Shown here one piece after another: positions 1 through 64,000 of a stretch of DNA of 64,000 bases. The notes beneath the pieces are model-generated. The model was given only the letters and a program-made list of their open reading frames with translations. It ran no database searches and had not been told where the DNA came from. The stretch spans positions 137,632 through 201,631 of the forward strand of contig CAYSKO010000002.1 of NCBI GenBank assembly GCA_964431835.1, read 5' to 3'. How positions within the stretch are numbered: the stretch's first letter is position 1; each line of letters opens with the position of its first letter. Source of the DNA: an uncultured Planctomycetia bacterium (GTDB taxonomy: Bacteria > Omnitrophota > Gorgyraeia > 2-02-FULL-51-18). The translations under genes and the position numbers were made by a program.

Positions 1-665
1 TCGAAGTAGTCCTCGTAACCCGTCACCGGATCGCCGACGAGGACGAGGCGCTCGCCCGAAAGACCTTTCACCGCGCGGATCAAGTTGAGCTGGTTCTTAC
101 GTGGCTCGATACGCCCGACGCTGAGTAGGAAACCCTTCTCGCCGGAATACCCCTCGAAGAGCACCGGGTCCGCGCCTTCGTCGAAATCCGGATCGACCCC
201 ATTGGGAACGACGCGGATCTTCGCCGGCGAAATCGCGAATAGCTGCGCGATCTGGTCCTTTTCGGCTGCGGAGTTCGGAAAAAGCCGGTCGGAGAGATCG
301 AGGAGCGAGCGGCGGGCGGACGGGAAATACGGGAACGCGACCTTCATCGCGTGCCGCAGGACGAGATCGGCTTTTTCGCGTGTCCCGCCGTCGGTGTGGA
401 GCGCCCGGCGCCAGTCGGACCAGAGCACCGTGCTCGTAACGACCTTCACGCCGCGCGACTTCGCGGTCCGCGCGAGACCGAGACAGTCACCGACGGAACT
501 GAACACGTGAAGGACGTCGTAATCCTCGACGCGGCTTTTCCACGGGTCGAAGAGATCGACGCGCTTCCCCGCTTTCTCAAGATACTCCCGGGTCTTTCGG
601 AGCTGGATCTCGCCGCCGCCGACGTTTTGGAACGCCGACGGGTACGTGAAGAAAGCGATCCTCAC
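1..665 (-). CDS. Glycosyltransferase family 4 (GT4), partial; N-terminal 221 codons, C-terminus lies beyond the window start
   Basis: Minus-strand translation gives (M)RIAFFTYPSAFQNVGGGEIQ ... EGYSGEKGFLLSVGRIEPRKNQLNLIRAVKGL. The GRIEPRKN/FLLSVGR block is typical of the GT4 C-domain. GTG start overlaps the epimerase stop (GTGA). Confidence 0.7.
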   Translation of the reverse strand, partial: MRIAFFTYPSAFQNVGGGEIQLRKTREYLEKAGKRVDLFDPWKSRVEDYDVLHVFSSVGDCLGLARTAKSRGVKVVTSTVLWSDWRRALHTDGGTREKADLVLRHAMKVAFPYFPSARRSLLDLSDRLFPNSAAEKDQIAQLFAISPAKIRVVPNGVDPDFDEGADPVLFEGYSGEKGFLLSVGRIEPRKNQLNLIRAVKGLSGERLVLVGDPVTGYEDYF

Positions 666-1747
666 GCGCGGCCCCTTTCCGAGACGCGGACGATGCGTTC
701 GGCTGCCCGGCCGTCACCGAACGGGTTCTTCCAGCGGCGAGGCGCGCGGACCATGCGCGCCGCCGCTTTCACGATCGCGCCGGCTTCGTGGCCGGCGATC
801 GCGTTCCCGCCGGCCGCGACCGTCTCCGGCCGTTCAGTGGTGGTGCGGAGCGTCACGCACGGCACGCGGAGGATGCACGCTTCTTCCTGCACACCTCCAG
901 AATCGGTGAGGATGAGCTTCGCGCCCTCTTCGAGCGCGAGGAAATCGAGGAAACCGACGGGCTTCATGATCTCGACGCGGTCCGGGACGCTCACGCCGAA
1001 CGCTTCCATGCGCGCGACCGTGCGTGGGTGGACCGAGAAAAGGATCTTCACGCGGTGATCCCTTGCGACGCGGCCGACGCCTTCGAGGATGGACGCGAGC
1101 CGGTCTTTCCGGTCGACGTTCTCCTGCCGGTGCAGAGTCATGAGGAAGTACGGGTCCGAAGGACGGTTCGGGCGCGCTTTCCTCCGAGAGAGCTTGATGT
1201 TCTGATAGACCGCGTCCACGATCGTGTTCCCGGTCACGTGCACGCGCGTGGCCGGAATCCCTTCGCCCAGAAGCGTCTTGCGGCAAGCGGCGGTGGGCGC
1301 GAAGAGGTGGTCGGAAAGATGGTCCGTCACGATGCGGTTCAGCTCCTCAGGCATCTCGCGGTCGTAGCTCCGCAAGCCCGCTTCGATGTGCCCTAGGCGC
1401 ATGCCGTTTATCTTGGACGCGGCGAGTGCGGCGGCCAAGACGCTGTTCGTGTCGCCTTGGACGAGGACGACCGAGGGCTTCTCCTCGAGAAGGACCTTTT
1501 CCACCGCTTCCAGCATACGGGCGGTCGCTTCGCCGTGGCGGCCGGTCTTCGAACGCAGTTTAAGCGCGAAACGTGGGCGCGGGAGCTCGAGGTCGCGGAA
1601 GAAGATACGGTCCATCTCGAACGAGTAGTGCTGGCCCGTGTGGACGAGGAAATAGGGTTTTTTCCGCGCGTGGAGCAGGCGGATGACGGGGGCGAGCTTG
1701 ATGATTTCTGGACGCGTTCCGAAGACGACGGCGATCGGGGATTTCAT
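662..1747 (-). CDS. UDP-N-acetylglucosamine 2-epimerase (WecB/MnaA family), paralog 1
   Basis: MKSPIAVVFGTRPEIIKLAPV...HTGQHYSFEMD...DTNSVLAAALAA...HIEAGLRS. Start taken at the internal ATG (residue 37 of ORF 662..1855), which has a TATAAT box 6-7 nt upstream. Confidence 0.85.
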   Translation of the reverse strand: MKSPIAVVFGTRPEIIKLAPVIRLLHARKKPYFLVHTGQHYSFEMDRIFFRDLELPRPRFALKLRSKTGRHGEATARMLEAVEKVLLEEKPSVVLVQGDTNSVLAAALAASKINGMRLGHIEAGLRSYDREMPEELNRIVTDHLSDHLFAPTAACRKTLLGEGIPATRVHVTGNTIVDAVYQNIKLSRRKARPNRPSDPYFLMTLHRQENVDRKDRLASILEGVGRVARDHRVKILFSVHPRTVARMEAFGVSVPDRVEIMKPVGFLDFLALEEGAKLILTDSGGVQEEACILRVPCVTLRTTTERPETVAAGGNAIAGHEAGAIVKAAARMVRAPRRWKNPFGDGRAAERIVRVSERGRA

Positions 1748-1749
1748 CC

Positions 1750-1765
1750 GGCGATTATAGCGTAT
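1750..1765 (-). promoter_or_regulatory. Putative -10 box (TATAAT) 6-7 nt upstream of the wecB-like ATG, located inside the 3' end of the upstream GT2 gene; implies a leaderless or near-leaderless transcript
   Basis: Minus-sense CGCATACGCTATAATCGCCGG-ATG. Confidence 0.4.
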
Positions 1766-2537
1766 GCGCGTCGGTTTTCGTACTCTTTCGGGAGCGGTCT
1801 TCCTCTTCCCACCGAACGGCCGCCGAGACGAAGTCGTAATAAGCGCTGAAGACACAGAGAAAGAAGCCTTCCACGCCGTCCAGGAGCCCTTTCTTCAGGA
1901 AAGCTATCTGAAAGAACCTGAGGAGCGGCTTCTTGCGAAGGTCGGACTCGCGGAACACGTCTCCGCGATCGCGGCGCGTCTTCGATTCAAGCCGGGTGTA
2001 GGCGATGAGCTTCCGCATATAGGCCGAGACGTCCGGCGTCGAGTGGTGAAGGAGCGGCGACCGCAGGTCGCCGACGCTTCCCGAGACAACGAGCCGCTCG
2101 TGCACCGCTCCCTCGAAGCGGGCCTTCCCCTTGCGAACGAGCCGCACCGGACGGTCCGCGGCGTTCGCTCCGTTCTTCATCCAACGACCGAAGATCCGGT
2201 TCTTCCGCGGGAAACGGAAAGCGTCCCGGCGGCCGAACGAGATTTCGCGGACGATCTCGCGCGCGAGCTCGGGCGTCGGCCGCTCGTCCGCGTCCACGAA
2301 GAAAAGCCAATCACCGGTCGCGGTTTCCATCGCGTGGTTTTTCTGTGAAGCGAAGTCATCGAACGGCCGCTCGGTCACGCGGACGCCGCGCTCGCGCGCG
2401 ATCCGGATAGTGGCGTCCCGGCTGCCGCCGTCCACGAGCACGATCTCGTCGCAGAAGCGCAGCGAATCGAGGCATTCGGGGAGGTTCGCCTCCTCGTTCA
2501 GAGCGATCAGGACAGCGGAAATACGCGGGGCGCTCAT
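1755..2537 (-). CDS. Family 2 glycosyltransferase (LPS-core WaaE/KdtX-like)
   Basis: MSAPRISAVLIALNEEANLPECLDSL...VDGGSRD...DAD motif. Start at the internal ATG of ORF 1755..2855. The upstream R/P-rich extension is not credible. Confidence 0.75.
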   Translation of the reverse strand: MSAPRISAVLIALNEEANLPECLDSLRFCDEIVLVDGGSRDATIRIARERGVRVTERPFDDFASQKNHAMETATGDWLFFVDADERPTPELAREIVREISFGRRDAFRFPRKNRIFGRWMKNGANAADRPVRLVRKGKARFEGAVHERLVVSGSVGDLRSPLLHHSTPDVSAYMRKLIAYTRLESKTRRDRGDVFRESDLRKKPLLRFFQIAFLKKGLLDGVEGFFLCVFSAYYDFVSAAVRWEEEDRSRKSTKTDAHTL

Positions 2538-3472
2538 ACGCGCTCCAAAATCTCGTGGTCCGTCACGCTTGAGCCGCGCTCGGCGCGACCGCGGCGGCGG
2601 CGCAAGGCTTCCCCGGCGCGCGGAACGGCCTGAAGGAAACCCAGAAAAAGCTCGGACTTGAGGGAAACGAGCGAATGGACGAGTCGCAGCGGCAGCCAGA
2701 AGAAGGATTTCACGAGTGTTCCGGCCGAGAGGTTCTTCCACATGAAGAGAAACGTGTTCCGCGCGTTGATGACGAGGGTCTTTTTCACGCCGAAGCGGCG
2801 GTTGAAGCTCGTGCCGCCCTCGTGATAGACGACGCTCGCCGGACGATAGAGGCACTTCCAGCCGCGTTTTTGCGCGCGGAAACAGATGTCGGCGTCCTCG
2901 AGGCGTCCAGGGAGGTAAAGGTCGTCGTAGCCGCCGAGCGCGAGGAACTTTTCGCGGTCGAACGCGCCGAAGCCGCCGTGCGCGGTGAAGCCGGGTACGC
3001 CGATCCCCGCTTCGTGCCCCGGAAAGATCGAGCTCGACCAGTAGACGCCAAAACGTACGACGCCGCGCGTGCGGCTACCCTCGTACGAACGGTCTTTTTG
3101 CGAAAGGCATTTCGGCGTCACGAAGAAGACTTCCGGATCTTCGGCGATCGGATCGACGAGCGGATCGATGAAGTCGGGCTCGACCGCGATGTCGTTGTTC
3201 ATGAGGAGAAGCACGTCTTGCTCCAGTGCACGGGCCGCCTCGTTGTAGGAACAAAGCACGCGGTTCGCCGGAGATTCGTAGAGCCACACGTCCGGGAATT
3301 CGCGGCGAAGGTATTCGGCACTGCCGTCTTTGCTCACGTTGTCGACGACGCCGAGCGTCACGTCGTGCTTCGAGCGCGCGACGGCCGCGCGGAACTGCGG
3401 AAGATACTTGGCGAGAAGGTCCTTCCCGTTGTAGTTGAGGATGAGGACCGCGACCTTGAGGCGGCGGGTCAC
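2534..3472 (-). CDS. Family 2 glycosyltransferase
   Basis: KVAVLILNYNGKDLL...VVDNVSKDGS...DAD-type GT-A motifs. GTG start overlaps the methyltransferase stop (GTGA); stop overlaps the next gene's ATG (ATGA). Confidence 0.7.
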   Translation of the reverse strand: MTRRLKVAVLILNYNGKDLLAKYLPQFRAAVARSKHDVTLGVVDNVSKDGSAEYLRREFPDVWLYESPANRVLCSYNEAARALEQDVLLLMNNDIAVEPDFIDPLVDPIAEDPEVFFVTPKCLSQKDRSYEGSRTRGVVRFGVYWSSSIFPGHEAGIGVPGFTAHGGFGAFDREKFLALGGYDDLYLPGRLEDADICFRAQKRGWKCLYRPASVVYHEGGTSFNRRFGVKKTLVINARNTFLFMWKNLSAGTLVKSFFWLPLRLVHSLVSLKSELFLGFLQAVPRAGEALRRRRGRAERGSSVTDHEILERV

Positions 3473-4266
3473 GGCTTCCTGTAGCAGACGTACGTCATCT
3501 GCGCGGCGGTCGCCCACCGGAGATTCTTCACGCACCACGCTCCGGCGCGAAGGCCGAGCGAGTTGGCTTCGTCGTAGCTTCCTTTGTCGCGGAACACCGA
3601 GGGCAGGAACGAGACGAGCGCGTGCGAATGGTCGAGCGCGTGCAGCTCGCGGACCTCGAAGCCTTCCTTCTCGAAGATCGCGGCGAGCTTGCGGCGGTCG
3701 AAATACTGCTCCCAGTAATGGTTGTCCTCGCCCTTCCCCATTAGTTTGCGCAGGAATTTGCGGCTTTTGAGCCAGCGCGAAGGCGCGGTCAGCGCCATGA
3801 AGACGTTAAAGACCGGCACCGCGACGAGGAAGACGCCGCCGGGTTTCAGCACGCGACGCGCTTCGCGGATCGCTTTCTCCGGGCCTTCCACGAAATGCTC
3901 GATCACGCCGAGCGAGACGTACGCCCCGAAATGCGCGTCCGGGAACGGGATCGCGGTCACGTCTCCCACGCGCACGGGAAGCGTCGGGTCGTACGCGAGG
4001 ATCTTCTTGATCGGACCTTCGTTGTAGTCGATGCCGACGACGTCGTAACCGAGGCTGCGGAGATGGATCAAGTACGGCGCGAGGCCGCAACCGCCCTCGA
4101 GGATCCGGTCGTTCTTGGGAAGCACGCGAAAGAAGATCTCGAGCTGTTTCTGTACGCGGCCGTACTTGAAGATCTCGAGGATCTGTGGGATCGTGATGTC
4201 GTCCCAATTCCTCTCCCAAGCCTGTTTCGTCTTCTGGTCCGTATCGTTCATGTTTAAGGAGGTCAT
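3469..4266 (-). CDS. Class I SAM-dependent methyltransferase
   Basis: ILEGGCGLAPYL...DVVGIDYNE (SAM-binding motif I). ATG preceded by AAGGAA Shine-Dalgarno. Confidence 0.75.
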   Translation of the reverse strand: MTSLNMNDTDQKTKQAWERNWDDITIPQILEIFKYGRVQKQLEIFFRVLPKNDRILEGGCGLAPYLIHLRSLGYDVVGIDYNEGPIKKILAYDPTLPVRVGDVTAIPFPDAHFGAYVSLGVIEHFVEGPEKAIREARRVLKPGGVFLVAVPVFNVFMALTAPSRWLKSRKFLRKLMGKGEDNHYWEQYFDRRKLAAIFEKEGFEVRELHALDHSHALVSFLPSVFRDKGSYDEANSLGLRAGAWCVKNLRWATAAQMTYVCYRKP

Positions 4267-4275
4267 GATTTCCTT

Positions 4276-6190
4276 TTAAAGAATTCGATATAGAACATAG
4301 CGCACATCCCCTGAGTTGACAATCAATTCCTCCCTGAAAAACTCGACGGCGATTTTTGGGTCCCTCAAAACCCGGAGTAGGCGCATCGGTGGCTCCTTTG
4401 ACACGTCTGCCGGCTCGAGATTGGATGACAGAACGTGCGTAAAACCCTTCGCGCGAAGGTACGCCGCGAGATCCCGGGGCGAGGCCACGAGGGCTCCGTA
4501 GTGCGTGAAATCGTAAAAATCCCCTTCGAGCGTAAATGGCGCGTCAAAATGGAAACCGCGGACCTCCCCTGTCGAAAGCAGTGTTTCTCCAGGCCGTAGA
4601 TGCCGGTTGAGCGCCCGAGAAGCGGCGTAGCTTCGGTCGTTCTTCGCAAGATAGGCGGAGCGGCTGCCGCCAAAAAGAAGAGAAGCCTCGTCCTGGAGGT
4701 GGTAGGGCGCGAACGCTGCCGAAACGGCGAATACGGCGGAAACGACCGCAGTACCGGCGCGAGGAAAGCTGTCGGCGATCCGCGCGACTGCATGGCCCGC
4801 GGGAACGGCGAAAAGGAGGAGCGCTGGAAAGAAAAAGCGGACGTTCGGATCGATCGCGAGCCAGATCGCCGCGTAAACCGCCCCGGTCCCGAGGCAGAAT
4901 TTGACGTGAGCCGGAAGCGGCCTCAGGACGAAAAGGGCCGGAAGGAACGCGAGATAGAGCGGGCCCACCTGCTCGCCGCCAAACCACGCTGGATGCACGG
5001 TGACGTCCCACAGAAGAAAGAGGACTCCCAGGATACCGCCACGGCCGTGGGAATCGACGTACGTCGGATCGTACCAGCCATTCCCTCCGAAGAACTGCGA
5101 GTAAAACGGAAAGAAAGGATTACCCCGAAGAATCCACGCGCGCGCGTACCAAACGCCTCCGGCCACCGCGAACGCGGCGAAGAACGCGACCGCGCCCCGC
5201 ACGACCTCCCGGCGGTCCGTGTTCGAACGCAAAAGCTCCCGCACCAGAACCGCGAGAGCGATCGGACCGAGAAAAAGCCCGATCAGCTTCGTCGACGCAG
5301 CGAGCCCCGCAAAAACGCCGGCCACCACGGCCCAGCGCCGGTCCTTTTCCGTCGCGTAGACGTAAAGCGCGTAGAGAGAAAGGAACGAAAAGCACGCCAG
5401 ACCGTTATCCACGTACGCAAAGGCGGCCTGCACGTAGGTTCCCGGCACGAGAAGGTACGCGGCGGCGGCCGGAAGCGCCGCGCGGCCGGCCCCGCCTCGC
5501 CGCGCGAACGCGTACGCGGCGAGGCCGCAAAAAAGGTACGCCGAGACATGAAAAAGCTTCGCGAGCGCCGGACCTTCGAGAACGAGACCGAGCGTGAAGA
5601 GCATGTGCATAAGGTACGGCCATAGCGAATTCGTGGAATACGGGACCTCGTAGATCCTGCCCTCCCGCACGTAATTCTTCGGCTGCATAAGATGGTAGCA
5701 AAGCTCGTCCTGCCCGACCGGCGGGGCGAGCGCACCGGCGACCGCAAAGAAAACGGCTACAGCGCAAGCGATCAGAAGAAAGAGCCGGAAACCCGAAACC
5801 GCGCGGAGCGAAGTTCCTGCGCGCGCGGAAATCGTCGACGCAAGCGCGGCGAAGTTGCGAGCTGAAAAAGCAAAAAGGACGACCGCCATGAGTGCAAGCG
5901 TTTCGCGGCGGAGGAACCCCGCGGAACCGGCGGCGAACGTCCCGTACGCGAGGAGCCCGAGTCCCGCGGCGGCGGAGAATGCGAGCTTTTCGATCTCGTC
6001 GCGGAACCGCACGCCCGCGCGGTCAAAGAGCCACGCGGCGGCGCCGGTCGATCCGATCGTGAGGAGCGCCCAGAAACCGAGACTAACCACCGAGCGCTCC
6101 CCTATAGGCCGCCCATTTGGGAAATGCGAAAAAAAAGAGGTACGCCGCCAGCGCAAGGAGAGGCCAGAGGACTAGGAAGACTTTTTTCAT
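4276..6190 (-). CDS. GT-C membrane glycosyltransferase (PMT_2/ArnT-like, GT39/GT83 type), interrupted by a frameshift at an A8/T8 homopolymer (about 6127-6134). The in-frame part is 4276..6156; a 35-codon N-terminal piece is 6083..6190.
   Basis: Multi-TM N-terminus plus a C-terminal soluble domain. MKKVFLVLWPLLALAAYLFFF starts with ATG overlapping the upstream stop (ATGA), then falls out of frame. Deleting one T restores ...YLFFSHFPNGRPIGERSVVSLGFW... Confidence 0.6.
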
Positions 6191-8079
6191 CCGGCCTCCT
6201 TTCCGATTGCTTCGGCGACGCGGGCGCCGGAGCGGCCGTCGAGCGGGCCCACCCACTCCCGCTCGAGCCTTTTTCCGACGCGAGAAACGAGTTCCAGGAA
6301 AGAAGGTTCCCCCGAAAGCGCGCGGTCGACGAGAGTTTTCAAGGAAGCGGCGTCGCGGGCGCAGAGCGCGGATCCTTCTTCCACGAAAACGGGCACCCGG
6401 GTCCGCGAGAGAGGAAAGTAATCCAGCGCGATCGAAGGTTTCCCGAGAACCAGCGATTCGATTAGCGCGTTCGAGTGGAACGAAAGCGTCAGATCGGCGG
6501 CCGCCAGGAGATCCCCCGCAGGAACGTCCGCGGGTGCGATTCTCACGCCCTCGATTCCGGACGCGCGCACCGCGTCCTCGGTCCATTCCGGCTCGAGGTC
6601 GAGCGGGTGCCGCTTCACGACGAGTGTGCAGTCGGAGCGGCCCCCGAGTACCGTCAGCGTGTCGACGAGCGCGCGCCGCTGTGAAAAACGGTTCCGGCGC
6701 GTCTCGATGGCGGGAAAGAGCGTCGTTCCCCAAAAAACGATAAGCTTCCGGTTTCCGGCCGTGCCGAAGCGGCGGCGGAGGGCCGTGGGATCCTGCGTCG
6801 CGCGGATGCGGTCGTAACGCGGGATTCCCGTCAAGTGAACGCGCGCGCGGGAGCCGTTGGCGTTGTAATAGGCGCGTATCCCTTCGCCGCCCAGCGCGAC
6901 CGCCTCCGACGAAACGGGAAAAAGATCGTACTGAAAATCGGAAAAATTGACGCCGTGAGGAATTTGAACGGTTTTCGTCCCGAGGCGGCGCGCCTCGCCG
7001 ACCAACGTCTTCCGGAAGGTCACCGTGTCCTCGTCGACGACGACCGCGGCGAAGCGCTTTCCGGCGAGGAACGATTCGAAGGCCTCCACCCGCTCGGCCG
7101 TTTCCGGAAGCCAACGGTCGAAGAAAAAACGAAGGCGGGGTTCGAAGAGCCGGGACAGATCGCCTTCAGGCGAGCGAAAAGCCCCCGATTCGACCGTTCG
7201 CCGCAGCGCTTCTTCCGTTCCAGGAAAATTCCTCCGGAACGCTTCGAGCCGTTCGCGGCCTTCGGCGCCGATCCGGCTTCGCAGCTCGGGATACGAATAA
7301 TAAGGGACGCCGGCTTTCGCGAGGAATGGCAGCTTCGCCCAGCGGAAATCTTCGTCCAGATAGGCCGCGCCGCGGTCCAGGTGTGCGATCACGGCTTCGA
7401 CGTGCTTCGGAGCCGAGACGAAAAGCACGTCCGCCCGGCAGCGCACTTGGAACGGGCGGACGAGGAAACGGTAAGCGCCGAAAAGAGGCGCTCGCAGCGC
7501 AGATTTCCAACTCGACAGGGGCTTTTCGGTGGAAGCGGCGGGCGCACCGCCTTGGAGGCGGCCCGTCCGCGCGCCGAGGAAGCGGAAGACGTCCTCGCAA
7601 AGGGGTTCTCCCGGCGCGGGAAAAAAACCCTTCACCTGCGGGCGCGGCGTTTCGAAGAAAAGGATTTCGGCGGGACTTTCGGCCTCCTGAAACGCCCGCG
7701 CGCAAACGAGCGTCGTGAGGATCCAGGTCAGGTGAAGCCCGGTGTAGAGTTCGGCGAGTTCCCCCACGTTCCGGCCTCGGTATTCGACGAGCGGACGAAC
7801 CGCAGGGTGCGCGTGCCAGGAACGCGCCAGACGCCACGCTTCGGTTTCCACGCGCGCGGCGGCGGCTTCGTCGAAAGATTCTCGCAGCCAGCGGCAGGAT
7901 ACGCCCCCGCGGCGGAGCGCTTCCGCGGTCCGCTCATCCGACGATACCCAGACGAGCGCAGGGTCATCGGTGGCGGCCCGCCGGGCGGCCTCCGCGTCCT
8001 CTATGCGTTCAACGACGGCCGCTTTTTTCAAACTCTTCCCGGATGGCAGACGCCGAAGCGAAGGTCTTTTCGAACGCAC
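6187..8079 (-). CDS. Putative glycerophosphotransferase/capsule-polysaccharide biosynthesis protein (TagB/TagF-like C-terminal domain). Start uncertain: GTG 8079, or TTG about 8026.
   Basis: C-terminal region with LVVKRHPLD (K-x-HP motif of the CDP-glycerol glycerophosphotransferase family). The ORF overlaps the upstream aminotransferase by 70 nt if started at 8079. Confidence 0.45.
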   Translation of the reverse strand: MRSKRPSLRRLPSGKSLKKAAVVERIEDAEAARRAATDDPALVWVSSDERTAEALRRGGVSCRWLRESFDEAAAARVETEAWRLARSWHAHPAVRPLVEYRGRNVGELAELYTGLHLTWILTTLVCARAFQEAESPAEILFFETPRPQVKGFFPAPGEPLCEDVFRFLGARTGRLQGGAPAASTEKPLSSWKSALRAPLFGAYRFLVRPFQVRCRADVLFVSAPKHVEAVIAHLDRGAAYLDEDFRWAKLPFLAKAGVPYYSYPELRSRIGAEGRERLEAFRRNFPGTEEALRRTVESGAFRSPEGDLSRLFEPRLRFFFDRWLPETAERVEAFESFLAGKRFAAVVVDEDTVTFRKTLVGEARRLGTKTVQIPHGVNFSDFQYDLFPVSSEAVALGGEGIRAYYNANGSRARVHLTGIPRYDRIRATQDPTALRRRFGTAGNRKLIVFWGTTLFPAIETRRNRFSQRRALVDTLTVLGGRSDCTLVVKRHPLDLEPEWTEDAVRASGIEGVRIAPADVPAGDLLAAADLTLSFHSNALIESLVLGKPSIALDYFPLSRTRVPVFVEEGSALCARDAASLKTLVDRALSGEPSFLELVSRVGKRLEREWVGPLDGRSGARVAEAIGKEAG

Positions 8080-9325
8080 GCGCGACGTCGTCCATGTCCC
8101 TGGTCGTAAGCGGGTGGCGGCAGAGTCCGGTCATGAAAAGCTCCTTATCGTGGAGCCTCTCGGTGACCGGACAGCTCCCCTTTTCGTAATTGCGGAGGTT
8201 GGGGCCGGTCTGGAGGTCGAACGGAAACCGAGAGTTCGCGAAAATGCGCCGGTTGCGGTACATAGGCTCGAGGTAGATTGGCCTCACGTAACCCGCGCCC
8301 ACCGGAATCCCCTCAGCCGCGAGCGCCTTGACGAAAAAATCGCGCGAAAGCCCGGCTTTCACCTCGTCATAACGGACGGGGTACGTGAAATACACGTGCG
8401 TGGTTCCTTTTCGGGGCTTCGGGAGGGTCAGCGCCGGAAAGACGGAGAGTTTGTGCGTGAGGTAATCGGCCAGCTGCACGCGGTGTGTCGTGAGCCGGTC
8501 CAATTTGCGGAACTGCGCGCACCCGACCGCCGCTTCGAGCTCGGTCATGCGATAGTTCCAGCCGAGGCAAGGCACGTCCTTGGCGGCTTCCATGTGATCG
8601 GCGACGACTTCGCCGTGGTTACGGACGAGCTGCATCTTGAGCGCCAGGCGCGCGTCGTTTGTGACGGCGACACCGCCCTCGCCGGTGGTGATCGTCTTGT
8701 GCTGGTTGAAGCTGAAGACGCCGACGTCGCCGAGCGTGCCGACCGGCCTCCCCTTATAGAGGGCGCCCGGCGCCTGCGCGCAGTCCTCGACCACTTTCAG
8801 CTTCTGGCGCTTGGCGAGCGCGAGGATCGGGTCCATGTCGGCGGGGCCGCCGAAAAGATGCACGACGAGGATCGCTTTTGTTCGCGGCGTGATACGCTCC
8901 TCGATCTTTCGGGAGTCGAGACAGCAGAATAACTCTTCGATGTCCGAGAACACCGGGATGCCCCCGCACATCACGATCGCCGAGGCGCTCGCGCTCATCG
9001 TATAGGGAGGCACGATCACTTCGTCGCCGGGCTCAACGCCCACGGCGAAAAGAGCCGCGTGGAGCGCGGAGGTGGCCGAATTCATCGCGACCGCATGGCG
9101 CGAGCCGAAGCGTTCGTTGAAAAGGGCTTCGAGCGCCTTCACCTTCGGGCCGCCGAGAAAGGCGTCGCCGGGCTTGGCGATGAATCCCGAAAGCTGGCCC
9201 GTCTCGAGAACGGAAAGGACTTCGTTTCGCTCCTCTTTTCCGAGGACCGGGTGCGGGGGGAACGGTTTCGTCCTCGCCTTCGGGCCGCCGAGGATCGCCG
9301 GTTTTTGGTGACGGGGCATTTTCAT
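8009..9325 (-). CDS. DegT/DnrJ/EryC1/StrS family PLP-dependent aminotransferase (sugar aminotransferase)
   Basis: SATSALHAALFAVGVEPGDEVIVPPYT...FSFNQHKTITTGEGGVAVTND...NHG. ATG overlaps the upstream stop (ATGA). Confidence 0.85.
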   Translation of the reverse strand: MKMPRHQKPAILGGPKARTKPFPPHPVLGKEERNEVLSVLETGQLSGFIAKPGDAFLGGPKVKALEALFNERFGSRHAVAMNSATSALHAALFAVGVEPGDEVIVPPYTMSASASAIVMCGGIPVFSDIEELFCCLDSRKIEERITPRTKAILVVHLFGGPADMDPILALAKRQKLKVVEDCAQAPGALYKGRPVGTLGDVGVFSFNQHKTITTGEGGVAVTNDARLALKMQLVRNHGEVVADHMEAAKDVPCLGWNYRMTELEAAVGCAQFRKLDRLTTHRVQLADYLTHKLSVFPALTLPKPRKGTTHVYFTYPVRYDEVKAGLSRDFFVKALAAEGIPVGAGYVRPIYLEPMYRNRRIFANSRFPFDLQTGPNLRNYEKGSCPVTERLHDKELFMTGLCRHPLTTRDMDDVARAFEKTFASASAIREEFEKSGRR

Positions 9326-10830
9326 CTTCCTTTCAGCTTAGGGAACGCGGCGAGAGCGTTACTCGAGAAAATTTTGACGAGGGTTTTTTTTGTGAATCCG
9401 TAATGCGCGATCTTGCCGAGCGTCCACGCCGGGTTCATGAGCTGGGCGTCCGACGCGAAAAGCACGCGGTCGTCGCCGGCCTCGCGCACGAGCGCGTCTA
9501 AACGCGTCTCGACGACGTCGGCGTGGCTCGTCGCGACGTCGAAGAACACGTTCGGGCTCGCGAAGAGCGGCCCCACGCGCCTGTAGGTCGCGTGCGCGCA
9601 GACGAACCGGAGAGTTTTCCATTTTTTCGCCGCCGCCGCCATGCCGGGAATATGCGCCATCACGGTGAGCCTGCGCTTCTTCGCTTCTGTGAGGATGGGC
9701 GCGTACGCGGGAGCGTCTAGCCCGAGGCCGTAAAGGTCCTGGATCGTCTTCACACCGACGCAAGCACGGTTCTTCGCGTAACGGGCGATTTCGGCGAGCG
9801 ATTCTTCCGGACGGGTCGGATCGACGACCACGAGCCCGGCCACGCGCGGGTCCCTGTCGGCGAGCGAAAAAGTACCCCGGTTCCCCGCTTTGAGATCGCC
9901 GTTCAACGCGCGGATGGAAGAGACGAGCGCGCGCGTGTAGTTGAAGCGGTCGAACTCGCGTGCGAAGAAGCGATCGTCTTTTTCCGGTTCAATGAGGTTC
10001 CAGCCATCGACGTGCCAATGCGTGTCGATCTTTGCCGGCGTCATCACGGGCGCGAAGCGCACGCCCCAGGCCCGGGCGTCGAATGAACGCGGCTTCGGCA
10101 GTCCCAGCACCCGCGCGAGTGTGCCTCCGTAGACCGCCTCGCGCGCTTCGCCGGAAAGCGCGTTTTGAACGAGGCAATGTGCGGCGAGCTCGAGCGATTC
10201 CGGGGCGTTCGAGGCGAAGAAAAGCCGCTCCGCCCCCACCGTTTCGACGAGCCTCCCGATCGCGCCGCTCGGTGTGAGGGACCCGACGTCGAAGAACCAG
10301 TTCGAATGCCGGCGTGCGATCGCGAGCGTGTCCGAAAAACCGTGGTAAGCCCGGCCCCGCATCCAGCGGACCAGAACGGGGCCCTTCAGAAATCCGAGCG
10401 CGCGCTCGATCTCGACGAGTTCCGCGGGCGTGTCGACGCCGAGCTGAAAAGCGAACCCGAGCCGGTCGGCTTCCTTCAAGGCGGCAGCGAGCGCGGGGCT
10501 TCCGAAGCGTGGTTCGTAATAGCGTGGAGAAGAAAGGACCGAAAGAATCCGAACTCCGTCTTTTTTTAACCGCGCGAGATACGCGGGGTCCGCGTAAGCG
10601 TCGAACGAGGCGGGCGAAAGCGTCGCGGCCGGGAGAACCCGCTCCGGATGGCGCCTTGCGAGCGCAACGAGCTTCGAATTCCCTTCCTTCACGTCCGAAA
10701 AAATGCTCTCGTACGAGGAAACCACGGCGGAGGACAACCCGTAACCGTCTAGGAACGAAACGAGCCTCTTTTCGTCGAGCGCAGCGCCCGTCGACGGGTT
10801 TCGGCCGAAGAACACGCCCCCGTCGATCAC
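9322..10830 (-). CDS. Amidohydrolase-family (TIM-barrel metal-dependent hydrolase) protein; apparent tandem two-domain architecture
   Basis: Second half has IDTHWHVDGW (HxH metal motif) and ...FASDAQ. GTG start chosen at the GTGA overlap with the methylase stop (ORF extends to 10860). Confidence 0.55.
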   Translation of the reverse strand: MIDGGVFFGRNPSTGAALDEKRLVSFLDGYGLSSAVVSSYESIFSDVKEGNSKLVALARRHPERVLPAATLSPASFDAYADPAYLARLKKDGVRILSVLSSPRYYEPRFGSPALAAALKEADRLGFAFQLGVDTPAELVEIERALGFLKGPVLVRWMRGRAYHGFSDTLAIARRHSNWFFDVGSLTPSGAIGRLVETVGAERLFFASNAPESLELAAHCLVQNALSGEAREAVYGGTLARVLGLPKPRSFDARAWGVRFAPVMTPAKIDTHWHVDGWNLIEPEKDDRFFAREFDRFNYTRALVSSIRALNGDLKAGNRGTFSLADRDPRVAGLVVVDPTRPEESLAEIARYAKNRACVGVKTIQDLYGLGLDAPAYAPILTEAKKRRLTVMAHIPGMAAAAKKWKTLRFVCAHATYRRVGPLFASPNVFFDVATSHADVVETRLDALVREAGDDRVLFASDAQLMNPAWTLGKIAHYGFTKKTLVKIFSSNALAAFPKLKGR

Positions 10831-11453
10831 GAAACGCCCGTCTTCTTCTCGAAAAGCCACCAGGTCATGTCGTCGAAGCCCCCGGCCTCAAATTCCGGGC
10901 TCCACAGGAAACCGTAATCGACGACGTTCACGGAAAAACGCTCCATGAAAAATTTCCCGAAATCCCGCTTGAAGAGCTTGTCCGGTTCGCCGTGGTACGG
11001 GAGCGAAACCGGCGTGCGGTTGAAATATTCGCAGATAACGATCCAGCGGCGCGAATAAAGGAATACTTTCTCGAGGTTCGCCGCCAGGTCGTCCGGCGCG
11101 ATGTGGATGAGGACGCCGCAGGTGAACGCGAGGTCGAAGCTCGCCGGCTCGAAACTCGACTGGAGGATAGGCCCGTTGAACGAGCGCACCGGCTTCACCC
11201 GTTCGACCGCGGTTCGGTACGCAGCTTCGTTGATCTCGATGAGGCCGAGATCCATCGAAGGATCGACGCGCCGGAGCCCCACGAGATTGCGGCCGATGTT
11301 CGATCCGCATTCGAGGGCCGAGCGCACGCCGGAAGCTTTGCGCAACATCTGCCGCCAGCCTTTTTCTGTGACCGCGTAATCGAAATCGGAATTCCGCTCG
11401 ACGTATCCCTTTCCGAAATTACCCTTCCAGAACTTCTCCTGTTCGACGGCCAT
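10827..11453 (-). CDS. SAM-dependent methyltransferase, resembling pseudaminic-acid-biosynthesis-associated methylases
   Basis: ECGSNIGRNL (motif I), about 208 aa, located inside a NulO cluster. ATG start overlaps the WbuX-like stop by 1 nt (TGATG). Confidence 0.55.
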   Translation of the reverse strand: MAVEQEKFWKGNFGKGYVERNSDFDYAVTEKGWRQMLRKASGVRSALECGSNIGRNLVGLRRVDPSMDLGLIEINEAAYRTAVERVKPVRSFNGPILQSSFEPASFDLAFTCGVLIHIAPDDLAANLEKVFLYSRRWIVICEYFNRTPVSLPYHGEPDKLFKRDFGKFFMERFSVNVVDYGFLWSPEFEAGGFDDMTWWLFEKKTGVS

Positions 11454-12583
11454 CAGGAGGCGTCCCAAATATTGGACTTCGTCCAGTTGCCGCCGGCGTC
11501 CTTCACCCAGACGCGCGCGTCCCGGAAGCGGTCCATCTCGGCGTCGAGCTTCGAGCGTTTCCAGCCGACGTACTCGAGCCAGCGCGGGATATCGCCGGGG
11601 ACGACATGGTCGTACTCGCGGACCATCTCGATTCCCTGCTCGCGGGTCATGACGCCGTTTCGGATGTCCCGGCAGGCGTGGTCAGTGGCGCGGCCGTAAC
11701 CGAACTTCACGAACTTCATGTAATCGTGAATGCCGTTGTCGTGGACGTCGTTCAGGTTCGAATCCTTCCGGTAAGTGCGGTCGAAAGGCCGGTCGTACAT
11801 CTCGAATCCGTAGAGGTCGATCATCTTTTGGAGATGGTCGAGCTGGTTCCAGCCGAAATAATTGGAGATGAAGATACCGCGGAGGCCCAGGCGCTCGATC
11901 TCGTCGTCCGAAGGATACTGTGCCCAAAGGAAATCGTACGGCGCCAAGCCCTCGTTCTCGGGACCCAGGAAATCGCTCCAGTCGTAGCCCCGGCACATGT
12001 GTTCGGTGCGGTATTTCTTCGTGAACTCCACGAGGTCGGCGTAGGAGTGCATGCCGCCCAGGTTCATGAAACCATGCTCGCCGTAGACGAAGAGCTTCGT
12101 GTCGAACTTAGCGGCCATGATGATCGGGAATGTCATGATGCCGATGTGCGTGTGCCAGTTGGGGTCGCCCATACGGGTCATGCCGAGGCGATTCAGTTTT
12201 TTAAGAACGTCGACTTCGGGCGTGAAATGCAGGAAGTCGCCCTTGAAATGGTCCTTCATGCGCTGAATGTTGCGCAGGCCTACGTCGGTGTGGTTGTTCT
12301 CGGCGTAGCAGACGAAGAGAACCTTGAGGCCGTACTCCTTGCAGAAGACGTGAGCCTGATAAAAACTGTCTTTGCCGCCCGAGACGCCGATCACGCAGTC
12401 GTAGCCGGATTTGTTTTTCGAGCGGTACTGGTCGATCAGCTTCTCGAACATCTCCCGGCGACGCTTCCAGTCGACGGCCTTCTGCTCCTCGTGCGTGCGG
12501 CACCCCGAGCAGACGCCGTTCTTGTCGAAAGTCAGCGGCGTCGCGGCGACGCCCGGGTACACGCACTTGGCGCAGTACTGCAT
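11453..12583 (-). CDS. N-acetyl sugar amidotransferase (WbuX/PseA-like, PP-loop)
   Basis: MQYCAKCVYPGVAATPLTFDKNGVCSGCRTHEE...VIGVSGGKDS (PP-loop SGGxDS). Start at internal ATG (residue 123 of ORF 11453..12949). Confidence 0.8.
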   Translation of the reverse strand: MQYCAKCVYPGVAATPLTFDKNGVCSGCRTHEEQKAVDWKRRREMFEKLIDQYRSKNKSGYDCVIGVSGGKDSFYQAHVFCKEYGLKVLFVCYAENNHTDVGLRNIQRMKDHFKGDFLHFTPEVDVLKKLNRLGMTRMGDPNWHTHIGIMTFPIIMAAKFDTKLFVYGEHGFMNLGGMHSYADLVEFTKKYRTEHMCRGYDWSDFLGPENEGLAPYDFLWAQYPSDDEIERLGLRGIFISNYFGWNQLDHLQKMIDLYGFEMYDRPFDRTYRKDSNLNDVHDNGIHDYMKFVKFGYGRATDHACRDIRNGVMTREQGIEMVREYDHVVPGDIPRWLEYVGWKRSKLDAEMDRFRDARVWVKDAGGNWTKSNIWDAS

Positions 12584-12627
12584 TTTCGGAGGCTTCACGG
12601 TCGTTTTCCCTTCCGCGGTCTTTTGAA

Positions 12628-13446
12628 TTAGATGGCTTTTAGTGCCGCACGCGCGTCTACTGGCTTCACGGGGCACCCGGCCTCCGCGAGGCGCCGTTTG
12701 GCGCGCGGGTACGCGTTCTCGGTGAAATTGAAAATGTTGCCCGCCGCGGCCGCAGAGGCGCCCGTCCGCGAAAGGACTTCTTCGAAATCGTCGAACGAAC
12801 CCGCACCCCCGCAGGCGATCACGGGGATTCCGACGGCGCTCGCGACACGGTCGACGATTTCGAGGTCGTAACCGTTCGCCGTACCGTCCCGGTCGATGCT
12901 GTTCAGGAAAATCTCCCCGGCGCCCGCCTCGGCCGCGCGGCGCGCCCAATCAACCGGGTCATCCGGCACCGCCTCGGAGCCCTGCTCGATAAACATTCTA
13001 TGCGATTTACCCTCTTTTTTCACGTCGATTCCGACGACCACGCACTGGCTTCCGAAGTGCCGGGCGATGGTCCCGACGAGCGCGAGGTCCCGGTACGCGG
13101 CGGTGTTCACCACGATCTTGTCGGCCCCGCCGGCGATGATTCGCGCGGCATCTTTGAAATCCCGGATGCGACCGCCGAAGGTGAGCGGCATGAAACATTT
13201 CCGCGATATCTCTTTGAGGATAGAAAGAACGTCCCGGTCCACGCGGATCTTATGGTCGTCGCGTTTCAGGTCGTGCTCCCCCTCGCGGGTGATGTCGATA
13301 TAGATGAGCTCATCCGCCGCCCAGTCGTTCAGCCGCTCGAGCTGGTTAATCGGATTCCCGAACTCCCGGAAATCGGAGAAAGTCTGGCTCCGCACGATGA
13401 GCCCATTTTTGAGGAACAGGACCGGGATCAGGCGTTTTTTCAGCAT
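12628..13446 (-). CDS. HisF-like cyclase subunit (imidazole glycerol phosphate synthase homolog, WbuZ-type)
   Basis: MLKKRLIPVLFLKNGLIVRS...ADELIYIDI...GADKIVVNTAA...IACGGAG. Confidence 0.85.
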   Translation of the reverse strand: MLKKRLIPVLFLKNGLIVRSQTFSDFREFGNPINQLERLNDWAADELIYIDITREGEHDLKRDDHKIRVDRDVLSILKEISRKCFMPLTFGGRIRDFKDAARIIAGGADKIVVNTAAYRDLALVGTIARHFGSQCVVVGIDVKKEGKSHRMFIEQGSEAVPDDPVDWARRAAEAGAGEIFLNSIDRDGTANGYDLEIVDRVASAVGIPVIACGGAGSFDDFEEVLSRTGASAAAAGNIFNFTENAYPRAKRRLAEAGCPVKPVDARAALKAI

Positions 13447-14048
13447 GGCAACTCCAGAAACCGCTTCAAGAGCCGCAAGCCGTGTCCGTGCGACTTTTCC
13501 GGATGGAACTGGACGCCGTAGAGACGGCGTTTATCCGAACCGACCGCGCACGCGAAAATCTGTCCGTAATCCGCGGTCGCGAGCGTGTCCGCGGCGGACG
13601 CGGGTTCCAAGCAGTAGCTGTGGACGAAATAGTAATCGGTCGGCGGATCGGAGGCGAAAAGCGCGTTCGGAGCGGCCGTGCGTGCCTCGTTCCAGCCGAC
13701 GTGGGGAATCCGGAGACCCGTTTCATTCAAGCGGCGCACTCGCCCGGGAATGACGTCCAGCCCTTCCGTCGGCCCGCCCTCGTCGCCTTCGGACGCCAAT
13801 AGCTGCATGCCGAGACAGATGCCGAGAAACGGCTTTTTTCCCGCCATCCTGCGAAGCGGCGCCGAAAGGCCGCGCTCGTTCAAATTTTTCATTCCGGAGG
13901 CGAAGGCCCCCACGCCCGGGAGAACGACCCGTTCGGCGCGTTCAAGCTCGTTTGGATCGGAGGTCAAGATCACGCGCGCGCCCAGGAACTCGAAAGCGTT
14001 CCGCACGGACTGCACGTTTCCCATGCCGTAGTCGACGATCGCGAGCAC
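13440..14048 (-). CDS. HisH-like glutamine amidotransferase subunit (WbuY-type)
   Basis: (M)LAIVDYGMGNVQSV...LPGVGAF...LGICLGMQLL...GVQFHPEKS (class I GATase C/H/E triad context). GTG start with GAGGT Shine-Dalgarno. Confidence 0.85.
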   Translation of the reverse strand: MLAIVDYGMGNVQSVRNAFEFLGARVILTSDPNELERAERVVLPGVGAFASGMKNLNERGLSAPLRRMAGKKPFLGICLGMQLLASEGDEGGPTEGLDVIPGRVRRLNETGLRIPHVGWNEARTAAPNALFASDPPTDYYFVHSYCLEPASAADTLATADYGQIFACAVGSDKRRLYGVQFHPEKSHGHGLRLLKRFLELPC

Positions 14049-14049
14049 G

Positions 14050-15078
14050 TTACCTCGAACTCATCCGGACGGTGCGTTTCTTGAGCGGAAGAGCGACGCG
14101 CTTGCCGCCCGATTCGAACGAAAACCGGAGCGCGGTTGCGATCTCGAGGCTCGCACGGCCGTCCTCCACCGAGCAAATGGGTTTCTCGCGCCGCTCGACG
14201 GAACCAACGAGATTCTTGACGAGCCCGGGCAGGCCCTCGCCGAGATCGCCGGTTTTAGACTTCGCGGCTTTCAGCGCGGAATAGCCCGAAAAAAGCGGAT
14301 GCGGAACGACGTCCCAGACGTCCGCTCGCGTGCCGCTTTCGGCCAGGCGCACGCGCTTTTTCGTGCCGTAGATGTCCGCCTCGAAAACGAGATAGCTCGC
14401 GACGTCGAGCGCCGTGAGCGTGCAGCCGAAGCCTCGCTCGAAATGAAGGTAGCCGGAATACGACGGGTCGGCGTCGCCGAGTTTCTTTGCGGGGTCCGCC
14501 CACACCCAATCCACGCCGCCGAAGAAAAAAGAGAGGAAATCGAAAAGGTGCGTTCCCGTATTCACCGCACCGGCCGTGTAATAAGCGGACGTGCCCTGAA
14601 TTCGTCCGAGCTCCCCCGCGTCAACCGCGCGCTTGAGTTCGTGGTAAAGCGCGACGTAGCGCCGTGTGTAGTTCACGAGAAGCGGAACCTTCGCTTTCCG
14701 GGAGAGCGTAGCCATCGCGTCCGAGGCGGCGAGCGTGTCGGCGACGGGTTTCTCGCAGATCACGCCCCGCACGCCCGCTTTCACGGCCTTTTCGAAAATC
14801 GCGCGGTGCGTCCCGTTCCAGGTGCAGATCGAAAGGACGTCGGGCTTCACCTCCTCGAGCATGCGGTCGAGATCGGAATAAAGGGCCCGTACGCCCCACT
14901 TTTTTCCGAAAGCGGCGAGCTTCGCGGCGTCCAAATCGCACGCGGCGGCGAGCTCGGTCCGCGGATCGGCGAGATAGGCCTGGGCGTGCGTCGAGACGCC
15001 TTTCCGTTTGGGATCGGCCGCGAACTCGCTCGCGATACGTCCGCAGCCGACGATCGCGGCGCGCAGTTTCCGGCTCAT
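14050..15078 (-). CDS. Gfo/Idh/MocA family NAD(P)-dependent oxidoreductase
   Basis: MSRKLRAAIVGCGRIASEFAA...ICEKPVA. ATG overlaps the upstream stop (ATGA). Confidence 0.8.
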   Translation of the reverse strand: MSRKLRAAIVGCGRIASEFAADPKRKGVSTHAQAYLADPRTELAAACDLDAAKLAAFGKKWGVRALYSDLDRMLEEVKPDVLSICTWNGTHRAIFEKAVKAGVRGVICEKPVADTLAASDAMATLSRKAKVPLLVNYTRRYVALYHELKRAVDAGELGRIQGTSAYYTAGAVNTGTHLFDFLSFFFGGVDWVWADPAKKLGDADPSYSGYLHFERGFGCTLTALDVASYLVFEADIYGTKKRVRLAESGTRADVWDVVPHPLFSGYSALKAAKSKTGDLGEGLPGLVKNLVGSVERREKPICSVEDGRASLEIATALRFSFESGGKRVALPLKKRTVRMSSR

Positions 15079-15824
15079 CGGACCGCCTTCTGCGCGATGT
15101 GCGCGTTCTTGGCGGCGACGTCCGGGTTCGCGCGGAGGAAATCCATCACGTCGCGGCTCGTGAAACGAGGGTTATTCGGATAAAGCGCGTCGTAGACCGT
15201 CGCGCACACTTCGTAGTCCTCGACGCGGTCCACGCAGATGCGTATCTGCGGGCCGTACAGTTCGGACGGGGCCGTGAGACAGCCGAGCCTGAACTCCTGA
15301 GGGTGCTCGTAGATGTAGAGCGACACGTTCTCGCGGTCCGGCGGGTCCTGGGTGAGCGTGTCGACCTTCGCGAGCGTCGCGGTCGAGAAAATTTGCGTGT
15401 CGAGGCCGCGCGGGTAGGTGCGTACGAGGATATTGCTCGCGTAATCGACGTCGTGCGCGCCGTAAAAACGGGCGAGCTCGTCGATGATGTCCGGGTCCGC
15501 GAACGGGCAGTCGCCGGTGAGCTCGACGATCGTTTCCGCCTTGTGGTGCTTCGCCGCTTCGAGGACGCGCAGAAGGACGTCGTCCTCGCTTCCGCGGAAC
15601 ACGGCGACGCCCGCCTTCTTTCCCCATTCCACGACGGCGTCGTCCTGGGCGTTCACGGTCGTGCAGATCACGACGTCGGTTACGCTTTTCGCGCGGCGGG
15701 CGCGTTCCACCAGTCGCTCCAGCGACGGCTTCCCGGCGAGCGGTTTCAGGATTTTCCCCGGCAGGCGGCTCGACGTCATGCGGGCCTCGACGGTGGCGAT
15801 CGTTTTTCCCAAGATTCTAGGCAT
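15075..15824 (-). CDS. Cytidylyltransferase of the SpsF/PseF (CTP_transf_3) type; candidate CMP-nonulosonate synthetase
   Basis: MPRILGKTIATVEARMTSSRLPGKILKPL (ARMxSxRLPGK motif). Start at internal ATG (residue 68 of ORF 15075..16025). Confidence 0.7.
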   Translation of the reverse strand: MPRILGKTIATVEARMTSSRLPGKILKPLAGKPSLERLVERARRAKSVTDVVICTTVNAQDDAVVEWGKKAGVAVFRGSEDDVLLRVLEAAKHHKAETIVELTGDCPFADPDIIDELARFYGAHDVDYASNILVRTYPRGLDTQIFSTATLAKVDTLTQDPPDRENVSLYIYEHPQEFRLGCLTAPSELYGPQIRICVDRVEDYEVCATVYDALYPNNPRFTSRDVMDFLRANPDVAAKNAHIAQKAVR

Positions 15825-17295
15825 TGCGGACAGCCTCCTTTTTGAGGATGAAATTCTTGAGCGTGGAGCGTAGAAGCCCTTCCTTGCGCTCGAACCGAAG
15901 GATGAGCGGCGCGAACGCCGCTGTGAAAAAAACAGCGCGCAGAACAGCGCCGGAACCGGGGGTGGCCCTCGAGAAAAGGATCTCGGCGCCTGCGACGACG
16001 GCGGCGAAATATACGAACGTGCCAAGGATGCGGCCGAGCAGCTTTAAAAATTCCGCACGCGCAAGGATACGCGTGAACGCGTAGCCGAACACCGACAGAA
16101 AAAAAACGAAGTACGCGGCCGAGGTCGCGGCGGCGACGCCTTCGATTCCCCAGCCCGCGCGGAGAGCGCCCCAGATGAGGGCCGCCGCGACGCCCACCAT
16201 GGCGACGTAAACCGGCACGAGCTTCCCCTGCCGGTTCGTCGTAAAAAGAACGCTCGAAGCCATTTCGTTCACGGCGATGAAGTAATACCCGACGAGAAGA
16301 ATTCGCATCGCGCCCAAACCTCCCTCGAACCGCGGCAGGAAAAAATGAATGAGCGGAGGCAGGCAGACGAGCACCGTTCCGATGATCGCAGGCAGGTAAT
16401 GCGCGAGCGCGAGCGTCACCCGGACGAATCGTCCCTTTGCCTCGTCGAGCGAACCCGTACGCCCGTAGCTTTCCTGGATGTGCGGGAAGATGATGATGTG
16501 GGCGAAGCGCCCGAGGGCGCTCACCTGCTGGACTGCCATGAGCGCCACCGTGTAGAGACCGAGCGCGGCGTAGCCGAGCGTCCGGCTGATCAGGATCGCG
16601 TCGAGCGAAAGAAACGTGATGAGGCAGTAACTCAAGATCACCATCGGGAAACCGATGCGCACGAGGCCGGCGACTTCGCGCGGGTCGAAAGCCGGCGCCA
16701 GCCGCACGCCCGAGACCCGCCACGCGAGCGCAGCCGAGCACGCGGTGGCCGCCAGGAAGCCGAAGGCGAGCCCGACCACCCCGCCCTTCCACGCGAGCGC
16801 GAGCGGAAACGCTGCCACGAAGAACATGTTCGCGACGATGAGAAGGCTCAGTTCGGACACCTTCTTGAGCGTCCGGAGGAGCGTGAGAAAATAATTGTAC
16901 GCCTGCGTCGCGATTGCAAGCGGGGCCATCACGAAAAGACCCTTCCGGAGGAGGGGGTCGTCGATGAAGAAGGCGGCGATCCCGGCGATCACGGCAGCGG
17001 AGACGATCGACGCCCCGGCTGTGAAAGTGAACGCGTTGTTCTCGAGCCGCTTCACGCGGGACTCGTCGCCTGCGCCGGTGGCCTGCGGCACCTCGCGCAG
17101 TAGTGCGTCGCGCGTTCCGAGGTCCGAATATTCCGCGTAGCTCCCGAACACCTTCATCACGGCCCAGTATCCGGCGCCGGCGGTCCCCAGGAGCGCCTTC
17201 ATCGCCACGCTCACGACGATACCGATCGCCATCGCCGTGTAATTGGCGACGGTGTACTTGAGCGTATCTTTGACGACGAGATCCTTAAGAGACAC
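15817..17295 (-). CDS. Wzx-like polysaccharide flippase (MOP/MATE-type polysaccharide biosynthesis protein)
   Basis: About 12 predicted TM helices in the Wzx pattern. GTG start chosen at the 1-nt overlap with the upstream TAG stop; the ORF's R-rich extension to 17604 is not credible. Confidence 0.65.
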   Translation of the reverse strand: MSLKDLVVKDTLKYTVANYTAMAIGIVVSVAMKALLGTAGAGYWAVMKVFGSYAEYSDLGTRDALLREVPQATGAGDESRVKRLENNAFTFTAGASIVSAAVIAGIAAFFIDDPLLRKGLFVMAPLAIATQAYNYFLTLLRTLKKVSELSLLIVANMFFVAAFPLALAWKGGVVGLAFGFLAATACSAALAWRVSGVRLAPAFDPREVAGLVRIGFPMVILSYCLITFLSLDAILISRTLGYAALGLYTVALMAVQQVSALGRFAHIIIFPHIQESYGRTGSLDEAKGRFVRVTLALAHYLPAIIGTVLVCLPPLIHFFLPRFEGGLGAMRILLVGYYFIAVNEMASSVLFTTNRQGKLVPVYVAMVGVAAALIWGALRAGWGIEGVAAATSAAYFVFFLSVFGYAFTRILARAEFLKLLGRILGTFVYFAAVVAGAEILFSRATPGSGAVLRAVFFTAAFAPLILRFERKEGLLRSTLKNFILKKEAVRNA

Positions 17296-18538
17296 TAGAT
17301 CGCGCGCCTGTAGAGGTCGCGTTCGAGTTTTTCCCGGACTTTCGCGACGTCGTCCGGCCCCATCGATTGGCGATAAACGGCTTTTCCTTGCGGCTCGGGC
17401 CATCCGTCCTGCTTCTCGAGGAAACGGCGAAGGCCCCCGACCATCACGTCCCGCTGGTGCGCGATCATGCGGGTGCGCACCTGGGCGTACCCCTCGCCGC
17501 GCCGCACGGGCATGTCCGCCTGATAGATGATGGGACCCGAGTCTATCTTTGCGGTGGCCAGATGGCAGGTCGCGCCGACCGGATCGTCGTTCAGGATCGC
17601 CCATTCCACGCAGCTGCAGCCGCGGTAACCCGGGAGGATGCCCGGATGGCAGTTGAGAACCCCTTTCCGCGCTTTCCTTAGGATTCTCTCGGAAAGAACC
17701 GCCGTTCCCCCGAGAATCAGAACGCCGGGGTCAAGCGCGGCCAAAAGCTCCTCGCAGGCGGCCGAACCGTGGTCTTTCACGTAATGGATTCGGGGAGCCG
17801 TGTTCCCCAGCGCGTCTCCCAAGAAAAGCGGCGCGTAGAGACCGCCCGTGCGCTCAGCGACGATCGCGCGATCGCGCTCGGCGTACGCGTCGCCTTCGAA
17901 GACGACGCTGTGCACCCGGATGCCCGCTTCGCGAAACCCTTTCAAGTATTCGAGGCCCATGAGATTGCCGTACCGCGTAAGGACCACGACGCGGAGCGCG
18001 CCGGGGTGTTTGGGATTCGTCTTGGACCACTGGACCACGTCGTGATGGAACCCGTCTTTCAGGAATGCATCCCGAAGAACGCCTTCTTCGACCATGCCCA
18101 GACGCGCCGCGATGCGGGCCATCGCGGCGTTTCGTGCGGTGGCCCCTACGAAGACGCGGTGGAGATCGAGGGAGCCGAAGACATGCTCGAGGAGAAGGCG
18201 GCAGGCTTCCGTGCCGACGCCTTTCCCCCATGCGTTGCGTTCGCCGATGAGCAGGGATATCTCGGCGGAACGGCTCGTGTTCGAGATAGAATTCAGCGAC
18301 GCGTTCCCGACGTGGCGGTTGCCGTCCTTCAGGATGATCGCGTACGCGAGCGTGTCATGGGAAATGGAGACCTCGGCGACGTACGCGCGGAGCTTCTCGG
18401 CGGTGTAGCCCGAACCGTGACGGTTGTCGCGGCAGACCTCAGAATCGTTCATCCAGGAAAGCCAGGCGCCCGACACGTGGCGCGCTAGGAGCGGTTCCAG
18501 CCGGACCTTCGCGCCTTCGAGCGGCCGCAGGTCGAGCG

Positions 18539-18542
<4 letters not shown>
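17295..18542 (-). CDS. Bifunctional fusion: N-terminal GNAT acetyltransferase (RimL/PseH-like) + C-terminal formyltransferase domain (Formyl_trans_N)
   Basis: GNAT: NAWGKGVGTEA. Formyltransferase: LNCHPGILPGYRG (N-x-H) and HLATAKIDSGPII (H...D...G-P-I). GTG start overlaps the PseC-like stop (GTGA). Confidence 0.75.
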
Positions 18543-21106
<2,564 letters not shown>

Positions 21107-21107
21107 A

Positions 21108-22145
21108 TTAAAAGTCCCCAGCCTTCAAGCCGTCTCCAAGCGCGATCGCGCGCTTCGCGCGCTTGCCTTCGGCCCGGGAAAGAAAACGCGGATGCATCCC
21201 CTTCGTCCGCGAGCCCGGGCGCAGGACCGCGACGTTGTCGCCTTCGCGCAGCGTGTCGCCGCGGCGGATCGTGCGGATCGCCTGTACGGCGCGCTGGGCG
21301 TACGCGTGAAGCTCTTTCTCTTCGGGCAGAACTTCCTTCTTGCCGGTCCCGAGCGCGGACGACGCCGCGTGCACCGCGTGCACCAAAATCGAGAGCTCCC
21401 GGCACGTGACCGCAAATGCGTGGTCGGGTCCGGGGAGCGAGCGATCAAGCGTGAAATGTTTCTCTATCAGCGTGGCTCCCAGCGCGACGGCCACGGCGGG
21501 CGCCACGAGTGGATCGAGCGAGTGATCGGATAGCCCCACCGGGACGCGGTATCGCGTGAGGAGAGTCGGGATCGCGCTCAGGTTCAGCGCTTCGAACGGC
21601 GCCGGGTACTTCGCCGTGCACTGCATGAGCGACAGGTTCTTTCCGCCGTGGCGGCGGAATTCGGCGACAGCCCAGTCGATGTCGTCGAGCGTGGAGGCGC
21701 CGGTGGAAAGGATCGTCGGTTTGCGCGAGCGGGCGGCCAGGCGAAGCAGAGCGGGATGCGTGATTTCGTAGGAGGCGATCTTGTGGACGCGCACGTACGG
21801 GTCGACGGCGCGGAAATCGGCTTCGGAAAAAGGCGTCGTCATGAACGCGATGCGGCGCTTGCGGCAGCGTGCGGCGAGTTTCGGCACCATCTCGTAAGGC
21901 ATTTCGAGGTTTTTGAACAGTTCCGTTATGGGCTTCGAGATGCCGCTCTTGGAAAGGTAGCCACTGACGCCGGCGTTCGAAACGTACACGGTGTCAGCAC
22001 GGTAGGTTTGAAATTTGACCGCGTCGGCACCCGCTTCCGCTGCGGCGTCCACCAGCGCGAAGGCCCTCTTCAGATCGCGGACCGCGGATCCAGCCCGCCA
22101 GTTCGAACCGGCCTCAGCGATGACGAACACCGATGGACGCTTCAA
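21108..22145 (-). CDS. N-acetylneuraminate/pseudaminate synthase family (NeuB/PseI) with C-terminal SAF domain
   Basis: VFVIAEAGSNW...AGADAVKFQTY...KIASYEI...STGASTLDDI...; C-terminal SAF/antifreeze-like domain. TTG start overlaps the HTH-gene stop (TTGA). Confidence 0.85.
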   Translation of the reverse strand: MKRPSVFVIAEAGSNWRAGSAVRDLKRAFALVDAAAEAGADAVKFQTYRADTVYVSNAGVSGYLSKSGISKPITELFKNLEMPYEMVPKLAARCRKRRIAFMTTPFSEADFRAVDPYVRVHKIASYEITHPALLRLAARSRKPTILSTGASTLDDIDWAVAEFRRHGGKNLSLMQCTAKYPAPFEALNLSAIPTLLTRYRVPVGLSDHSLDPLVAPAVAVALGATLIEKHFTLDRSLPGPDHAFAVTCRELSILVHAVHAASSALGTGKKEVLPEEKELHAYAQRAVQAIRTIRRGDTLREGDNVAVLRPGSRTKGMHPRFLSRAEGKRAKRAIALGDGLKAGDF

Positions 22146-22390
22146 GGTTCGCTTTTCTCATCGTCGGAGTGGGCCCAGTTGCGGGCCTTATTGTAGGCTT
22201 TGCCGAGCTTGTCTTCGAGCTCGGGCGAGAGGATGCGGAGAAGCTCTTTTCCCATGATCCGGTACTGTTTGCCGACCTTCGCTGTGCGGATCAAGCCGGT
22301 CTTGATCATGCGGGTGACCGTGCTGGGGCTCACCTTAAGGAGCTGACGCACTTCTTCGGGCGTGTAGACCTCATTTTCCTTTATTTCCAT
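22142..22390 (-). CDS. Small helix-turn-helix DNA-binding protein (excisionase/MerR-like HTH); first gene after a strong promoter
   Basis: MEIKENEVYTPEEVRQLLKVSPSTVTRMIKTGLIRTAKVGKQYRI (HTH). GGAGA Shine-Dalgarno 5 nt upstream of ATG. Confidence 0.6.
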   Translation of the reverse strand: MEIKENEVYTPEEVRQLLKVSPSTVTRMIKTGLIRTAKVGKQYRIMGKELLRILSPELEDKLGKAYNKARNWAHSDDEKSEP

Positions 22391-22440
22391 GGCATCTCCT
22401 AATATCAAATAATATCATAAGATGTCACAAGTAGTCAAAT
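22391..22440 (-). promoter_or_regulatory. Canonical sigma-70-like promoter in the only AT-rich stretch of the region
   Basis: Minus-sense TTGACT-(18 nt)-TATTAT-ttgatattaGGAGAtgcc-ATG. Local GC drops to about 30%. Confidence 0.6.
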
Positions 22441-23934
22441 TTATACCCTCGGGGCCTCAGATAGGGCCACCAAGAGCCTGCCGTCGGTCTCATCGACCAC
22501 CGAATACCGGGAACGAAGGTAGGATTCGAGGCCGGGAGCGTCGTCGAGTACCTTCGCGGAGGCGATGACGTAATAATCGGCTCCCTGCGCGCGCAAAAGT
22601 TCCATCTCCACGATCAGGGATTCTGCGGCGTGCGGCCGCACGTAAAAAGCCCACCCTTTCCGGTTGCAGTAGTAGAGCTGGATAGTTCCGGTGTCGTAGC
22701 TCGCGACGACGAGGCTGTCGGGCGGCGTGAGCCGCTGAACGGCTTCGCCCGTGGCGACGATGCGGCGCTGGGGCTCGGGAATGAAATAAATGCCCCGATA
22801 GAAATACCCAGCGTTCGCCGCCGAAAGGACTCCGAGAAGCGCGAGCGACGCCCAAAGTGTTTTTCGCGGCACGCGCTCCCCCAGAAGGACCCAACCCTTC
22901 CCCATCAGGAACGCGAGCGGCGGCGCGAGCGGGATCTGATAATACGAGTGGTCGATCAGTATCCGCCAAAAGAAAATGACGTACACGACCGACGCGGCGA
23001 GCCAGGCGTAGAACACCTTGTTCTTTTCGGGCGCTTTCGAGAAAAGGCCGGCGGCGGCAAGGACAACACCGAGCGGCGTCAAGAGATGGAAGACAAAATA
23101 CTTGGCGACGGGTCGCAGGAACGACGGAGCGAAGAGCGCCCAGTAGCTCACCCCTTCCGGCCCGCGGTTCTTCACGAAATCGTACGGCCGGTAGATCAGG
23201 CGCGGATCGTCGACGCCGGCCTTCCACATGAAGTAATACCAAACGAGCGGCGCGAGCGCGGCCGCCAGATATGCCCAATGCGCGTGGTCCCGCAGGAAAG
23301 AGGCTCCCCGGTAACGCCACGCCAGATACAGCGCCGGCAGGAAGAGGTACAGCGAGTGCACTTTCGTCGCGACCGCGAACGCCATGAGGAGCGCCGAGAG
23401 CGCCAGGAACCTCGCCTTCCCGGTCTCGTAGTGCAGATACAGGAAATACAGGGTGCCCGTCGACGCGAACATCATCGCAGCTTCAGGCTGGAGCGCGCGC
23501 GAGACCGCGAGATAGAGAGGCGAAAAGGCGAGGAACACGAGCGCGGGCAACGCGTGCCGGGCATCGTACAAGCGCCGAAGGAAAAGGTAGACGAAAGCGA
23601 GCGAGCCCATCGAAAAAAGGACGGACACCAGGCGGGACGCCCACTCGCGCGCACCCCCGGCCATGAGATACATGAGCGCCATCAGGTACGAATAGACCGG
23701 CATTTCGGCGTTGTAGAGATACGGGCCGGGGCCGTTCTCGTCGATCTCAGGATAAAAGAAGTTGAAGCCGTGCTGGTAGAAGTTGCGCGCGACCGTGGCC
23801 ACGATCGCCTGGCGGGAAAGGCTGTTGTACGGCTCTACGATCGGGAGGTCAAGCTGATAAACGCGGAAGAAGAACGCGCCCGCGAAGACGAGGGCCGCGG
23901 CCTTTTCGAACGGCTTAAGCGCGGACCAGCGCAT
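22441..23934 (-). CDS. GT-C membrane glycosyltransferase, ArnT/PMT_2-like (GT39/GT83-type)
   Basis: About 11 TM helices plus a periplasmic C-terminal domain. Order and partner genes match ArnT context (next gene is ArnC-like). Confidence 0.7.
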   Translation of the reverse strand: MRWSALKPFEKAAALVFAGAFFFRVYQLDLPIVEPYNSLSRQAIVATVARNFYQHGFNFFYPEIDENGPGPYLYNAEMPVYSYLMALMYLMAGGAREWASRLVSVLFSMGSLAFVYLFLRRLYDARHALPALVFLAFSPLYLAVSRALQPEAAMMFASTGTLYFLYLHYETGKARFLALSALLMAFAVATKVHSLYLFLPALYLAWRYRGASFLRDHAHWAYLAAALAPLVWYYFMWKAGVDDPRLIYRPYDFVKNRGPEGVSYWALFAPSFLRPVAKYFVFHLLTPLGVVLAAAGLFSKAPEKNKVFYAWLAASVVYVIFFWRILIDHSYYQIPLAPPLAFLMGKGWVLLGERVPRKTLWASLALLGVLSAANAGYFYRGIYFIPEPQRRIVATGEAVQRLTPPDSLVVASYDTGTIQLYYCNRKGWAFYVRPHAAESLIVEMELLRAQGADYYVIASAKVLDDAPGLESYLRSRYSVVDETDGRLLVALSEAPRV

Positions 23935-24649
23935 TGCGCCCGATCACCCGAAGGTAGCCCAGGATCGTCCGCCCGACCTTCATTTTGCTCTTTCCCACGC
24001 GCTGGTCGCCGCGCAGGATCATCGGAACCTCTTCGATCCTCATGCCGAGGCGCGCCATGCGCACGAGAAGCTCGAGCACGCACGCGAACCCTTTTTCCTC
24101 GTAAAAGTCGCCGTACTTCTCGAGAACACGGCGGAGCGTCTGGGGCTTGTACGCGCGGTAGAACGAGCTGTACGTGCGGATGCCCTTTATGCGGAACGCG
24201 AAGTTGATGAGGAAATTCGCGACGCGGCTGAGCAGACGGCGAAACCAGGTGGTTCCGCGCACCCCGCCGCCTTCGGCATAGCAGGACGCGAGGGTGACGT
24301 CACAGCCCACCCCGATCTTCCCCAGCATCGTCGGTAGGATCGAGAGATCGCTCGTGCCGTCCGCTTCCATCGTAACGATCATGTCGGAAGGCGCGGCGGC
24401 CGCGAGCGCGGCGTTCATTCCCCGGCGGAACGCCTCGCCGACGCCACGGTTGGGCTTGTAGGAGATCGGTTCCAAAGGATAAGACGCGGCCATGCCCGCG
24501 AGGACGGACGCCGTGGCGTCCGAGCTGCCGTCATCCACGACGATGAGCCGGTACGGGAGGCCTTCTTTCTTCGCGAACGCATCGGTCCGCTCGACGAGCC
24601 CGCGCACGTTCGCCTCCTCGTTGTAGGCGGGAACGACGAAAAGGATCAT
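23915..24649 (-). CDS. Polyprenyl-phosphate sugar synthase, GT2 (DPM1/ArnC-like)
   Basis: MILFVVPAYNEEANV...LIVVDDGSSD...EADGT (DxD/ED). ATG overlaps the upstream stop (ATGA). Confidence 0.8.
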   Translation of the reverse strand: MILFVVPAYNEEANVRGLVERTDAFAKKEGLPYRLIVVDDGSSDATASVLAGMAASYPLEPISYKPNRGVGEAFRRGMNAALAAAAPSDMIVTMEADGTSDLSILPTMLGKIGVGCDVTLASCYAEGGGVRGTTWFRRLLSRVANFLINFAFRIKGIRTYSSFYRAYKPQTLRRVLEKYGDFYEEKGFACVLELLVRMARLGMRIEEVPMILRGDQRVGKSKMKVGRTILGYLRVIGRNALVRA

Positions 24650-25617
24650 GCGCGGCGGGCGGCGATCACGCGGCGAAGCGCCTCTTCGAACGGCACGAGC
24701 GGCTCGTAACCGAGAAGCGTCTTTGCCTTCGAGAGGTCCGGAACGCGCCGCGCGATTTCGCGGTAGGAGCCGAAAACCTGCTTCATCGGGACGCGTTCCA
24801 CTTTGAGTCTCCCTTTCACGCCGAGTAGGCGGTGAATCATCTTCGCGCAATCGAGGACGCTCACTTCCTCGTCGTTGCCGACGTTCACGATCTCTCCGAC
24901 CGCCGTCGGGTTCTCGAGCGCGAGCAGGGTTCCACGCACGACATCGGAAACGTGCGCCATCGAGCGCGTCTGCGAGCCGTCGCCGTGGACCGTCACGGGC
25001 TTCCCCGCTGCAATCGACTCGATGAAGATCGGCACGTGCCCGCCGCTCCAGGTCGAGCTCGATCGCTCGCTGAAGCAGCCGAAATAGCGGAGCACCACAA
25101 CCGGAACGCCGTAATCCTTGTAATAGCTGAGCGCCAGATGCTCGGAGAAGAGCTTCGAGACCGCATACGCCCAGCGTTTGGCGTCCGGCGAGCCGCTCAC
25201 GCATTCGCCGTCCTCACGGAACGGAAGGGCCGTCGAGCCGCCGTAGACGTCCGACGTCGAACCGACGACGACCTTCGTCTTGCGGGCGCGCGCGGCCTCG
25301 AGCACCGATCGTGTTCCTTCCGCGTTCACGGTAAGGGTCGGGAGCGCCGGATCCTTCTCGGCGATCTTCTTGACCGCGGCCAAGTGCACGACGGCGTCGG
25401 CGCCTTTAACGGCTCGCGTGAGCTTCGCGGTGTCCAAAATGTCGAAACGCCGGAGCTCGAAACGCGGGTTCTTCGCGTGCTGCCGCACGTTCGCGGTCTT
25501 TCCGAACGAAAGGTCGTCTACTCCGATCACGCGGTGACCCATCGACAGAAGCTCGTCCGCCAGGTGCGAGCCGATGAGCCCGCAGACGCCCGTCACGACC
25601 ACGGTTTTCTTTTTCAA
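24646..25617 (-). CDS. NAD-dependent epimerase/dehydratase (SDR; UDP-glucuronate decarboxylase/ArnA-C-terminal-like)
   Basis: (L)KKKTVVVTGVCGLIGSHLADEL...YAVSKLFSE (YxxxK). TTG start with GGAGGG Shine-Dalgarno, overlapping the upstream stop (TTGA). Confidence 0.8.
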   Translation of the reverse strand: MKKKTVVVTGVCGLIGSHLADELLSMGHRVIGVDDLSFGKTANVRQHAKNPRFELRRFDILDTAKLTRAVKGADAVVHLAAVKKIAEKDPALPTLTVNAEGTRSVLEAARARKTKVVVGSTSDVYGGSTALPFREDGECVSGSPDAKRWAYAVSKLFSEHLALSYYKDYGVPVVVLRYFGCFSERSSSTWSGGHVPIFIESIAAGKPVTVHGDGSQTRSMAHVSDVVRGTLLALENPTAVGEIVNVGNDEEVSVLDCAKMIHRLLGVKGRLKVERVPMKQVFGSYREIARRVPDLSKAKTLLGYEPLVPFEEALRRVIAARRA

Positions 25618-26708
25618 GACTTCCCTCCTCGGTCCAGGAAACGCACGATTTCCTTCAATATTTGCTCCGACGCGTCGCCGCGCCCGTAAAGCTTGCCGGT
25701 CCGCCGGCCGCGTTTCGAAAGCTTCCGGAACGCCGCGACGATCTTCTTCGCGTCGGGTTCGCAAAGCGTGTTTCCGCCCGCGGCCAGCGTTTCGGTCCAC
25801 TCGGTCTCCTCGCGCAACGTCACGCACGGCACGCCTAACAGGAACGCTTCCTTCTGAACGCCGCCCGAATCGGTGACGATCCCGGCCGCGCTCTTCTCGG
25901 CCGCGAGCATTTTGAGATAAGGGAGTGGCTCGACGATCTCGATCCGGCCCGTTTTCAATACCTCGAGACGGAGGCCGTGAATCGCGTCGAGCTTCTTCGC
26001 CGTACGCGGGTGAAGCGGCATAAAAACTTTCCTGTCGAGCGAGGCGAGCGCGCGGAAGATGCGTTTCAGGCGCGCCGGGTCGTCGGTGTTCACGTTCCGG
26101 TGGATCGTCGCCAGGTAATACGGCTCGGACGCGCGCCGCGCGGCGATTGAGTGCTCGTAGTGGCGGAGGATGTCGGCCATCACGTCGCCGACGCGGTGCA
26201 CGCCCTTCCGGACGCCTTCCCGCTCAAGATGGCCGACGGCCGCTTCGGTTGGGCAAAAAAGGAGCGACGAGAGGCCGTCCGTCGCGATTCGGTTTACCTC
26301 TTCGGGCATCGCACGGTTTCCGCTTCGCAGGCCCGCCTCCACGTGCGCGACAGGTACGTTCAGCTTCGCGGCCGCAAGAGCACCGGCCAGCGTGGAATTG
26401 GTGTCTCCGAAGACGATAACCACGTCCGGCTTCTCTTTTATGAATACGTCTTCGAGGCGCTCGAGCATGAGCGCGGTCTGCGCGCCGTGCGAGCCCGAAC
26501 CAACCTTCAGGTTATAGCGCGGTTCGGGGATATTGAGCTCGTCGAAGAACACTTTCGACATCTTGTAGTCGTAGTGCTGGCCGGTATGGGCCCAAACGAG
26601 AGAAAGGCGCTTCGAAAGCGTCGAACGCGACCAGGCCGCGTGCAGCGCGGCGGCCTTCACGAACTGCGGGCGCGCGCCGACGACGGCGACCGCCTTGAAT
26701 TTCTTCAC
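25614..26708 (-). CDS. UDP-N-acetylglucosamine 2-epimerase (WecB family), paralog 2
   Basis: (V)KKFKAVAVVGARPQFVKAAAL...HTGQHYDYKMS...DTNSTLAGALAAAKL...HVEAGLRS. GTG overlaps the upstream stop (GTGA). Confidence 0.8.
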   Translation of the reverse strand: MKKFKAVAVVGARPQFVKAAALHAAWSRSTLSKRLSLVWAHTGQHYDYKMSKVFFDELNIPEPRYNLKVGSGSHGAQTALMLERLEDVFIKEKPDVVIVFGDTNSTLAGALAAAKLNVPVAHVEAGLRSGNRAMPEEVNRIATDGLSSLLFCPTEAAVGHLEREGVRKGVHRVGDVMADILRHYEHSIAARRASEPYYLATIHRNVNTDDPARLKRIFRALASLDRKVFMPLHPRTAKKLDAIHGLRLEVLKTGRIEIVEPLPYLKMLAAEKSAAGIVTDSGGVQKEAFLLGVPCVTLREETEWTETLAAGGNTLCEPDAKKIVAAFRKLSKRGRRTGKLYGRGDASEQILKEIVRFLDRGGKS

Positions 26709-27715
26709 AGGCGGACGGTGCGGCCGTCTGCCTTCAGGGATTTCGAGGCGGCCTGCAGGATCCGGAGGACGGCCAGTCCGTTCTCGCCGTCCGAATGCGG
26801 CTTCATGTTTTTCTCGACGCACTCCAGGAAATGCAGGCATTCGGCGCGCAGCGGCTCGACGTTCTCGACGTACGGCGCGTGCACTTCGCCCACGCGTAGG
26901 ACCATTGAGCTCGCCATCTCGTTCGCGCCGTTCAAGTCCACGCCCTTGTCGAAGATCTTCAGCTTGTCGGTGTGCTCCATGTCGTCGAAGACGACCATCT
27001 TGCGGCTTCCGACGACGGTCATGCGGCGCACCTTGTGCGGATCGAGCCAGCTTAAGTGGATGTGGGCGGCCTTGTCGTCCTTGAACTTGAAATCCATGAA
27101 GATGACGTCCTCGATCCCCCGGGCTTTCTGGATGTAGCTGAACCCGTGCGCGCTGACCGAGACGGGCGGTTTGGGGAAAAGTTCGAGGATCACGGAGATG
27201 TCGTGCGGCGCGAGACTCCAGAGCGCGTTCTCGTCCTTGCGCACCTGGCCGAGATTGAGGCGCTGGGTGTACATGTAGTACGTCTCGCCGAGTTCGCCCG
27301 AATGGAGGATTTCCTTCAGCTTCCGGACGGCCGGATGATAAAGGAGGAGGTGTCCAACCATGAGGCGTAGGCGCTTTTTCTTCGCGAGGCGGCACAGGTC
27401 CTCGGCGTGGCGAACGTCGAGCGCGATGGGCTTCTCGACGAACACGTGCTTCCCCGCTTCGAGTGCCTTCTTGGCGAACTCGTAATGGGACGGCGACGGG
27501 ACGGCGACGGCGACCGCGTCGATAGAAGAATCGTTCAGGATTTCGTCGTAGGAAGACGTGACGCGCACGTCGGGATAGAGCGAGGAGAATGAGGAAAGGA
27601 GTTCGGGACGGCGGTCGCACAGGCCTTTGAGCGCGCCCAACTCGCGAAAATGCCGGACTAGGTTTTTACCCCAATATCCGGCGCCGCAGACCGCGACCGA
27701 GGCTCTTTTTGACAT
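26705..27715 (-). CDS. Gfo/Idh/MocA family oxidoreductase
   Basis: MSKRASVAVCGAGYWGKNLVRHF...VEKPIA. ATG lies 6 nt downstream of a TATAGT -10 box. Confidence 0.8.
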   Translation of the reverse strand: MSKRASVAVCGAGYWGKNLVRHFRELGALKGLCDRRPELLSSFSSLYPDVRVTSSYDEILNDSSIDAVAVAVPSPSHYEFAKKALEAGKHVFVEKPIALDVRHAEDLCRLAKKKRLRLMVGHLLLYHPAVRKLKEILHSGELGETYYMYTQRLNLGQVRKDENALWSLAPHDISVILELFPKPPVSVSAHGFSYIQKARGIEDVIFMDFKFKDDKAAHIHLSWLDPHKVRRMTVVGSRKMVVFDDMEHTDKLKIFDKGVDLNGANEMASSMVLRVGEVHAPYVENVEPLRAECLHFLECVEKNMKPHSDGENGLAVLRILQAASKSLKADGRTVRL

Positions 27716-27757
27716 TTTAGGACTATAGCATCCGCGTCCGGAGCGGTCAATAAACCT
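27716..27757 (-). promoter_or_regulatory. Extended -10 promoter (TGCTATAGT) 6 nt upstream of the ATG; leaderless-type start of a sub-operon
   Basis: Minus-sense GGATGCTATAGTCCTAAA-ATG. Same GGATGCTATAGT motif recurs at about 30897-30910. Confidence 0.5.
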
Positions 27758-28693
27758 CTATCCCCCGGAGGCGTCCCGGCGCCAAACTTCGGCGCATTCG
27801 CCCATCGTGCGGATCTCGCGGCCGCTCGAAACGATAACCTCGAGAGCGCGCTCGAAATGCTCGCGCTTCTTGGCGAGCGGAATGCCGGCCCGCTCGAGAT
27901 GAATCTTGCGGGAGGGGTCGAGGTCGGCGGCGTCGGCCAGGTCCAGTGGATGAACGAGGTAGTAGAACGCGTCGCAGTCCGCGAGGCAGGACCGCAGGAG
28001 CTTCTCGAACCTTGGCCAGCCGAGAACGAACGAAAGCGTGTGCCAGCAGGCGACGCGGTAGCGGTTCGTCGGGAGCGGCAGGACGAGAATACCCGGCGAG
28101 GCGCCGGACGCGCGCGGGCGGAGGCCGCCGTCGCTCACAAACGGATGCCGCGGGCCCCAAAGTTGGGCGCCCAGGTCCTTCCGGCGGTGGATCCGCGCGA
28201 ATTTGTCGCTGCCCAAATGGTTGTAGAGATTTTTCGCGACGGCCACCGCCATGAGCCACGACGGGGCAAGCGAGGTGTCGTAGCCGTATCCGGCGTCGAT
28301 CAACCTACGCAGAAGCGCCGGCGACGTGGCCCAGCCCGGCGCGATGAAACCGCGCGGCGGCGTTCCGGCCGTTTCGGCGATGAGATCGTGCGCGGCATGC
28401 ACTTCCTTCGCGATCGCGGCGTCCGGAAGGCTCCCGAGATTGAGCGGGTGGGACCACGAATGGTTTCCGATCTCGTGTCCGTCCCCCGCCCACTCGCGCA
28501 CACGCGCGCGGTTCCGGGCCGATTCGAGGTCCCGGCCGATCAGGTACAGGCTGTACTTGAATTTGAAGCGTGCCGCGGCGTCCAAAAAACGGTCCGCGAT
28601 GCGGAAAAAGGACGGATCTTCGTAGCCTGCGGGAAATCCGTAGGCTTCGTTCAGCGAATCGAAGTTCACGTTGATCGCGGCGAGTTTCTTCAC
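27758..28693 (-). CDS. Polysaccharide deacetylase family (CE4/NodB homology; ArnD-like deformylase candidate)
   Basis: NVNFD...IGNHSWSHP (NodB motifs). GTG start 1 nt after the upstream stop. Confidence 0.75.
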   Translation of the reverse strand: MKKLAAINVNFDSLNEAYGFPAGYEDPSFFRIADRFLDAAARFKFKYSLYLIGRDLESARNRARVREWAGDGHEIGNHSWSHPLNLGSLPDAAIAKEVHAAHDLIAETAGTPPRGFIAPGWATSPALLRRLIDAGYGYDTSLAPSWLMAVAVAKNLYNHLGSDKFARIHRRKDLGAQLWGPRHPFVSDGGLRPRASGASPGILVLPLPTNRYRVACWHTLSFVLGWPRFEKLLRSCLADCDAFYYLVHPLDLADAADLDPSRKIHLERAGIPLAKKREHFERALEVIVSSGREIRTMGECAEVWRRDASGG

Positions 28694-28694
28694 G

Positions 28695-29510
28695 TCAGAA
28701 ATGATTTCTCGAAAGGTCTTTCCACTCGGCGACGCGGTAGCCCGCCCTCTCGAACGCGACCACGTCCCCGCGCGACGGAAGCCCGTAATAGCGGGACCCG
28801 GCGGCCGCAGGCGCGGCGCCGGCCGGGGCATCCGCTTTCGCCAGCGTCTCGCGGACCGCGCGGCGCATCGTCTCGGGAAAATTTCGGTAAACGTCCGTGT
28901 AGAACGCGAGCATGGACGAATGCGGGCCGGATTCGCGGCGCTCCTCGAAAAGCACGCGGCCGGTATCGACTCCTTCGTCCACGAGGTGGCAGGTTACGGC
29001 CGGAGGCAACCCGTTCAGGCGCGACCACAGAAACGGAAAGAGCCCGCGGCACTGCGGCAGGACGCCGGCATGCTTGTTCACGACGCCCGCGCGGGCGGCT
29101 TTCAGCACCGGCCCTTTCAAGACGTCGTTGAGGAAAATCAGAACGACGTCGACGCGGTTCTTCATGATCCACTCGGCGACCGCCGGATCGTTCGGATCCG
29201 CCGCGTGCGCGATCGGCACGCCTGCTTTCTCGAACGCGTTCCAGCCTCCGGGCATCGCAAAAAGACCCTTCACCGCGCTCTTCATCGAATAAAGCGAAAA
29301 AAGAAGCGTGTTCTTTACGCCGAACGTGCGGAAATACCAGCCGAGCGCCTCGCTCCCGCGCATGCGGGCGAGCTTCGACGGAAAAATACGGACACCGACG
29401 ACGTCGTACTCCGCCCGCAGCGCCGAAAGTGCGCGATACCAGGCAGGCAGCGCCCAGGTCCGGTCATCGGCCGTCAGGATAGCGATCCGCGGGCGGAGGC
29501 TTTCGGTCAC
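28695..29510 (-). CDS. Stand-alone formyltransferase-domain protein (Formyl_trans_N; ArnA-N-terminal/sugar N-formyltransferase-like)
   Basis: VVNKHAGVLPQCRGLFPFLWS (N-x-H ... SLLP-like) and HLVDEGVDTGRVLF (H...D). GTG overlaps the upstream stop (GTGA). Confidence 0.65.
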   Translation of the reverse strand: MTESLRPRIAILTADDRTWALPAWYRALSALRAEYDVVGVRIFPSKLARMRGSEALGWYFRTFGVKNTLLFSLYSMKSAVKGLFAMPGGWNAFEKAGVPIAHAADPNDPAVAEWIMKNRVDVVLIFLNDVLKGPVLKAARAGVVNKHAGVLPQCRGLFPFLWSRLNGLPPAVTCHLVDEGVDTGRVLFEERRESGPHSSMLAFYTDVYRNFPETMRRAVRETLAKADAPAGAAPAAAGSRYYGLPSRGDVVAFERAGYRVAEWKDLSRNHF

Positions 29511-30871
29511 GCGGCTCTCGCATCGCTACGTTTCAAGAGACCGAGCAGGATCTTCGCCGCAAAATAGAGTGACGCGACCGAATAAAGAAGACGCGAACCG
29601 GCCACGGCCTTCCCCGGCACGTGCCACGCGACGTCCTGCGGGAACGGATAAAAAAGGCCCGGCCCGGCCGAGGCGGTGTCGAGATTGAACGCGAAGATGA
29701 GGACAAAATAAATCCAGGAAAGAGCGCGCGGCCACGGCTCCCCCTTCATCATGAGCCAGACGAAAAGCGGCAGCGTCCACATGAAATAATGGACGTGCGT
29801 GGTCGACGTCGCATGAAGCGTAAGGAGGACCGCCAGCGACAGGCGCAGGAACACGTCCGCACGGCGCCCGGGCGGAACCGGATTGCGGAAGACGAACGGC
29901 GCGATACACGCGAGCCAAGTGCCTACGAGCACGATCTTCGAGGCTTTCGCCACGATCTCGGCGTTCGTACGGAAAATGCTCTGCGTCGCCATCTGTAGGA
30001 CGACCGGCGAGTAATAGGCATGAAGGACGTACCCGCGCGAGTGAACCGCCAGCGGCAGGAGGATGAGCACAAGCGGGGCGGCCGCGCAGGCGGCGAGCTT
30101 CGCGCGCTCCTTGAAACCCGCGCCAAGGACGAGAACGGCCGGCGCCAAAAGAAGGAGTGCGAACGAATCGAGCAGGCACGTGAGGCCGAGCAGAGCGCAC
30201 GCGCGGCCGTTCTTCCCTTTTTCCGCGCAAAAGATCACGGCCCAAAGGCAAAGCGCGGTCCAAAGCCGGTACTGCCCGAAAACGTAGCACCCGTACAGCA
30301 CGATCGGGCTGAAGAGCCAGATCGTGGCCGCCTTGCGCGCGTCTTTTCCGAAAAGGCGCCACAGGATCGCCACGATCCCGGCTTCGGCCAAAAGGTACGA
30401 TGCCTTCATCCAAAAAAGCATCCGGAAAATCGCCGTCGAGGCGCCGAGCACGCAATCATCGGCCTCATTGAATGGCAACTTCTCGGAGACGCCGTAGACG
30501 TCGGAGGTCGAAGAGATGACGACCTTCGACTTCCGGGTTTTGGCAAAGCGAAGTACCGATTCTGCGCCCATCGCATTCACCATGAGCGTCGGAACTGCCC
30601 GCTGGCTTTCTCCGATTTTCTTGAGAGAAGCTTGATGCAGGACGACGTCGGCGTGCGGAACTTTACGCAGAAGCATTCCGGTGTCGAGCACGTCGAGCTG
30701 GATGAATCGGAAGTTGGGATTTTTGAGGTGGTTGCGGACGTTGTCGAGCTTGCCATAGGAAAGGTCGTCGACGCCGATGACTCGCTCGCCCCGCAAGAGG
30801 AGCTCGTCGAGGAGATGGGAACCGATGCATCCGCATACACCGGTGATGAGAATGGTTCGTTTTTTCACCAA
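29507..30871 (-). CDS. Chimeric ORF: truncated SDR Rossmann N-terminus (about 140 aa, no YxxxK) fused in frame to a multi-TM membrane domain
   Basis: N-terminus (M)VKKRTILITGVCGCIGSHLLDELL...VVISSTSDVYG is a paralog of 24646..25617. The membrane part (WLFSPIVLYGCYVFGQYRLW...GYVLHAYYSPVV) is a paralog of 33358..34650. TTG/GTG start with AAGGGGG Shine-Dalgarno. Confidence 0.55.
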   Translation of the reverse strand: MVKKRTILITGVCGCIGSHLLDELLLRGERVIGVDDLSYGKLDNVRNHLKNPNFRFIQLDVLDTGMLLRKVPHADVVLHQASLKKIGESQRAVPTLMVNAMGAESVLRFAKTRKSKVVISSTSDVYGVSEKLPFNEADDCVLGASTAIFRMLFWMKASYLLAEAGIVAILWRLFGKDARKAATIWLFSPIVLYGCYVFGQYRLWTALCLWAVIFCAEKGKNGRACALLGLTCLLDSFALLLLAPAVLVLGAGFKERAKLAACAAAPLVLILLPLAVHSRGYVLHAYYSPVVLQMATQSIFRTNAEIVAKASKIVLVGTWLACIAPFVFRNPVPPGRRADVFLRLSLAVLLTLHATSTTHVHYFMWTLPLFVWLMMKGEPWPRALSWIYFVLIFAFNLDTASAGPGLFYPFPQDVAWHVPGKAVAGSRLLYSVASLYFAAKILLGLLKRSDARAA

Positions 30872-30940
30872 AATACGCGACCCCCTTATGACGAAGCGAG
30901 TACTATAGCATCCTCGTTACGAGCAGGCAAATACTAAAGG
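30872..30940. promoter_or_regulatory. Divergent intergenic region with near-palindromic TACTATAGCA: reads TGCTATAGT (extended -10) on the minus strand and TATAGC on the plus strand. Putative bidirectional promoter.
   Basis: Seen on both strands at about 30897-30910. Minus-side leader carries an AAGGGGG Shine-Dalgarno. Confidence 0.45.
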
Positions 30941-32278
30941 ATGACCCGTGTCGCCTCTTGTATTAGAATACCGCCCGTGGCTCCCTCTTCTGTCCGAAAG
31001 TCGCTCCTAATCGCCGCCGCCGCGGCCGCCGCGGCGTCGCTTCCTTTTTTGAGCGGCGCTCTTCCGGAAAAAGCGGCTTTAACGGCGCTCACCGTGGCTG
31101 TGTTGGCAGGCGGGTTCGCAGGAAGAGGGCACGGAAAGGCCGCTTCGCTGGTTCTTCTTGCCGCCTCCCTCTGCGTCGCTCTCGCTGCCTGCGATCTCCT
31201 GGCGCGACTTCTTCCCCCGAGCATCTTCTATTATCGCCCCGAAGACGCCTTCCTCAGTCGGCGCCCGGAAATGCCTGCCGTGTCGCGCTTTTCGAAGAAC
31301 GCCCGGTTCCGGGGCCGCGTGGTCGGGGACCTGGCGGCGCTTGCGGGAGGTCATGCCGAACCGCGCGACGTCTGTTTTGTGACGGACGAGGCGGGTTTTC
31401 GCAATCTTCCTGGTACGCGCGCCCGAGCGATCGACGTCCTGCTCGTCGGAGATTCGTTCGGTATCGGGAACGGCACTTCGCAGGAAAAAACATGGGCGAG
31501 CGTTCTCGAAAACCGCTACGGGCGTACCGTTTACAATCTCTCGACTGGCGGATCACCGTGGACCGAGCTTATGAACGTGAAAACCGAAATCGACTCGCTC
31601 CGCACGGCTCCCGACGCCGTCCTGGTCTGGGCGCTTTTCACGGGCAATGACCTGGACGGCGAATACCGCGGAACCGAACCGGTCTTCACGGCCCCGCTCG
31701 AGCGTTTCGGCGTCCGATGGACGACGTTCCGCGAGCGCTCGCCGGTGCGGCTCCTCCTGCGGCGGGTGCGGTACGCGCTTCGGCTGAGCGCCGACACGCG
31801 CGGTCCTTCACCGGTTCACGCGCGCGTTCTTCCCGACGGTCGAACCGTCCTTTTCCTGAACGACTACGCGAAAGCCGAAGAGAAGCCTTACTCGGAATGC
31901 ATACGGAGCAAAAATTTAGGAGCGCTCCACGCGACATTCGCCGAAATGAAAAGGCTTTGTGAGGAGAAGGGCGTTCGGGTTGCCGTTGTGGTGGTTCCGA
32001 CGAAGGAAGGCGTTTATGATTGGATCCTGAGCGGAAAGCGGAGCGCCACGGCCTCGAGCGGTTTTTCCCTTCTCGTCCGCGATCTTTGCGGCGAAAACGG
32101 CTTCGCGTTTTTGGATCTCAAAGACCCGATGCGACGGCTCGCGCTCTCGAAACCGGAGACGTCGCTCTGGTGGCTCGACGACACTCATTGGAACGACGCC
32201 GGGCACGCCGAGGCGGCACGCCTGGTCGAAGCTAAGCTAGGTTCGCCCCGCTTGCGAAGCGACGAGCGATCGTTCTAA
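30941..32278 (+). CDS. SGNH/GDSL hydrolase-fold protein of the AlgX/AlgJ type (candidate polysaccharide O-acetyl/acyl transferase or esterase), N-terminal TM anchors
   Basis: LLVGDSFGIGNG (GDS block) and DDTHWND (DxHW motif of AlgX/AlgJ-like proteins). One of only two plus-strand genes. Confidence 0.7.
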   Translation: MTRVASCIRIPPVAPSSVRKSLLIAAAAAAAASLPFLSGALPEKAALTALTVAVLAGGFAGRGHGKAASLVLLAASLCVALAACDLLARLLPPSIFYYRPEDAFLSRRPEMPAVSRFSKNARFRGRVVGDLAALAGGHAEPRDVCFVTDEAGFRNLPGTRARAIDVLLVGDSFGIGNGTSQEKTWASVLENRYGRTVYNLSTGGSPWTELMNVKTEIDSLRTAPDAVLVWALFTGNDLDGEYRGTEPVFTAPLERFGVRWTTFRERSPVRLLLRRVRYALRLSADTRGPSPVHARVLPDGRTVLFLNDYAKAEEKPYSECIRSKNLGALHATFAEMKRLCEEKGVRVAVVVVPTKEGVYDWILSGKRSATASSGFSLLVRDLCGENGFAFLDLKDPMRRLALSKPETSLWWLDDTHWNDAGHAEAARLVEAKLGSPRLRSDERSF

Positions 32279-33361
32279 GTTCACGGCGATGCGCTCGGCC
32301 GCTTTTCCGTCCCATCCCCGCGGCACGCGAGTCTTCTTCCATTTCCCGGCGATCGCTTTCCGCGCCGCCGCGACCACGACCTTCACGTCCGAACCCACGA
32401 GCACGTTCGTCCCCTCTCTCACCGTGACGGGCCGCTCGGTGTTTTCCCGCATCGTCAGGCACGGAACACCAAGTTTCGTCGTCTCTTCCTGAATACCGCC
32501 CGAGTCGGTGAGCACGAAAGCACTTTCCTTTACGAGCTTGAGAAAATCCGTGTAGCCGAGCGGCTCGATCATCCGAAAACCCGGTAAGGCCGCGAAGCGT
32601 TTTCCGAGACCGTGCGATTCGATCATCTTCCGCGCGCGCGGATGGACGGGATAGAGAACCGGCGTCAGACGCGCGATGGACTCGAAGATCGAAAGGATCT
32701 TAAGGAGAGCCGCCTTCGTGTCCACGTTCGAGGGCCGGTGCATCGTCACCACGGCATACCCCTTCGGCCGGAGCCCAAGGCTCGCGACCACGCGCGATCT
32801 CTCGATGGCGGGAAGTCCCGCGACTAGGCTGTCGATCATCACGTTACCGTCGAAAAAAACCCGTCTCGCCGGAATCCCCTCGCGTCTCAGGTTCCGGATG
32901 GCACTCTCCTCGGTCACATAGAGAAAATCCGACAGGCGGTCCACCGCGATCCGGTTGATTTCTTCGGGCATCGCCCTGTCGAAGCTGCGAAGTCCAGCCT
33001 CGACGTGCGCGACCGGCACCTGCATCTTGGCAGCGGCAAGGGCGCACGCGAGTGTCGAATTCACGTCTCCCACCACGACGATCGCATCCGGACGCTCCTT
33101 AAGAAGCGTCCGCTCGAAAAGCTCGAGCACCTTCGCGGTTTGAGCGCCATGCGTTCCGGAACCGACCTCGAGATGCACGTCCGGCTTCGGGATGCCAAGG
33201 TCCCGGAAGAACACCCCCGACATCTTGAAGTCGTAGTGCTGTCCGGTGTGAACGAAGACGACCTGGAAGCGCTTTCGGAGCGCGCGGATGAGCGGCGCGA
33301 CCTTAATAAAGTTTGGCCGCGCCCCTGCCGCCACCACGACCTTCAAGCGCCGCCGTTTCAC
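32237..33361 (-). CDS. UDP-N-acetylglucosamine 2-epimerase (WecB family), paralog 3
   Basis: (V)KRRRLKVVVAAGARPNFIKVAPL...HTGQHYDFKMS...DVNSTLACALAAAKM...HVEAGLRS. GTG overlaps the upstream stop (GTGA). The 3' end overlaps the convergent plus-strand gene by 42 nt. Confidence 0.8.
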   Translation of the reverse strand: MKRRRLKVVVAAGARPNFIKVAPLIRALRKRFQVVFVHTGQHYDFKMSGVFFRDLGIPKPDVHLEVGSGTHGAQTAKVLELFERTLLKERPDAIVVVGDVNSTLACALAAAKMQVPVAHVEAGLRSFDRAMPEEINRIAVDRLSDFLYVTEESAIRNLRREGIPARRVFFDGNVMIDSLVAGLPAIERSRVVASLGLRPKGYAVVTMHRPSNVDTKAALLKILSIFESIARLTPVLYPVHPRARKMIESHGLGKRFAALPGFRMIEPLGYTDFLKLVKESAFVLTDSGGIQEETTKLGVPCLTMRENTERPVTVREGTNVLVGSDVKVVVAAARKAIAGKWKKTRVPRGWDGKAAERIAVNLERSLVASQAGRT

Positions 33362-34650
33362 GTCACGCTCCCCAGCCGCGGCCGGATGCGAGCGCGGTAC
33401 AGCGAGAACGCGAAGTAGGCGCACAGGACTGAGAACCCGAGGCGCGCGAGAGCGACAAACTTGCCCCAGGGAAGGAACCTCTCCATGACCTCATGAAGGC
33501 TCGGCAACGAGGAAAAGAACACGGGGTCGAGCGGAACGAGAAGCCCGAGGTTCATCGCGCGCGAATCGAGATTGAAAAAGAAAAGAAAACCAACCATTGC
33601 CGCGGAAAGCGGGTACACCCACGGCTCGCCCTCGTCGAAGCGCGCGAGAATCCAGAAAGGCAGTGCCCAAAGGACGTAGTGAACCATTGTCACGGACGTC
33701 GCGTAGAGCGCAAAAAGGACGGCGAGCGCCGTGCACGCGAAGAGACGCCCTCTCTCGATGTCCGACAAGGTGCCGGGAGCGCGACAGACTCGCACAAAAA
33801 GGAACAAGTAAAAAAGAAGGAACGCCGTTTTTAAAGCGATAGGAAGGATCCCGGGGGCGTGCACGAACATCCCCTGCGTCGCCGCGCCGACCACGACCGG
33901 CGAAAAATAGGCATGAAGAACGAGGCCTCCGGAGGAGATCGCCAGCGGCGCCACGACCAGAAGAGGAAACACCGCGAAGCAAAGCGCAAGCTCCGTCCGC
34001 TCCCTCCATCCTCGCCCCAGAATCATGAGGGCAGGCGGCAGAAGAAGCATCGGATAATTCTCGAGGCACGCCGCTGCGCCCGCCAGGACGAACGCCGCGT
34101 GCTTGCGTCTTGAACGCAGCGCCCAGAAGAAGACCCACCAGCACGCAGCCGAAAGGACCCGGTACTGGCCGAACGCGTAGGTGGAGAAAATCAGGATCGG
34201 GTCGAAGAGCCACCCGCGGAGCGCTTTTTTCCGTCGGTCGGGGGCAAAAGCGTGCCACAAAGCGGCGCACGCCAGCACATCCGCGAAGAGGTACGGAAGC
34301 TTCATGAGGAAAACGCGCCGGAGAAGCGCCGGCTCGGGGGAGCCCAGATACACCGCGATGGAGCGTCCGCCCTCGCGCATAAGCGCGTCCGTGCGGACCA
34401 TGAACTCGGCGAAGCCCGGATCGAGCGGTATAAGAAGTATCTGAAATAAACCAATGAGGAAATACGCCAGCGGCGGATAGTACGTGAAGCCGTGACGCAG
34501 ATACGTGTCCCCCAGATGCCCGTAAACGTCCCACACCCCGTGGAGACTGAGAAACGACGGGAAATACTGGATGAATAAGATATCCGCGTGGAGGGTCGCT
34601 GGCATCAGCGCCAGGCGCAGGGCGAGCGCCGCCGCGAGAAGTTTTTTCAC
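33358..34650 (-). CDS. Polytopic membrane protein of unknown function (candidate GT-C-like glycosyltransferase or polymerase). Paralog of the membrane half of 29507..30871.
   Basis: 10 or more TM helices; conserved FGQYR...HAYFSPVV blocks shared with the chimeric ORF. Confidence 0.6.
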   Translation of the reverse strand: MKKLLAAALALRLALMPATLHADILFIQYFPSFLSLHGVWDVYGHLGDTYLRHGFTYYPPLAYFLIGLFQILLIPLDPGFAEFMVRTDALMREGGRSIAVYLGSPEPALLRRVFLMKLPYLFADVLACAALWHAFAPDRRKKALRGWLFDPILIFSTYAFGQYRVLSAACWWVFFWALRSRRKHAAFVLAGAAACLENYPMLLLPPALMILGRGWRERTELALCFAVFPLLVVAPLAISSGGLVLHAYFSPVVVGAATQGMFVHAPGILPIALKTAFLLFYLFLFVRVCRAPGTLSDIERGRLFACTALAVLFALYATSVTMVHYVLWALPFWILARFDEGEPWVYPLSAAMVGFLFFFNLDSRAMNLGLLVPLDPVFFSSLPSLHEVMERFLPWGKFVALARLGFSVLCAYFAFSLYRARIRPRLGSVT

Positions 34651-34657
34651 CCGCTCG

Positions 34658-34816
34658 TCAGAAGAGAGTGTAAATGAGCGGGGCGACGGCCGAAGAATGT
34701 GTGACGATGATGAGAAGGCCGATCACGACGAGCATCGTCAGAATCGGCAGAAGGACGAGGTTCCGTGTCGACGTCATGAACCCGAAGAGCGCTTTCAGAT
34801 CTTTAAGGGAGCGCAT
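34658..34816 (-). CDS. Small membrane protein (52 aa), SxtK/DUF5989-like; commonly accompanies carbamoyltransferases
   Basis: MRSLKDLKALFGFMTSTRNLVLLPILTMLVVIGLLIIV...; ATG preceded by GGAAAGGA. Confidence 0.55.
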   Translation of the reverse strand: MRSLKDLKALFGFMTSTRNLVLLPILTMLVVIGLLIIVTHSSAVAPLIYTLF

Positions 34817-34829
34817 GGGTATCCTTTCT

Positions 34830-35213
34830 TCAGTACGGGTTTTCGCAGGCCTTGTCGTCTTTTTCCGTCGGCTTCGGGCGATGGATCCAGTAGCTGTCGC
34901 GGACCGGCTCCAAACGACGTTTGAGCGCGTCGCCCTGCAGCGCGCGCACAAGGAGACCGTAAGGCGCGAATATAACATAGAAGAAAACGATCATGAACAG
35001 TTTTGTGAGAAGCTCGCCGAGCTTCGTGAGGAGCCCCGAGTAGAGGCGGTAGAACGCGTCGGCCGCCGATGCGCTCGCCAGACGCAGGACAACGAGAAAC
35101 GCGCAGAAACCTCCGGCGGCCCATCCGAACGCCGCGTGCCCGCGGTAAAACGTGAAACACGAAACGCCGGCCAGGATGAATGGAACGACCCGGTAAAAAC
35201 GTTTGGAATCCAT
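34830..35213 (-). CDS. Small membrane protein (127 aa), SxtJ-like; commonly accompanies carbamoyltransferases
   Basis: MDSKRFYRVVPFILAGVSCFTFYRG... two TM segments. GGGAG Shine-Dalgarno; lies directly downstream of the carbamoyltransferase stop. Found by hand translation; the ORF track masked it inside a long spurious frame. Confidence 0.55.
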   Translation of the reverse strand: MDSKRFYRVVPFILAGVSCFTFYRGHAAFGWAAGGFCAFLVVLRLASASAADAFYRLYSGLLTKLGELLTKLFMIVFFYVIFAPYGLLVRALQGDALKRRLEPVRDSYWIHRPKPTEKDDKACENPY

Positions 35214-35224
35214 CGGCGCTCCCA

Positions 35225-37039
35225 TCAGTCGAGACCCGCCAGCTCGGCACCCTGATATTCGTTCACCGATCCCGCCTTCTGGCCGGATTTTTCGAGGAAG
35301 AAGGAACCGAGCACCAGCACGTCCATTTTCGTCTTCAGGAAGCAGCGGTACGCCTCGGACGGCGCGCAGACGATCGGCTCTCCGCGGACGTTGAACGAGG
35401 TGTTGATGAGGACGGGGCAGCCGGTGAGCCGGTCGAACGCCTCGAGAAGTTTCCGGAAGCGCGGATTCTCCGGACCCACCGTCTGCACGCGCGCCGAGCC
35501 GTCGACGTGCGTGACGGCCGGGATGGTGGAGCGGACGTCGTGCAGGCGGTCGAGCCCACGCGGGCGCTTTCGGTCGCCTACACGCTGCTTGGAAGCGACG
35601 TCCGCGACGATCAGCATGTACGGGCTCTCTCCTTCGAGGTCGAAATATTCTTTCGCGCGCTCGCGGAGGACCGCCGGGGCGAAAGGACGGAAGCTCTCGC
35701 GGAACTTGATCTTCAAGTTCATGATCGACTGCATCTTCGACGAACGCGCGTCCCCGAGAATGCTGCGGGCGCCGAGCGCGCGCGGCCCGAACTCCATCCG
35801 GCCCTGGAACCAGCCGACGACCTTCTCCGAAGCGATCGCCTTCGCGGTTTCCTCTGCGATCTCCGCCTCGGACAGCTTCCGGTAGGCCGCGCCCTCGGAA
35901 CGAAGGAACGCCTCGATCTCCCCGTCTGTGAACTCCGGCCCCCACAGCGAGGCGCCCTGGATGCCGTGTACCGGATCCGGGTTCGGGACGCGGGGCTGCT
36001 TGAAATAGTGGTGGTTCACGTACATCGCCGCGCCGAGCGCACCACCTGCGTCGCTGGAAGCGGGCTGCACCCAGATCTCGTCGAATATCTTCTCTTTTTG
36101 GATCTTTCCGTTCGATACGCAGTTGAGAGCCACTCCGCCGGCTAGGCATAGACGCCGCTCGCCCGTGGTCTTTCGCACGTGCCGCGCCAGGCGAAGCATC
36201 GCCGTATCGAGGACCTCCTGGATGGAGCGCGCGACGTCCAGATGGCGCTCCTGGAACGGGCTTTCCGCCGGCCGCGCGGGGCCCCCGAAGAGATCCTCGA
36301 ACTTGCGGTTGATGGAATTGAGCCCGCCCGCGTAGCCGAAATAATCCATGTTGAGCCGGTAAGAGCCGTCGTCTTTCAGATCGATCAGGTTCTCGAGAAT
36401 GAGGTCCATGTACTTGGGCTCGCCGTAAGGCGCAAGACCCATCAGCTTGTACTCGCCTGAATTGATCCGGAAGCCGAGGTAATGCGTGAACGCCGAGTAA
36501 AGAAGCCCAAGGGAATGAGGAAAATGGATCTCGGCCTGGATATCGAGGCGGCGGTCGTTTCCGACGCCGTAGCTCGTCGTCGCCCACTCGCCCACGCCGT
36601 CGACGGTCAGGAACGCGGCACGATCATAGGGCGACGCGTAGAACGCCGACGCGGCGTGCGACTGGTGGTGCTCCGGAAATAGAATCGGCGCTTTGGTCTT
36701 CAGCTCCTCCTCGATCATGGAGTGGATGTAGAGCCGGTGACGGATCCAAAGCGGGATCGCCTGCAGGTAGGACGGGAGGCAGCCCGGGGCGGTCAAGAGA
36801 TGGGTTTTCAGGATGCGGTCAAACTTGAGAAGCGGTTTGTCATAGAATGCGACCGCGTCGAGGGCGTCCGCCGAGACGCCGCCCTGCTTCAAGCAAAACT
36901 CGACCGCGCGGGCCGGGAACGAGTCGTCGTGCTTTTTGCGCGTGAAACGCTCTTCCTGCGCGGCCGCGACGATGCGCCCGTCCTCGAGAAGACACGCGGC
37001 GCTGTCGTGATAGAACGCGGAAATTCCGAGGATCTTCAT
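35225..37039 (-). CDS. Carbamoyltransferase of the NodU/CmcH/SxtI family (O-carbamoyltransferase)
   Basis: MKILGISAFYHDSAACLLEDGRIVAAAQEERFTRKKHD... plus C-terminal carbamoyltransferase domain. ATG overlaps the upstream stop (ATGA). Confidence 0.9.
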   Translation of the reverse strand: MKILGISAFYHDSAACLLEDGRIVAAAQEERFTRKKHDDSFPARAVEFCLKQGGVSADALDAVAFYDKPLLKFDRILKTHLLTAPGCLPSYLQAIPLWIRHRLYIHSMIEEELKTKAPILFPEHHQSHAASAFYASPYDRAAFLTVDGVGEWATTSYGVGNDRRLDIQAEIHFPHSLGLLYSAFTHYLGFRINSGEYKLMGLAPYGEPKYMDLILENLIDLKDDGSYRLNMDYFGYAGGLNSINRKFEDLFGGPARPAESPFQERHLDVARSIQEVLDTAMLRLARHVRKTTGERRLCLAGGVALNCVSNGKIQKEKIFDEIWVQPASSDAGGALGAAMYVNHHYFKQPRVPNPDPVHGIQGASLWGPEFTDGEIEAFLRSEGAAYRKLSEAEIAEETAKAIASEKVVGWFQGRMEFGPRALGARSILGDARSSKMQSIMNLKIKFRESFRPFAPAVLRERAKEYFDLEGESPYMLIVADVASKQRVGDRKRPRGLDRLHDVRSTIPAVTHVDGSARVQTVGPENPRFRKLLEAFDRLTGCPVLINTSFNVRGEPIVCAPSEAYRCFLKTKMDVLVLGSFFLEKSGQKAGSVNEYQGAELAGLD

Positions 37040-38046
37040 CGCGCGGTCCCCCGCAGGTAGCGCGCTTCGAGGTGGTCCGCGAGTTTCTCGGCGATCAGGC
37101 GGTGGCCGGCCGGGTTCGGATGGAAGTAGTCGCCCGGCGTGATCTTGAGAGCGTCTTCGTCCCGGCCTTTCAGCGCCGCGAGGAGGTCGAAGGTGTCCAC
37201 GCCGAGATCGCGGCCCGCCCCGAGGATCTGGTCGTGCAGCATTTGGTACGGATACCGTTCGTTTTCGCCGAGGCCGATGAGACGCGGGAAAACGGCGATC
37301 GTGAACTCGAATCCTTCCGAGCGGGACAGCTCGCGGATCTCGCGGAGCGCGGCGGTCGACGCCTTCCAGCCCGGGTGATCCGGCTTGAAGTGCTCGTCAT
37401 AGGTTTCGGCGAACTGCTGAGGAGTCACGCGGTGGCGCATGACTTCGATCTTCTTTCGGAAGAAGGCGTACAGGTAGGAGTGTTCCTTGAGAAAATCCTT
37501 CACCCGGCGAAGCGCGGGGTTTCCGATGAGGCCCTGTTGGCGCGAGAAAGGTTCCGCGTCGTTTCCGACGTAACTCAAAAGAACGAGATCCGGGCGATAG
37601 CGCAGCCCAATTTCCTTGAGCAGAATCGCTTCCTGGTACGTGTTGTAGCCGCGAATCCCGCCGTTCAGCACTTCCACGCGGAGTCCCCGCGCGGAGAGGA
37701 CTTCCTCGAGCCGCTTCGAGAACGTCTCCTCGGCGGCGACGCCGTCACCGAAAGCCACAGAATCGCCCAGCACGAAGACGCGATAAACGCCTTCCGGTTT
37801 CTCCATCTGGAAATCGCGGTCGCGCAGGCCGGAGGAATTGATGCGGATCGGGTTGCCATTGATGTCGCGGCCCGTGAATCCGGGCCTGTGCTCGAACGCG
37901 CGTGTTTCGCTGCGGCGGAAAAGCCCGGGCGGCGTGTCGATGAGCGACGTTTGCGAAAGCACGAATTCGCCGCAAACAACGGCGATCAGGGAGCCCGCGG
38001 CCAGCGCGAGAACGGGTCTTAAGAAGGTCGTAAACATGCGGGCCAT
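37036..38046 (-). CDS. SGNH/GDSL-family hydrolase (lipase/acylhydrolase or esterase), N-terminal signal anchor
   Basis: VFVLGDSVAFGDG (GDS block) ...GIRGYNT... DxxH near the C-terminus. GGGGGTG Shine-Dalgarno. Confidence 0.7.
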   Translation of the reverse strand: MARMFTTFLRPVLALAAGSLIAVVCGEFVLSQTSLIDTPPGLFRRSETRAFEHRPGFTGRDINGNPIRINSSGLRDRDFQMEKPEGVYRVFVLGDSVAFGDGVAAEETFSKRLEEVLSARGLRVEVLNGGIRGYNTYQEAILLKEIGLRYRPDLVLLSYVGNDAEPFSRQQGLIGNPALRRVKDFLKEHSYLYAFFRKKIEVMRHRVTPQQFAETYDEHFKPDHPGWKASTAALREIRELSRSEGFEFTIAVFPRLIGLGENERYPYQMLHDQILGAGRDLGVDTFDLLAALKGRDEDALKITPGDYFHPNPAGHRLIAEKLADHLEARYLRGTAR

Positions 38047-38050
38047 TCTA

Positions 38051-39049
38051 TCACACCCCCGCGCCGGTGCGCTTCCTGCCGATCATCACGAAGAAACCGC
38101 CCTCGCGGTCCGCCGTCAGGAGCATCCCCGTCTCGACCAGGAGGCGTTCGAACCCGGTGCCCGGCACGGACGGCTCGAAGAGCCGCTCGTCGTCGGTGAC
38201 GGACTCGAACGGGCGCGTCTTGGGGATCGAGCTCACGAAATCGACGCCGCTCTCCTCGAACCACCGGAGCACCTCGCCGAAGGTGTGTTTCGACTCGTGC
38301 GGGTTCTTGTACTGATCCATGAACCAAGTGCGCTTGCGCGTTTCGCTCAACTTCTCCCTCTTGATACGGGGGTCTAGAAACTGGAAGCGATTGCCGGTGG
38401 CGTTGAAGATCGCCCGGCGGACGTCGGTCGGGATGCGGCTGTACGCGTGGTAGAGGCCGATAAGGACGTGTCCGCCCGGCTTCGCGAGGCGGAGTATCGA
38501 GCGGAAAGCCAGATACGGGTCCGCTGTGTGGTGCAGGACCCCGTTCGAAATGACGAGGTCGAACGATTCGCGCGCAAACACCGGCCGGAACAGGTTCATC
38601 TGGCAGAACGACACGTTCTCGATCTCATTGCGGGTTTTGAACGCCTGTGCGAGACGCAGTGAGTTGAGGCACATGTCGGCGCCGATTACCTGCCGGCCAC
38701 CGGTGATTCCAAGGAAATTGCTGAGCTGGCCCGTGCCGCAGCCGCATTCAATCACGCGCGCGCCGTTGGGCAGCTGCTCGTCAAGAAGCCGGGCGAGAAC
38801 TCCCTTCTCGGCCTTGTCGCGAAGCGTCGCTACAGAGTCGATGTCCTCGTAGTTCGGGAACGGCGTCTCTTCGTAGAAAGCTTTCATGGCCTCGGTGACG
38901 TCGGCCCTGCCGTCCCAATCGTTCGGAAGGAAGAAGAGCGGGATCCCCGCCTCGGAAGTGAACGCTTTGCCGCAGGCCTTGCACGAGAAACCGGCGCCTT
39001 CGCGTGCGAGGACGCCCTCGCAAGCGGGGCAAAAAAGAGATGGGTTCAC
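38051..39049 (-). CDS. Class I SAM-dependent methyltransferase with N-terminal CxxC...CxxC zinc-ribbon
   Basis: CPACEGV...CKACGK; VIECGCGTGQLSNFL (motif I). GTG start. Confidence 0.75.
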   Translation of the reverse strand: MNPSLFCPACEGVLAREGAGFSCKACGKAFTSEAGIPLFFLPNDWDGRADVTEAMKAFYEETPFPNYEDIDSVATLRDKAEKGVLARLLDEQLPNGARVIECGCGTGQLSNFLGITGGRQVIGADMCLNSLRLAQAFKTRNEIENVSFCQMNLFRPVFARESFDLVISNGVLHHTADPYLAFRSILRLAKPGGHVLIGLYHAYSRIPTDVRRAIFNATGNRFQFLDPRIKREKLSETRKRTWFMDQYKNPHESKHTFGEVLRWFEESGVDFVSSIPKTRPFESVTDDERLFEPSVPGTGFERLLVETGMLLTADREGGFFVMIGRKRTGAGV

Positions 39050-39141
39050 GCGAAAAAAAACGTCCCCTGTTTTTTCATCTGAACATTATGTCCGAAGAGC
39101 CGGAAATTGCCAAACAGAAAGAGACGGGAATCCGAGGAGGC

Positions 39142-42100
39142 TTAGATGGGAACGGAAGCTGTTGCCGCGGCCGAAGCCGCGGATTCATTGTCCGCCGCGT
39201 CGAGCGCGAGGACGGAATAGGAGTACGAGGAGCCGCGCGCGACCGTGCGGTCGACGTAGGTGGGACTTTCCGTCGAGCCGAGAGCCGCGCCGTTACGGAG
39301 CACCCGGTATCCCGTCACGCCGACGGCGTCCGAAGAAGCCAACCAGTCGAGACCGACGACCGCGGTATTGACTCCCGGTTCCGTCACCGGCCGTGTCATT
39401 TTGTAAAGAGAGGCGTCGGCGCGGACATCGGCCAGGGCCTGAACGGGATGGGCCGAGGCGCTCGCGTCGGTGAAGGCGCGCGGTTCGGCGGCGCGCAAAA
39501 GCAGGCGTGTCGACGCGTCCGGATCGGACGCGAGCGTAGGCGGCGTAAACGGAACGTCCCAGCGCGCCAGACCGCGCGTAACGCGGAAGCCGTCCAGACG
39601 GCCGCCCAGATGCGTGATGCGGTCGTCGCGGTAATCGAGACAGCCCACTACGAAGGGTCCGGAGTAATCAGGATACGGATCGGGGTCGACGCCGCTCGCC
39701 TTCTCGACGCCGTCGCGGAATATTTTCCAGGTCGAACCTTTGCGCACGAGCGCCAGGTGGTACCACGTGTTGGGCGCGATCGAATCGGGCGCCACGAGCT
39801 TGGAGCCGTAAGTGAACACCTGCATCCCGGCGTTGAAGGTCCACTGGCGGCCGTTCCATTCGAAGCGCATGTAGTCGACACTTGAATTGCCCTGCGAGAA
39901 GATCGCCTGGATCGCCGAGACGTTGTCGAAGCGCGCCCAGAAGTCGATCGTCAGATCGTCGGAGGCGAGGTTCCAATCTGGGGCGTCGGCGAAGACGAGC
40001 GCGTCGCCCTGCCCATCGAAGAAGATCGAGGTGCCGGGCGCTTCGGCGGGGACCTGGGGAGTTTCCTCGGAAGCGGCGGCGCGGAGGTTCGCGGGGACGG
40101 TCGGGGCGGCGGTGTCGGTCCCTAGGGTCGCGGCGTTCACGGCCGCGCTAGGCGCACTCTCGTTCTGCGCGTTGTCGACGGCCGTGACGCGGTAGGAGTA
40201 CACCTGCCCCGGCGTCACGCCGGTGTCGGCGTAAAGCGTGACGAGCGTATCGAAAGAACCGGCCAGCTGTCCGTCCCGGAAAATCTTGTAGGTCGCGACG
40301 TCCCGTTCGGGGCTCGCCGCCCACGTGACGAGAATCTCGCGGGCTCTCGCCTGCGCGGCGAGCGAAGTCGGGGCCGCCGGAGACGTGACGTCCGGAATGG
40401 TGACGGTCACCGCCGCGCTCGAGGCGGACACGTTGCCGGCCGCGTCGTGCGCCTTCAGGAAATAGGAATAGGCGTTCCCGTCGGTCACGCCGGCGTCGAC
40501 GTACGACCGCGAAGCGGTCTGCGCGATCTGCGCATTGTCGCGGAAAATACGGTAGCCCGTGACGCCGACGTTGTCGAGCGGGGCGTCCCATGCAAGACTC
40601 GCCTTCTTCACTTCCACGACGCCGTACGTGCGGATAGACGGGACCGAAGGCGCGGTGAGATCGGCGATCGTGAGCGAAACCGGACCGGCTTCTGGCGATT
40701 CGTTGTCCGCGGCGTCGAACGCCCGCACGGCGTACGCGTACGCGCGGCCGGGCACGCCTGTCGAGTCCCGGTAAAAAGCGACCGTCGAAACGCCGACGCG
40801 CACGCCGTCGCGGAAAACCCGGTACCCCGCCACGCCGCGGTCGTCGATCGAAGCGCTCCACGTAACGTCCGCGCTTTCGCCCGCCACCTGCCGCACTGCA
40901 AGATCCCCCGGAACCGACGGCGGAAGCGTGTCGTCCACGCCCGGGAAGCGCAGCTTGTAAGCAGAGCTCGCGTCGCGCGAGATCCAAAGCGTGTCGCCGT
41001 CGGGCGCGAACGTCATCGCGTTGGCGCCGGACCCGTTCGGGAGATTGAGGGTCAAGTCGTGCCAGGTGACGCCTGCGTCCTCCGAGAAGAAGATTTTGCC
41101 GGGCGCGTGGCCGTTCCACTTGACCGTACTCACCGCGATGCGCGACGGATTCGTCGGGTCGATGGCGATGCCGTCGCAGGTGCCGCTGCCTTCGAATTTT
41201 TTGAGAAGCCCCCACGATGTGCCCCGGTTGCGCGAAACGTAGAGCGCCGGGCCTCCCGTGTCCGCCGCGGCGTAGACCGTCCCCGCGGAATCGACCGCGA
41301 TGTCGAAGACGTAATTGCTCGCGCTGAAGACCTTCGACCAGTTGGCGCCGTAATTTTCGGTGCGGTACACGCCGCCCGCCGCGTCCCCAACCGTGCCCCA
41401 GTAGATGCGACTCGGCTCGAGCGGATCGACGGCGAGGCCGTTGTAAATTTTGAGCGACGCAGGCTGGGCCGCCCCGCGCGTCCACGCGTAGCCGCCGTTG
41501 GTCGAATAAAAGAATCCGCCGCCGTCCGTTCCGTCGATGCCCAGATAATACCGTGTGGGATCGACGGGATCGCGCGCGAGCGCGCGGGCGTAGCCTTTAT
41601 CCCAGACGACGGACGTGCGCGGGTAGGCCGCGGGAAGCCCGTTTTTCGTCTTCGTGAACGACGTGCCGCCGTTTTCGCTGATGAGAATCTGATTCGCCGC
41701 CCCGTTCCAGGGCGAATTGGTGGCCACGATCTTGCTTCCGTTCACGACGACCTTCCAGACGTGCCCCGCGATCGAATTGTCGTAACCCGCGCCAGGAATG
41801 ATCGCGCGGTACGTCGTGCCGCCGTCCGCGGAAACGGCCAGGCCGTTGTCCATCGTTCCGACGAACACGCGGCCGTCCGCACCGATGTCGATGTCCGAAC
41901 CGATCGTGTTGAAGGCGCCTTTGATGCGCTCGCGCCAGGTGACGCCCGCGTCGTCGGAACGCCATACGCCCCAGAAGTCGGCGAAATAAAGGACGTTCGA
42001 ATCGAAGGGATCAATGACGGCCGTAAGCGGCCAGCCGAAACCGGTCGACCACGCGCGCGTCGGATTGGAGGTGAGATCGTGCGAAAGGCCGCGCTCGACG

Positions 42101-43035
42101 CCGGTCCAGCTCAGGCCGCCGTTCACACTGAGAAGCGCGGTCCCGTTCCAGCCGTCGCGGCAGCCGACGAGGAGGCGCACGCCCTCCGGGCTCGTGGCGG
42201 CCGAAAGCCGGTACACTTCGCCCGCAGTGGGAAGATCGACGCTGTAGCGCCAGCTCGCGCCGTTGTCGGAGCTGATCGAAACGCGCGTGCCGCCCGCCAC
42301 GTAAATCGTGTTTCCGATGGACGCGATATCGAGCGCCCGCGGCGTCAAAGGCGACAGCGTCTCCCACGCGCCCGAGGCGACGGTGCAACGACGGAGCCCG
42401 TTGAACGCGCCCGCGAAAAGATAAACGCCGTCGCCGGTCAAGTGAAGGGCGCTGGCGGCGGCTCCGAGAGGGTTCCCCATGGACGCCCAGGTGACGCCGC
42501 CGTCGGACGAACGAAAGATCTCCCCGGTCTGCGTGCCCGCGAAGACGCGGTTGGGGTCCGACGGGTGCACGACGATCGAGCGGTAATCGTCGGGACGCTT
42601 GAAAATCACCCGGTTGCGGGTGGCTTCGAGAAAACGCCACTGCGTGCCCGCGTCGTCGGAGCGGTGAATGCCGATCGATGTCCCCGCGTACAGCACGTTC
42701 GGATTGGACGGCGCGACGGCGAGATTCACGATCTTGATGTTAATGAGCCCCTCGTTCTTCGGAACCCAGAGATTGCCGCGGTCGTCGCTGCGCCAGATGC
42801 CGCAGACGTCGGAAAGAAGATAGACGCGACCCGCTACCGAGGGGTCTGGAACGACCATGGGGTAGGCGCCGCCGCCGTACCAGCCCGCGAATTCCCATGC
42901 GAGTCCGGTCGGAAGCGCGCTCGCAGGCACGGCTCCGCCGACGAGGCACGACAAAACAAGGGCGGCAACGGCCGCAAGGGCAGGTCTTTTCACAGGGAAA
43001 GGGATTCTCCGAAAACGTACGGTAAGCGGAAACAT
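39142..43035 (-). CDS. Large secreted protein: signal peptide, about 12 BNR/Asp-box repeats (sialidase/sortilin-type beta-propeller), four FN3 domains, a LamG/concanavalin-like domain and a terminal FN3. A GTG start at about 42993 is probably the real one.
   Basis: Repeated S-x-D-x-G-x-T-W boxes (SDDRGNLW, SDDAGTQW, SSDGGVTW, SDNGASWR, SVNGGLSWT, ...). FN3-like PxxPxxL...W...Y repeats. LamG-like FDGQGDALVF...WYHLALV. The ORF's ATG lies inside a TATAAT box, so the downstream GTG (VKRPALAAVAALVLS...) with GGAGA Shine-Dalgarno is favoured. Confidence 0.75.
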   Translation of the reverse strand: MFPLTVRFRRIPFPVKRPALAAVAALVLSCLVGGAVPASALPTGLAWEFAGWYGGGAYPMVVPDPSVAGRVYLLSDVCGIWRSDDRGNLWVPKNEGLINIKIVNLAVAPSNPNVLYAGTSIGIHRSDDAGTQWRFLEATRNRVIFKRPDDYRSIVVHPSDPNRVFAGTQTGEIFRSSDGGVTWASMGNPLGAAASALHLTGDGVYLFAGAFNGLRRCTVASGAWETLSPLTPRALDIASIGNTIYVAGGTRVSISSDNGASWRYSVDLPTAGEVYRLSAATSPEGVRLLVGCRDGWNGTALLSVNGGLSWTGVERGLSHDLTSNPTRAWSTGFGWPLTAVIDPFDSNVLYFADFWGVWRSDDAGVTWRERIKGAFNTIGSDIDIGADGRVFVGTMDNGLAVSADGGTTYRAIIPGAGYDNSIAGHVWKVVVNGSKIVATNSPWNGAANQILISENGGTSFTKTKNGLPAAYPRTSVVWDKGYARALARDPVDPTRYYLGIDGTDGGGFFYSTNGGYAWTRGAAQPASLKIYNGLAVDPLEPSRIYWGTVGDAAGGVYRTENYGANWSKVFSASNYVFDIAVDSAGTVYAAADTGGPALYVSRNRGTSWGLLKKFEGSGTCDGIAIDPTNPSRIAVSTVKWNGHAPGKIFFSEDAGVTWHDLTLNLPNGSGANAMTFAPDGDTLWISRDASSAYKLRFPGVDDTLPPSVPGDLAVRQVAGESADVTWSASIDDRGVAGYRVFRDGVRVGVSTVAFYRDSTGVPGRAYAYAVRAFDAADNESPEAGPVSLTIADLTAPSVPSIRTYGVVEVKKASLAWDAPLDNVGVTGYRIFRDNAQIAQTASRSYVDAGVTDGNAYSYFLKAHDAAGNVSASSAAVTVTIPDVTSPAAPTSLAAQARAREILVTWAASPERDVATYKIFRDGQLAGSFDTLVTLYADTGVTPGQVYSYRVTAVDNAQNESAPSAAVNAATLGTDTAAPTVPANLRAAASEETPQVPAEAPGTSIFFDGQGDALVFADAPDWNLASDDLTIDFWARFDNVSAIQAIFSQGNSSVDYMRFEWNGRQWTFNAGMQVFTYGSKLVAPDSIAPNTWYHLALVRKGSTWKIFRDGVEKASGVDPDPYPDYSGPFVVGCLDYRDDRITHLGGRLDGFRVTRGLARWDVPFTPPTLASDPDASTRLLLRAAEPRAFTDASASAHPVQALADVRADASLYKMTRPVTEPGVNTAVVGLDWLASSDAVGVTGYRVLRNGAALGSTESPTYVDRTVARGSSYSYSVLALDAADNESAASAAATASVPI

Positions 43036-43056
43036 TATACCGCACCGCTGCCCTTT

Positions 43057-44745
43057 TTACGAGCTGAAAACGATCCTCTCTGGATTCACCTGGTAAATTT
43101 CAAGATACGGGCCGGGACGGACGCGCGAAAAAAGTTCCCGCGAACGGAACGGAAGCGCGACCCAAGCCCACTCATCTTCCGAGAATTTCTTGGCGGAATC
43201 CCGGTAGGGCGAAAAAACGGCGACGAGATTTCCGTCTTTCGGACCGAGCCCGGAGCCTTCGCCCGGATAGCGATAGCGGACGAGGTATTCTACCCTCTCT
43301 TTTTTCAACGCTTCGGGCGTCGGCTCGAGAAGCGGCGCCGTCCACAGGAAATCTGAATCTCCGGCGCCGGGTTCGCGCAGATAAAAGAGCCAGTACCGCT
43401 TCTCGCCGCCCGACGCGACCTCGACCCAGCCCAGCTTCCGGAGCTTGAGCGCCGCGTGGGGATCGTTCGCGTCCACGCGGGCGCGCTTCTCGGCGATCTG
43501 CTCGGACGTACGACGGAGCTTCGGCGAGAAAAAAGCGTGGTCGAACGCGATCGAGGTGCCTTCGGGAAGATTTTCGCGGATCCACCCCGATGCCAGGCGC
43601 CGCGTGTCCGGCCGCCGGGCGATCGAATCGAGATAAAACGTCTTCGTGAGCGGTTCGGCCGCCGCGAGCGCGAAAAGCGCCGCCGCGAGCGGCCGCACGA
43701 AACGCCGGGGCGAAGCCAGACCCTCGAACACCACGTACGCCGCGCCCAGACAGAGAAAAGGAACCAACGGTAACGCGTAGCGTTCGTACGGCTGGCTGAA
43801 CGCGCAAATGAACGCGAAATAGGCGGCTGGAAACACGAGGACCCAGCGCGAGGCGGCGCGTCGCACGCAAAGCAGGGCGAGCCCGGCGATCCCGAGCACG
43901 GTTCCCACCGCCCCGGAACCTTCGAAGAGCGAATATCCCAGATGATGCGACGGCGGAAAACTTCCCTCCGCTCCGGCCTGCGTGAGGATTTCTTTCATGA
44001 AAAATCCGAAATCCAGGATCGAAAACGGATTGAGCGCCGCATATACGCCGAACGTAACTGCCGCGCATGCCGCCAGCGCCGCAGCCGGGCCTTTCTCTGC
44101 GTACCCGTGTTTCTTCCAAACGAGAAACGCCAGTGGCAGGACGAGCGGTGCCGCCGTGTATTTGAACGCCACCGCCGCGCCGGCCCACGCCGCCGCACGC
44201 CATGCGTCCCCGCGGCGGCCGCAATCCGCGTACGCGGCGAGCGCTCCCGCGGAAACAAGAAGCGTGAAGATCATCGGAATGTCGGCGTAGATGTAGTGCG
44301 AATCGCGCGCGTGCAGGAAATTCACGGCCAGGAGCGCCGCCGCGGCGAGTCCGGTCGCGGAGCCGAAAAGGCGCTCGCCGAGACGGTAAAGCGCCCAAAC
44401 CGATGCGGTCCCGGCGAGCACCCCCAAAACGAGCCGGCCGGCGAGGTAAAACGCCGTCGGATCCCGGAAGAACGAGACGGCGAACGCCTCGCGCGTCGCG
44501 CCTGCGAGTGCGGCAAACGCGTACAACGCGCCGTAGACGACGAAGAGGCAGTACGAAGCGAGCGGCGGGATCTTGAAGAAATGCGGGTGGAAATCGCCGG
44601 AGGCGTACGCGAGTGCGTGATTCACGACGATCGGCTCGTCCTGATGCAGGAGATCCGGCAGGCCGAATCCGATCCCCGCGACCCGCAGAGCGAAAGCGGC
44701 GGCTAGAACCGCCCATAGAAGGAGCGTCGGGACCCGTCCGCTCAT
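43057..44745 (-). CDS. GT-C membrane glycosyltransferase (PMT_2/ArnT-like)
   Basis: MSGRVPTLLLWAVLAAAFALRVAG... about 11 TM helices plus a C-terminal soluble domain. ATG overlaps the upstream stop (ATGA). The R-rich ORF extension to 45249 is not credible. Confidence 0.7.
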   Translation of the reverse strand: MSGRVPTLLLWAVLAAAFALRVAGIGFGLPDLLHQDEPIVVNHALAYASGDFHPHFFKIPPLASYCLFVVYGALYAFAALAGATREAFAVSFFRDPTAFYLAGRLVLGVLAGTASVWALYRLGERLFGSATGLAAAALLAVNFLHARDSHYIYADIPMIFTLLVSAGALAAYADCGRRGDAWRAAAWAGAAVAFKYTAAPLVLPLAFLVWKKHGYAEKGPAAALAACAAVTFGVYAALNPFSILDFGFFMKEILTQAGAEGSFPPSHHLGYSLFEGSGAVGTVLGIAGLALLCVRRAASRWVLVFPAAYFAFICAFSQPYERYALPLVPFLCLGAAYVVFEGLASPRRFVRPLAAALFALAAAEPLTKTFYLDSIARRPDTRRLASGWIRENLPEGTSIAFDHAFFSPKLRRTSEQIAEKRARVDANDPHAALKLRKLGWVEVASGGEKRYWLFYLREPGAGDSDFLWTAPLLEPTPEALKKERVEYLVRYRYPGEGSGLGPKDGNLVAVFSPYRDSAKKFSEDEWAWVALPFRSRELFSRVRPGPYLEIYQVNPERIVFSS

Positions 44746-45947
44746 CCGGAGACGATCCGGTCCGTCAAATGCTCCGCGAACGCGAGGCTCGACGTGAACG
44801 CCGGTGACACCGCGTTCAGAACGTGCGTTGAACGCTCGGCGCTCTCGACGATGAAATCGTTCACGAGACGGAGTGTCGACTTTTCCACAAGCTGGGCGCG
44901 CAGGCCCACCCGGTCGAACGGCACGAGATCGCGCGGGCCGATCCGCGGCAGAAGCTCGCGGGCCGATTTCAAAAAGCCGCCGGGCGTGTAACGCGGAGCC
45001 TCGCGGAAAACGAGATTCCGGAAACCGTCCGGGTTGCGCGCGAGCATTCGTACGACGTCGCGGGCCATCACGAACGAATCCCGCACGTCGAGGCCCTTGA
45101 ACACGCCGTAATTCTCGCGGCCGAATGCGGGAATCGCCGTCGGGCCGACAATCACGTCTCCATGCACGTCGCGGAGCGCCTGCGCGCCCAGAAAAGGCAC
45201 ACGGGGGTCCGGCACCGTGTAAATGATCCCGCGCACGCCTTCCCCGCACGCCGAGCCGGGACGGATTTTTTTGTAGAGACCCTTGAACGGCAGAATGCGG
45301 TACCGTCCGCCCGCTCCGAAGAGCGACGCGACCCGGTCGGCATGGAGACCGGCGGCGTTCACGAGATGGCCGAACGCGAAACGATCGCTGCCCGCCGTCG
45401 CCTCCCCTTTTCCCGGATCGACGGCATGAAGTTCGGTGGATTTGAACACGTCGACACCCAGCGCCGTCACGTCGGCTTCGAGGTGGCGAATCACGTCGTG
45501 CGGATCAAATACGGCCGTGTCGGGAGACCAGATCGCTTTGCCGCAGGTGCGTGCCTCAGGCTCGATATCCGTCAAACGTTTTTCGTCGATCAGCTCGACC
45601 CGCACGCCGTTCTTCACCGCGCGCTCGTAGAGGCGATCCACTTCGGGCGCGGCGGCCGGCGTCGGTGCGACGACGACTTTCCCGCAGGAACGCAGCGTGA
45701 ATCCAGCCGCCGCCGCGTATTCGCGCATCATCCGGTTGCCTGCCAGGCAAAGCTTCGCTTTGAAGGAGTCGGGGGCGTAATAGAGTCCGGCGTGGAGGAC
45801 GCCGCTGTTTCGGCCGCTCGTGTGAACACCGAGCGCGGGTTCTTTTTCGAGGAGGACGACGGTGCCGAGCTTCCGCCGCGCGATCGCGCGCGCCGCGGTC
45901 AGGCCGACGACGCCGCCGCCGACGACGAGGAAATCGCAGGTCTTCAA
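44742..45947 (-). CDS. FAD-dependent oxidoreductase (L-2-hydroxyglutarate oxidase/LhgO-like, DAO family)
   Basis: (L)KTCDFLVVGGGVVGLTAARAIA (GxGxxG dinucleotide fold)...VLLEKE. TTG start chosen to avoid overlap with the divergent gene. Confidence 0.65.
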   Translation of the reverse strand: MKTCDFLVVGGGVVGLTAARAIARRKLGTVVLLEKEPALGVHTSGRNSGVLHAGLYYAPDSFKAKLCLAGNRMMREYAAAAGFTLRSCGKVVVAPTPAAAPEVDRLYERAVKNGVRVELIDEKRLTDIEPEARTCGKAIWSPDTAVFDPHDVIRHLEADVTALGVDVFKSTELHAVDPGKGEATAGSDRFAFGHLVNAAGLHADRVASLFGAGGRYRILPFKGLYKKIRPGSACGEGVRGIIYTVPDPRVPFLGAQALRDVHGDVIVGPTAIPAFGRENYGVFKGLDVRDSFVMARDVVRMLARNPDGFRNLVFREAPRYTPGGFLKSARELLPRIGPRDLVPFDRVGLRAQLVEKSTLRLVNDFIVESAERSTHVLNAVSPAFTSSLAFAEHLTDRIVSG

Positions 45948-46007
45948 AGGGCTTCGTCCATGCCGTTCAGCATAACACGCCGCTCCCGGAGATGGAAAGC
46001 GCGGGCC

Positions 46008-46027
46008 ATCGCGGTTATAATGGAGAC
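46008..46027 (+). promoter_or_regulatory. TATAAT -10 box 6 nt upstream of the suhB-like ATG (leaderless-type)
   Basis: GGTTATAATGGAGAC-ATG. Confidence 0.45.
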
Positions 46028-46831
46028 ATGACCGAATCGAAGATTCTTCAAACGGCACGAGAAGCGGCCCTGGCCGCCGGCAAGATGCTGCTCGCGTCTC
46101 AGAAAACGCTCAAAGCTTCCCAGGTGGAGACCAAGTCTACCAACGACTACGTGACGCACCTGGACCGCGCTTCCGAGAAACTCATTGTCGAGCGGATCCG
46201 AAAACGCTTCCCGTCGCATGCGATCCTCGGCGAGGAAGGTGGATTCACTCCGGGCGCAGGCCCCCGCTGGGTCATCGACCCGCTCGACGGAACAACCAAT
46301 TACATCCGCCGCGTTCCCTTCTTCTGCGTCTCGATCGGCGTCGTCGACGAAAAAGGCCCGCTCGCAGGCGTCGTGTACGATCCGACCCGCAAGGAGCTCT
46401 TCTCCGCCGAGCGCGGCCGGGGCGCTTTCCTGAACGGACGGCGCATGCGCGTCTCGAAGGTCCGCCGTCTGGGAGAATCGGTGCTTTCGACCGCGGTCCC
46501 GTACAAAGCGCGGAAGCGGTTCGACCCCTACGTAAAATGCCTTTCCGAAATGGCGCTTAAAAGTTCGGGGATCCGCCGCTCGGGTTCCGCCGCGATCGAT
46601 CTCGCCTACGTGGCGTGCGGACGTTTCGACGGGTTCTGGGCGCTCAACCAGGGAGCGTGGGACGTCGCGGCCGGGGCTTGTCTGGTCCGCGAAGCGGGCG
46701 GGACGATAACCGACCTCCGCGGTGGGCTACTCTATTTCGAGACCGGCGATCTCTTGGCCTCCAACGGTTCCGTTCAAACCGAACTCCTCACACTCGTCCG
46801 CCGCGCGTTTAAATCCACGGCGAAAGCCTAA
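46028..46831 (+). CDS. Inositol monophosphatase family protein (SuhB/IMPase-like)
   Basis: ILGEEGG...WVIDPLDGTTNY...(IMPase motifs). Start at internal ATG (residue 13 of ORF 45992..46831). Confidence 0.8.
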   Translation: MTESKILQTAREAALAAGKMLLASQKTLKASQVETKSTNDYVTHLDRASEKLIVERIRKRFPSHAILGEEGGFTPGAGPRWVIDPLDGTTNYIRRVPFFCVSIGVVDEKGPLAGVVYDPTRKELFSAERGRGAFLNGRRMRVSKVRRLGESVLSTAVPYKARKRFDPYVKCLSEMALKSSGIRRSGSAAIDLAYVACGRFDGFWALNQGAWDVAAGACLVREAGGTITDLRGGLLYFETGDLLASNGSVQTELLTLVRRAFKSTAKA

Positions 46832-47649
46832 GAAGCCGAAACCTCGCGCATCGCGGCCAGAATCTCTGCGGGCCTCGAGAAGAGCGGCATGTGCCCCGCT
46901 CCTTCCAGGACGCGCAACTCCGCGTTCGGCAAAAAAGCTTCGATTTTTTTCCGGTTGCGGGCGAGCGGCGTAAGGAGATCCCGGTTCCCATTCAATACGA
47001 CGATTCTCCCCCCGAAAGAAGCGTAACGGCGCTCGAGACGGCCGATATCGGAGCCGACCGCCGCCATGTCCATGGAATTGGAACGGAACGCTTCGGTGCG
47101 CATGGAGCGCGCAAGTTCGTTCTTGGCGTAGTCGTAAGGAACTTTCTCGGGATAAAAAGAGCCTTCGAAGAAGACGCGGGGATCGAATAATTTTGTGACC
47201 GGTCGGCACACAACTCGGATGATCGCCGTTCCAAGCACCGGCACGCCGATGACGCCGAACACCGGATCGAGCGCCCGCCAAGAAGCAAGGTACGGCGACA
47301 CGAGAACCAACCCCCGGACCGCGTCCGGATAATCCGCGGCGAACTGAAGCGCCACCGCCCCGCCCCACGAATGGCCGACGAGGGTCACCGGCCGCGCGCC
47401 GATGGCTTCGAGCGCGGCATGAAGCGCGGCCGCGTGCTCGCCGAGGCCCATCCGCTTTTTCGGGCGCTCGCTGTCTCCGTGGCCCGGCTGGTCGAAGGCG
47501 ATCACCCGCCTCTCCCGGGCGAGCTCCGGCAGAATCGACATCCCCCAGGAAGCGGACGAGGTGAACGAGCCGTGGACGAGCGCGACGGGCGCACCTTCGC
47601 CCGCCTCTCGAACTGAAAGACGCAAGCCCCCGACTTGGACGGTCCGCAC
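46828..47649 (-). CDS. Alpha/beta-fold hydrolase
   Basis: GHSWGGAVAL (GxSxG nucleophile elbow)...GAGHMP. The 3' end overlaps the convergent suhB-like stop by 4 nt. Confidence 0.75.
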   Translation of the reverse strand: MRTVQVGGLRLSVREAGEGAPVALVHGSFTSSASWGMSILPELARERRVIAFDQPGHGDSERPKKRMGLGEHAAALHAALEAIGARPVTLVGHSWGGAVALQFAADYPDAVRGLVLVSPYLASWRALDPVFGVIGVPVLGTAIIRVVCRPVTKLFDPRVFFEGSFYPEKVPYDYAKNELARSMRTEAFRSNSMDMAAVGSDIGRLERRYASFGGRIVVLNGNRDLLTPLARNRKKIEAFLPNAELRVLEGAGHMPLFSRPAEILAAMREVSAS

Positions 47650-47660
47650 GCTTGAAGCCT

Positions 47661-48368
47661 TCAGGATGTCTCCGGGGACAGCGTCTTCACGAACTTAGCG
47701 GGCGTGCCGGCGAAGAGACAATTCGGCGGGACTTCCGCCCCCTTCGGCAGGACCGAGCGGGCCGCGATTACGGCGCCGTCTCCGATGACGCAGCCCGGCA
47801 TGATGACCGCTCCGAGACCGATCGTGACCTTGCGCCCGATACGCGTCGGCCTCAGTTTCAATTTTCCCCGCTCGGCCAGGTGCCCCAAAACGACCGCGTC
47901 GCCTCCGATGACCGTGCCGTCACCGATTTCCAGCATCGAAACGTCCGCGAGACCCTTCGAGTTGATCTGGACGCCCCGGCCGATTCGGGCGCCCATGAGC
48001 CGGTAATAGAGGGGCAGAAGCGGCGTCAGGCGCATGAAATCCATGAACGTCAGATTCACGATGAGCATCATCGCGTTGACGAACGCCCACACGAAGCCGT
48101 TCCAGGTGAAGAACCCGAATTCCCCTTCCTTCAAGCGTGCTCCCAGCACGAAACGAAGAAGGACGGTGAGCGCGGCCAGCGTAAGACCGAATAAGAAATA
48201 ACCGAACCCCGCCCCGGCGCCGAGCGCGAGCGCCCGACAAATCAACGACCCGGAAACGGAATACTTCCAAAGCGCAAGCGTCAGGACGAACGCGGGCGTC
48301 AGCGCAACGGTCAAAAGACAGCCGCCCAGCGAATACATGAAGAGCGTGAACGCCCACTGGCCCAGCAC
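47661..48368 (-). CDS. Membrane protein with four N-terminal TM helices fused to a C-terminal hexapeptide-repeat (left-handed beta-helix) acyltransferase domain
   Basis: TM region followed by IGDGTVIGGDAVVLG...IGLGAVIMPGCVIGDGAVIAARSVL (hexapeptide repeats). Confidence 0.6.
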   Translation of the reverse strand: MLGQWAFTLFMYSLGGCLLTVALTPAFVLTLALWKYSVSGSLICRALALGAGAGFGYFLFGLTLAALTVLLRFVLGARLKEGEFGFFTWNGFVWAFVNAMMLIVNLTFMDFMRLTPLLPLYYRLMGARIGRGVQINSKGLADVSMLEIGDGTVIGGDAVVLGHLAERGKLKLRPTRIGRKVTIGLGAVIMPGCVIGDGAVIAARSVLPKGAEVPPNCLFAGTPAKFVKTLSPETS

Positions 48369-48379
48369 GAGCGATGGTT

Positions 48380-48802
48380 TCAGGCGAGTTTGGCGTCCAG
48401 CGTGATTTCCGCTTTGAGAAGCTTCGAAATAGGGCAGCCCGTCTTCGCCGCTTCCGCCGCCTTCTCGAACGCCGCTTTATCGGCGCCGGGCGCCGAGACC
48501 TTCGAATCGAGATGCACTTTGGTCACCGTCCACCCCGCGTCGAGTTTCTCGAGCGTGAGCGACGCCGTCGTCTCCACGCTCTGCGGAACGATGTTCGCGC
48601 CGCCGAGCTGCGCCGAGAGCGCCATCGAGAAGCAGGCCGCGTGCGCCGCCGCGATGAGCTCTTCGGGGTTCGTGCCCTTGCCGTTCTCGAAGCGGGTGCC
48701 GAAGGAATACTGCGTCTTATCGAGAACGCCGCTCTCCGAGGAGACCGAGCCCTTACCGTCTTTTAAGCCGCCTTGCCAAACCGCCGATGCTTTTCGAATC
48801 AT
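48380..48802 (-). CDS. OsmC/Ohr-family peroxiredoxin-like protein
   Basis: ...AACFSMALSAQL...TGCPISKLL (the two conserved Cys of OsmC). GGAGG Shine-Dalgarno. Its promoter is in repeat copy A. Confidence 0.85.
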   Translation of the reverse strand: MIRKASAVWQGGLKDGKGSVSSESGVLDKTQYSFGTRFENGKGTNPEELIAAAHAACFSMALSAQLGGANIVPQSVETTASLTLEKLDAGWTVTKVHLDSKVSAPGADKAAFEKAAEAAKTGCPISKLLKAEITLDAKLA

Positions 48803-48834
48803 GGGATACGACCTCCGTTTTAAATGCGTGTGCT

Positions 48835-48906
48835 TTATTTTAACACGGGAAGAACGAAAGGGCTTATACGTTCGTGCGCGGACGGCCGCCGAGGACGAAG
48901 GGGTTC
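48835..48906. repeat. Direct repeat copy A (about 72 bp; 3 mismatches versus copy B). Contains a remnant of 13 codons (NPFVLGGRPRTNV-stop) plus an extended -10-like TGTTAAAAT.
   Basis: ttattttaacacgggaagaacgaaagggcttatacgttcgtgcgcggacggccgccgaggacgaaggggtt. Confidence 0.8.
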
Positions 48907-48913
48907 CGCTTGG

Positions 48914-50020
48914 TCACGCGAAGAATTTCCGCACGCAATCGGCGGCGTGCAGTGCTTCCTCCCGGCGGAGCTCGGGGTACATCGGCAGCGAGAGCGACTT
49001 CGCGGACGCTTCTTCGCTGAAAGGGAAATCGCCGGGCTTGTGCCCGAGCGGCGCGTAGCAGGGTTGAAGGTGGAGCGGGAGCGGATAATAGACGCCGTGA
49101 CCAATCTTCTTCTCGGTCAGATGCGCGGCGAGCGCGTCGCGCCGGTCGGTCCGGATCGTGTACAGGTGGTAGACGTGTTCGTATCCCTCGGGAACGGCCG
49201 GGGTCTCTAGCGGCAGGCCGCGTAGCGCCTCGTCGTAGATCGCGGCGAGCGTGCGGCGCTTCGCGTTCCACTCGTCCACGTATTTCAGCTTCACACGCAC
49301 CACAGCCGCCTGCAATTCGTCCAGCCGGCTATTGATGCCGACGATCTCGTGGTGGTATTTCTTCTTCGAGCCATGCACGCGCAGAACGCGCAGGCGCGCG
49401 GCGAGCGCGTCATCGTTCGTCGTGATCATGCCGCCGTCTCCGGCGCCGCCCAGGTTCTTCGTCGGGAAGAACGAGAGGCATCCAGCCGACCCGATACCGG
49501 CGGTCATGCGGCCGCGGTGGCGCGCGCCGTAGGACTGCGCGGCGTCTTCCAAAACCGCGATTCCCCTTTTTTCCGCGATCGCCTGGAACGCGTCCATGTC
49601 GGCGGAAAGGCCGAAGAGATGGACCGGAACGACGGCTTTCGTGCGCGCCGTGAATTTCGCCTCGGCCTTCGCAGGGTCGAGGTTGAAGGTCTCCGGGTGG
49701 ATGTCGGCGAAGACGGGTGTCGCGCCGGTGCGCGAGATCGATCCCGCGGTCGCGAAGAAAGTGAACGGCGTCGTCACGACCTCGTCGCCGGGGCCGACGC
49801 CGAGCGCCCAAAGGGAGAGATAGAGCGCGTCGGAGCCCGAAGCGACGCCGATCGCGTGCTTCACGCCGACGCGGGCGGCGATGTCCTTTTCAAGACCTTC
49901 GACGTTCTCTTTCAGGATGAACTGCTGGGAGTCGACGACGCGGGCCAAGGCTGCTTTCACTTCGTCGCCGATCTTCGCCTTCTGCTCGGTGAAATCGATG
50001 AAACGGACTCCCCTGCTCAC
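48914..50020 (-). CDS. DegT/DnrJ-family sugar aminotransferase (WbpE-like candidate). Paralog of the partial gene at 63025..64000.
   Basis: (V)[41 protein letters not shown]...[22 protein letters not shown]...HG. GTG overlaps the acetyltransferase stop (GTGA). Confidence 0.85.
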
Positions 50021-50595
50021 GCTTCGCCCTTCACGCCGGCCTTCGTCTTCGAGAATTTCGCGCCGCACCGGTTGCACACGGTTTTCTTGCCCGCGAAACG
50101 CAGGCGTTCGCCACAGGAGCACATCCAGCCGGCGACGCGGGCCGGAGACCCGAGAACGAGCGCATGGTCCGGTACTTCCCTCGTGACCACCGATCCGGCG
50201 CCGATAAAAGAGTAACGGCCGAGAGCGACGCCGCAGACGATCGTGCTGTTGGCGCCGATCGTCGCGCCCTTCTTCACGACCGTCTTCCCGTATTCGTTCT
50301 TACGAGAGACGTGCGCGCGCGGGTTCTTCACGTTCGTGAACACGCAGGAGGGGCCACAAAAGACATCGTCTTCGAGGACGACGCCGTCGTAGAGAGAGAC
50401 GTTGTTCTGGATCTTCACGCGGTCGCCGACGACGACGCCCTTGGCGACGAATACGTTCTGGCCGATCACACAATCGCGGCCGAGCGACGCGCCGTCCATC
50501 ACGTGGCAAAAATGCCACACTTTGGTCCCGTCGCCGACGGAGGCGCCGGGATGGACTTCGCTCGACGGATGGACGTAAAAAGGTCGCTTAGACAT
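50017..50595 (-). CDS. Hexapeptide-repeat N-acetyltransferase (WbpD/PglD-like candidate) with C-terminal Cys4 zinc-ribbon
   Basis: Left-handed beta-helix repeats ([24 protein letters not shown]...) and C-terminal [23 protein letters not shown]. Confidence 0.8.
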
Positions 50596-50691
50596 GAAGG
50601 CCCATTATGTCCGATTCGCCGCCGGTTCGGCAACGGAATTCAAGCAGTAGACGTCCAGAGGAAATCCGAACCCCGGAGCCCGGCTCGCGCC

Positions 50692-50762
50692 TTATTTTGA
50701 CACGGAAGAACGAAAGGGCTTATACGTTCGTGCGCGGCCGGCCGCCGAGGACGAAGGGGTTG
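50692..50762. repeat. Direct repeat copy B. Here it forms the genuine 3' end of gene 50720..52483 (last 13 codons plus 28 bp downstream).
   Basis: ttattttgacacggaagaacgaaagggcttatacgttcgtgcgcggccggccgccgaggacgaaggggtt. Confidence 0.8.
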
Positions 50763-52483
50763 AAGTAGTCGTCGAAGGCGGGGCGGTCCATCATCACGGC
50801 CCACGCCGAGGTGAGCGTGGGTACGGGGTTCGCCCACCAGCCGAAAATAATGTAATACCGGCGATTGGAATAATTGTAGGCGACGGAACCGTCGTCGAGA
50901 AGGACTTTGAGCGTTTCGACGCCGTCTCGCATCGTCCGCGCGTCGGTGCGGAGTTCCTCGGCCCAGAGCGCGTGCTCCCGGTTGCCGCCGTTCCGGTGAA
51001 GCGTTTCGTAATGGCGGGCCGTCTCTTTGGCCATCAAGATCGCCCCGAACGTCCACTCCGAAGAAAGGACGTCGTGGCCCGCCGTGAAGCCGACGCCTCG
51101 CAGGACGCCGTTCTCGTAATAACCCGCGATTTCTTTGGTTTTTTTCCACAAACGATAGGCGGTGCTTTCGTCTCCCCCGCCGATCTCGCGGTTCACCCAG
51201 CCCGCGCCCAAAACCGCGAGACCCCACGTCTGCACGTCCACAGCGAACTCCGGCGCGGCGTGGAACTCTCCGCCGATCCAGAACCCTCCCTGAAGAAACG
51301 TCCCCTCGGGACCGAGCAGGTGCTTCCGGAAATAATCCTCCATCCCCTCGCGCACCTTCACCCCGCGCTCGGTGCCTCGGATGATCCGTTCGAGAGTTTC
51401 AAGATGCGCGGCGGCCTCGGGGAGATCGCGGTGCGGTTCGAGCGCCTCGGCGAGCATGCGAAGCGCCGCGACCATCGAAAAGTTGTTCTCGTTCGAGATA
51501 TCGCGCGGATGTTTGCCGTGAACGCCGGTCGGGACGTGGTAAATCGCGCCGATCGAGCTCTGCATCGCGTCGATTGCCGGCAGGAGGCTCAGCGCGAGCG
51601 CGAGCTCTTCGGATTCCCACGGGACGGCGCCACCGTTCTTGAGGTAAGACGTTTGAAGGGGTCCGATGATGGCGGCCCAAGAATTTTCACCGGTGATCGG
51701 CTTCCAGTCCTCATGGTGGAGAGCAGGCGTGTTGGGGAAGCCGTCGAACGCGTCTTTCTGGTCGAGCGGGTCGCGCATCCGGTAAATATCGGAAACCATG
51801 CGGAAGAAAAAGGCGTTTTCGCGCTTCACCTCCCGCTCCTGTTCACCATAACGGAACGGGAAATCCCACGCGCGAATGTCGTAGATATCGCCGCTGCGGC
51901 CGGCACTCAGGCGCGTCGTGTGCGCGTCGGCTTCCTCAAAGTTCCCGGAGAGAGCCATCGCGATCTGCCACGTGGCCGCGTCGTAGAGATTCACCGCGCC
52001 GGCGTCCGCAAAGCCGGCCTCGCCGGTCAAGATACGCTCCATGATGTCCTCGAGCCTGGCCGGGTCGGACTGGATCGACTGCCAATAGCCTTTCGGAGGC
52101 CGGTAGCTGAGAGGCAGGCCCCAAGGCGTCTTGTTGGCGCGCAGGAACTTCACGATCGCATCCCGGCCCGCGTCCGAATACTCGAAACGGGGAACGGCCG
52201 TGGCAGATCCGGTGGGAGCGGAAGGTACGGGCTGCGGCGGCGGGAGCGCCGACAAAAGACGTCGGCGTTCTTTGATCGCATCTAGCATGATCGCGTCGGC
52301 GGCGAGGCGATTCTCGGCGGAAGCCGCTTTCTCCACGGCCTCGACGAATGCGGCGTTCGCGGCGAGGCGCAGACGCTCGTCTTCGCCCGCGGCGCGCACG
52401 ACCGGGACGAAGAGAGAGACAGCGAGAACCGTGACCGCCGTCTTCGGGAGGATACTTTTAAAAAAGTTTGAAGCGGTGAGCAA
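50720..52483 (-). CDS. Secreted or anchored protein of uncertain function; weak resemblance to (alpha/alpha)6-type glycoside hydrolases. ORF extends to 53089, but the upstream part is R-rich and overlaps the YfhO-like gene.
   Basis: (L)TASNFFKSILPKTAVTVLAVSLFVPVVRAAG signal/anchor, then a large soluble domain. TTG start 2 nt after the upstream TAG. Confidence 0.4.
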   Translation of the reverse strand: MLTASNFFKSILPKTAVTVLAVSLFVPVVRAAGEDERLRLAANAAFVEAVEKAASAENRLAADAIMLDAIKERRRLLSALPPPQPVPSAPTGSATAVPRFEYSDAGRDAIVKFLRANKTPWGLPLSYRPPKGYWQSIQSDPARLEDIMERILTGEAGFADAGAVNLYDAATWQIAMALSGNFEEADAHTTRLSAGRSGDIYDIRAWDFPFRYGEQEREVKRENAFFFRMVSDIYRMRDPLDQKDAFDGFPNTPALHHEDWKPITGENSWAAIIGPLQTSYLKNGGAVPWESEELALALSLLPAIDAMQSSIGAIYHVPTGVHGKHPRDISNENNFSMVAALRMLAEALEPHRDLPEAAAHLETLERIIRGTERGVKVREGMEDYFRKHLLGPEGTFLQGGFWIGGEFHAAPEFAVDVQTWGLAVLGAGWVNREIGGGDESTAYRLWKKTKEIAGYYENGVLRGVGFTAGHDVLSSEWTFGAILMAKETARHYETLHRNGGNREHALWAEELRTDARTMRDGVETLKVLLDDGSVAYNYSNRRYYIIFGWWANPVPTLTSAWAVMMDRPAFDDYFNPFVLGGRPRTNV

Positions 52484-52485
52484 AA

Positions 52486-54846
52486 CTATCGGGCGGATCT
52501 TCGCAAGGCGCGAAGCGCGAGAAAGACGAGAGCGAGAACCCATCCCGCGGCGGCGGCCCATTCGCAGCCACGCACCGCTGCGGAGACCGGCCGGTGAAAA
52601 AGAATCTCGTGGCGGCCGGACGGCACCCACGCCCCCATGAACGCGTGGTTCACTCGAACGAGTGGCACGGCATTCCCGTCGAGCTCGGCTCGCCAGCCGG
52701 GGTAATGGCTTTGCGAGAAAACGCAAAGCGCCACCGACTTCACGTCCAGGAGCGCTTTCACGAAGTCCGGCCGTCGAGTGAGTATCCGCGCGTGAACCAT
52801 CGGCGCGTCGTCGATCGGAGGAAGCGGCGGCGGCACGTCGTCCGTTTCGACGACCGCCTCGAGCTTCGGAAGAAAATCGGGACCCTTCAAATGCGCAAGG
52901 CGCCGCGAAACGTCGGTCATCGCCTGCCAGCGGTAAACGGCATACACGAGCGGCGACACGCCCGCGTTCTCGTAAAGGAAGCGGCCGCCCGCCTCGTCCA
53001 GAAGCCGGAACCCTCCCATCGACAGCTTTTCGTCGGAGACGGCAAGCCCCACGCCCAGCGAATCGATGAGCCCGCTCTGCCGGCCCCATGTCTCTGCCGA
53101 CAGCGGAAAACGCCCGAGCGAAGCGTCGGAAATGCCGAGCTCCTTCGTGAGCGTGTAGTGGCGCTCGAGGAGAAGAGGCGAATAAGCGCCGGGATGCGAG
53201 AGTCCGTGCAGCATGTTCATGCTCGGTTCGAGGAGCGCGGGTTCACGGCGCGCCCACTCGATCACGCGGCCCGCCCCGAAGCGAGGTGCTTCCTTCCCGG
53301 CCAACTCGACCGCCGCGTGCGCCTTCGCGGGCGGATAGGGCTTGGCGTTCTTGACGAAACCGGTGCTAAAGGCGGCGCCCGTCGCCGCGAGATCGAGCGT
53401 GACGAGAGCGGCTAACCCCCACGCCAGAGCTTCGCGCCGGTCCGCGCGTCCCGCGGCCGCAAGGAGAAGCGCTGCCGTAAGGAGCCCAAGTGCTCCCGCG
53501 TACAGATTCCAGGGGTTCAGCGGACGAACGACGTCGGCCGCCCGCGCGAGCGTCGACCGCACGGTCGCGTGATACTCTTCCACGGGCTTCATCTTGTCCG
53601 TCTTCGACGCGTAAGCGGCGTCGGCGAGACTCCGGCCATATTCGGCGATCTTCGGTTCCGCCGCACGGTAAGTGGCGGACGCCGCGGACGGCAGGAGCAC
53701 GCACAGCGCGGCGAGCACCGCGATCGCCCTTCTCTGCCCCTTCAAGAGAGGCCCGGCGAAGGTTTTCGCGAAACCGAAACCGGCCAGCACCGCCAGGGAC
53801 GCCAGGGTGAAAAAGAGGAACTTCGAGGGATTCCGGAGCGCGGTCAGCGGCAGTCGCTCAACCGCCAGCGCGTAGAGCGGGTTGTATTTGCCGAACGCCA
53901 GGAGAAGAAAAAGAAGCGCGGTCCACGCGTGCGCGCGTTCGACCGGCGTCTTTCTGGAAAAAAGCGCGGCAGCCGCGAGAAAAAGCGGCGCAATGCCCAG
54001 GAAAAGCGTGACACGCAGAAGCGGGCCCCATTCGGGGAACAAAAAAGATGCGAGTGCGGGCGGCGGAAGCGATCCCCAAAGCGCGAAGGCGCTGTCGGCG
54101 CCGGCGCGGGCGGATTCACCTGCGAGCTCGAGCGTTTGAAGGATCTGCGGCGACGCGAGGACGAAGCCCACGAGCGCACCGACGGCGAGGACCGGAAGCG
54201 TGCGTTGGCGGCCGGGCTCGAGAGTGGTCAGAACGAGAACGTAGAGCGCCGCGTACGCGGCCGCCTGCGGAAAACCGCCGGTCCCCATAAGCCCAAAACA
54301 GACACCCGCACCCGCCGCCGCCGCGCCGAGTCCGGCCGCATTCGGTGCGCGGCGCGCGGCGTCGAGCGCCAGGAGCGTCCACGGCACCCACGTCAGCACG
54401 CGGAGCGTGCCCATCGTGTAAAAACACCCGCCGTAACCGCTCGAGAACGAAAAAACGACTGCGGCCAGAGCGGCGGCGCGTTCCCCGAGGCCGATCCGCC
54501 GTCCGTAAACGTAAAAACCGATGCCCCCCACCAAAAGATGCGCCGGCACCGTCCAGGAATACGCGGCCTTGAACGGCAGAAGAAGGAAAAAAAGAATATT
54601 CGGTGGATAGTACGCCGCGACTTGGCCCTCGGCGACGAGCGGAAAACCGCATGCGATGAGATCGGTCCAGTACGGGAGCGTTCCCTGTTTCAGGCTCTGG
54701 GAGAGCGCGAGCGCCCACGGATGGAACTGGACGCCATTGTCCCCCACCAGGAAAGCCGTCCGGACGAGAAGGAGGGGTCCCGTGAAAAAAACGAAGAGCG
54801 CGCCGAAGAAAAGGAGGAAGAAGGCGTGGCGGCGGAGAAAAATCAT
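52486..54846 (-). CDS. YfhO-family large polytopic membrane protein (GT-C-like glycosyltransferase implicated in envelope glycosylation)
   Basis: MIFLRRHAFFLLFFGALFVFFTGPLL... more than 12 TM helices plus a C-terminal domain; paired with a DPM1-like GT2. ATG overlaps the upstream stop by 1 nt (TGATG). Confidence 0.65.
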   Translation of the reverse strand: MIFLRRHAFFLLFFGALFVFFTGPLLLVRTAFLVGDNGVQFHPWALALSQSLKQGTLPYWTDLIACGFPLVAEGQVAAYYPPNILFFLLLPFKAAYSWTVPAHLLVGGIGFYVYGRRIGLGERAAALAAVVFSFSSGYGGCFYTMGTLRVLTWVPWTLLALDAARRAPNAAGLGAAAAGAGVCFGLMGTGGFPQAAAYAALYVLVLTTLEPGRQRTLPVLAVGALVGFVLASPQILQTLELAGESARAGADSAFALWGSLPPPALASFLFPEWGPLLRVTLFLGIAPLFLAAAALFSRKTPVERAHAWTALLFLLLAFGKYNPLYALAVERLPLTALRNPSKFLFFTLASLAVLAGFGFAKTFAGPLLKGQRRAIAVLAALCVLLPSAASATYRAAEPKIAEYGRSLADAAYASKTDKMKPVEEYHATVRSTLARAADVVRPLNPWNLYAGALGLLTAALLLAAAGRADRREALAWGLAALVTLDLAATGAAFSTGFVKNAKPYPPAKAHAAVELAGKEAPRFGAGRVIEWARREPALLEPSMNMLHGLSHPGAYSPLLLERHYTLTKELGISDASLGRFPLSAETWGRQSGLIDSLGVGLAVSDEKLSMGGFRLLDEAGGRFLYENAGVSPLVYAVYRWQAMTDVSRRLAHLKGPDFLPKLEAVVETDDVPPPLPPIDDAPMVHARILTRRPDFVKALLDVKSVALCVFSQSHYPGWRAELDGNAVPLVRVNHAFMGAWVPSGRHEILFHRPVSAAVRGCEWAAAAGWVLALVFLALRALRRSAR

Positions 54847-55583
54847 CAGACCGCGGCCTCCGCCGCAAAGGTCGGAACGGTCGTGGGTCCTCGGCCGAGG
54901 CAGGTCGTGGCGAACGCGTAGAAAAACCAGCGCAAGTACACCGGCATCCACTTGAAGAGCCGGAAGCGGCTGCGGCCGCTTTCCCGCTCGAACCATAGGG
55001 CGGGCGTTTCTTCCACCTTCCAGCCCAATCGGTGCGTTTTCACCAGAAGTTCCACGCTGAACGCCCACCCCTCGGTGGATTCAACGCGGACGGTCTTTAA
55101 GACTTTCGAAGAAAAGAGACGGAAGCCGTTCGTCGGGTCGTGCGTGGGCACGCGCGCCGCGTGGTAAAGCACGAAAGCCGCGGTCCGCACCAGAACGGCT
55201 TTCACGAGCGGGCAGCCCTTCATGCAGCCGCCCGGCATGAAACGGCTTGCCGCGACGATGTCCGCACCCGCACGGAAGCGCGCGATCATTCCGTCGATGA
55301 TTCCCCCGTTGTACGAATCATCGGCGGGAAACGCGATCAAGGCCGGGGCGGAGCTCTTGCGAAACCCGGTCATCACAGCGCCGTGCACGCCTCGACCCTC
55401 GTTCTTCACGCGGACGATCTCGAAGGGCGCGGAATAAGCATCCAGAACCGGCAGCGTGTCATCTTCGTCGCGGTCGTAGCAGACGAGGACGCGGAACGGC
55501 GAGTGTACGGCCGCTTTCAAATGGTCGAGCACCTTGACGATGCCCGTCCCCTCGTTGTAGACAGGGATCAGGATATCAATCAC
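54846..55583 (-). CDS. Polyprenyl-phosphate sugar synthase, GT2 (DPM1/CsbB/GtrB-like)
   Basis: (V)IDILIPVYNEGTGI...VLVCYDRDEDDT... GTG overlaps the upstream stop (GTGA). Confidence 0.8.
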   Translation of the reverse strand: MIDILIPVYNEGTGIVKVLDHLKAAVHSPFRVLVCYDRDEDDTLPVLDAYSAPFEIVRVKNEGRGVHGAVMTGFRKSSAPALIAFPADDSYNGGIIDGMIARFRAGADIVAASRFMPGGCMKGCPLVKAVLVRTAAFVLYHAARVPTHDPTNGFRLFSSKVLKTVRVESTEGWAFSVELLVKTHRLGWKVEETPALWFERESGRSRFRLFKWMPVYLRWFFYAFATTCLGRGPTTVPTFAAEAAV

Positions 55584-56854
55584 GTGGAGCGAGACGCCTC
55601 GACGACACGCGGTTCGGGCAGCGGCACGATGAATTTGCCGCGGTATCCCCTCGCGAAGAGCTTTGGAATCAGCTCATCGGCGATGTGCCAGGAAAGAAGA
55701 AGCGCGTATTCGGGCTGGTCCTCGAAAAGCTTCGATTCCTCGAGAACGGGGATCAGCGTGCCCGGCATGTACTTTCCGATCTTGTATGAACCCTTAATCT
55801 CAAGCACGCAGTCGACGATCGCGTCGTCGAGCCCGACGTAGTTGACGAGCGTACTCGCCCGGGACGGCGCCCCGATCGCATAAATGCGCGCGTTCTTCTT
55901 CTTGGCTTCGAGAAGGAGTGCGTGGAGCGTCATCTTCGAGCGGACGACCCCTTCGCGAAAGCGTTTCACGACCGATTTCGTCTCGGGTTCGGAGGCGAGC
56001 ATCTCCGCCACGGACGGACGCACCGGGTACGCACCTTTCTTGGCGGCATACACGCGAATCGAGCCGCCGTGCGTGGGGATTCTTTTTGCGTGAACCACTT
56101 CAAGGCCGTGGCGCTCGAGGAGATATTTCAGGCTTCGCAGCGAATAGTAGCGCAGATGCTCGTGGTAGATCGTATCGTACTGCAAGGTCTCGACGAGCGG
56201 AACCCAGTAGTGCGACTCGGAAACGAACATCCCCTTCTCGCCGAGCATGTGAACAACTCCCTCGACGATCGAATGGACGTCCTCGATGTGAGCGAACACG
56301 TTCGTCGCAGTCACGATCGACGCGGGCCCCTGCTCGGAACGCGCGCGCCGGGCGGCTTCCGCGCCGAAGAAAGCGGTCAGAGTCGGGATGCCGCGCGAAG
56401 CCGCGACTTTGCCCATGTCGGTTGGCTCGATGCCGAACACGCGGTGCCCGCCTTCTTTGAAATTCGAAAGAAGCGTCCCGTCGTTGGAGCCGACGTCGAC
56501 GACGAGGCTCTCGGGATCGAGGGGCAGGAGCGTGCGGCATTCGCGGTAGAGCTCGGCGAAATTCTCGCGGAGAATTTTCGTCGTACCGCTCGAATAGGGA
56601 TATTCCGGAGGAAAAAGGATCGCCGGATCGACCACGAGCCCGAGCTGGACGAGGTCGCATGCGGGGCAATGGAGAAGCTCGGCCGGATACGCCGGCTGTT
56701 CCTTCGGTCGCTCGCCGATCTTCCACATCTGGTTCACCGGCGGAAGGTAGCCGAGGAATAGGATCGATTCCAGATTCCGACCTCCGCAAACCTGACAGCA
56801 CTCGACGGTCACGCTCCCGCCGGTTCCGGCTGCGAGCTTAGAACTAGGATTCAT
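55580..56854 (-). CDS. SAM-dependent C-methyltransferase (NDP-hexose C-methyltransferase-like; zinc-finger N-terminus, Methyltransf + C-methyltransferase C-domain)
   Basis: CCQVCGGRNL...CPACDLVQL; VVDVGSNDGTLL (motif I). ATG overlaps the upstream stop (ATGA). Confidence 0.7.
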   Translation of the reverse strand: MNPSSKLAAGTGGSVTVECCQVCGGRNLESILFLGYLPPVNQMWKIGERPKEQPAYPAELLHCPACDLVQLGLVVDPAILFPPEYPYSSGTTKILRENFAELYRECRTLLPLDPESLVVDVGSNDGTLLSNFKEGGHRVFGIEPTDMGKVAASRGIPTLTAFFGAEAARRARSEQGPASIVTATNVFAHIEDVHSIVEGVVHMLGEKGMFVSESHYWVPLVETLQYDTIYHEHLRYYSLRSLKYLLERHGLEVVHAKRIPTHGGSIRVYAAKKGAYPVRPSVAEMLASEPETKSVVKRFREGVVRSKMTLHALLLEAKKKNARIYAIGAPSRASTLVNYVGLDDAIVDCVLEIKGSYKIGKYMPGTLIPVLEESKLFEDQPEYALLLSWHIADELIPKLFARGYRGKFIVPLPEPRVVEASRST

Positions 56855-57843
56855 GAAACGGGCTCCTTTGCGTTTGGCGCCATGTGCGCGTGGGCGGCGT
56901 ACCATTCGGCGGTGCGGCGTACGCCTTCGGCGAGCAGAACGCGGGGCTTGTAGCCGAGCGCCTCGAGCTTGCGGATGTCCGGGCAGCGGCGGAGCGTTCC
57001 GCCTTTAGCCGCCTCGCCGGGCACGAGTTCGATCGAACGGCCGAACGGCGCGGCCACGTGGTGGGCGAGCTCGGCGATCGACGTCTCTTCCGACGTGCCG
57101 ATGTGATAGATCCCCAGATGAGCGCCCTTTTCCACGACGAGCATGAGCCCGTCCGTGAAGTCGTCCACGTGGACGAACGCGCGTGTCTCCCGGCCGCTGC
57201 CTTGGATCCGGAATTGGAGCGTGCCGGAGCTTTGGGCGTCCGAAAGACGCTTCATGCGAAGTGCAAACTGCGGAACGACGTGCTCCCAGCCCATGTCGGG
57301 GCCGTAGACGTTGTGCGGACGGAAGATCACCGCCCGCTTGAAGCGCGTGCGGGCCCAGTTGACAAGCATCACCTCGCTGATGAGCTTCCCCGCGCCGTAG
57401 GAGTAGCGAGCGTTGAGGACATCCGGAACGACGAGCGGGACATCCTCGGGAGTCGGCACGACCGCCGGGGTCTGGTAGGCCTCAGAGCTCGAGGCGAGCA
57501 CGAATTCGGGCACGCGGTTCTCGACGCACGCGTCGAGCGCGTTCAGCATGCCGCGCACTCCCACGTCGAGGACGAGCTCCGGCTTCGTGTAGAAAAATTC
57601 GGTTCCGTTCACGAACGCGAGGTGGCAAAAAACATCCACGCCCCGCGCGGCGTTTTTCACGGCGGCGGCGTCTCGCACGTCACCCTCGATGAACTCGATG
57701 TCGCCGGATGCGCCTTCCAAGCGGCGCGCGGCACCCCGCGAGAGATTGTCGAGAACCCGCACGCGGTTTCCGGCAGCGAGAAGCTTCTTTACGAGCGCGG
57801 CGCCGAGGAACCCGGCGCCTCCGGTAACGAGGTAAGTTTTCAT
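56851..57843 (-). CDS. NAD-dependent epimerase/dehydratase (SDR)
   Basis: MKTYLVTGGAGFLGAALVKKLL...YSYGAGKLISE (YxxxK). ATG overlaps the upstream stop (ATGA). Confidence 0.8.
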   Translation of the reverse strand: MKTYLVTGGAGFLGAALVKKLLAAGNRVRVLDNLSRGAARRLEGASGDIEFIEGDVRDAAAVKNAARGVDVFCHLAFVNGTEFFYTKPELVLDVGVRGMLNALDACVENRVPEFVLASSSEAYQTPAVVPTPEDVPLVVPDVLNARYSYGAGKLISEVMLVNWARTRFKRAVIFRPHNVYGPDMGWEHVVPQFALRMKRLSDAQSSGTLQFRIQGSGRETRAFVHVDDFTDGLMLVVEKGAHLGIYHIGTSEETSIAELAHHVAAPFGRSIELVPGEAAKGGTLRRCPDIRKLEALGYKPRVLLAEGVRRTAEWYAAHAHMAPNAKEPVS

Positions 57844-58865
57844 GCGCAGGACACCCATGCTTTCTTGTCGTCCGATTCGTCGACGGCCTCGAGAAGCTCC
57901 TGAACGCGAGCGCCGTCGGCGAGCGTGGGTCCGGTCTTCTCTCCCCGCTCGATCCAGCGGGCCCAGCGCGAGAGCATCGAAGCCACGAGCGGGATCCGTC
58001 CGTCGCCGGAAACTTTAGGTTCGTTGACCGCGACGTCGGCAAGGTAGTTGCCCGAGGCCCGCGTGCCGTAACGCAGGCGAAAACCGGCCGCGTGGTCGGG
58101 ACCGGCGTTCTCGAGGACGAGCGCCCCTTTGTCACCGTAGAACTCGATCCGGTGGCCGCTTCCGAGGAACGCATCGGTCCCGATGACGGCCGCACCCGCG
58201 GCGCCCGAAGCGAATTCGAAAGAGTAATGGGCGAGGGTCTTTCCGCGCTCGGGTTTGCCGGGAGCGGCGTACGACCGCGCTGAAAGGCGCTTGGCCGGGC
58301 CGAGGAACCACTCAAGATAATGCAGGACGTGCGAAGCGAACTGGTAGGAGACGCCGCCGCCGGACTCGTCCGCGTGCTTCCAGGTGTCGAGGCCCATCTT
58401 GATGGCGTAGGTTTCGATCTGCCACGAGACAGACGCTTGCCGGAGCGTGCCGATGCCGCCCTTGCGGAGGATCTCGCGGGTGCGGCGCCACGCTGGAATT
58501 TCGCAGAGTTCGAAATCGACGAGATTCGCGACGCCTTTCTCGTGGGCGAGATCGGCCATGCGCCGGGCGCGCCGGGCGTCTACGCCCAGAGGCTTTTCGC
58601 AGAAGACGTGCTTTCCGCGCTTCATCGCGGCGAGCGCGATCTCGGGTTGGAGCGAAGGAGGGACGGCGATGACGACGGCGTCTATTTCCGGATCAGCGAC
58701 GAGGCGGCTCCAATCGCCGTAAGAGCGCGCGATGCCCGTGCGGGCGGAGGCGGAGGCGGCACGCGCGTCGGTGGACGCGCAGATCGCCGCTGGTTCGAAG
58801 CGCGGAACCGCGCGGAGCGCCGGCAGGATCACTCTCTCGCCGAAACCCGTCCCCACGAGCCCCAC
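57840..58865 (-). CDS. Gfo/Idh/MocA family oxidoreductase (WbpB-like candidate)
   Basis: (V)GLVGTGFGERVILPAL...FCEKPL. GTG start 20 nt after the upstream TAA; the R-rich ORF extension is not credible. Confidence 0.7.
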   Translation of the reverse strand: MGLVGTGFGERVILPALRAVPRFEPAAICASTDARAASASARTGIARSYGDWSRLVADPEIDAVVIAVPPSLQPEIALAAMKRGKHVFCEKPLGVDARRARRMADLAHEKGVANLVDFELCEIPAWRRTREILRKGGIGTLRQASVSWQIETYAIKMGLDTWKHADESGGGVSYQFASHVLHYLEWFLGPAKRLSARSYAAPGKPERGKTLAHYSFEFASGAAGAAVIGTDAFLGSGHRIEFYGDKGALVLENAGPDHAAGFRLRYGTRASGNYLADVAVNEPKVSGDGRIPLVASMLSRWARWIERGEKTGPTLADGARVQELLEAVDESDDKKAWVSCA

Positions 58866-58885
58866 CCGGATAGATCCGCGCTTGC

Positions 58886-60112
58886 TTATATCCGCACCCC
58901 TTTCCCGAAGAAGCCCCAAATGTCGACCAGGGGCTTCCCCTTCGTCTCGAGCGCGCGGTACGCCTTGTGCGGCACACAGAGAATGAGGACGTCGCTTTTT
59001 TTCACGACCTCCTCGACCGGCAGGAGTTCGGCGTCGGTGGTCACGTGCGGATCGGCCGTGAGCACGCGGCGGCAATGGAATGCGAGCACCTTCTTGAGTT
59101 TATAACTGAGCGACGCGCGCGTGTCGTCGCTATTGGCCTTGAACGCCATACCCAAGAGGCCGACCGTCAGGTTCTTTAGGTCGTATTTTTTTTCCATCTG
59201 GCCGACCATGTAGAGGACGAGGCCTTCGTTGATCGTCATCGCGGCGTGGCCGAGACTGAAATTGTTGTCGGAGAAAGCGGCGAGCTGCATCGTGTCCTTG
59301 AAAAGACACGGACCCGCCGCGAAACCGGCGCCCGGCATGTCGGCGGCACGCGGGTAGTCCTTTTTCATCCCCTCGAGGATGCGCGCGTAATCGGCGCCGG
59401 CCGAGTGCGCGATCATGAAAAATTGGTTCGAGACGGCGAACTGGACGTAGCGGTAGGCGTTGTTGAAAAGCTTCGCGAATTCCGCCTCGAGCGGCGAAAG
59501 ACGCACGACACTCGGCGCCACGCGCTCGAAAAGCCGGGCGGCCTCGCTTTCGGATTCCTTCGTCGTTCCGCTAACGATCTGCGGCAGACGCTGGAGCTCC
59601 TCGATCGCGTGCCCCTGGACGACTCGTTCCGGACAAAAGGCGATCTTGAGCTTCCGGCCCTGGGATTTAAGGTAGCTCTCGAGCCATTGTGTGGTGCCGG
59701 GATAAACGGTGGACCGGAGAACGACGAGCTGGCCGTCGGTGAGGTTCGGAAGCAGGTCGTCGAAGCAGTGCTTCATGACCTTCGTGTCCGGATTCATGAA
59801 TTCGTCGACCGGCGTGCCGATTGTGACAACAACCGTGGTGACTCCCGCGATGTCGCGGGGATCGGAGGAAAAAAGGAGATTGCCGCCTTTCAGCGCTTTC
59901 TTAAGGAGAGCTTCCCCGCCCTGCTCCATGAAAGGCAGCACGCCTTTGCGGATGCGACGGAGCGAGTCGCGGTTGATGTCGTAGACGACGACGCGGAGGC
60001 CCTTGTCGGCGAACACGAGCGCCAGCGGCAGGCCGACGTGACCGGCTCCGCCGACCACGCAGACGTCCGCCTTTCGGACCGAAGCGGGCTTTTTCGTTGT
60101 CGTCTTTTTCAT
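58886..60112 (-). CDS. Nucleotide-sugar dehydrogenase (UDP-glucose/GDP-mannose dehydrogenase family; WbpA/WecC-like candidate)
   Basis: MKKTTTKKPASVRKADVCVVGGAGHVGLPLALVFA...CPERVVQG...GAGFAAGPCLFKD (catalytic Cys). ATG overlaps the upstream stop (ATGA). Confidence 0.85.
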   Translation of the reverse strand: MKKTTTKKPASVRKADVCVVGGAGHVGLPLALVFADKGLRVVVYDINRDSLRRIRKGVLPFMEQGGEALLKKALKGGNLLFSSDPRDIAGVTTVVVTIGTPVDEFMNPDTKVMKHCFDDLLPNLTDGQLVVLRSTVYPGTTQWLESYLKSQGRKLKIAFCPERVVQGHAIEELQRLPQIVSGTTKESESEAARLFERVAPSVVRLSPLEAEFAKLFNNAYRYVQFAVSNQFFMIAHSAGADYARILEGMKKDYPRAADMPGAGFAAGPCLFKDTMQLAAFSDNNFSLGHAAMTINEGLVLYMVGQMEKKYDLKNLTVGLLGMAFKANSDDTRASLSYKLKKVLAFHCRRVLTADPHVTTDAELLPVEEVVKKSDVLILCVPHKAYRALETKGKPLVDIWGFFGKGVRI

Positions 60113-60660
60113 CGCGCTCCCCGGCGCTCCCCCTCGGGCGCCATGCGTCCGCGGGCCACCGCGAGCGCCAGCACCGAGAGGTTCAGCGAGTGATCGAAGC
60201 GCCCGTCGCGCACCGCGCGCCAAAAAGCGGACCGCGTCACCGTCTCGACGCGGATTCCGGCCTCAGGGCCCTTCGAACGAGTGGATAGTTTAACATCGGG
60301 TGCGAAATAACACCATAAGCGGTTGGACATCCGGCCCATGTCGGTCGCGAGGACCCCGATGAATTCGAGCCGCCGCGCCTGGTAACCGGTCTCCTCCAGA
60401 AGCTCGCGCTTGATCGCGCGCTCCGGCTTCTCGCCTCGCTCGACCATTCCGCTCGGGAACTCGAGCGTCCTACGCTCGACCGCCGCACGAAACTGGCGCA
60501 CGAGGACGATCTTACCCTCTGCGGTGACGGGGATCACGGTCGAATAATCGCCGAGCGCGAGCGAATAATAGGCATCGCCCTTTTCACCGGTGACGGTTTT
60601 TGCGACCACCCTGAACCAGGCGGTCTCGAACACGGTCTCGCGCTTGGAAATACGGCTCAA
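60109..60660 (-). CDS. NUDIX hydrolase
   Basis: GMVERGEKPERAIKRELLEETG (Nudix box). TTG start overlaps the upstream stop (TTGA). Confidence 0.7.
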   Translation of the reverse strand: MSRISKRETVFETAWFRVVAKTVTGEKGDAYYSLALGDYSTVIPVTAEGKIVLVRQFRAAVERRTLEFPSGMVERGEKPERAIKRELLEETGYQARRLEFIGVLATDMGRMSNRLWCYFAPDVKLSTRSKGPEAGIRVETVTRSAFWRAVRDGRFDHSLNLSVLALAVARGRMAPEGERRGAR

Positions 60661-62282
60661 GCTTCGTCCTCCCTCAGGTCGTAAACGAAGATGGAATGCC
60701 CAATCACGGCGGTAGGCTGGATCTCCGTGGTCCACCGGACGGCGTCGATTCCGTGCGCGCCGATCGCATAGAAGTTGGCTTGCGGCTCTTCCATCTCGGC
60801 GGGCTCGAGCGGCCGCGTCCAAATGCGGTATTGGCGGGGGTCGGCCGGGCCATAATAAAAGAGCGCAACTTCCGGATTTCCCACGCGTTTCACGTACGCG
60901 GCAAGAGACGGTAGATCCTGCCCCCAATCAAGATTCGAATCCCGCAGAATTCGGTACCCTTTGTCGGGCCCTCCGGAAGCTTCATTGAAGTACGCGAGCG
61001 GGTGAGGAAAGATCAGTGCCGCCGAAAGCGCGTGCCACGCCAAGAGCGCCGCGGCGAGAGCTTTCCACGCGCGCCCGCGCGCCCAAAGATAGGCGAGCGT
61101 GGCACCCGACAGCGCGAAGAGTAAAGGATAGATCGGGAGAAAATAACGGATTCCCGCCTGCGCGCGGTCGTTCAGGGTGGCCGCGAAGAAAAAAGCAACG
61201 GGAACGAGGCAGACGGCCGCGTCGAGCCGCGGCAAGCGCAGGCGGCGGACCAGGAAGAAAGAGCTGATCGAAAGAAAGACGAAAGGCAGCGTGTTTTTCA
61301 CCGCGAAGGCGATGAAATAGTAATACCACCAGCCTTTGCCCGACCACTCCCCGAGAAGAAACGCGTTCGTCCCCCGCGCGCGCGTCACAAGCATGCTGAC
61401 AAGGGCCGACGAAAAGGTGGAAAGCGGCACCGGCGCCTGCCGGGCGAACCGAACGAAAGACTCTCCGCCGACGCTCCGGTAAACGGCCTCTTTCTTGGCA
61501 GGATCCGGCGTGTTCTCGAGAAGCGGTTTCAGCTCGAAACAGTAACCGGCCCAGATGGTCAGGAGCGTGACGCCGAGGAACCCGGCGATTTTAGCGGGCG
61601 AAAGAGCCCGGAAACGGCCGCCGAAAAGCGCGATGAGCGGCAGGAGCGGCAGGAGGACGAGCGCCGTAAACTTCGAAAGGAAAGCGGCGCCGGCCCAAAC
61701 CCCGGTCGTGAGCGCTTTTTTCCAGCTGGGTTCCTCGAGGTACGAGCCGAAACCCGCGAGCGTCAAAAAAATGAAGAAGGCCACGGCCAGATCCGCCGTG
61801 GCGAGCGAAGAGTGTGCGATCACGTTCGGACAGAACGCGTAGAGCGCGAGCGCGCCGAGCGCCGCGGCCGGTCCGAATCTCCGGCGCGTCCAAGCGAACA
61901 GCACCGCGCCGAAAAGAAGCGAGAGCACGAGGATCGGCAGGCGCGCGAGGACGATCAACCTCTGCGCGTCTTCGCCCGACTCGTAGAAGAATTTTCGCGC
62001 GTAGGCGGGAGCGTTGCCTTCGCGCCAGGAGACGTCGTCGAGCGGCGCGCGGACGCGGGTGAAAAGAAGCGGCAGGGCGGTCAGCATCCGGGGTAGCGGC
62101 GGCGAAGCAGGGTTCATACGGAAGTCGCGCGTGACCCAATACGAGTGGCCGCTCGGGACGTGGTGCGAAAACTCGTCCGACGTCGGCGACTGAGAGAAGA
62201 CCGGCGGCACGGCCTGCAGGCAGAGCGCGCCGAGAAGAAGGGCCGCGAGGAGGTTTTCCCGGCGGAAGAACGCCGCGTTCAC
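60657..62282 (-). CDS. GT-C membrane glycosyltransferase (PMT_2/ArnT-like)
   Basis: About 11 TM helices plus a periplasmic C-domain. Immediately downstream of a DPM1-like GT2. GTG overlaps the upstream stop (GTGA). Confidence 0.7.
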   Translation of the reverse strand: MNAAFFRRENLLAALLLGALCLQAVPPVFSQSPTSDEFSHHVPSGHSYWVTRDFRMNPASPPLPRMLTALPLLFTRVRAPLDDVSWREGNAPAYARKFFYESGEDAQRLIVLARLPILVLSLLFGAVLFAWTRRRFGPAAALGALALYAFCPNVIAHSSLATADLAVAFFIFLTLAGFGSYLEEPSWKKALTTGVWAGAAFLSKFTALVLLPLLPLIALFGGRFRALSPAKIAGFLGVTLLTIWAGYCFELKPLLENTPDPAKKEAVYRSVGGESFVRFARQAPVPLSTFSSALVSMLVTRARGTNAFLLGEWSGKGWWYYYFIAFAVKNTLPFVFLSISSFFLVRRLRLPRLDAAVCLVPVAFFFAATLNDRAQAGIRYFLPIYPLLFALSGATLAYLWARGRAWKALAAALLAWHALSAALIFPHPLAYFNEASGGPDKGYRILRDSNLDWGQDLPSLAAYVKRVGNPEVALFYYGPADPRQYRIWTRPLEPAEMEEPQANFYAIGAHGIDAVRWTTEIQPTAVIGHSIFVYDLREDEA

Positions 62283-63028
62283 CGCGCCGAGGTCCGGCCG
62301 AAGTAAAGCCGCACGAGAGAAAAATAGCCCGAGATCGTCTTGAGGGGCCGGTTCTTGCTCTTCCCCGGCTTCTTGCCGTAATCGAGCGTGAACGGGACCT
62401 CGACGATCCGCGCGTCGAGGAGACGCATCTTGATGAGGATCTCCGGCGTGACGACGAAACCCTTGTGCGGCAGGCGCACGAAATTCTCGCCGAAGGTGTC
62501 GAAGGCGCGTTTCAGGATGGACGCGCGGAAAACCCGGTAGCCGCAGCTGTATTCCTGCACGCCCGGGATCGGGAAGAAAACTTTGAGGAAAAGCCCTGCG
62601 CCGCGCGAGAGGACGCTTCGGACCGGCGAGAGACCCTTCTCCCCGCCGCCGGGTGCGTAGCGCGAAAGGATGGCGACGTCCGCGCCTTCGCGGAGCTTCG
62701 CGAGTGCGGCGTGCACGTACTTCGGCTCGTGCGTGTCGTCGCAGTCGAGCGTCACGACCGCGTCGCCGGGCGCGGCTTCACGCGCGCAGTGCTCGAGGCC
62801 GTCGATCATCGTACGTCCGAGCCCCTGGTTTTTCTCGTGACGAAGCAGCGTAAGCGGATAAACCATGCCCAGGCGCCGTGCGGCCTCGGCCGTGCCATCA
62901 GTCGAGCCGTCGTCCAAGACGACTATCTTATAAAGCTCCGCGCCGCGCGAAAGCTCGGCGTCGAACTTCGGCACCAGCCGCTCGAGAGCGACTTCTTCGT
63001 TGTACGCCGGCAGGAAGACCCAGATCAT
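62279..63028 (-). CDS. Polyprenyl-phosphate sugar synthase, GT2 (DPM1/ArnC-like)
   Basis: MIWVFLPAYNEEVALERL...IVVLDDGSTDGT...LDCDDTH. ATG overlaps the upstream stop (ATGA). The R-rich ORF extension to 63619 is not credible. Confidence 0.8.
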   Translation of the reverse strand: MIWVFLPAYNEEVALERLVPKFDAELSRGAELYKIVVLDDGSTDGTAEAARRLGMVYPLTLLRHEKNQGLGRTMIDGLEHCAREAAPGDAVVTLDCDDTHEPKYVHAALAKLREGADVAILSRYAPGGGEKGLSPVRSVLSRGAGLFLKVFFPIPGVQEYSCGYRVFRASILKRAFDTFGENFVRLPHKGFVVTPEILIKMRLLDARIVEVPFTLDYGKKPGKSKNRPLKTISGYFSLVRLYFGRTSAR

Positions 63029-64000
63029 CGACGGAAGAATTCGCGCACCGCCTCGATCACGAGGTCGGCGTCGGCGTCGGAAAGCTCGGGGAACATCGGG
63101 AGCGAAAGAACTTGCGTGGCGGCCTTCTCGGATTCGGGGAAATCCCCTTTCCGGTAACCGAGATCCGAATAACAGGGCTGGAGATGGAGCGGCAGCGGAT
63201 AGTACACGCCGGTGCCGATTCCCCGTTCGCGCAGGAACTTTGCGAGTTCGTCGCGGCGTTCGCACGCCACGGTATAAAGATGGTAGACGTGCTGGCTGCC
63301 TTCGGGGGCCGTCGGAAGGCGCAGCGGAAGCCCCTCCAGACCCTTCGCGTAGCGCGCGGCGAGGGCGCGCCGACGGGCGTTCCAGTCGTCGATCCTCTTC
63401 ATTTTCACAAGAAGCACGGCGGCCTGCAGCTCGTCCAGGCGACTGTTCACGCCGACGATGTCGTGATGGTACTTCACCTGCGAGCCGTGGTCGCGAAGGA
63501 GCCGAACGCGGTCCGCGAGGTGCGCGGACGACGTGAGCACCATGCCGCCATCCCCCGCGCCGCCCAGGTTCTTCGTGGGGTAGAACGAAAGGCAGGCGGC
63601 GTCGCCGAGGGAGCCGCACTTTTTGCCGTGGTACGTGGCCCCGTACGACTGCGCGGCGTCCTCGACGACTGCGATGCCGTCCTTCTTCGCGGTCTCCATG
63701 ATCGGCCCCATGTCGCAGGAGAGACCGAAAAGGTGAACGGGAATGATCGCCTTCACCTTCGAGGTGATCCGCGATTCGACCCGTTCTTCGTTCAGGTTGT
63801 ACGTCGCCGAATCGATGTCGACGAAGACGGGCGTGGCTCCCGCGCGCGAAACGGCTCCGGCGGTCGCGAAGAACGTGAATGGAGTCGTGACGACGTGGTC
63901 GCCGGGCCCGACGCCGAGAGCGACGAGCGATAGGTAGAGCGCGTCCGATCCGGATGCGAGGCCGATGGCGTGTTTCGTTCCGAGCCGCGCGGCGATCTCG
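63025..64000 (-). CDS. DegT/DnrJ-family sugar aminotransferase, partial (N-terminus beyond the window end). Paralog of 48914..50020.
   Basis: ...[39 protein letters not shown]...[19 protein letters not shown]...DHG...[13 protein letters not shown]. About 65% identical to the other copy over the aligned part. Confidence 0.8.
   Translation of the reverse strand, partial: EIAARLGTKHAIGLASGSDALYLSLVALGVGPGDHVVTTPFTFFATAGAVSRAGATPVFVDIDSATYNLNEERVESRITSKVKAIIPVHLFGLSCDMGPIMETAKKDGIAVVEDAAQSYGATYHGKKCGSLGDAACLSFYPTKNLGGAGDGGMVLTSSAHLADRVRLLRDHGSQVKYHHDIVGVNSRLDELQAAVLLVKMKRIDDWNARRRALAARYAKGLEGLPLRLPTAPEGSQHVYHLYTVACERRDELAKFLRERGIGTGVYYPLPLHLQPCYSDLGYRKGDFPESEKAATQVLSLPMFPELSDADADLVIEAVREFFRR

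Follow-up and report, generated by a model that had tools for sequence, protein, structure and literature searches.

The N-acyl groups carried by pseudaminic (Pse) and legionaminic (Leg) acids (acetyl, formyl, acetamidino and hydroxybutyryl among others) set antigenicity, recognition by phages and lectins, and vaccine epitopes, and to our knowledge the enzymes that add the non-acetyl ones are mostly unknown. In the Arn pathway, the formyltransferase (FT) of ArnA is fused to another pathway enzyme (UDP-L-Ara4N formyltransferase / UDP-GlcA decarboxylase), and ArnD later removes the formyl group. Within Pse clusters, PseG-PseH fusions (Glyco_tran_28_C plus GNAT) occur, such as the 515-aa protein of the related locus L018. 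PMC11040635, with reference to Reimer et al. 2018, describes PseJ of Anoxybacillus kamchatkensis as a stand-alone UDP-4-amino-4,6-dideoxy-L-AltNAc N-formyltransferase, and no other characterised Pse formyltransferase was found in the literature searched. Formyltransferases have also been predicted in Leg clusters, namely HrrPV6_1050 of Halorubrum (PMC6137143) and one paired with a deacetylase in Ca. Kuenenia (bioRxiv 10.64898/2026.04.20.719630). The first-pass annotation of the present locus knew of no GNAT-formyltransferase architecture in characterised Pse/Leg pathways, and our search of the literature likewise gave no description of one.

We have analysed such an architecture in a single gene of the window, that is, the whole stretch of 64,000 nucleotides. 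On the one hand, its FT half resembles PseJ in the Formyl_trans_N fold, the Asn/His/Asp triad, the location in a Pse cluster with PseB and PseC, and the expected N-formylation of an amine of the Pse pathway. On the other hand, PseJ (PDB 6CI2-6CI5) is a stand-alone protein of about 190-217 aa, whereas the FT of the window is fused to a GNAT and only weakly similar to it, and the substrate nitrogen may differ. The GNAT half has in common with PseH the fold, a position right after PseC that fits the same step and a weak TIGR03585 match, but it scores below the cut-off of that model and has its own VCRDNRHG loop. ArnA also joins a sugar formyltransferase to an enzyme of the same nucleotide-sugar pathway; however, its partner is an SDR dehydrogenase and not a GNAT, it has another domain order, works in another pathway on another substrate, and the Arn formyl group is transient. 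In the PseG-PseH fusions a GNAT is joined to a Pse enzyme in the same kind of cluster, but the partner is a UDP-sugar hydrolase and the L018 GNAT belongs to a different subgroup. The formyltransferases of Halorubrum and Ca. Kuenenia lie in nonulosonic-acid (NulO) clusters too, where their proposed role is to formylate a nucleotide sugar once it has been de-N-acetylated, a scheme that we also propose for the FT half, but they are stand-alone, belong to a Leg and not a Pse-type pathway, and have a predicted function only.

The gene is a minus-strand ORF of 415 aa plus stop with a GTG start, uninterrupted in the ORF listing, and its parts are as follows.

17295..18542, minus strand: whole GNAT-FT gene (ORF listing, Pfam, identical protein in other assemblies)
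18009..18542, minus strand: GNAT (Acetyltransf_3) domain, residues about 1-178 (Pfam, Foldseek, dN/dS)
18414..18437, minus strand: GNAT loop motif V36-C-R-D-N-R-H-G43 (fusion-clade alignment)
18213..18230, minus strand: GNAT motif A W105-G-K-G-V-G110, the acetyl-CoA pyrophosphate-binding loop (family conservation)
17994..18008, minus strand: linker of about 5 residues (about 179-183), H-P-G-A-L (alignment with the split pair of locus L004)
17298..17993, minus strand: Formyl_trans_N domain, residues about 184-415 (Pfam, Foldseek, dN/dS)
17646..17654, minus strand: catalytic N297-C-H299 (alignment to PurN, 3AUF, and family alignment)
17541..17543, minus strand: catalytic D334 (alignment to PurN, 3AUF, and family alignment)

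The first-pass annotation had read this ORF as a GNAT and a formyltransferase in one protein immediately downstream of a PseC-like aminotransferase, and both the architecture and the position were borne out. In the domain search it had proposed, Acetyltransf_3 (PF13302) matched residues 14-151 (77.9 bits, cut-off 25.4; E 1.6e-21) and Formyl_trans_N (PF00551) matched residues 261-367 (57 bits, cut-off 26.1; E 2.7e-15), with no internal stop or frameshift; on the family alignment the FT domain begins at about residue 184, upstream of the edge of the Pfam match. NCBIfam matches of RimL, SpeG and PseH type in the N-terminal half, and of Fmt, PurN and ArnA in the C-terminal half, all stayed under their equivalog cut-offs. 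The AlphaFold2 model of the fusion has a mean pLDDT of 92.5 and a pTM of 0.74, and pLDDT drops to 83-86 around the linker. The gene is translationally coupled on both sides: its GTG start overlaps by 4 nt (GTGA) the stop of a PseC that passes the TIGR03588 cut-off, and its TAG stop and the GTG start of the flippase gene that follows have one base in common.

The GNAT half is closest to solved GNATs of RimL, YdaF, SpeG and AAC(6') types, and Foldseek returned TTHA1799, YdaF and SpeG at TMt 0.77-0.88; no PseH structure was among its PDB matches at E<=1. The earlier description of this half as RimL/PseH-like stands for the GNAT domain with its RimL-type matches, but is weakened as regards PseH, since as a PseH equivalog (TIGR03585) it reached 20.4 bits against a cut-off of 93.1 (E 4.3e-4). 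Motif A is well conserved, with G108 kept in 78, G106 in 70 and W105 in 68 of 79 sequences. In the loop motif, V36, R38, R41, H42 and G43 are invariant within the fusion clade; the stand-alone GNATs of L033, L034 and L035 have the same loop and that of L004 nearly so, and the alignment lacks it in the GNATs of L006, L011, L018, L023 and L049. Judging from these sequences, the loop marks the GNAT subgroup located after PseC, and by analogy with GNAT structures in general it is probably part of the acceptor site. When the GNAT half by itself served as query, a word-indexed search for homologues gave only six matches, and a metagenome scan seeded on the GNAT motifs returned stand-alone GNAT relatives only and no new fusions.

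The FT half is of the N10-formyl-tetrahydrofolate-dependent type. Its N297, H299 and D334 fall on the catalytic triad of PurN (3AUF) in the alignment, in agreement with the intact N-x-H...D signature noted earlier. The residues lie within L-N297-C-H299-P-G-I-L-P-G-Y-R-G and I-D-S-G-P, the folate loop H-P-x-x-L-P-x-x-R-G is present, and among 110 family members N297 is kept in 104, H299 in all 110 and D334 in 109. The predicted fold is similar to those of solved sugar N-formyltransferases, ArnA-FT and WbkC: Foldseek gave the ArnA FT domain as the best match (E 3.9e-14), together with WbkC (E 3e-13), at TMt 0.51-0.67. We rejected the FT half as a PseJ orthologue, considering that PseJ matched at E 1.5e-5 (27.9 bits over 83 residues) and ranked about 47th, with PurN (E 1.5e-11), WbkC, Fmt and the LgrA F domain among the PDB matches ahead of it.

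Because the GNAT and FT genes of L004 are split with a 4-nt overlap, and an error of 1 nt could mimic a fusion, the ORF might be suspected of being two adjacent genes joined through a missed frameshift or stop, as the first-pass annotation had asked. However, the identical 415-aa protein is present on at least three contigs from different sources (NCBI, Logan, GEM and JGI assemblies), and a variant at least 90% identical is also found in JGI. Eight proteins have the same architecture, one identical (P0001) and seven others 45-74% identical, and P0038 is a further one; these orthologues keep a single ORF, and the linker aligns in frame without a gap. We therefore dismissed an assembly or sequencing artefact, whose probability we regard as practically negligible. 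Purifying selection on both halves likewise speaks for a real fusion, dN/dS against L003 being 0.19 (GNAT) and 0.15 (FT).

Fusion of GNAT and FT is rare, yet it has arisen repeatedly and with either domain first. Of 182 relatives retrieved, about 12 are GNAT-FT and 3 are FT-GNAT fusions (Pfam-confirmed). For five of them (P0040, P0045, P0048, P0095 and P0140) the nearest relative is in each case a stand-alone protein, which implies that at least four to five fusions were independent. In L004 and L005 the order is PseC-GNAT-FT-cytidylyltransferase with GNAT and FT split and an ATGA overlap, and L006 has separate genes in the order GNAT-FT-WbuX. Recurrent fusion in both orders, together with split overlapping pairs after PseC, indicates that the two activities are functionally coupled, which strengthens the earlier idea that they work jointly.

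The neighbouring genes of the window are the following.

8009..9325, minus strand: second DegT-family aminotransferase, DegT2 (domain match)
9322..10860, minus strand: protein of 512 aa, Amidohydro_2 domain at its C-terminal end (domain match)
11453..14048, minus strand: acetamidino module (HisH 13440-14048, WbuZ/HisF-like 12628-13446, WbuX 11453-12949)
14050..15078, minus strand: GFO/IDH/MocA oxidoreductase, GFO1 (domain match)
15075..15824, minus strand: CTP_transf_3 cytidylyltransferase, presumed CMP-nonulosonate synthetase (domain match)
15817..17295, minus strand: Wzx-type flippase, Polysacc_synt_3 (domain match, junction sequence)
18539..19720, minus strand: PseC aminotransferase, 393 aa (TIGR03588, 463.6 bits against 423.5)
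19713..20681, minus strand: PseB, inverting UDP-GlcNAc 4,6-dehydratase (TIGR03589, 516.9 bits against 407.75)
20678..21106, minus strand: small stand-alone GNAT of about 142 aa between NeuB and PseB (Acetyltransf_3, E 3.2e-9)
21108..22145, minus strand: NeuB/PseI-type nonulosonate synthase (Pfam NeuB, E 3e-77)
28695..29510, minus strand: FT2, stand-alone formyltransferase of a different subfamily (Formyl_trans_N, E 3.3e-8)

The canonical six-enzyme Pse pathway (PseB, C, H, G, I, F) is incomplete here, as only PseB and PseC pass their cut-offs. The synthase is under the cut-offs of both the NeuB and the PseI models of NCBIfam, and the CTP_transf_3 enzyme is under that of PseF. A Pfam or NCBIfam scan over practically all high-GC3 ORFs of 150 aa or more in the window turned up neither a canonical PseH nor a PseG (Glyco_tran_28_C), and since PseG was not found the pathway may not be canonical Pse. 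The small GNAT overlaps the PseB start, resembles the fused GNAT weakly and is a second candidate N-acetyltransferase. The block CTP_transf_3-GFO-DegT is conserved and recurs in related loci, as does the 512-aa Amidohydro_2 protein beside WbuX and FT, and DegT2 would be the source of a second amino group. The true start of the WbuX amidotransferase ORF is probably near 12630.

The GNAT and FT subfamilies sit almost only in NulO clusters, and their hosts include Omnitrophota, Planctomycetota, SAR11, Prochlorococcus, Bdellovibrio-like bacteria and CPR bacteria. Throughout the close clade (the window, L002, L003, L004 and L005) the fused-type GNAT follows PseC, and L034 has PseC-GNAT-cytidylyltransferase without FT. 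Over 27 genome loci, the immediate neighbours of the FT subfamily are WbuX (7), DegT2 (7), GNAT (3) and NeuB (3); L008 and L035 have Amidohydro_2 beside FT, and L007 and the P0009 contig have an Amidase close by. L018 combines a canonical PseG-PseH-type protein with an FT of the fused subfamily and a related GNAT. L010 and L023 have FT with PseB and PseC, with no DegT2 within 10 kb. L002 has an extra FT of 205 aa, which is Fmt/ArnA-like and not PseJ-like.

The first-pass annotation had also proposed that FT2 and the fused enzyme may together make N-formylated sugars at this locus. FT2 is a real formyltransferase, with catalytic N-K-H and D residues, and is closer to the dTDP-sugar FT, LgrA and PseJ types (E 1.2e-7 with PseJ), but the joint product is weakened as a proposal. 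With 31% identity over 115 aa and different gene sets, the two are not supported as cooperating paralogues. FT2 lies in a separate set of SDR, FT, deacetylase-family protein, GT2 and GT-C, which mirrors the Arn pathway in domain content, so that by analogy formylation there may be transient. FT2 is thus poor evidence for an N-formylated final glycan, because the Arn pathway removes the formyl group again.

We tentatively favour, as a possibility somewhat short of an even chance, that the fused protein is a bifunctional N-acyltransferase of a pseudaminic-acid-type NulO pathway that would acylate two different amines; which amines these are we infer from gene neighbourhood only. The GNAT half would acetylate the 4-amino group placed on the UDP-sugar by PseC, the future N7-acetyl, and so would do the PseH job as a non-orthologous GNAT. 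This role is suggested because the GNAT follows PseC in the close clade, because L034 has PseC-GNAT without FT, and because canonical PseH and PseG were not found in the window ORFs scanned. The second amine, which the FT half would formylate, would lie on nucleotide-sugar intermediates of the same pathway and be provided either by the conserved GFO-oxidoreductase/DegT2 pair or by de-N-acetylation through the Amidohydro_2 or Amidase neighbours. A different, late amine is suggested by the WbuX and DegT2 neighbours, by the nearby Amidohydro_2 or Amidase and by L018, where FT accompanies PseG-PseH. In a Leg cluster with deacetylase and formyltransferase, formylation was seen at the CMP-sugar level (bioRxiv 10.64898/2026.04.20.719630), and the acetamidino group is formed at the CMP-sugar stage (PMC5378307). 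The product would be a mixed N-acetyl/N-formyl NulO, probably acetamidino-bearing too, and the fusion would keep both acylations stoichiometric and on one intermediate pool. Against acylation of two amines by one protein, the small GNAT beside PseB could be the PseH equivalent, the fused GNAT stays far under the PseH cut-off, and the GNAT of L018, which lacks the VCRDNRHG loop, may not be a functional equivalent. In L010 and L023, which have no DegT2 nearby, the FT could act on the PseC amine in a PseJ-like way.

Both halves might instead use the same PseC-made 4-amino group and give a mixture of, or a switch between, 7-N-acetyl and 7-N-formyl pseudaminic acid. We consider this unlikely. In its favour, the gene directly follows PseC, PseJ formylates exactly the PseC-made amine (PMC11040635), L010 and L023 have FT with PseB and PseC and no DegT2 nearby, and L034 and L004 differ only by the presence of FT, which fits an add-on glycoform. 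However, competitors for one substrate gain little from repeated fusion in both orders, the FT subfamily adjoins DegT2 or WbuX more often than PseC, and the likeness to PseJ is weak beside that to PurN. L018 also has a canonical PseH-type domain. Returning to acylation of two amines, the protein may also belong to a widespread accessory module of cytidylyltransferase, GFO oxidoreductase, DegT2, fused-type FT, WbuX amidotransferase(s) and Amidohydro_2 or Amidase, which would build undescribed NulO chemistry; we regard this as rather unlikely. One possibility within such a module is that oxidation and transamination of the CMP-sugar introduce a third amine, which is then N-formylated, and another is that a WbuX paralogue makes N-formimidoyl by amidating the FT-installed N-formyl; nothing relevant on a triamino NulO was found in the literature searched.

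It is quite unlikely, in our judgement, that the formyl group is transient as in the Arn pathway, driving an unfavourable transamination before it is removed by an amidohydrolase or converted by an amidotransferase, so that the final sugar is not N-formylated. ArnA and ArnD set the precedent, the FT adjoins DegT2 and WbuX as often as counted above, and Amidohydro_2 or Amidase genes lie near FT in the window, L007, L008, L013, L018, L035 and the P0009 contig; yet we know of no deformylase in the Amidohydro_2 family, many FT loci are without an amidohydrolase, and there is good documentation of N-formyl NulOs as end products. Other proteins have GNAT or FT-like domains without catalytic function, and the GNAT half falls short of the PseH equivalog model, so one half could be an inert binding, scaffold or regulatory module beside a single real activity. 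This we consider very unlikely, as the N/H/D residues and motif A are conserved across the family, dN/dS is similarly low in both halves, and stand-alone versions of both are common with the same motifs.

In summary, the observation of a fused GNAT-FT was confirmed, and its earlier functional interpretation was supported in part. Nothing is overturned, as either chemistry is familiar, and so are fused enzymes of sugar pathways. In the organism, the NulO made with this enzyme would be exported on a lipid carrier and become part of a surface glycan. Being compact, the fused GNAT-FT is a candidate enzyme for making mixed N-acyl NulOs by chemo-enzymatic routes. The fusion and its split and reverse-order relatives provide a Rosetta-stone link between two uncharacterised subfamilies.

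GNAT-FT, the fused acetyltransferase-formyltransferase protein, is encoded by a single ORF of 415 aa with a GTG start, in the domain order that the first-pass annotation had claimed. An Acetyltransf_3 GNAT domain (residues 14-151, E 1.6e-21) precedes a Formyl_trans_N (FT) domain (residues 261-367, E 2.7e-15), both well over the Pfam gathering score, and alignment with stand-alone relatives places the true start of the FT domain at about residue 184, only about 5 residues past the end of the GNAT. The N-x-H...D signature is intact, as had been proposed: the catalytic Asn/His/Asp of PurN have their counterparts in LN297-C-H299-PGILPGYRG and in D334 of IDSGP on alignment, and N297, H299 and D334 are kept in 104/110, 110/110 and 109/110 FT-domain relatives. 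The GNAT motif A (W105-G-K-G-V-G110) is also conserved among relatives. All NCBIfam matches were sub-threshold, namely Fmt, PurN and ArnA for the C-terminal half and RimL, SpeG and PseH for the N-terminal half, where the PseH model TIGR03585 reached 20.4 bits (cut-off 93.1). The position directly downstream of PseC also holds, since the GNAT-FT start and the stop of a gene that passes the curated PseC model overlap as GTGA (463.6 bits, cut-off 423.5). The gene before PseC passes the PseB model (516.9 bits, cut-off 407.75), and at its other end GNAT-FT has one base of its stop codon in common with the start (GTG) of a Wzx-type flippase. These features show one polypeptide with two predicted acyltransferase domains, which have intact catalytic motifs and different types of donor, and its predicted co-translation with PseC.

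The identical protein is present in NCBI, Logan and GEM assemblies, a variant of >=90% identity occurs in JGI, and seven more proteins of 45-74% identity, as well as the truncated P0038, have the same single-ORF architecture. On the strength of the identical protein across assemblies and the single ORF in these relatives, we rejected split genes or an undetected frameshift, and an artefactual fusion is scarcely credible. Against the 74%-identical orthologue at the related locus L003, dN/dS was 0.19 (GNAT half) and 0.15 (FT half), at a dS of ~1.1-1.2 that is close to saturation and still informative. As judged from these ratios, both halves are maintained by evolution, and it is very improbable that one of them is inert. 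The AlphaFold2 model, built from 36 sequences, was confident throughout (mean pLDDT 92.5, pTM 0.74). Foldseek gave structural counterparts for each half separately: GNATs of the RimL/YdaF/SpeG type for the N-terminal one (TMt 0.77-0.88), and for the C-terminal one ArnA-FT and WbkC, which are sugar N-formyltransferases (E ~4e-14). It found no solved chain that spans both, and the top query-normalised TM-score was 0.41.

We scanned 1.84 billion cluster representatives exhaustively with HMMER and, with the hits of a word-indexed search added, obtained 182 relatives.

Domain arrangements among the 182 relatives
GNAT-FT order: 12
FT-GNAT order: 3
FT alone: 99
GNAT alone: 58
GNAT-GNAT: 8
four GNAT repeats: 2

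Both fused orders were confirmed by Pfam. By nearest-neighbour identities, the clade of the window protein (P0001-P0008 and P0038) is a single fusion lineage, and P0040, P0045, P0048, P0095 and P0140 are each nearest to stand-alone proteins, so that at least 4-5 independent fusions have occurred. The fusion itself is rare: in 185,579 species-representative genomes, no single ORF joined GNAT to FT, 26 loci had only a stand-alone FT, and one locus, L006, had a GNAT and an FT in overlapping, adjacent frames (in the order GNAT, FT, WbuX). L004 and L005 keep PseC, GNAT (183 aa), FT (243 aa) and cytidylyltransferase unfused, with stop and start overlapping as ATGA. Fusion that recurs in either order, along with kept adjacency, is a classical signature of two activities of the same pathway, and the comparison shows the predicted GNAT and FT activities to be functionally coupled across evolution. 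In surface-glycan pathways, the GNAT subfamily is often found fused to other domains: it also occurs in tandem (P0050, P0055, P0073, P0078, P0104, P0108, P0142, P0168), joined to regions that look SAM-methyltransferase-like by eye (P0053, P0065, P0170), and joined to a Glyphos_transf (CDP-glycerol glycerophosphotransferase-like) domain (P0071).

GNAT-FT belongs to a long, tightly coupled operon.

Operon around GNAT-FT, minus strand, in transcription order
21108-22145: NeuB-type synthase
20678-21106: small GNAT, ~142 aa, TTG start (Acetyltransf_3, E 3.2e-9)
19713-20681: PseB, curated model passed
18539-19720: PseC, curated model passed
17295-18542: GNAT-FT
15817-17295: Wzx-type flippase
15075-15824: CTP_transf_3 cytidylyltransferase
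14050-15078: GFO/IDH/MocA (GFO) oxidoreductase
13440-14048: HisH, acetamidino module
12628-13446: WbuZ, acetamidino module
11453-12949: WbuX, acetamidino module
9322-10860: Amidohydro_2 protein, 512 aa, domain C-terminal
8009-9325: second DegT aminotransferase (DegT2), 438 aa
6187-8079: BFO_1060/TIGR04396-like protein, 630 aa, candidate nonulosonic acid (NulO) transferase

The small GNAT lies between NeuB and PseB, its stop overlapping the PseB ATG; it has no NCBIfam match, its homologues adjoin NeuB in L015 and L020, and it may alternatively fill the PseH role. Despite bona fide PseB and PseC, no PseG (Glyco_tran_28_C) was found in any scanned ORF of the window. In L002, a 441-aa HAD+NUDIX protein (4205-5530) between NeuB and PseB could provide an alternative two-step release of the free sugar from UDP, by pyrophosphatase and then phosphatase. 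The Amidohydro_2 protein, a candidate de-N-acylase whose N-terminal ~325 aa have no family match, recurs beside WbuX and FT in the window, L008, L013, L018 and L035. The C-terminus of the 630-aa protein hits two models below their cut-offs, BFO_1060 family glycosyltransferase and TIGR04396 (surface carbohydrate), and its N-terminal 460 aa have no family assignment.

When 27 genome loci and 19 metagenome loci were probed by BLAST with window proteins, NeuB, PseB/C, cytidylyltransferase, GFO, DegT2 or WbuX turned up in ~23 of the 27 FT loci from genomes. Members of the FT subfamily nearly always lie within NulO clusters, in Omnitrophota, Planctomycetota, Bacteriovoracaceae, SAR11, Prochlorococcus, CPR bacteria and others. 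Its immediate neighbours in the genome loci were WbuX (7 loci), DegT2 (7), GNAT (3) and NeuB (3), and Amidohydro_2 or Amidase genes recur beside it (L007, L008, L013, L018, L035, the P0009 contig). The GNAT subgroup with the loop motif VCRDNRHG directly follows PseC in the window, L002-L005 and L034, DegT2 in L033 and PseB in L035. Two loci are the most telling: in L034, PseC, GNAT and cytidylyltransferase occur with no FT, and L018 holds a canonical PseG-PseH-type protein (Glyco_tran_28_C + GNAT, 515 aa), an FT-subfamily member and a related GNAT. A block of CTP_transf_3 cytidylyltransferase, GFO and 438-aa DegT recurs in NulO clusters across many phyla (window, 8009-9325 and 14050-15824; L007, L011, L015, L016, L018, L019, L022, L032). 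This block could perform oxidation and transamination at the CMP-sugar level, and we know of no characterised example.

Considering that the GNAT half follows PseC in every close relative, stands there without FT in L034 and occurs where canonical PseH is absent, we infer that it may take the PseH role. In the most parsimonious account, to which we give somewhat less than even chances, the GNAT half would acetylate the PseC-generated amine and the FT half would formylate a second amine, either from the conserved GFO/DegT2 pair or unmasked by de-N-acetylation. Alternatively, both halves, one PseH-like and the other PseJ-like, would compete for the PseC amine and yield mixed glycoforms, which we consider unlikely. 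In the Arn pathway, the formyl group is lost again once the sugar has been passed to the lipid carrier; a transient, Arn-style formylation by GNAT-FT is quite improbable. For the account with two amines, late modification at the nucleotide-sugar level has precedents in the Ca. Kuenenia Leg cluster, which has a deacetylase and a formyltransferase and for which formylated and free-amine CMP-NulOs were detected (bioRxiv 10.64898/2026.04.20.719630), and in the formation of the acetamidino group at the CMP stage (PMC5378307). A nonulosonic acid that is tri-N-substituted or N-formimidoyl is a conceivable, though rather unlikely, product of the accessory module.

A second, stand-alone formyltransferase (FT2) had been taken as a further sign of possible N-formylated products.

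FT2 and its gene set, minus strand
29507-30871: SDR
28695..29510: FT2, N-K-H and D present
27758-28831: polysaccharide-deacetylase-family (Polysacc_deac_1) protein
26705-27715: GFO oxidoreductase, sub-threshold likeness to archaeal UDP-GlcNAc 3-dehydrogenase
~25614-26650: WecB-like epimerase
23915-25204: GT2, top NCBIfam match ArnC, far under cut-off
22441-23934: PMT_2 GT-C transferase

FT2 is real and has its N-K-H and D, but it belongs to a different subfamily from the fused FT (31% identity over 115 aa) and lies in an Arn-like set, and by itself it is no argument for N-formylated end products. Its top PDB matches were dTDP-4-amino-4,6-dideoxyglucose formyltransferase, the LgrA F domain and PseJ (E 1.2e-7). 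The set parallels ArnA-DH, ArnA-FT, ArnD, ArnC and ArnT in domain content only, and suggests a possible lipid-linked amino-sugar transfer with transient formylation at 22441-30871.

The whole 64-kb window is devoted to glycan biosynthesis, including a WbpA/B/E/D-like set for a 2,3-diacetamido sugar (47661-60223, minus strand) and a cluster of glycan-decorating enzymes (30941-39049).

Other glycan genes
58886-60223, minus: UDP-sugar 6-dehydrogenase
57840-59075, minus: GFO
56851-57858, minus: SDR
55580-56905, minus: C-methyltransferase with Zn-binding domain
54846-55583, minus: GT2
50017-50595 and 47661-48368, minus: two LbH acetyltransferases
48914-50122, minus: DegT
38051-39049: methyltransferase
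37036-38046: second SGNH/GDSL protein
35225-37039: carbamoyltransferase
33358-34650: 430-aa ORF, no family assigned
30941-32278, plus: SGNH/GDSL protein, AlgX-like

Three WecB-type UDP-GlcNAc 2-epimerase genes (662-1855, 25614-26650, 32237-33424; minus strand) all score over the WecB cut-off and far under that of NeuC. Three PMT_2/GT-C membrane glycosyltransferases (4276-6156, 22441-23934, 43057-45249; minus strand) suggest that several transfers from lipid-linked donors take place at the periplasmic face. Adjoining the glycan locus, a gene at 39142-43035 (minus strand) encodes a 1297-aa protein that combines BNR/sortilin repeats with fn3 and with a LamG (concanavalin-like) domain; it may be a secreted or surface protein that binds or processes glycans.

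Among known systems, PseH occurs as a stand-alone GNAT or in fusion with PseG, and ArnA joins a sugar formyltransferase to another enzyme of its own pathway. PseJ stands alone and resembles the FT half of GNAT-FT only distantly, and our literature search found no other characterised Pse formyltransferase. It also found no description of a GNAT-formyltransferase fusion, in keeping with the first-pass annotation, to which the architecture was unfamiliar in Pse/Leg pathways. GNAT-FT is two familiar chemistries in an uncharacterised, rare but recurrent combination. To our knowledge, the widespread accessory NulO-modification module that houses it has been worked out by nobody, and we regard GNAT-FT not as a surprise but as a useful lead for glycobiologists.

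Follow-up and report, generated by a model that had tools for sequence, protein, structure and literature searches.

The window, a stretch of 64,000 nucleotides from an uncultured Omnitrophota bacterium, holds 56 genes, 54 of them on one strand, and 32 of its 55 gene junctions overlap, giving an operon-like layout (Table 1). The best explanation is that it takes up the greater part of a surface-glycan biosynthesis cluster, which spans at least 66 kb and runs almost wholly on one strand. Judged by its gene families, the locus appears to join nonulosonic-acid and aminosugar pathways with Leloir transferases. The full gene of the DegT-family aminotransferase encodes 373 aa, and menaquinone genes precede it. 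The deacetylase-like gene upstream of pair 1 belongs to Polysacc_deac_1, and a BFO_1060-like protein is a candidate nonulosonic-acid transferase. A 614-aa protein bears a weak resemblance to the T. forsythia NulO transferase of protein O-glycan, and a secreted 1297-aa BNR/fn3/LamG protein is encoded 21 nt after the GT-C gene 43057..44745. An earlier note on this DNA had seen no GtrA-type flippase, and a scan for small ORFs bore this out: on neither strand of the window was there an ORF of 50 to 260 aa with at least three hydrophobic segments. A Wzx-type flippase is present instead and is the sole flippase candidate in the window.

Table 1. Features of the locus, in window coordinates
Feature	Coordinates	Strand	Evidence or remark
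Conventional cytoplasmic (Leloir) part: GT4 (partial), WecB, two non-DPM1-like GT2s (260 and 312 aa)	1..3472	-	
GT-C without adjacent GT2, 604 aa, PMT and PMT_2	4276..6090	-	Corrected coordinates; 'GQDEL' motif
Nonulosonic-acid (Pse/Leg-type) block: NeuB, GNAT, PseB-like, PseC-like, GNAT-formyltransferase, Wzx, CMP-transferase, GFO, HisH/HisF-like	12628..22130	-	
Wzx-type flippase (Polysacc_synt_3), 492 aa by gene call	15817..17295	-	
GT-C of pair 1, 497 aa, PMT_2 type, variant subfamily	22441..23934	-	PMT_2 66 bits
GT2 of pair 1, 244 aa, no TM	23915..24649	-	Pfam GT2 58 bits; 5mlz E 1.4e-20; ArnC E 5e-13
Sugar-tailoring set upstream of pair 1: formyltransferase-like, deacetylase-like, GFO (UDP-GlcNAc 3-dehydrogenase-like), WecB, SDR	24646..29510	-	
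In-frame chimera: SDR N-half and C-terminal ~300 aa of GT87-like GT-C paralog	29507..30868	-	
Sixth GT-C, 430 aa, about 10 TM, divergent GT87/PIG-M/PimE-like	33358..34650	-	AF2 and Foldseek
GT-C without adjacent GT2, 562 aa, PMT_2	43057..44745	-	PMT_2 44 bits; 'HQDEP' after TM1
YfhO-like GT-C of pair 2, 786 aa	52486..54846	-	Homologs, AF2 fold
GT2 of pair 2, 245 aa, no TM	54846..55583	-	Pfam GT2 61 bits; 5mlz E 8e-14
Sugar-tailoring set upstream of pair 2: NDP-sugar dehydrogenase, GFO oxidoreductase, SDR, C-methyltransferase	55580..60112	-	
GT-C of pair 3, 541 aa, PMT_2 type	60657..62282	-	PMT_2 50 bits; 'SDEF' D-E motif after TM1
GT2 of pair 3, 249 aa, no TM	62279..63028	-	Pfam GT2 82 bits; 5mlz E 7.6e-24, residues 3-235
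DegT-family aminotransferase	63025..64000	-	Upstream of pair 3; first cluster gene; runs off window

All three short GT2s (Pfam Glycos_transf_2 gathering score, 23.3 bits) have as their best solved relative, over nearly their full length, the Pyrococcus furiosus Dol-P-Man synthase (PfDPMS; 5mlz), followed by ArnC and GtrB. Their higher-scoring NCBIfam matches include PpgS, ArnC, AglJ, Dol-P-hexose transferase, and PgfS, most of which are polyprenyl-phosphate sugar synthases. PpgS was the best match for two of the three, among them the pair 2 GT2 (E = 5e-15), and ArnC was the best match, as well as the second-best solved match, of the pair 1 GT2. Equivalents of PfDPMS Glu12, Asp39, Asp91, Ser207, and Lys/Arg208 are common to the three GT2s and to almost every one of 35 homologs, and the GT2s retain the ligands for metal and nucleotide as well as the G-x-S-K/R of the acceptor loop. 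The Arg117 equivalent is found in two of the three, and the Arg131 position reads R/K/R. The pair 3 GT2 retains equivalents of Glu12, Asp39, Asp89, Asp91, Arg117, Arg131, Ser135, and Lys208; that of pair 2 retains Arg117 and has Lys for Arg131 and Val for Ser135. The pair 1 GT2 is a variant synthase, with 'EAD' and with Cys at the phosphate-binding Arg117 position, and its 'EAD' and 'ASCY' signatures are retained in the orthologs of loci L060 and L061 (58-61% identical). The earlier note had taken the GT2s to be DPM1-like and not processive synthases, which agrees with their length (244-249 aa), the absence of a TM helix and of processive-synthase features, and DPMS as the best match. On sequence, they are predicted polyprenyl-phosphate sugar synthases; PfDPMS stripped of its TM domain keeps both its full activity and its membrane targeting (PMC5526996). 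The donors of the window GT2s, to judge from the neighboring genes, are probably UDP-linked modified aminosugars and not GDP-Man.

PMT_2 was matched above its gathering score (26.1 bits) by four window proteins. The acidic D-E motif of the GT-Cs stands directly after a TM helix, and its Asp is present in 54 of 60 relatives; the GT-C of pair 1 is without the canonical D-E at the aligned position, and its subfamily keeps 'P-I/F-V/L-E' and 'YPEIDENG' in the first loop. That the catalytic loops would face the exterior is suggested by their homology to ArnT and PimE and by the positive-inside rule. For the two PMT_2-like GT-Cs proposed outside the pairs, both family assignments held, as did the position of 43057..44745; the other gene had been placed at 4276..6190, an interval with five stops and no open frame, and is really 4276..6090 (metagenome gene call; the ORF from the first start codon is 4276..6156). 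The YfhO type assigned to the GT-C of pair 2 is borne out by homologs and fold and not by its own Pfam YfhO match, which fell below threshold (18.1 versus 28.5 bits) and covered only the C-terminal 36 residues. Homologs 40-46% identical to it carry PF09586, and its AF2 model (pLDDT 91, pTM 0.91) retrieved GT-C enzymes only in Foldseek, with ArnT at the top and AftD, AftA, STT3, Emb, and Pmt4 also matched; Asp36, directly after TM1, is invariant. As modeled, this 786-aa protein is a divergent YfhO-family member with a confident GT-C fold. The locus had been credited with five GT-Cs; the window has six intact ones, 33358..34650 having been missed. The 430-aa product of that gene has no Pfam and no NCBIfam match. 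Its AF2 model (pLDDT 85, pTM 0.88) matched GPI-MT-I (E = 9e-5), PIG-U, ALG6 (TM 0.64), PimE, and ArnT, a profile search with the protein gathered 1,173 cluster representatives, distant ones among them matching GT87 above threshold, and its His21 and Asp23 after TM1 are invariant.

As read from the sequence, each of the three short GT2 genes overlaps the start of the downstream GT-C gene, by 20 nt in pair 1, by 1 nt in pair 2 (TGATG), and by 4 nt in pair 3 (GTGA), where the GT-C start lies over the GT2 stop. The three pairs thus stand where the earlier note had put them, adjacent and overlapping at their start and stop codons, and all six genes translate cleanly; Pfam Glycos_transf_2 matches the three GT2s, and PMT_2 the GT-Cs of pairs 1 and 3. 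All three GT2s fell immediately before a GT-C in 0.08% of 200,000 label shuffles (56 genes, three such GT2s, six GT-Cs; permutation P≈0.0008), so their adjacency is nonrandom. The independence claimed for the pairs was not borne out: a GT2 may have another GT-C partner in another genome, and because the partners differ, adjacency is no proof of donor-acceptor pairing.

Across 41 Omnitrophota loci, the core gene order is '2-C-Y-C', GT-Cs outnumber short GT2s about 3:1 (120 versus 36), and a GT-C directly adjoins another GT-C 46 times. Orthologs of the pair 3 GT2 are found in L012, L014, L015, L029, and L060 (59-69% identical) and those of its GT-C in at least six Omnitrophota loci (about 50-54% identical). 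The pair 2 GT2 has orthologs in L019 and L061 (63-65% identical), in both of which the whole pair 2 tailoring set recurs with it. Module 1 shows synteny with L060 and L061 in the order GFO-WecB-SDR-GT2-GT-C, and the formyltransferase-like and Polysacc_deac_1 genes upstream of pair 1 recur in L061. The orthologs of 43057..44745 in relatives (45-50% identical) are immediate upstream neighbors of the YfhO-like gene, and the GT-C arrays have NeuB, PseB, DegT, and carbamoyltransferase genes as recurrent neighbors. An HTH_17-NeuB block comes after the GT-Cs in L004, L005, L060, and L061, and L060 has an MptA_B-family GT-C. No homolog of the 1297-aa protein lies beside the arrays in the 41 related loci.

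We consider it likely that the locus carries out multicomponent transmembrane glycosylation of the GacI/K/L, SccN/M, or PpgS/Rv3779 type, a machinery of known kind that is here in unusually many copies. Its mechanism is established for GacI/K/L, CsbB/YfhO, SccN/M with SccP/Q, and PpgS/Rv3779 (PMC8035078, PMC11754754, PMC3485146). The earlier note's central claim, extracytoplasmic glycosylation by GT2 and GT-C pairs, is supported insofar as both the class of the GT2s and the loops of the GT-Cs are those predicted of such a system. In the scheme that we propose, for which we infer enzyme activities, topology, the matching of GT-Cs to donors, and sugar identities, the GT4, two GT2s, and the BFO_1060-like candidate would build a lipid-linked glycan with a Pse/Leg-type nonulosonic acid and ManNAc-derived sugars, which the Wzx-type flippase would export. 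Embedded in the locus are three modules, each leading from nucleotide-sugar tailoring genes through a TM-less DPM1/PpgS-type GT2 to a GT-C. Amphipathic interface helices would hold each GT2 at the membrane, where it would load polyprenyl phosphate with one modified sugar taken from its nucleotide; the lipid-linked monosaccharide would be flipped by the Wzx protein or, as there is no dedicated GtrA, by a flippase encoded elsewhere; and the GT-C would pass the sugar, with inversion, to an acceptor at the periplasmic face. The three GT-Cs without a GT2 of their own would probably draw on the same or on housekeeping lipid-sugar donors, and the most likely acceptor is the glycan that the locus itself produces. 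Several results count against this reading: none of the three GT2s reaches an NCBIfam equivalog cut-off; the sugar-contacting residues Gln93, His94, and Lys178 of PfDPMS are not conserved in them; Cys replaces Arg117 in pair 1 and Val replaces Ser135 in pair 2; the pair 1 GT-C departs from the canonical motif; a sequence-level search of the GT-Cs against solved GT-Cs gave no match; the scan of 50- to 260-aa ORFs found neither a GtrA-type flippase nor a GacJ/DPM3-like small membrane partner in the window; GT2s and GT-Cs are partnered differently from genome to genome; and the window yielded no initiating phosphoglycosyltransferase, Wzy, WaaL, or export machinery.

Among known systems, GacI/GacJ/GacK/GacL of S. 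pyogenes adds the GlcNAc side chain of the group A carbohydrate and likewise draws its polyprenyl-P-sugar from a cytoplasmic GT-A/GT2 without TM helices of its own, with a proposed flippase of Wzx and not GtrA type, a PMT_2 protein as the GT-C, and all genes within a polysaccharide locus (PMC8035078). The window differs in being without a GacJ-like partner, in having three synthases and at least six GT-Cs where Gac has one each, and in its host, which is from a presumably diderm, PVC-related phylum and not Gram positive. In S. mutans, as here, separate synthase and GT-C pairs (SccN/SccM and SccP/SccQ) share one polysaccharide locus; the two pairs attach their side-chain sugars at different positions, and a further transferase uses one of the same lipid donors, neither it nor the flippases being identified (PMC11754754). 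Both S. mutans pairs use UDP-Glc, whereas different tailoring genes precede each pair here, and the GT-Cs, from three families, outnumber the synthases. M. tuberculosis PpgS (Rv3631)/Rv3632/Rv3779 and Ppm1-D2 also combine short TM-less GT2s with extracytoplasmic GT-C transfer, and in mycobacteria many GT-Cs share one lipid-sugar donor (Ppm1-D2, PPM-dependent GT-Cs, PimE) (PMC3485146). GT87/PimE-like and MptA_B-family GT-Cs are common to mycobacteria and to this locus or its relatives. The window GT2s nevertheless score 51-55 bits against a PpgS cut-off of 370 and so are not PpgS orthologs, no membrane partner like Rv3632 or Ppm1-D1 is present, and the mycobacterial genes are scattered and not in one cluster. 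CsbB/GtcA/YfhO of Bacillus, Listeria, and Staphylococcus shows the same succession of a GT2 and a YfhO-family GT-C, presumably with the same transfer chemistry (PMC8035078), but CsbB is membrane anchored and works with the GtrA-type GtcA, features not seen here; the window protein is under the Pfam YfhO threshold, and Omnitrophota are not expected to have teichoic acids, which are the known acceptors. Dol-P-Man synthase of archaea and eukaryotes (PfDPMS, human DPM1), whose system includes PMT/ALG GT-Cs, is the closest solved relative of all three GT2s, with catalytic core and acceptor loop conserved (PMC5526996), and human DPM1 is TM-less like the window GT2s; the mannose-contacting residues differ, and there is no DPM2/DPM3 analogue here.

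The GT-C arrays could instead be a periplasmic assembly line, in which GT-Cs acting in sequence, some of them processively, build a glycan backbone from polyprenyl-P-sugars and not single side-chain decorations, as do mycobacterial PimE, MptA/B, Aft, and Emb and the ALG enzymes of the ER lumen. The surplus of GT-Cs over short GT2s and their frequent direct adjacency would fit this, as would the coexistence of three or four GT-C families (PMT_2, YfhO, GT87-like, and, in L060, MptA_B) and the lack of a Wzy, initiating transferase, or exporter in the window. We regard it as rather unlikely, since the window's ordinary Leloir transferases and Wzx would suffice for a repeat-unit pathway, its GT-Cs are dispersed among sugar modules and not arrayed, and there is no sign of processivity or order of action. 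The same GT2 and GT-C chemistry might also serve protein acceptors (pilins, adhesins, or other secreted or surface proteins), with parallels in the Ppm1/Pmt O-mannosylation of Actinobacteria and in streptococcal PgfS/PgfM. Two GT-Cs match the PMT family itself, PgfS is among the NCBIfam matches of all three GT2s, and a PMT-type D-E motif can be called common to all four PMT_2 proteins, although that of pair 1 is not canonical; the secreted 1297-aa protein and the 614-aa protein also point this way. This is unlikely, however: the 1297-aa protein is not conserved beside the arrays, no Ser/Thr-rich disordered region was found, its richest 40-residue window being ordinary, Wzx and Leloir transferases are typical of polysaccharide repeat units, and known bacterial PMT_2 proteins mostly act on glycopolymers or lipid A (PMC8035078).

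Module 1 combines a GT2 and a PMT_2/GT83-like GT-C with nearby formyltransferase-like and deacetylase-like genes, as does ArnC/ArnD/ArnE-F/ArnT, the system for Ara4N modification of lipid A. It might place a formylated or acylated aminosugar on Und-P, deacylate and flip it, and use an ArnT-like GT-C to transfer it to lipid A or core, altering surface charge. The rank of ArnC among the matches of the pair 1 GT2, the recurrence of the two upstream genes in L061, and the ArnT matches of both structural models agree with this, but we judge it very unlikely. ArnC scores 58 bits against an equivalog cut-off of 529, and ArnA scores 30 (formyltransferase-like gene) and 84 (SDR) against 777; ArnC carries TM helices at its C terminus, the window has no small membrane protein of ArnE/F type and no UDP-GlcA decarboxylase assignment, WecB and the UDP-GlcNAc 3-dehydrogenase-like enzyme point to a sugar pathway from HexNAc and not to Ara4N, and the module is tied to the nonulosonic-acid block and not to lipid A genes. 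Highly improbable, finally, is that the short GT2s are ordinary cytoplasmic transferases extending an Und-PP-oligosaccharide, with neighbors of GT-C fold that are a polymerase, ligase, or flippase-associated protein (Agl23, PIG-U-like) and a pairing without donor-synthase meaning. The GT2 scores below every equivalog cut-off, the swapped partners, the match of the 430-aa model to PIG-U, a noncatalytic GT-C-fold protein, and weak matches of two GT-Cs to the Agl23 'flippase activity-associated' family would allow it. Against it stand Agl23 scores of 20-28 bits for a cut-off of 126, the full-length best match to DPMS, including the interface-helix region and acceptor loop, the start/stop overlap in all three pairs with nonrandom adjacency, and the conserved acidic loop residues typical of catalytic GT-Cs.

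Further genes complete the inventory. The chimera 29507..30868 matches Pfam Epimerase on residues 7-138 only and is 37% identical to residues 106-414 of the 430-aa protein, without the His/Asp loop. The intergenic gaps contain a NUDIX gene and an IMPase-like gene, and a seventh GT-C, a PMT_2 gene, lies just outside the left edge of the window.

Gene calling by GC3 frame analysis combined with metagenome gene calls gave 56 genes in the window (54 on the minus strand and 2 on the plus strand), with overlaps at 32 of the 55 junctions and a G+C content of 61 to 67%. The window sequence has exact matches among metagenome contigs (JGI 3300020596 and others). The cluster begins just past the right edge with a DegT gene, itself preceded by menaquinone genes, and in order of transcription this gene is followed by the GT2 and GT-C of pair 3 and a NUDIX gene. 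Then come NDP-sugar dehydrogenase, GFO, SDR, and C-methyltransferase genes, the GT2 and YfhO-like GT-C of pair 2, a secreted 587-aa protein, an acetyltransferase, and an aminotransferase; an orphan GT-C (one with no adjacent GT2) and a secreted 1297-aa protein; methyltransferase, GDSL, and carbamoyltransferase genes; a GT87-like GT-C and a WecB; a chimera, formyltransferase-like, deacetylase-like, GFO, WecB, and SDR genes, the GT2 and GT-C of pair 1, and an HTH_17 gene; a Pse/Leg-type nonulosonic acid (NulO) block with a Wzx; and lastly a second orphan GT-C, Leloir GT2s, a third WecB, and a GT4. Most of the tailoring enzymes score below their NCBIfam equivalog cut-offs. Rfam, tRNA, promoter, and terminator scans returned nothing, and the sole large intergenic gap in the cluster is devoid of consensus promoters and terminators, Rfam families, and tRNAs.

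Features of the glycosylation cluster, in window positions
Feature	Position	Strand	Description
Pair 1 GT2	23915-24649		PF00535
Pair 1 GT-C	22441-23934		PMT_2
Pair 2 GT2	54846-55583		PF00535
Pair 2 GT-C	52486-54846		YfhO-like, 786 aa
Pair 3 GT2	62279-63028		PF00535
Pair 3 GT-C	60657-62282		PMT_2
Orphan GT-C	4276-6090		604 aa, PMT and PMT_2
Orphan GT-C	43057-44745		PMT_2
Sixth GT-C	33358-34650	minus	430 aa, ~10 TM, GT-C by predicted fold
Chimera	29507-30868	minus	N-terminal half of extended SDR fused in frame to C-terminal ~300 aa of GT87-like GT-C paralog
UDP-GlcNAc 2-epimerases (WecB)	662-1747; 25614-26708; 32237-33361	minus	three paralogs
614-aa protein	6187-8031	minus	soluble
HisH-like, HisF-like, and 376-aa protein genes	11453-14048	minus	376-aa protein Cys-rich, no Pfam match
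HTH_17 gene	22142-22390	minus	82 aa
SGNH/AlgX-like gene	30941-32278	plus	putative O-acetyltransferase or esterase
Intergenic gap	34651-35224		574 bp
Carbamoyltransferase (NodU-like), GDSL hydrolase, methyltransferase	35225-39049	minus	trio
1297-aa secreted protein	39142-43035	minus	signal peptide, BNR/Sortilin propeller, fn3, LamG
FAD oxidoreductase	44742-46058	minus	
Inositol-monophosphatase-like gene	45992-46831	plus	
587-aa protein	50720-52483	minus	N-terminal signal-anchor-like helix

The six pair coordinates in the earlier note were exact, Pfam supported its family assignments for the three GT2s (Glycos_transf_2) and for the GT-Cs of pairs 1 and 3, and the genes of each pair overlap at their start and stop codons as it had described, by 20 nt in pair 1, 1 nt (TGATG) in pair 2, and 4 nt (GTGA) in pair 3. 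Three GT2-to-GT-C adjacencies were reached in 0.08% of gene-label shuffles. The right-hand orphan is a PMT_2 protein by Pfam, as proposed; the left-hand one is also PMT_2-like, but the stretch proposed for it, 4276-6190, contains stop codons, and the gene is 4276-6090. The count of five GT-Cs overlooked the one at 33358-34650. We agree that the window encodes no GtrA-type small flippase, and ArnE/F- or GacJ-like small open reading frames (ORFs) are likewise missing from it; a Wzx is present in the NulO block.

We then asked what kind of synthase the GT2s are. They are 244 to 249 aa long; a Kyte-Doolittle scan gave no hydrophobic segment in them when the threshold was 1.6 and one weak internal segment at 1.3, and they end ~75 residues past the GT2 domain, lacking the C-terminal transmembrane helices of the GtrB/ArnC/CsbB subtype. 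The top PDB match of all three was the dolichol-P-mannose synthase of Pyrococcus furiosus (PfDPMS), over ~220 to 235 residues (E values = 8e-24, 1e-20, and 8e-14), followed by ArnC or GtrB. They are not processive synthases, in line with the earlier note: they have no transmembrane helix and fall short of such enzymes in length. Their higher-scoring NCBIfam matches include PpgS, ArnC, AglJ, Dol-P-hexose transferase, and PgfS, and their best scores lie far below the curated cut-offs of the named equivalogs (ArnC, 58 versus 529; PpgS, 55 versus 370; AglJ, 48 versus 325; PgfS, 38 versus 500). We mapped their residues onto those described for PfDPMS (PMC5526996) and compared them with 35 Omnitrophota homologs. 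All three GT2s, and every one of the 35 homologs, keep the metal-binding Asp of the DXD motif (Asp91 equivalent). The three also keep the Glu12 and Asp39 equivalents and the G-x-S-K/R of the acceptor loop, which nearly all of the 35 homologs share. The acceptor-loop signature, R202...G-E-S-K208 in PfDPMS, reads GKSK, GRSR, and GKSK; among the homologs, Ser207 is kept in 32/35 and Lys/Arg208 in 27/35. At the acceptor-phosphate ligands Arg117/Arg131/Ser135, pair 3 reads R/R/S, pair 2 R/K/V, and pair 1 C/R/S, and none of the three retains the mannose-contacting residues of PfDPMS. A PfDPMS variant lacking its transmembrane domain is still membrane targeted and fully active (PMC5526996), which makes synthases without such helices plausible here, and other examples are human DPM1, Ppm1-D2, PpgS, and GacI (PMC3485146, PMC8035078, PMC5526996). 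From their sequences, the three GT2s are predicted polyprenyl-phosphate monosaccharide synthases of the DPM1/PpgS/GtrB/ArnC class, outside the named equivalogs. A 312-aa GT2 at the left end, tried as a fourth, GtrB-like synthase for the GT-C at 4276, was rejected: it has no transmembrane helix, is of the Glyco_tranf_2_3 type, and scores below 1e-5 against the DPM1-like profile.

Classification of the GT-Cs by profile, which the earlier note had called for, worked for the four PMT_2 proteins, which match PF13231/PF02366 (PMT_2/PMT) at 66, 50, 44, and 32 to 35 bits (cut-offs, 26.1 and 22.7), and not for the YfhO-like and GT87-like proteins, whose profiles were below threshold or absent. A D-E motif directly after a transmembrane helix is present in three of the four (the two orphans and the GT-C of pair 3), and its Asp and Glu recur in 54/60 and 40/60 relatives, respectively. 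The pair-1 GT-C lacks the motif; in its subfamily, a different Glu and an 'EIDENG' motif are conserved. Five of the six GT-Cs have Lys or Arg before TM1 and the motif ~3 to 15 residues past it, which by positive-inside reasoning may place the acidic loop outside the cytoplasmic membrane; in the GT-C at 4276-6090, about four predicted helices precede the acidic motif. Searching PDB chains with the sequences of three GT-Cs gave no match, so we turned to structure comparison, by which the GT-C fold is homologous to ArnT, PimE, and ALG6. With a Cys at the Arg117 position of its GT2, a GT-C without the D-E Asp, and the chimera nearby, pair 1 could be suspected of decay; we dismissed this because syntenic orthologs share both deviations, the Cys together with an 'EAD' motif in GT2s 58 to 61% identical.

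The YfhO-type assignment of the pair-2 GT-C was not borne out by Pfam, since PF09586 scored 18.1 bits (gathering score, 28.5) over residues 715 to 750 only, and NCBIfam gave no match. What did hold is a GT-C fold with a C-terminal beta-rich domain and a final transmembrane helix: the AF2 model (786 aa, pLDDT = 91) has helical transmembrane bundles, a beta-domain at ~600 to 750, and a terminal helix at 756 to 785, and at an E value of ≤1e-3 Foldseek returned GT-Cs alone (ArnT, AftD, and AftA, then STT3, Emb, and Pmt4). Precomputed annotation assigns PF09586 to several homologs 41 to 46% identical and to most of the weaker ones. Asp36, just past TM1, is invariant. The subfamily is almost confined to Omnitrophota metagenome-assembled genomes, some labelled 'uncultured Planctomycetia.' Directly downstream lies the gene for the 587-aa protein; searches of Pfam, NCBIfam, and the PDB gave nothing for this protein, and the related loci carry no homolog of it.

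The sixth GT-C had no Pfam or NCBIfam match even at an E value of 0.1. Its model (pLDDT = 85) matched GPI mannosyltransferase I (9wno, E value = 9e-5), PIG-U, and ArnT in Foldseek, with TM scores of 0.64 to ALG6 (6snh) and 0.50 to PimE (9dm7). A word-indexed search found 13 relatives and a full profile search 1,173 cluster representatives; His21 and Asp23, past TM1, are invariant in 13 sequences. Since distant members of this profile family match GT87 (31 to 36 bits, cut-off 25) and PIG-U (38 bits), we place the protein in a divergent GT87-like branch, which on the evidence of predicted fold and profiles is missed by current Pfam and NCBIfam models. The chimera, which keeps GxxGxxG and lacks YxxxK and the His/Asp loop, is probably a deletion-fusion remnant; gene calls on three further contigs from this population contain the same ORF.

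Next, we surveyed gene neighborhoods in relatives, as the earlier note had suggested, by a genome scan with 8 close sequences, and found that GT-C arrays with short GT2s recur in Omnitrophota. The 41 related loci hold 120 GT-Cs and 36 short DPM1-like GT2s, typically in the order '2-C-Y-C,' with up to six GT-Cs in one 22-kb stretch; YfhO loci outside Omnitrophota lack the array. NeuB, PseB, DegT, and carbamoyltransferase genes are recurrent neighbors. Module 1 (sugar-tailoring genes GFO-WecB-SDR, then GT2, GT-C, HTH_17, and NulO genes) is syntenic in two other genomes (loci L060 and L061), which also carry the GT87-like gene and one of which has an MptA_B-family GT-C. Partners are shuffled: in locus L019, the gene after the pair-2 GT2 ortholog is a pair-1-like GT-C, and in L061 a GDSL gene and a pair-3-like GT-C come after this ortholog, with no YfhO-like gene next to it. 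In both loci, it keeps the same C-methyltransferase/SDR/GFO module. The trio of carbamoyltransferase, GDSL hydrolase, and methyltransferase recurs beside GT-C arrays in two further loci (L022 and L026), and carbamoyltransferase homologs beside arrays score up to 1009 bits, which suggests carbamoylated or methylated sugars. Just left of window position 1, beyond the GT4, contig L009 carries a 496-aa PMT_2 GT-C (14642-16132) and then a fragment resembling a DPM1-like GT2 (16089-16595, 50 bits), where two contigs stop. The cluster therefore continues past the left edge and may include a fourth pair with its gene order reversed.

With these corrections, the core interpretation of the earlier note, extracytoplasmic sugar transfer by GT2 and GT-C enzymes, stands, and its best fit is the established multicomponent scheme of transmembrane glycosylation, in which a GT-A makes a polyprenyl-P-sugar, a flippase moves it, and a GT-C transfers it outside with inversion (PMC8035078, PMC11754754). 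Here, the GT2 would load polyprenyl phosphate with sugar, the lipid-linked sugar would cross the membrane via a flippase, and the GT-C would pass the sugar on outside, with inversion. Mechanistically, this is ordinary. Close variants are GacI/K/L (a GT-A without transmembrane helices, a Wzx flippase, and a PMT_2 GT-C), SccN/M with SccP/Q (two pairs within one locus), and PpgS/Rv3779 and the PPM-dependent mycobacterial GT-Cs (PMC3485146). In contrast to these, a single operon-like cluster here brings together three synthases, each with its own distinct sugar module, and at least seven GT-Cs drawn from three families, in a phylum about which little is known. The Arn pathway was rejected for module 1 because all equivalog scores are far too low (ArnC, 58 versus 529; ArnA, 30 to 84 versus 777; the ArnB-like DegT, below 631), and no ArnE/F-like ORF is present.

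As the acceptor, a glycan made by the same locus is our most economical guess. Proteins or lipid A are also possible; the 1297-aa secreted protein, which starts 21 nt past the stop of the GT-C at 43057, was rejected as a conserved acceptor, having no homolog beside the arrays in the 41 loci. A bolder reading goes beyond decoration of a same-locus glycan: the Omnitrophota arrays, with three to seven GT-Cs (PMT_2, YfhO-like, GT87-like, and MptA_B-like) fed by one to four DPM1-type synthases without transmembrane helices, might act as an assembly line in the periplasm for much of a NulO-bearing envelope glycan. We regard this as possible and rather unlikely. If true, it would be a bacterial one-locus counterpart of mycobacterial arabinomannan assembly or of glycan assembly in the endoplasmic reticulum lumen, and it might shape the surface that ultra-small, host-dependent cells show to their hosts.

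Members of the Omnitrophota have not been cultured; most are ultra-small, and they may be predators or parasites. In the phylum-level papers that we searched, we found nothing on glycosylation or lipopolysaccharide and no account of such a system. The locus and its relatives point to a heavy investment by the phylum in extracytoplasmic, lipid-phosphate-sugar-dependent glycosylation tied to NulOs. They offer concrete gene targets in three synthases with differing upstream sugar pathways, one a variant whose Arg117 position has a conserved Cys. The interest is moderate and lies mainly in Omnitrophota envelope biology and in the unannotated GT87-like branch flagged here.

Several other genes merit mention. 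The HTH_17 gene always lies between the last GT-C and the NulO genes, in the window and in loci L004, L005, L060, and L061, a placement constant across five divergent Omnitrophota genomes, and it may be a conserved regulator or mark an operon boundary. The C-terminal 160 residues of the 614-aa protein weakly match (53 versus 200 bits) the BFO_1060 family, which includes a Tannerella forsythia Pse/Leg-derivative transferase acting on ManNAcA, making the protein a candidate cytoplasmic NulO transferase. The HisH-like, HisF-like, and 376-aa trio may be akin to amidotransferase sets of the WbuX/WbuY/WbuZ type, which make acetamidino sugars. Both of the UDP-GlcNAc 2-epimerases that were scanned pass the NCBIfam WecB cut-off. 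The FAD oxidoreductase, whose stop overlaps the start of the GT-C at 43057 by 4 nt, passes the cut-off for L-2-hydroxyglutarate oxidase (310 versus 299 bits) and is odd in a glycan cluster. The SGNH/AlgX-like and inositol-monophosphatase-like genes, which alone lie on the plus strand, each overlap the ends of minus-strand neighbors.

Follow-up and report, generated by a model that had tools for sequence, protein, structure and literature searches.

A probable rearrangement relic: an in-frame chimera of an SDR fragment and a truncated GT-C-fold membrane glycosyltransferase in an uncultured Planctomycetia bacterium

Introduction

[quoted passage not shown] In PimE, ALG6, ArnT, PglB and Gpi14 the catalytic Asp occupies the first-loop site after TM1, and its mutation abolishes activity in PimE and PIG-M (PMC12041525, PMC12653191, PMC6056205). 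PIG-U is a non-catalytic subunit of the GPI transamidase with the GT-C fold, which has no DxD and is thought to bind the lipid-linked glycan (PMC6056205). Moreover, remnants of an SDR epimerase gene, orf13, have been described in the O1 locus of Citrobacter youngae (PMC11127046).

Here we analysed a stretch of 64,000 nt (the window; contig CAYSKO010000002.1, positions 137,632 to 201,631) from an uncultured Planctomycetia bacterium, in which one reading frame combines pieces of an SDR and of a GT-C protein. Its residues 1-147 share with the extended SDRs acting on nucleotide sugars (PF01370; UDP-glucuronate decarboxylase, ArnA C-terminal domain and GalE type) the GxxGxxG motif, the acidic residue after b2, DxxD, HxAS and the STS(DVYG) strand, with 59-66% identity to full-length relatives, but they lack YxxxK, strands b6-b7 and the C-terminal substrate-binding domain. 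The family of its membrane half shares the GT-C fold, as modelled on an intact member, whereas the chimera itself is devoid of TM1, EL1 and TM2, i.e. of part of the seven-helix module with the catalytic acidic residue (PMC12041525, PMC12653191). PIG-U differs in that it keeps all of its helices, lacks the motif alone and carries no cytoplasmic Rossmann fragment, while two helices and a loop are gone in the chimera. Common to orf13 and the chimera is a truncated SDR gene within a glycan-modification locus where GT-C and GT2 enzymes are encoded as well (PMC11127046); here, however, the remnant is fused in frame to a second truncated gene, giving one long ORF that heads an operon. A further protein of the same membrane family (P0155, 673 aa) likewise has an N-terminal cytoplasmic sugar-pathway domain, a GT2, which is consistent with an N-in topology, but both its GT2 and its membrane domain (profile positions 5-419) are complete, whereas neither parent is intact in the chimera.

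Structure of the chimeric reading frame

The ORF is an in-frame chimera of the N-terminal part of an SDR and a truncated GT-C-fold membrane glycosyltransferase (Table 1). A truncated SDR Rossmann domain followed by a polytopic membrane domain had been proposed in the preliminary description, and this is confirmed by the alignments of the chimera with the intact SDR (BLASTP, E = 2e-56) and with the intact membrane paralog (E = 2e-48) encoded in the same window. The gene callers chose the GTG at 30868 as the start, which yields a protein of 453 aa (MKKRTILITG...) and is homologous to the start of the related SDRs. The DNA homology to the intact SDR runs out at 30443 and the junction is at about nt 30430-30433 (codons 147/148); it lies slightly 3' of the interval 30440-30480 in which it had been placed. 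The break point appears to fall in the TM2-TM3 loop, and the remaining membrane topology would be preserved with the loss of two helices. This loop is cytoplasmic in the solved GT-C enzymes (PMC12041525). In the model of the fusion the pLDDT is <50 over aa 123-151, that is, the junction is modelled as disordered, and the protein, if made, would be composed of a cytoplasmic five-stranded partial Rossmann domain, a poorly structured linker of ~29 residues and 10 of the 12 GT-C helices.

Table 1. Positions of the chimeric ORF, its parts, its paralogs and the surrounding features in the window
Feature	Position	Strand	Remarks
Chimeric ORF	29507..30871	(-)	454 aa with TTG start at 30871, 453 aa with GTG start at 30868; TGA stop 29507-29509
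SDR fragment, aa 1-147	30431..30871	(-)	Rossmann strands b1-b5; GxxGxxG, D35, D60, STS(121-123); without YxxxK and without substrate-binding domain
Junction, codons 146-148 (ACG GCG ATT = T-A-I)	30428..30436	(-)	in frame, no filler sequence
GT-C fragment, aa 148-454 + stop	29507..30430	(-)	equals intact-paralog residues ~106-430 (TM3 to C-terminus); TM1, first extracytoplasmic loop (HxD) and TM2 (YPP) absent
Intact extended SDR (323 aa), paralogous to the N-terminal half	24646..25617	(-)	YAVSK present
Intact 430-aa GT-C paralog	33358..34650	(-)	member of unannotated family
Sigma-70-like promoter TTGCCT-17-TATAGT, TG extension	30902..30930	(-)	4 sites vs 0.4 expected in shuffles
AAGGGGG Shine-Dalgarno-like run	30881-30887	(-)	sequence reading
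GTGA overlap, chimera stop / formyltransferase GTG start	29507..29510	(-)	arrangement typical of translational coupling
Formyltransferase (Formyl_trans_N), next operon gene	28695..29510	(-)	
Rest of the co-directional block, downstream of formyltransferase (genes below and the intact SDR)	22441..28693	(-)	
Polysaccharide deacetylase	27758..28693	(-)	
GFO/IDH/MocA oxidoreductase	26705..27715	(-)	
Epimerase_2	25614..26708	(-)	
GT2	23915..24649	(-)	
PMT_2 GT-C	22441..23934	(-)	

The SDR half

The NAD-binding motif GxxGxxG is kept in the SDR half as G11-V-C-G14-C-I-G17, together with the acidic D35 after b2, and 41 of the 47 columns conserved at ≥70% are retained, all NAD-binding motifs among them. 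The Pfam Epimerase model (PF01370) matches the chimera with 70.5 bits (cutoff 20.9), covering profile positions 1-131 of 240 only, and the matches to solved SDRs end at aa 136-145, for example with GalE residues 3-139; residue 139 of GalE precedes its catalytic Tyr/Lys. The homology to SDRs ends at A147 ('...CVLGASTA'), where the relatives go on with 'KRWxYAxSK'. The Ser/Thr strand STS 121-123 is kept, and the catalytic Tyr of YxxxK, which reads YA(I/V)SK in the relatives, would follow five residues after the break, in agreement with the earlier statement that the similarity stops before it. No homology to an SDR C-terminus was found in any frame near the chimeric gene. A recombination breakpoint shared with the intact SDR, which an asymmetry of identity between N- and C-terminal halves had suggested, was rejected because C-terminal halves are generally better conserved in this SDR subfamily.

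The membrane half and its GT-C family

Residues 145-438 of the chimera align with residues 106-414 of the intact membrane paralog at 37% identity, and the blocks FGQYR and HAY(Y/F)SPVV are common to both, so that the in-frame continuation into a paralogous membrane part holds as previously claimed. The structure model of the intact paralog (pLDDT 96.2) gave Foldseek matches to PIG-U, GPI-MT-I, ALG6, ALG9, PimE, STT3 and ArnT, the top one being PIG-U (7w72_U). In addition, a match of the family profile to GPI mannosyltransferase 1 (E = 3e-11) covers the part of the protein still present in the chimera, and the Pfam matches of family members to GT87, PIG-M and PIG-U are weak. As judged from the model of the intact paralog, the membrane family is of the GT-C fold. 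Clustered at 50% identity, the family (profiles A3/A4) comprises 598 representatives; it has the distinctive motifs HxD / YPP / MKxPYL / FGQ, and no Pfam or NCBIfam model dedicated to it was found.

The segments of the intact paralog with no equivalent in the chimera are TM1 (2-18), the loop helices (23-52) and TM2 (60-76). Thirteen columns are conserved at ≥90% among 72 members of the family, and H21, D23, Y58 and P60 fall in this deleted segment. In the model of the paralog D23 begins the first loop helix after TM1, and this position in the fold suggests that it is the catalytic base of the family. Its equivalence to D39 of Gpi14 is taken on fold position only, because the N-terminal HMMER alignment of the family HxD is insignificant (score -1.3) and misses D39. 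On the other side of the break, the motifs of the C-terminal ~320 residues of the family (MKxxYL, WxxxP, FGQ, HYxxW and NLD) are present in the membrane half, which retains 20 of the 26 columns conserved at ≥70% (18-25 in intact members).

Gene neighbourhood and composition

The six domain types of an Arn-type (4-amino-arabinose-like) pathway for a lipid-linked aminosugar, namely formyltransferase, SDR decarboxylase, aminotransferase, GT2 polyprenyl-P transferase, deformylase and GT-C transferase, all occur among the co-directional genes; however, the NCBIfam ArnA/ArnC matches are all far below the curated cutoff, including that of the ArnC-like GT2 (E = 7.6e-16), so that the sugar and the pathway are at most putative. 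The ArnC-like GT2 is also the contextual hint that a GT-C enzyme here might take its sugar from a polyprenyl-phosphate-linked donor. Neither tRNA nor Rfam features were detected in the window. The SDR fragment has a GC content of 56.2%, which is in the lowest 2.4% of same-sized segments, versus 62% in the membrane half, giving a drop at the junction, and the periodicity GC3 > GC1 > GC2 is retained in both halves. The locus of the nearest SDR relatives has a GC content of 48-52%, and the contig of P0002, to which the membrane half is most closely related, has one of 60-66%.

Relatives of the chimera

The fused architecture was not found outside its own cluster among the 120 listed matches (154 at E ≤ 1e-3) of a search of 5.8 billion proteins, nor was an SDR domain found on the best 150 of the 598 family representatives. 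P0002 and the membrane half are each other's nearest relatives (44% identity); P0002 is a full-length and unfused protein with a native N-terminus, whose gene is directly upstream of an orthologous formyltransferase (42%) with a 4-nt overlap, like that of the chimera. The search for unfused relatives, proposed beforehand as a check, thus returned one at the same position. This positional ortholog is known from a single 1.9-kb contig, in which the gene upstream of it is represented by 7 codons only ('...VSYDVDL*'), too few for identification. Tajima relative-rate tests of the membrane half against P0002 were non-significant. Furthermore, a word-index search with the membrane half alone returned only the chimera itself, a metagenome scan with the family patterns gave no confirmed relatives, and a scan of GTDB genomes gave relatives at 23-29% identity only. 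Some candidates were discarded: a 457-aa protein without Pfam domains (L002), two genes downstream of the SDR P0006, and a partial gene upstream of a formyltransferase in L025 are not members of the GT-C family, and P0260, which looked like a second N-terminal fusion as its match begins at residue 133, proved to be a full-length though divergent member that has a 'LMPFFCHGDL' motif itself.

Origin and possible activity of the chimera

We consider it probable that the chimera is a catalytically dead rearrangement relic. Among the readings offered in the preliminary description, that of an inactivated remnant is the best supported, as neither catalytic centre is left, our searches gave no other instance of the architecture and P0002 is unfused and of full length. 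The missing motifs point to inactivity: the protein is probably inactive as an SDR because it is without YxxxK and the substrate-binding half, and probably inactive as a GT-C because it is without the first outside loop with the near-invariant HxD. Such a relic would have arisen when one rearrangement (deletion or illegitimate recombination) placed codon ~106 of a GT-C gene in frame behind codon ~147 of an extended-SDR gene, and the two parent genes were likely other than the paralogs in the window. The cell might tolerate the product since intact paralogs of both parents and a third GT-C (PMT_2) are present in the same Arn-like glycan-modification cluster. The frame might be kept open as the SDR-derived 5' end provides the promoter and ribosome-binding site, and through the GTGA stop/start overlap its translation may be coupled to that of the formyltransferase/deacetylase genes that follow; the chimeric ORF may in this way act as an operon leader. 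Neither half has any detectable decay, which fits a young relic and equally fits purifying selection on a working protein.

For such a working protein, one could imagine that the truncated GT-C bundle binds a polyprenyl-phosphate-linked sugar or glycan in a PIG-U-like manner and serves the neighbouring enzymes as scaffold or as presenting subunit, with the half-Rossmann as a cytoplasmic module for NAD(H) binding or docking. PIG-U, a GT-C fold without DxD that is nevertheless functional (PMC6056205, PMC12653191), is a precedent, but it retains TM1, EL1 and TM2, whereas the chimera has lost part of the conserved seven-helix core. The break in the TM2-TM3 loop would leave the topology intact (PMC12041525), conserved residues are kept in both halves with every NAD-binding motif retained, there is no rate acceleration, and the gene, as the first of the operon, is preceded by a promoter-like site of its own; however, the cut after b5 removes the YxxxK helix from the Rossmann domain and aa 123-151 are modelled as disordered, no second example is present among the listed matches of either large protein search, and the positional ortholog is unfused. 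We therefore regard a functional non-catalytic membrane protein as unlikely. Unlikely, too, is a more specific form, a neo-protein in which a PIG-U-like bundle without TM1-EL1-TM2 would bind a polyprenyl-phosphate-aminosugar, carry a half-Rossmann with NAD(H)-binding ability on the cytoplasmic face, and act as a scaffold or redox-responsive regulator of the downstream Arn-like pathway. The idea put forward earlier of a new membrane protein that channels a nucleotide sugar to a GT-C-like enzyme was right in its guess of GT-C but is otherwise mostly unsupported: the SDR piece has neither the substrate-binding half nor YxxxK, the GT-C piece has no TM1-loop-TM2, and GT-C donors are lipid-linked (PMC6056205, PMC12041525).

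The sequence comes from a metagenome assembly and a single clonal lineage of the chimera is known, with no diverged strain, so an assembler's chimeric join of two separate genes was also considered. Two JGI contigs (of 55 and 86 kb), an NCBI/Logan contig (204 kb) and a GEM record share the identical protein, and the contig L001 has 1 mismatch to the window in 21,362 nt. There is no repeat able to mislead an assembler, because the longest exact k-mer common to the junction region and the rest of the window is 15 nt and the paralogs are just 65-74% identical in DNA; moreover, the join is in frame and at a site compatible with the membrane topology. An artefact is thus very improbable. Strain variants were of no use for dN/dS, since the 'variants' in the protein clusters reflect start-codon conventions only and L001 differs by that one nucleotide. 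No mention of the sample was found in the literature.

The presence of paralogs of both halves within 5 kb and in the same orientation is in favour of a recent duplication of the intact SDR gene and the intact membrane gene, followed by a deletion that fused the copies, as had been suggested; as stated, this is unsupported and we give it hardly any credence. The SDR half has 59% identity to the SDR in the window over aa 1-146 (MAFFT alignment; BLASTP gives 48% over 190 columns in an alignment that over-extends beyond the junction) and 64.7% in DNA, and it is closer to P0004 of another organism with 66%; the membrane half has 36% identity to the paralog in the window versus 44% to P0002, with only short patches of 72-74% in DNA. 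In addition, the GC content of the SDR fragment is 0.562 versus 0.646 in the resident SDR gene. The paralogy asserted for residues 1-140 therefore stands, but 'close' was overstated, and by these comparisons the halves are old paralogs of the genes in the window, not recent copies. Finally, an active split enzyme, in which another gene product, or the intact paralog, would provide the TM1-loop-TM2 piece in trans, is equally remote: although a few family library entries cover profile positions 2-105 only or begin near 106, as a module boundary might have it, the short entries begin at scattered positions (75, 85, 98, 106, 106, 109, 142, 205 and 320) and look like fragments, several without proper termini at start or end, as in contig-end fragments, while tblastn over the 64 kb of the window found neither a replacement for the H21-x-D23 segment nor any separate N-terminal piece, and no split GT-C of such kind was found in the literature search.

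Implications

If the chimera is a relic, it would be a commonplace by-product of surface-glycan clusters, which are constantly reshuffled, and would illustrate a truncation that preserves parity in a polytopic protein and leaves its frame open at the head of an operon. It is also a warning for annotation, as automatic pipelines tag it with Epimerase and GDP-mannose-dehydratase Pfam domains, while, going by the motifs it has lost, such a relic could be neither the SDR enzyme so labelled nor an active GT-C. The GT-C family of the intact paralog, without a Pfam or NCBIfam model, merits annotation. If, on the other hand, the less probable reading of a working protein were true, the chimera would be a bacterial analogue of PIG-U with a cofactor-binding module, and as such would be of interest to glycobiologists.

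The chimeric gene and its junction

The chimera is real and statistically solid. In BLASTP, the ORF matches the intact SDR of the window with E = 2e-56, and its residues 145-438 match residues 106-414 of the intact membrane protein with E = 2e-48, which agrees with the preliminary description of an SDR N-terminus fused in frame to a membrane part; the FGQYR and HAY(Y/F)SPVV blocks noticed there in both membrane proteins lie inside the latter alignment. The Epimerase model of Pfam is matched only at the first 131 of its 240 positions, and a weak GT87 signal is found at residues 154-338. The start chosen by the gene callers is the codon next to the TTG, GTG at 30868 (giving MKKRTILITG...), and the same start is used in related SDRs. 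When each half was compared residue by residue with its closest relatives, the SDR homology was found to end at A147 ('...CVLGASTA'), where all relatives go on with 'KRWxYA(I/V)SK', and the membrane-family homology to begin at I148 ('IFRMLFWMK', compared with 'RIFQYVFFMK' in the family member P0132), which places the junction at about nt 30430-30433, in frame and with zero filler. This is five residues upstream of the position expected for the catalytic Tyr, so the similarity indeed stops before YxxxK.

Features of the chimeric gene and its surroundings
Feature	Position	Strand	Remarks
Arn-like block	~19500..37039	minus	domain content, NCBIfam matches below cutoffs
PMT_2 GT-C gene	22441..23934		
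Intact SDR	24646..25617	minus	323 aa
Epimerase_2 paralog	25614..26708		
Formyltransferase	28695..29510	minus	next gene after the chimera
Chimeric ORF	29507..30871	minus	454 aa from TTG start
Sigma-70-like promoter, extended -10	30930..30902	minus	predicted
GDSL/ALGX-domain gene	30941..32278	plus	sole plus-strand gene in the block
Epimerase_2 paralog	32237..33361		
Intact GT-C membrane protein	33358..34650	minus	430 aa
Carbamoyltransferase (604 aa), 131-aa protein without Pfam match, DUF5989 protein (52 aa)	34658..37039	minus	

It is very unlikely that such a gene was created by misassembly. An NCBI/Logan contig of 204 kb, two contigs from JGI (55 and 86 kb) and a GEM bin all carry the identical protein; within its 90% cluster, the translation of the start codon is all that distinguishes the three members. 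The JGI locus L001 (21,362 nt) has one base different from the window. Moreover, there is no repeat capable of misleading an assembler, since the SDR half has a DNA identity of only 64.7% to the intact SDR gene, with the homology ending at 30443, the membrane half shares only short patches of 72-74% with its paralog, and the junction region has no exact k-mer longer than 15 nt in common with other parts of the window.

Parts kept and lost in the two halves

The N-terminal half is a genuine Rossmann fragment of an extended SDR, which keeps 41 of the 47 columns conserved at a level of at least 70% in more than 100 relatives (43 in the intact in-window SDR), including GxxGxxG, D35, D60 and the STS strand. 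In its alignments with SDRs of solved structure (UDP-glucuronate decarboxylases, GalE, WbgU and ArnA), the match always ends at residues 129-145, and YxxxK, strands b6-b7 and the whole substrate-binding domain are absent. The membrane half is without the first ~105 residues of its family. In the AF2 model of the intact paralog (built with 72 family sequences; pLDDT 96.2, pTM 0.94), this segment comprises TM1 (2-18), loop helices (23-52) and TM2 (60-76), with D23 at the beginning of the first loop helix. Thirteen columns are conserved at a level of at least 90% in the 72-sequence alignment (H21, D23, Y58, P60, K117, Y120, L121, W147, P151, G161, Q162, P331 and L370), and the first four, belonging to the HxD and YPP motifs, lie within the missing segment; the other motifs of the family are MKxPYLxxD, WxxNP and FGQ. 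It is known that the catalytic Asp of solved GT-C enzymes is at the tip of the first juxtamembrane helix in the TM1-TM2 loop (PMC12041525; PMC12653191), as in PimE, where D58 is the equivalent of the catalytic Asp in ALG6, ArnT and PglB and D58A/N is inactive (PMC12041525), and in Gpi14 (D39) and PIG-M (D51) (PMC12653191). By its position in the fold, D23 may be the equivalent of this residue; the N-terminal sequence alignment of the family with Gpi14 was not significant. No stray copy of either missing piece was found by tblastn in any frame of the 64-kb window.

The structure of the fusion, also raised in the preliminary description, was predicted: the AlphaFold model (pLDDT 80) has a partial b1-b5 Rossmann domain followed by a confident helical bundle, and residues 123-151 across the junction have pLDDT below 50. 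Since GT-C enzymes have their TM2-TM3 loop in the cytoplasm (PMC12041525), a break at this place would remove exactly two helices and leave the SDR fragment on the cytoplasmic side, and this preservation of topology may explain why the product is tolerated.

Origin of the fusion

In a search of 5.8 billion proteins, the query's own cluster is the only fused one among the 120 matches listed (154 at E <= 1e-3), the remaining ones being SDRs of ~325 aa and one membrane protein of 425 aa, P0002, and no SDR domain is present in the best 150 of the 598 membrane-family representatives. P0002 and the membrane half (44% identity) are each other's nearest relatives. P0002 has its full length, including the native N-terminus HGD...YYGP, and the next gene, overlapping it by 4 nt, encodes a formyltransferase that shares 42% identity with the one after the chimera. 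P0002, as judged from one 1.9-kb contig, is therefore an unfused positional ortholog of the kind sought. With the 20 nt upstream of it, positions 1..24 of its contig give seven codons of an ORF ending '...VSYDVDL*' with an ATGA stop/start overlap, and the identity of this ORF would reveal the ancestral upstream neighbour. In other formyltransferase orthologs, the formyltransferase-deacetylase pair is kept and the upstream genes are different.

A recent duplication of the in-window genes had been proposed, and paralogs of both halves do reside there. However, the SDR half has 66% and 64% identity to P0004 and P0003 but 59% to the resident SDR, and the membrane half has 44% to P0002 but 36% to the resident paralog; the halves are thus not recent copies of these paralogs. 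A reciprocal exchange sharing its breakpoint with the intact SDR was also rejected, because it is general in this SDR subfamily for the C-terminal half to be better conserved than the N-terminal one. The GC content is 56.2% in the SDR fragment, within the lowest 2.4% of same-sized (432-nt) windows, 62% in the membrane half and 64.6% in the N-terminal half of the resident SDR. A dip to 0.50-0.58 across 30350..30950 begins at the junction and takes in the whole intergenic region upstream. At the locus of P0006, which represents the nearest SDR relatives, GC is 48-52%, against 60-66% in the P0002 contig. Most simply, deletion or illegitimate recombination would have deprived a native GT-C gene of its 5' ~105 codons, and the same event would have joined the remainder to the 5' 147 codons of a lower-GC, possibly foreign, SDR gene.

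Relic or working protein

No decay was detected in either half, conserved positions being kept within the normal range; relative-rate tests against the nearest intact relatives were non-significant, and the codon-position GC periodicity is intact. These observations are equally compatible with a relic of recent origin and with purifying selection, which are inseparable because only one clonal lineage is on record. The chimera is the head of a co-directional block, with a spacer of 69 nt to the divergent GDSL/ALGX gene, an AAGGGGG run lies 9-12 nt ahead of its start, and the GTG from which the formyltransferase starts overlaps the TGA stop of the chimera. The same cluster holds intact paralogs of both parents and the PMT_2 GT-C, therefore loss of the parental activities should be tolerable. 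The preliminary reading as an inactivated remnant accords with the joint lack of YxxxK, the substrate-binding domain and the HxD and YPP segment, and we consider it likely that the chimera is a catalytically dead relic persisting as the leader ORF of the operon, where selection may maintain no more than an open frame by which ribosomes reach the downstream start. A PIG-U-like non-catalytic function is improbable, and the idea of substrate channelling to a GT-C-like enzyme found no support.

The surrounding cluster

The block contains genes for the formyltransferase, a polysaccharide deacetylase, SDRs, an ArnC-like GT2, a DegT aminotransferase, NeuB and a carbamoyltransferase, together with three GT-C genes (PMT_2, the intact paralog and the chimera) and two paralogs of the UDP-GlcNAc 2-epimerase family. 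It resembles an Arn-type lipid-linked aminosugar modification system, with NCBIfam matches all well below the curated cutoffs. Truncated SDR remnants are known in glycan loci with GT2 plus GT-C modification systems (PMC11127046), a feature which the chimera shares. The GDSL/ALGX gene, whose 3' end overlaps the convergent Epimerase_2 gene by 42 nt, may mark a rearrangement boundary. The carbamoyltransferase, 131-aa and DUF5989 genes are closely packed as a group of three just upstream of the intact GT-C paralog, and carbamoyltransferases recur in the related loci L002-L004. As can be expected of DNA with 63% GC, many long spurious ORFs are present on opposite strands (e.g. 22630..24207, plus strand, 525 aa). 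In the whole 64 kb, searches for tRNA genes and for Rfam families at the gathering threshold gave nothing.

The GT-C family of the membrane half

The GT-C-like character proposed for the membrane part was borne out. The top Foldseek matches of the paralog model in the PDB are all GT-C proteins (PIG-U, GPI mannosyltransferase I, STT3, ALG6, ALG9, PimE, ArnT, ALG3 and ALG12), and the family profile matches GPI mannosyltransferase 1 in sequence (E = 3e-11) at positions ~120-356, the part kept by the chimera. An exhaustive profile search gave 598 cluster representatives at the 50%-identity level, nearly all of 410-460 aa and matched end to end. Some entries (P0154, P0214, P0265, P0186, P0181 and others) lack an N-terminal part and begin near profile position 106, or match positions 2-105 alone; these are probably contig-end fragments, and a natural boundary between modules at the TM2-TM3 loop is conceivable. 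P0260, considered as a second fusion, proved to be a divergent full-length member. In P0155 (673 aa), a complete GT2 domain (residues 5-172) is naturally fused to a complete family member (258-671), and a single polypeptide would thereby carry out both the making and the use of the lipid sugar. Neither Pfam nor NCBIfam was found to have a model for this family; with the intact paralog as its defining member, this sizeable GT-C family is a more useful outcome of the analysis than the chimera.
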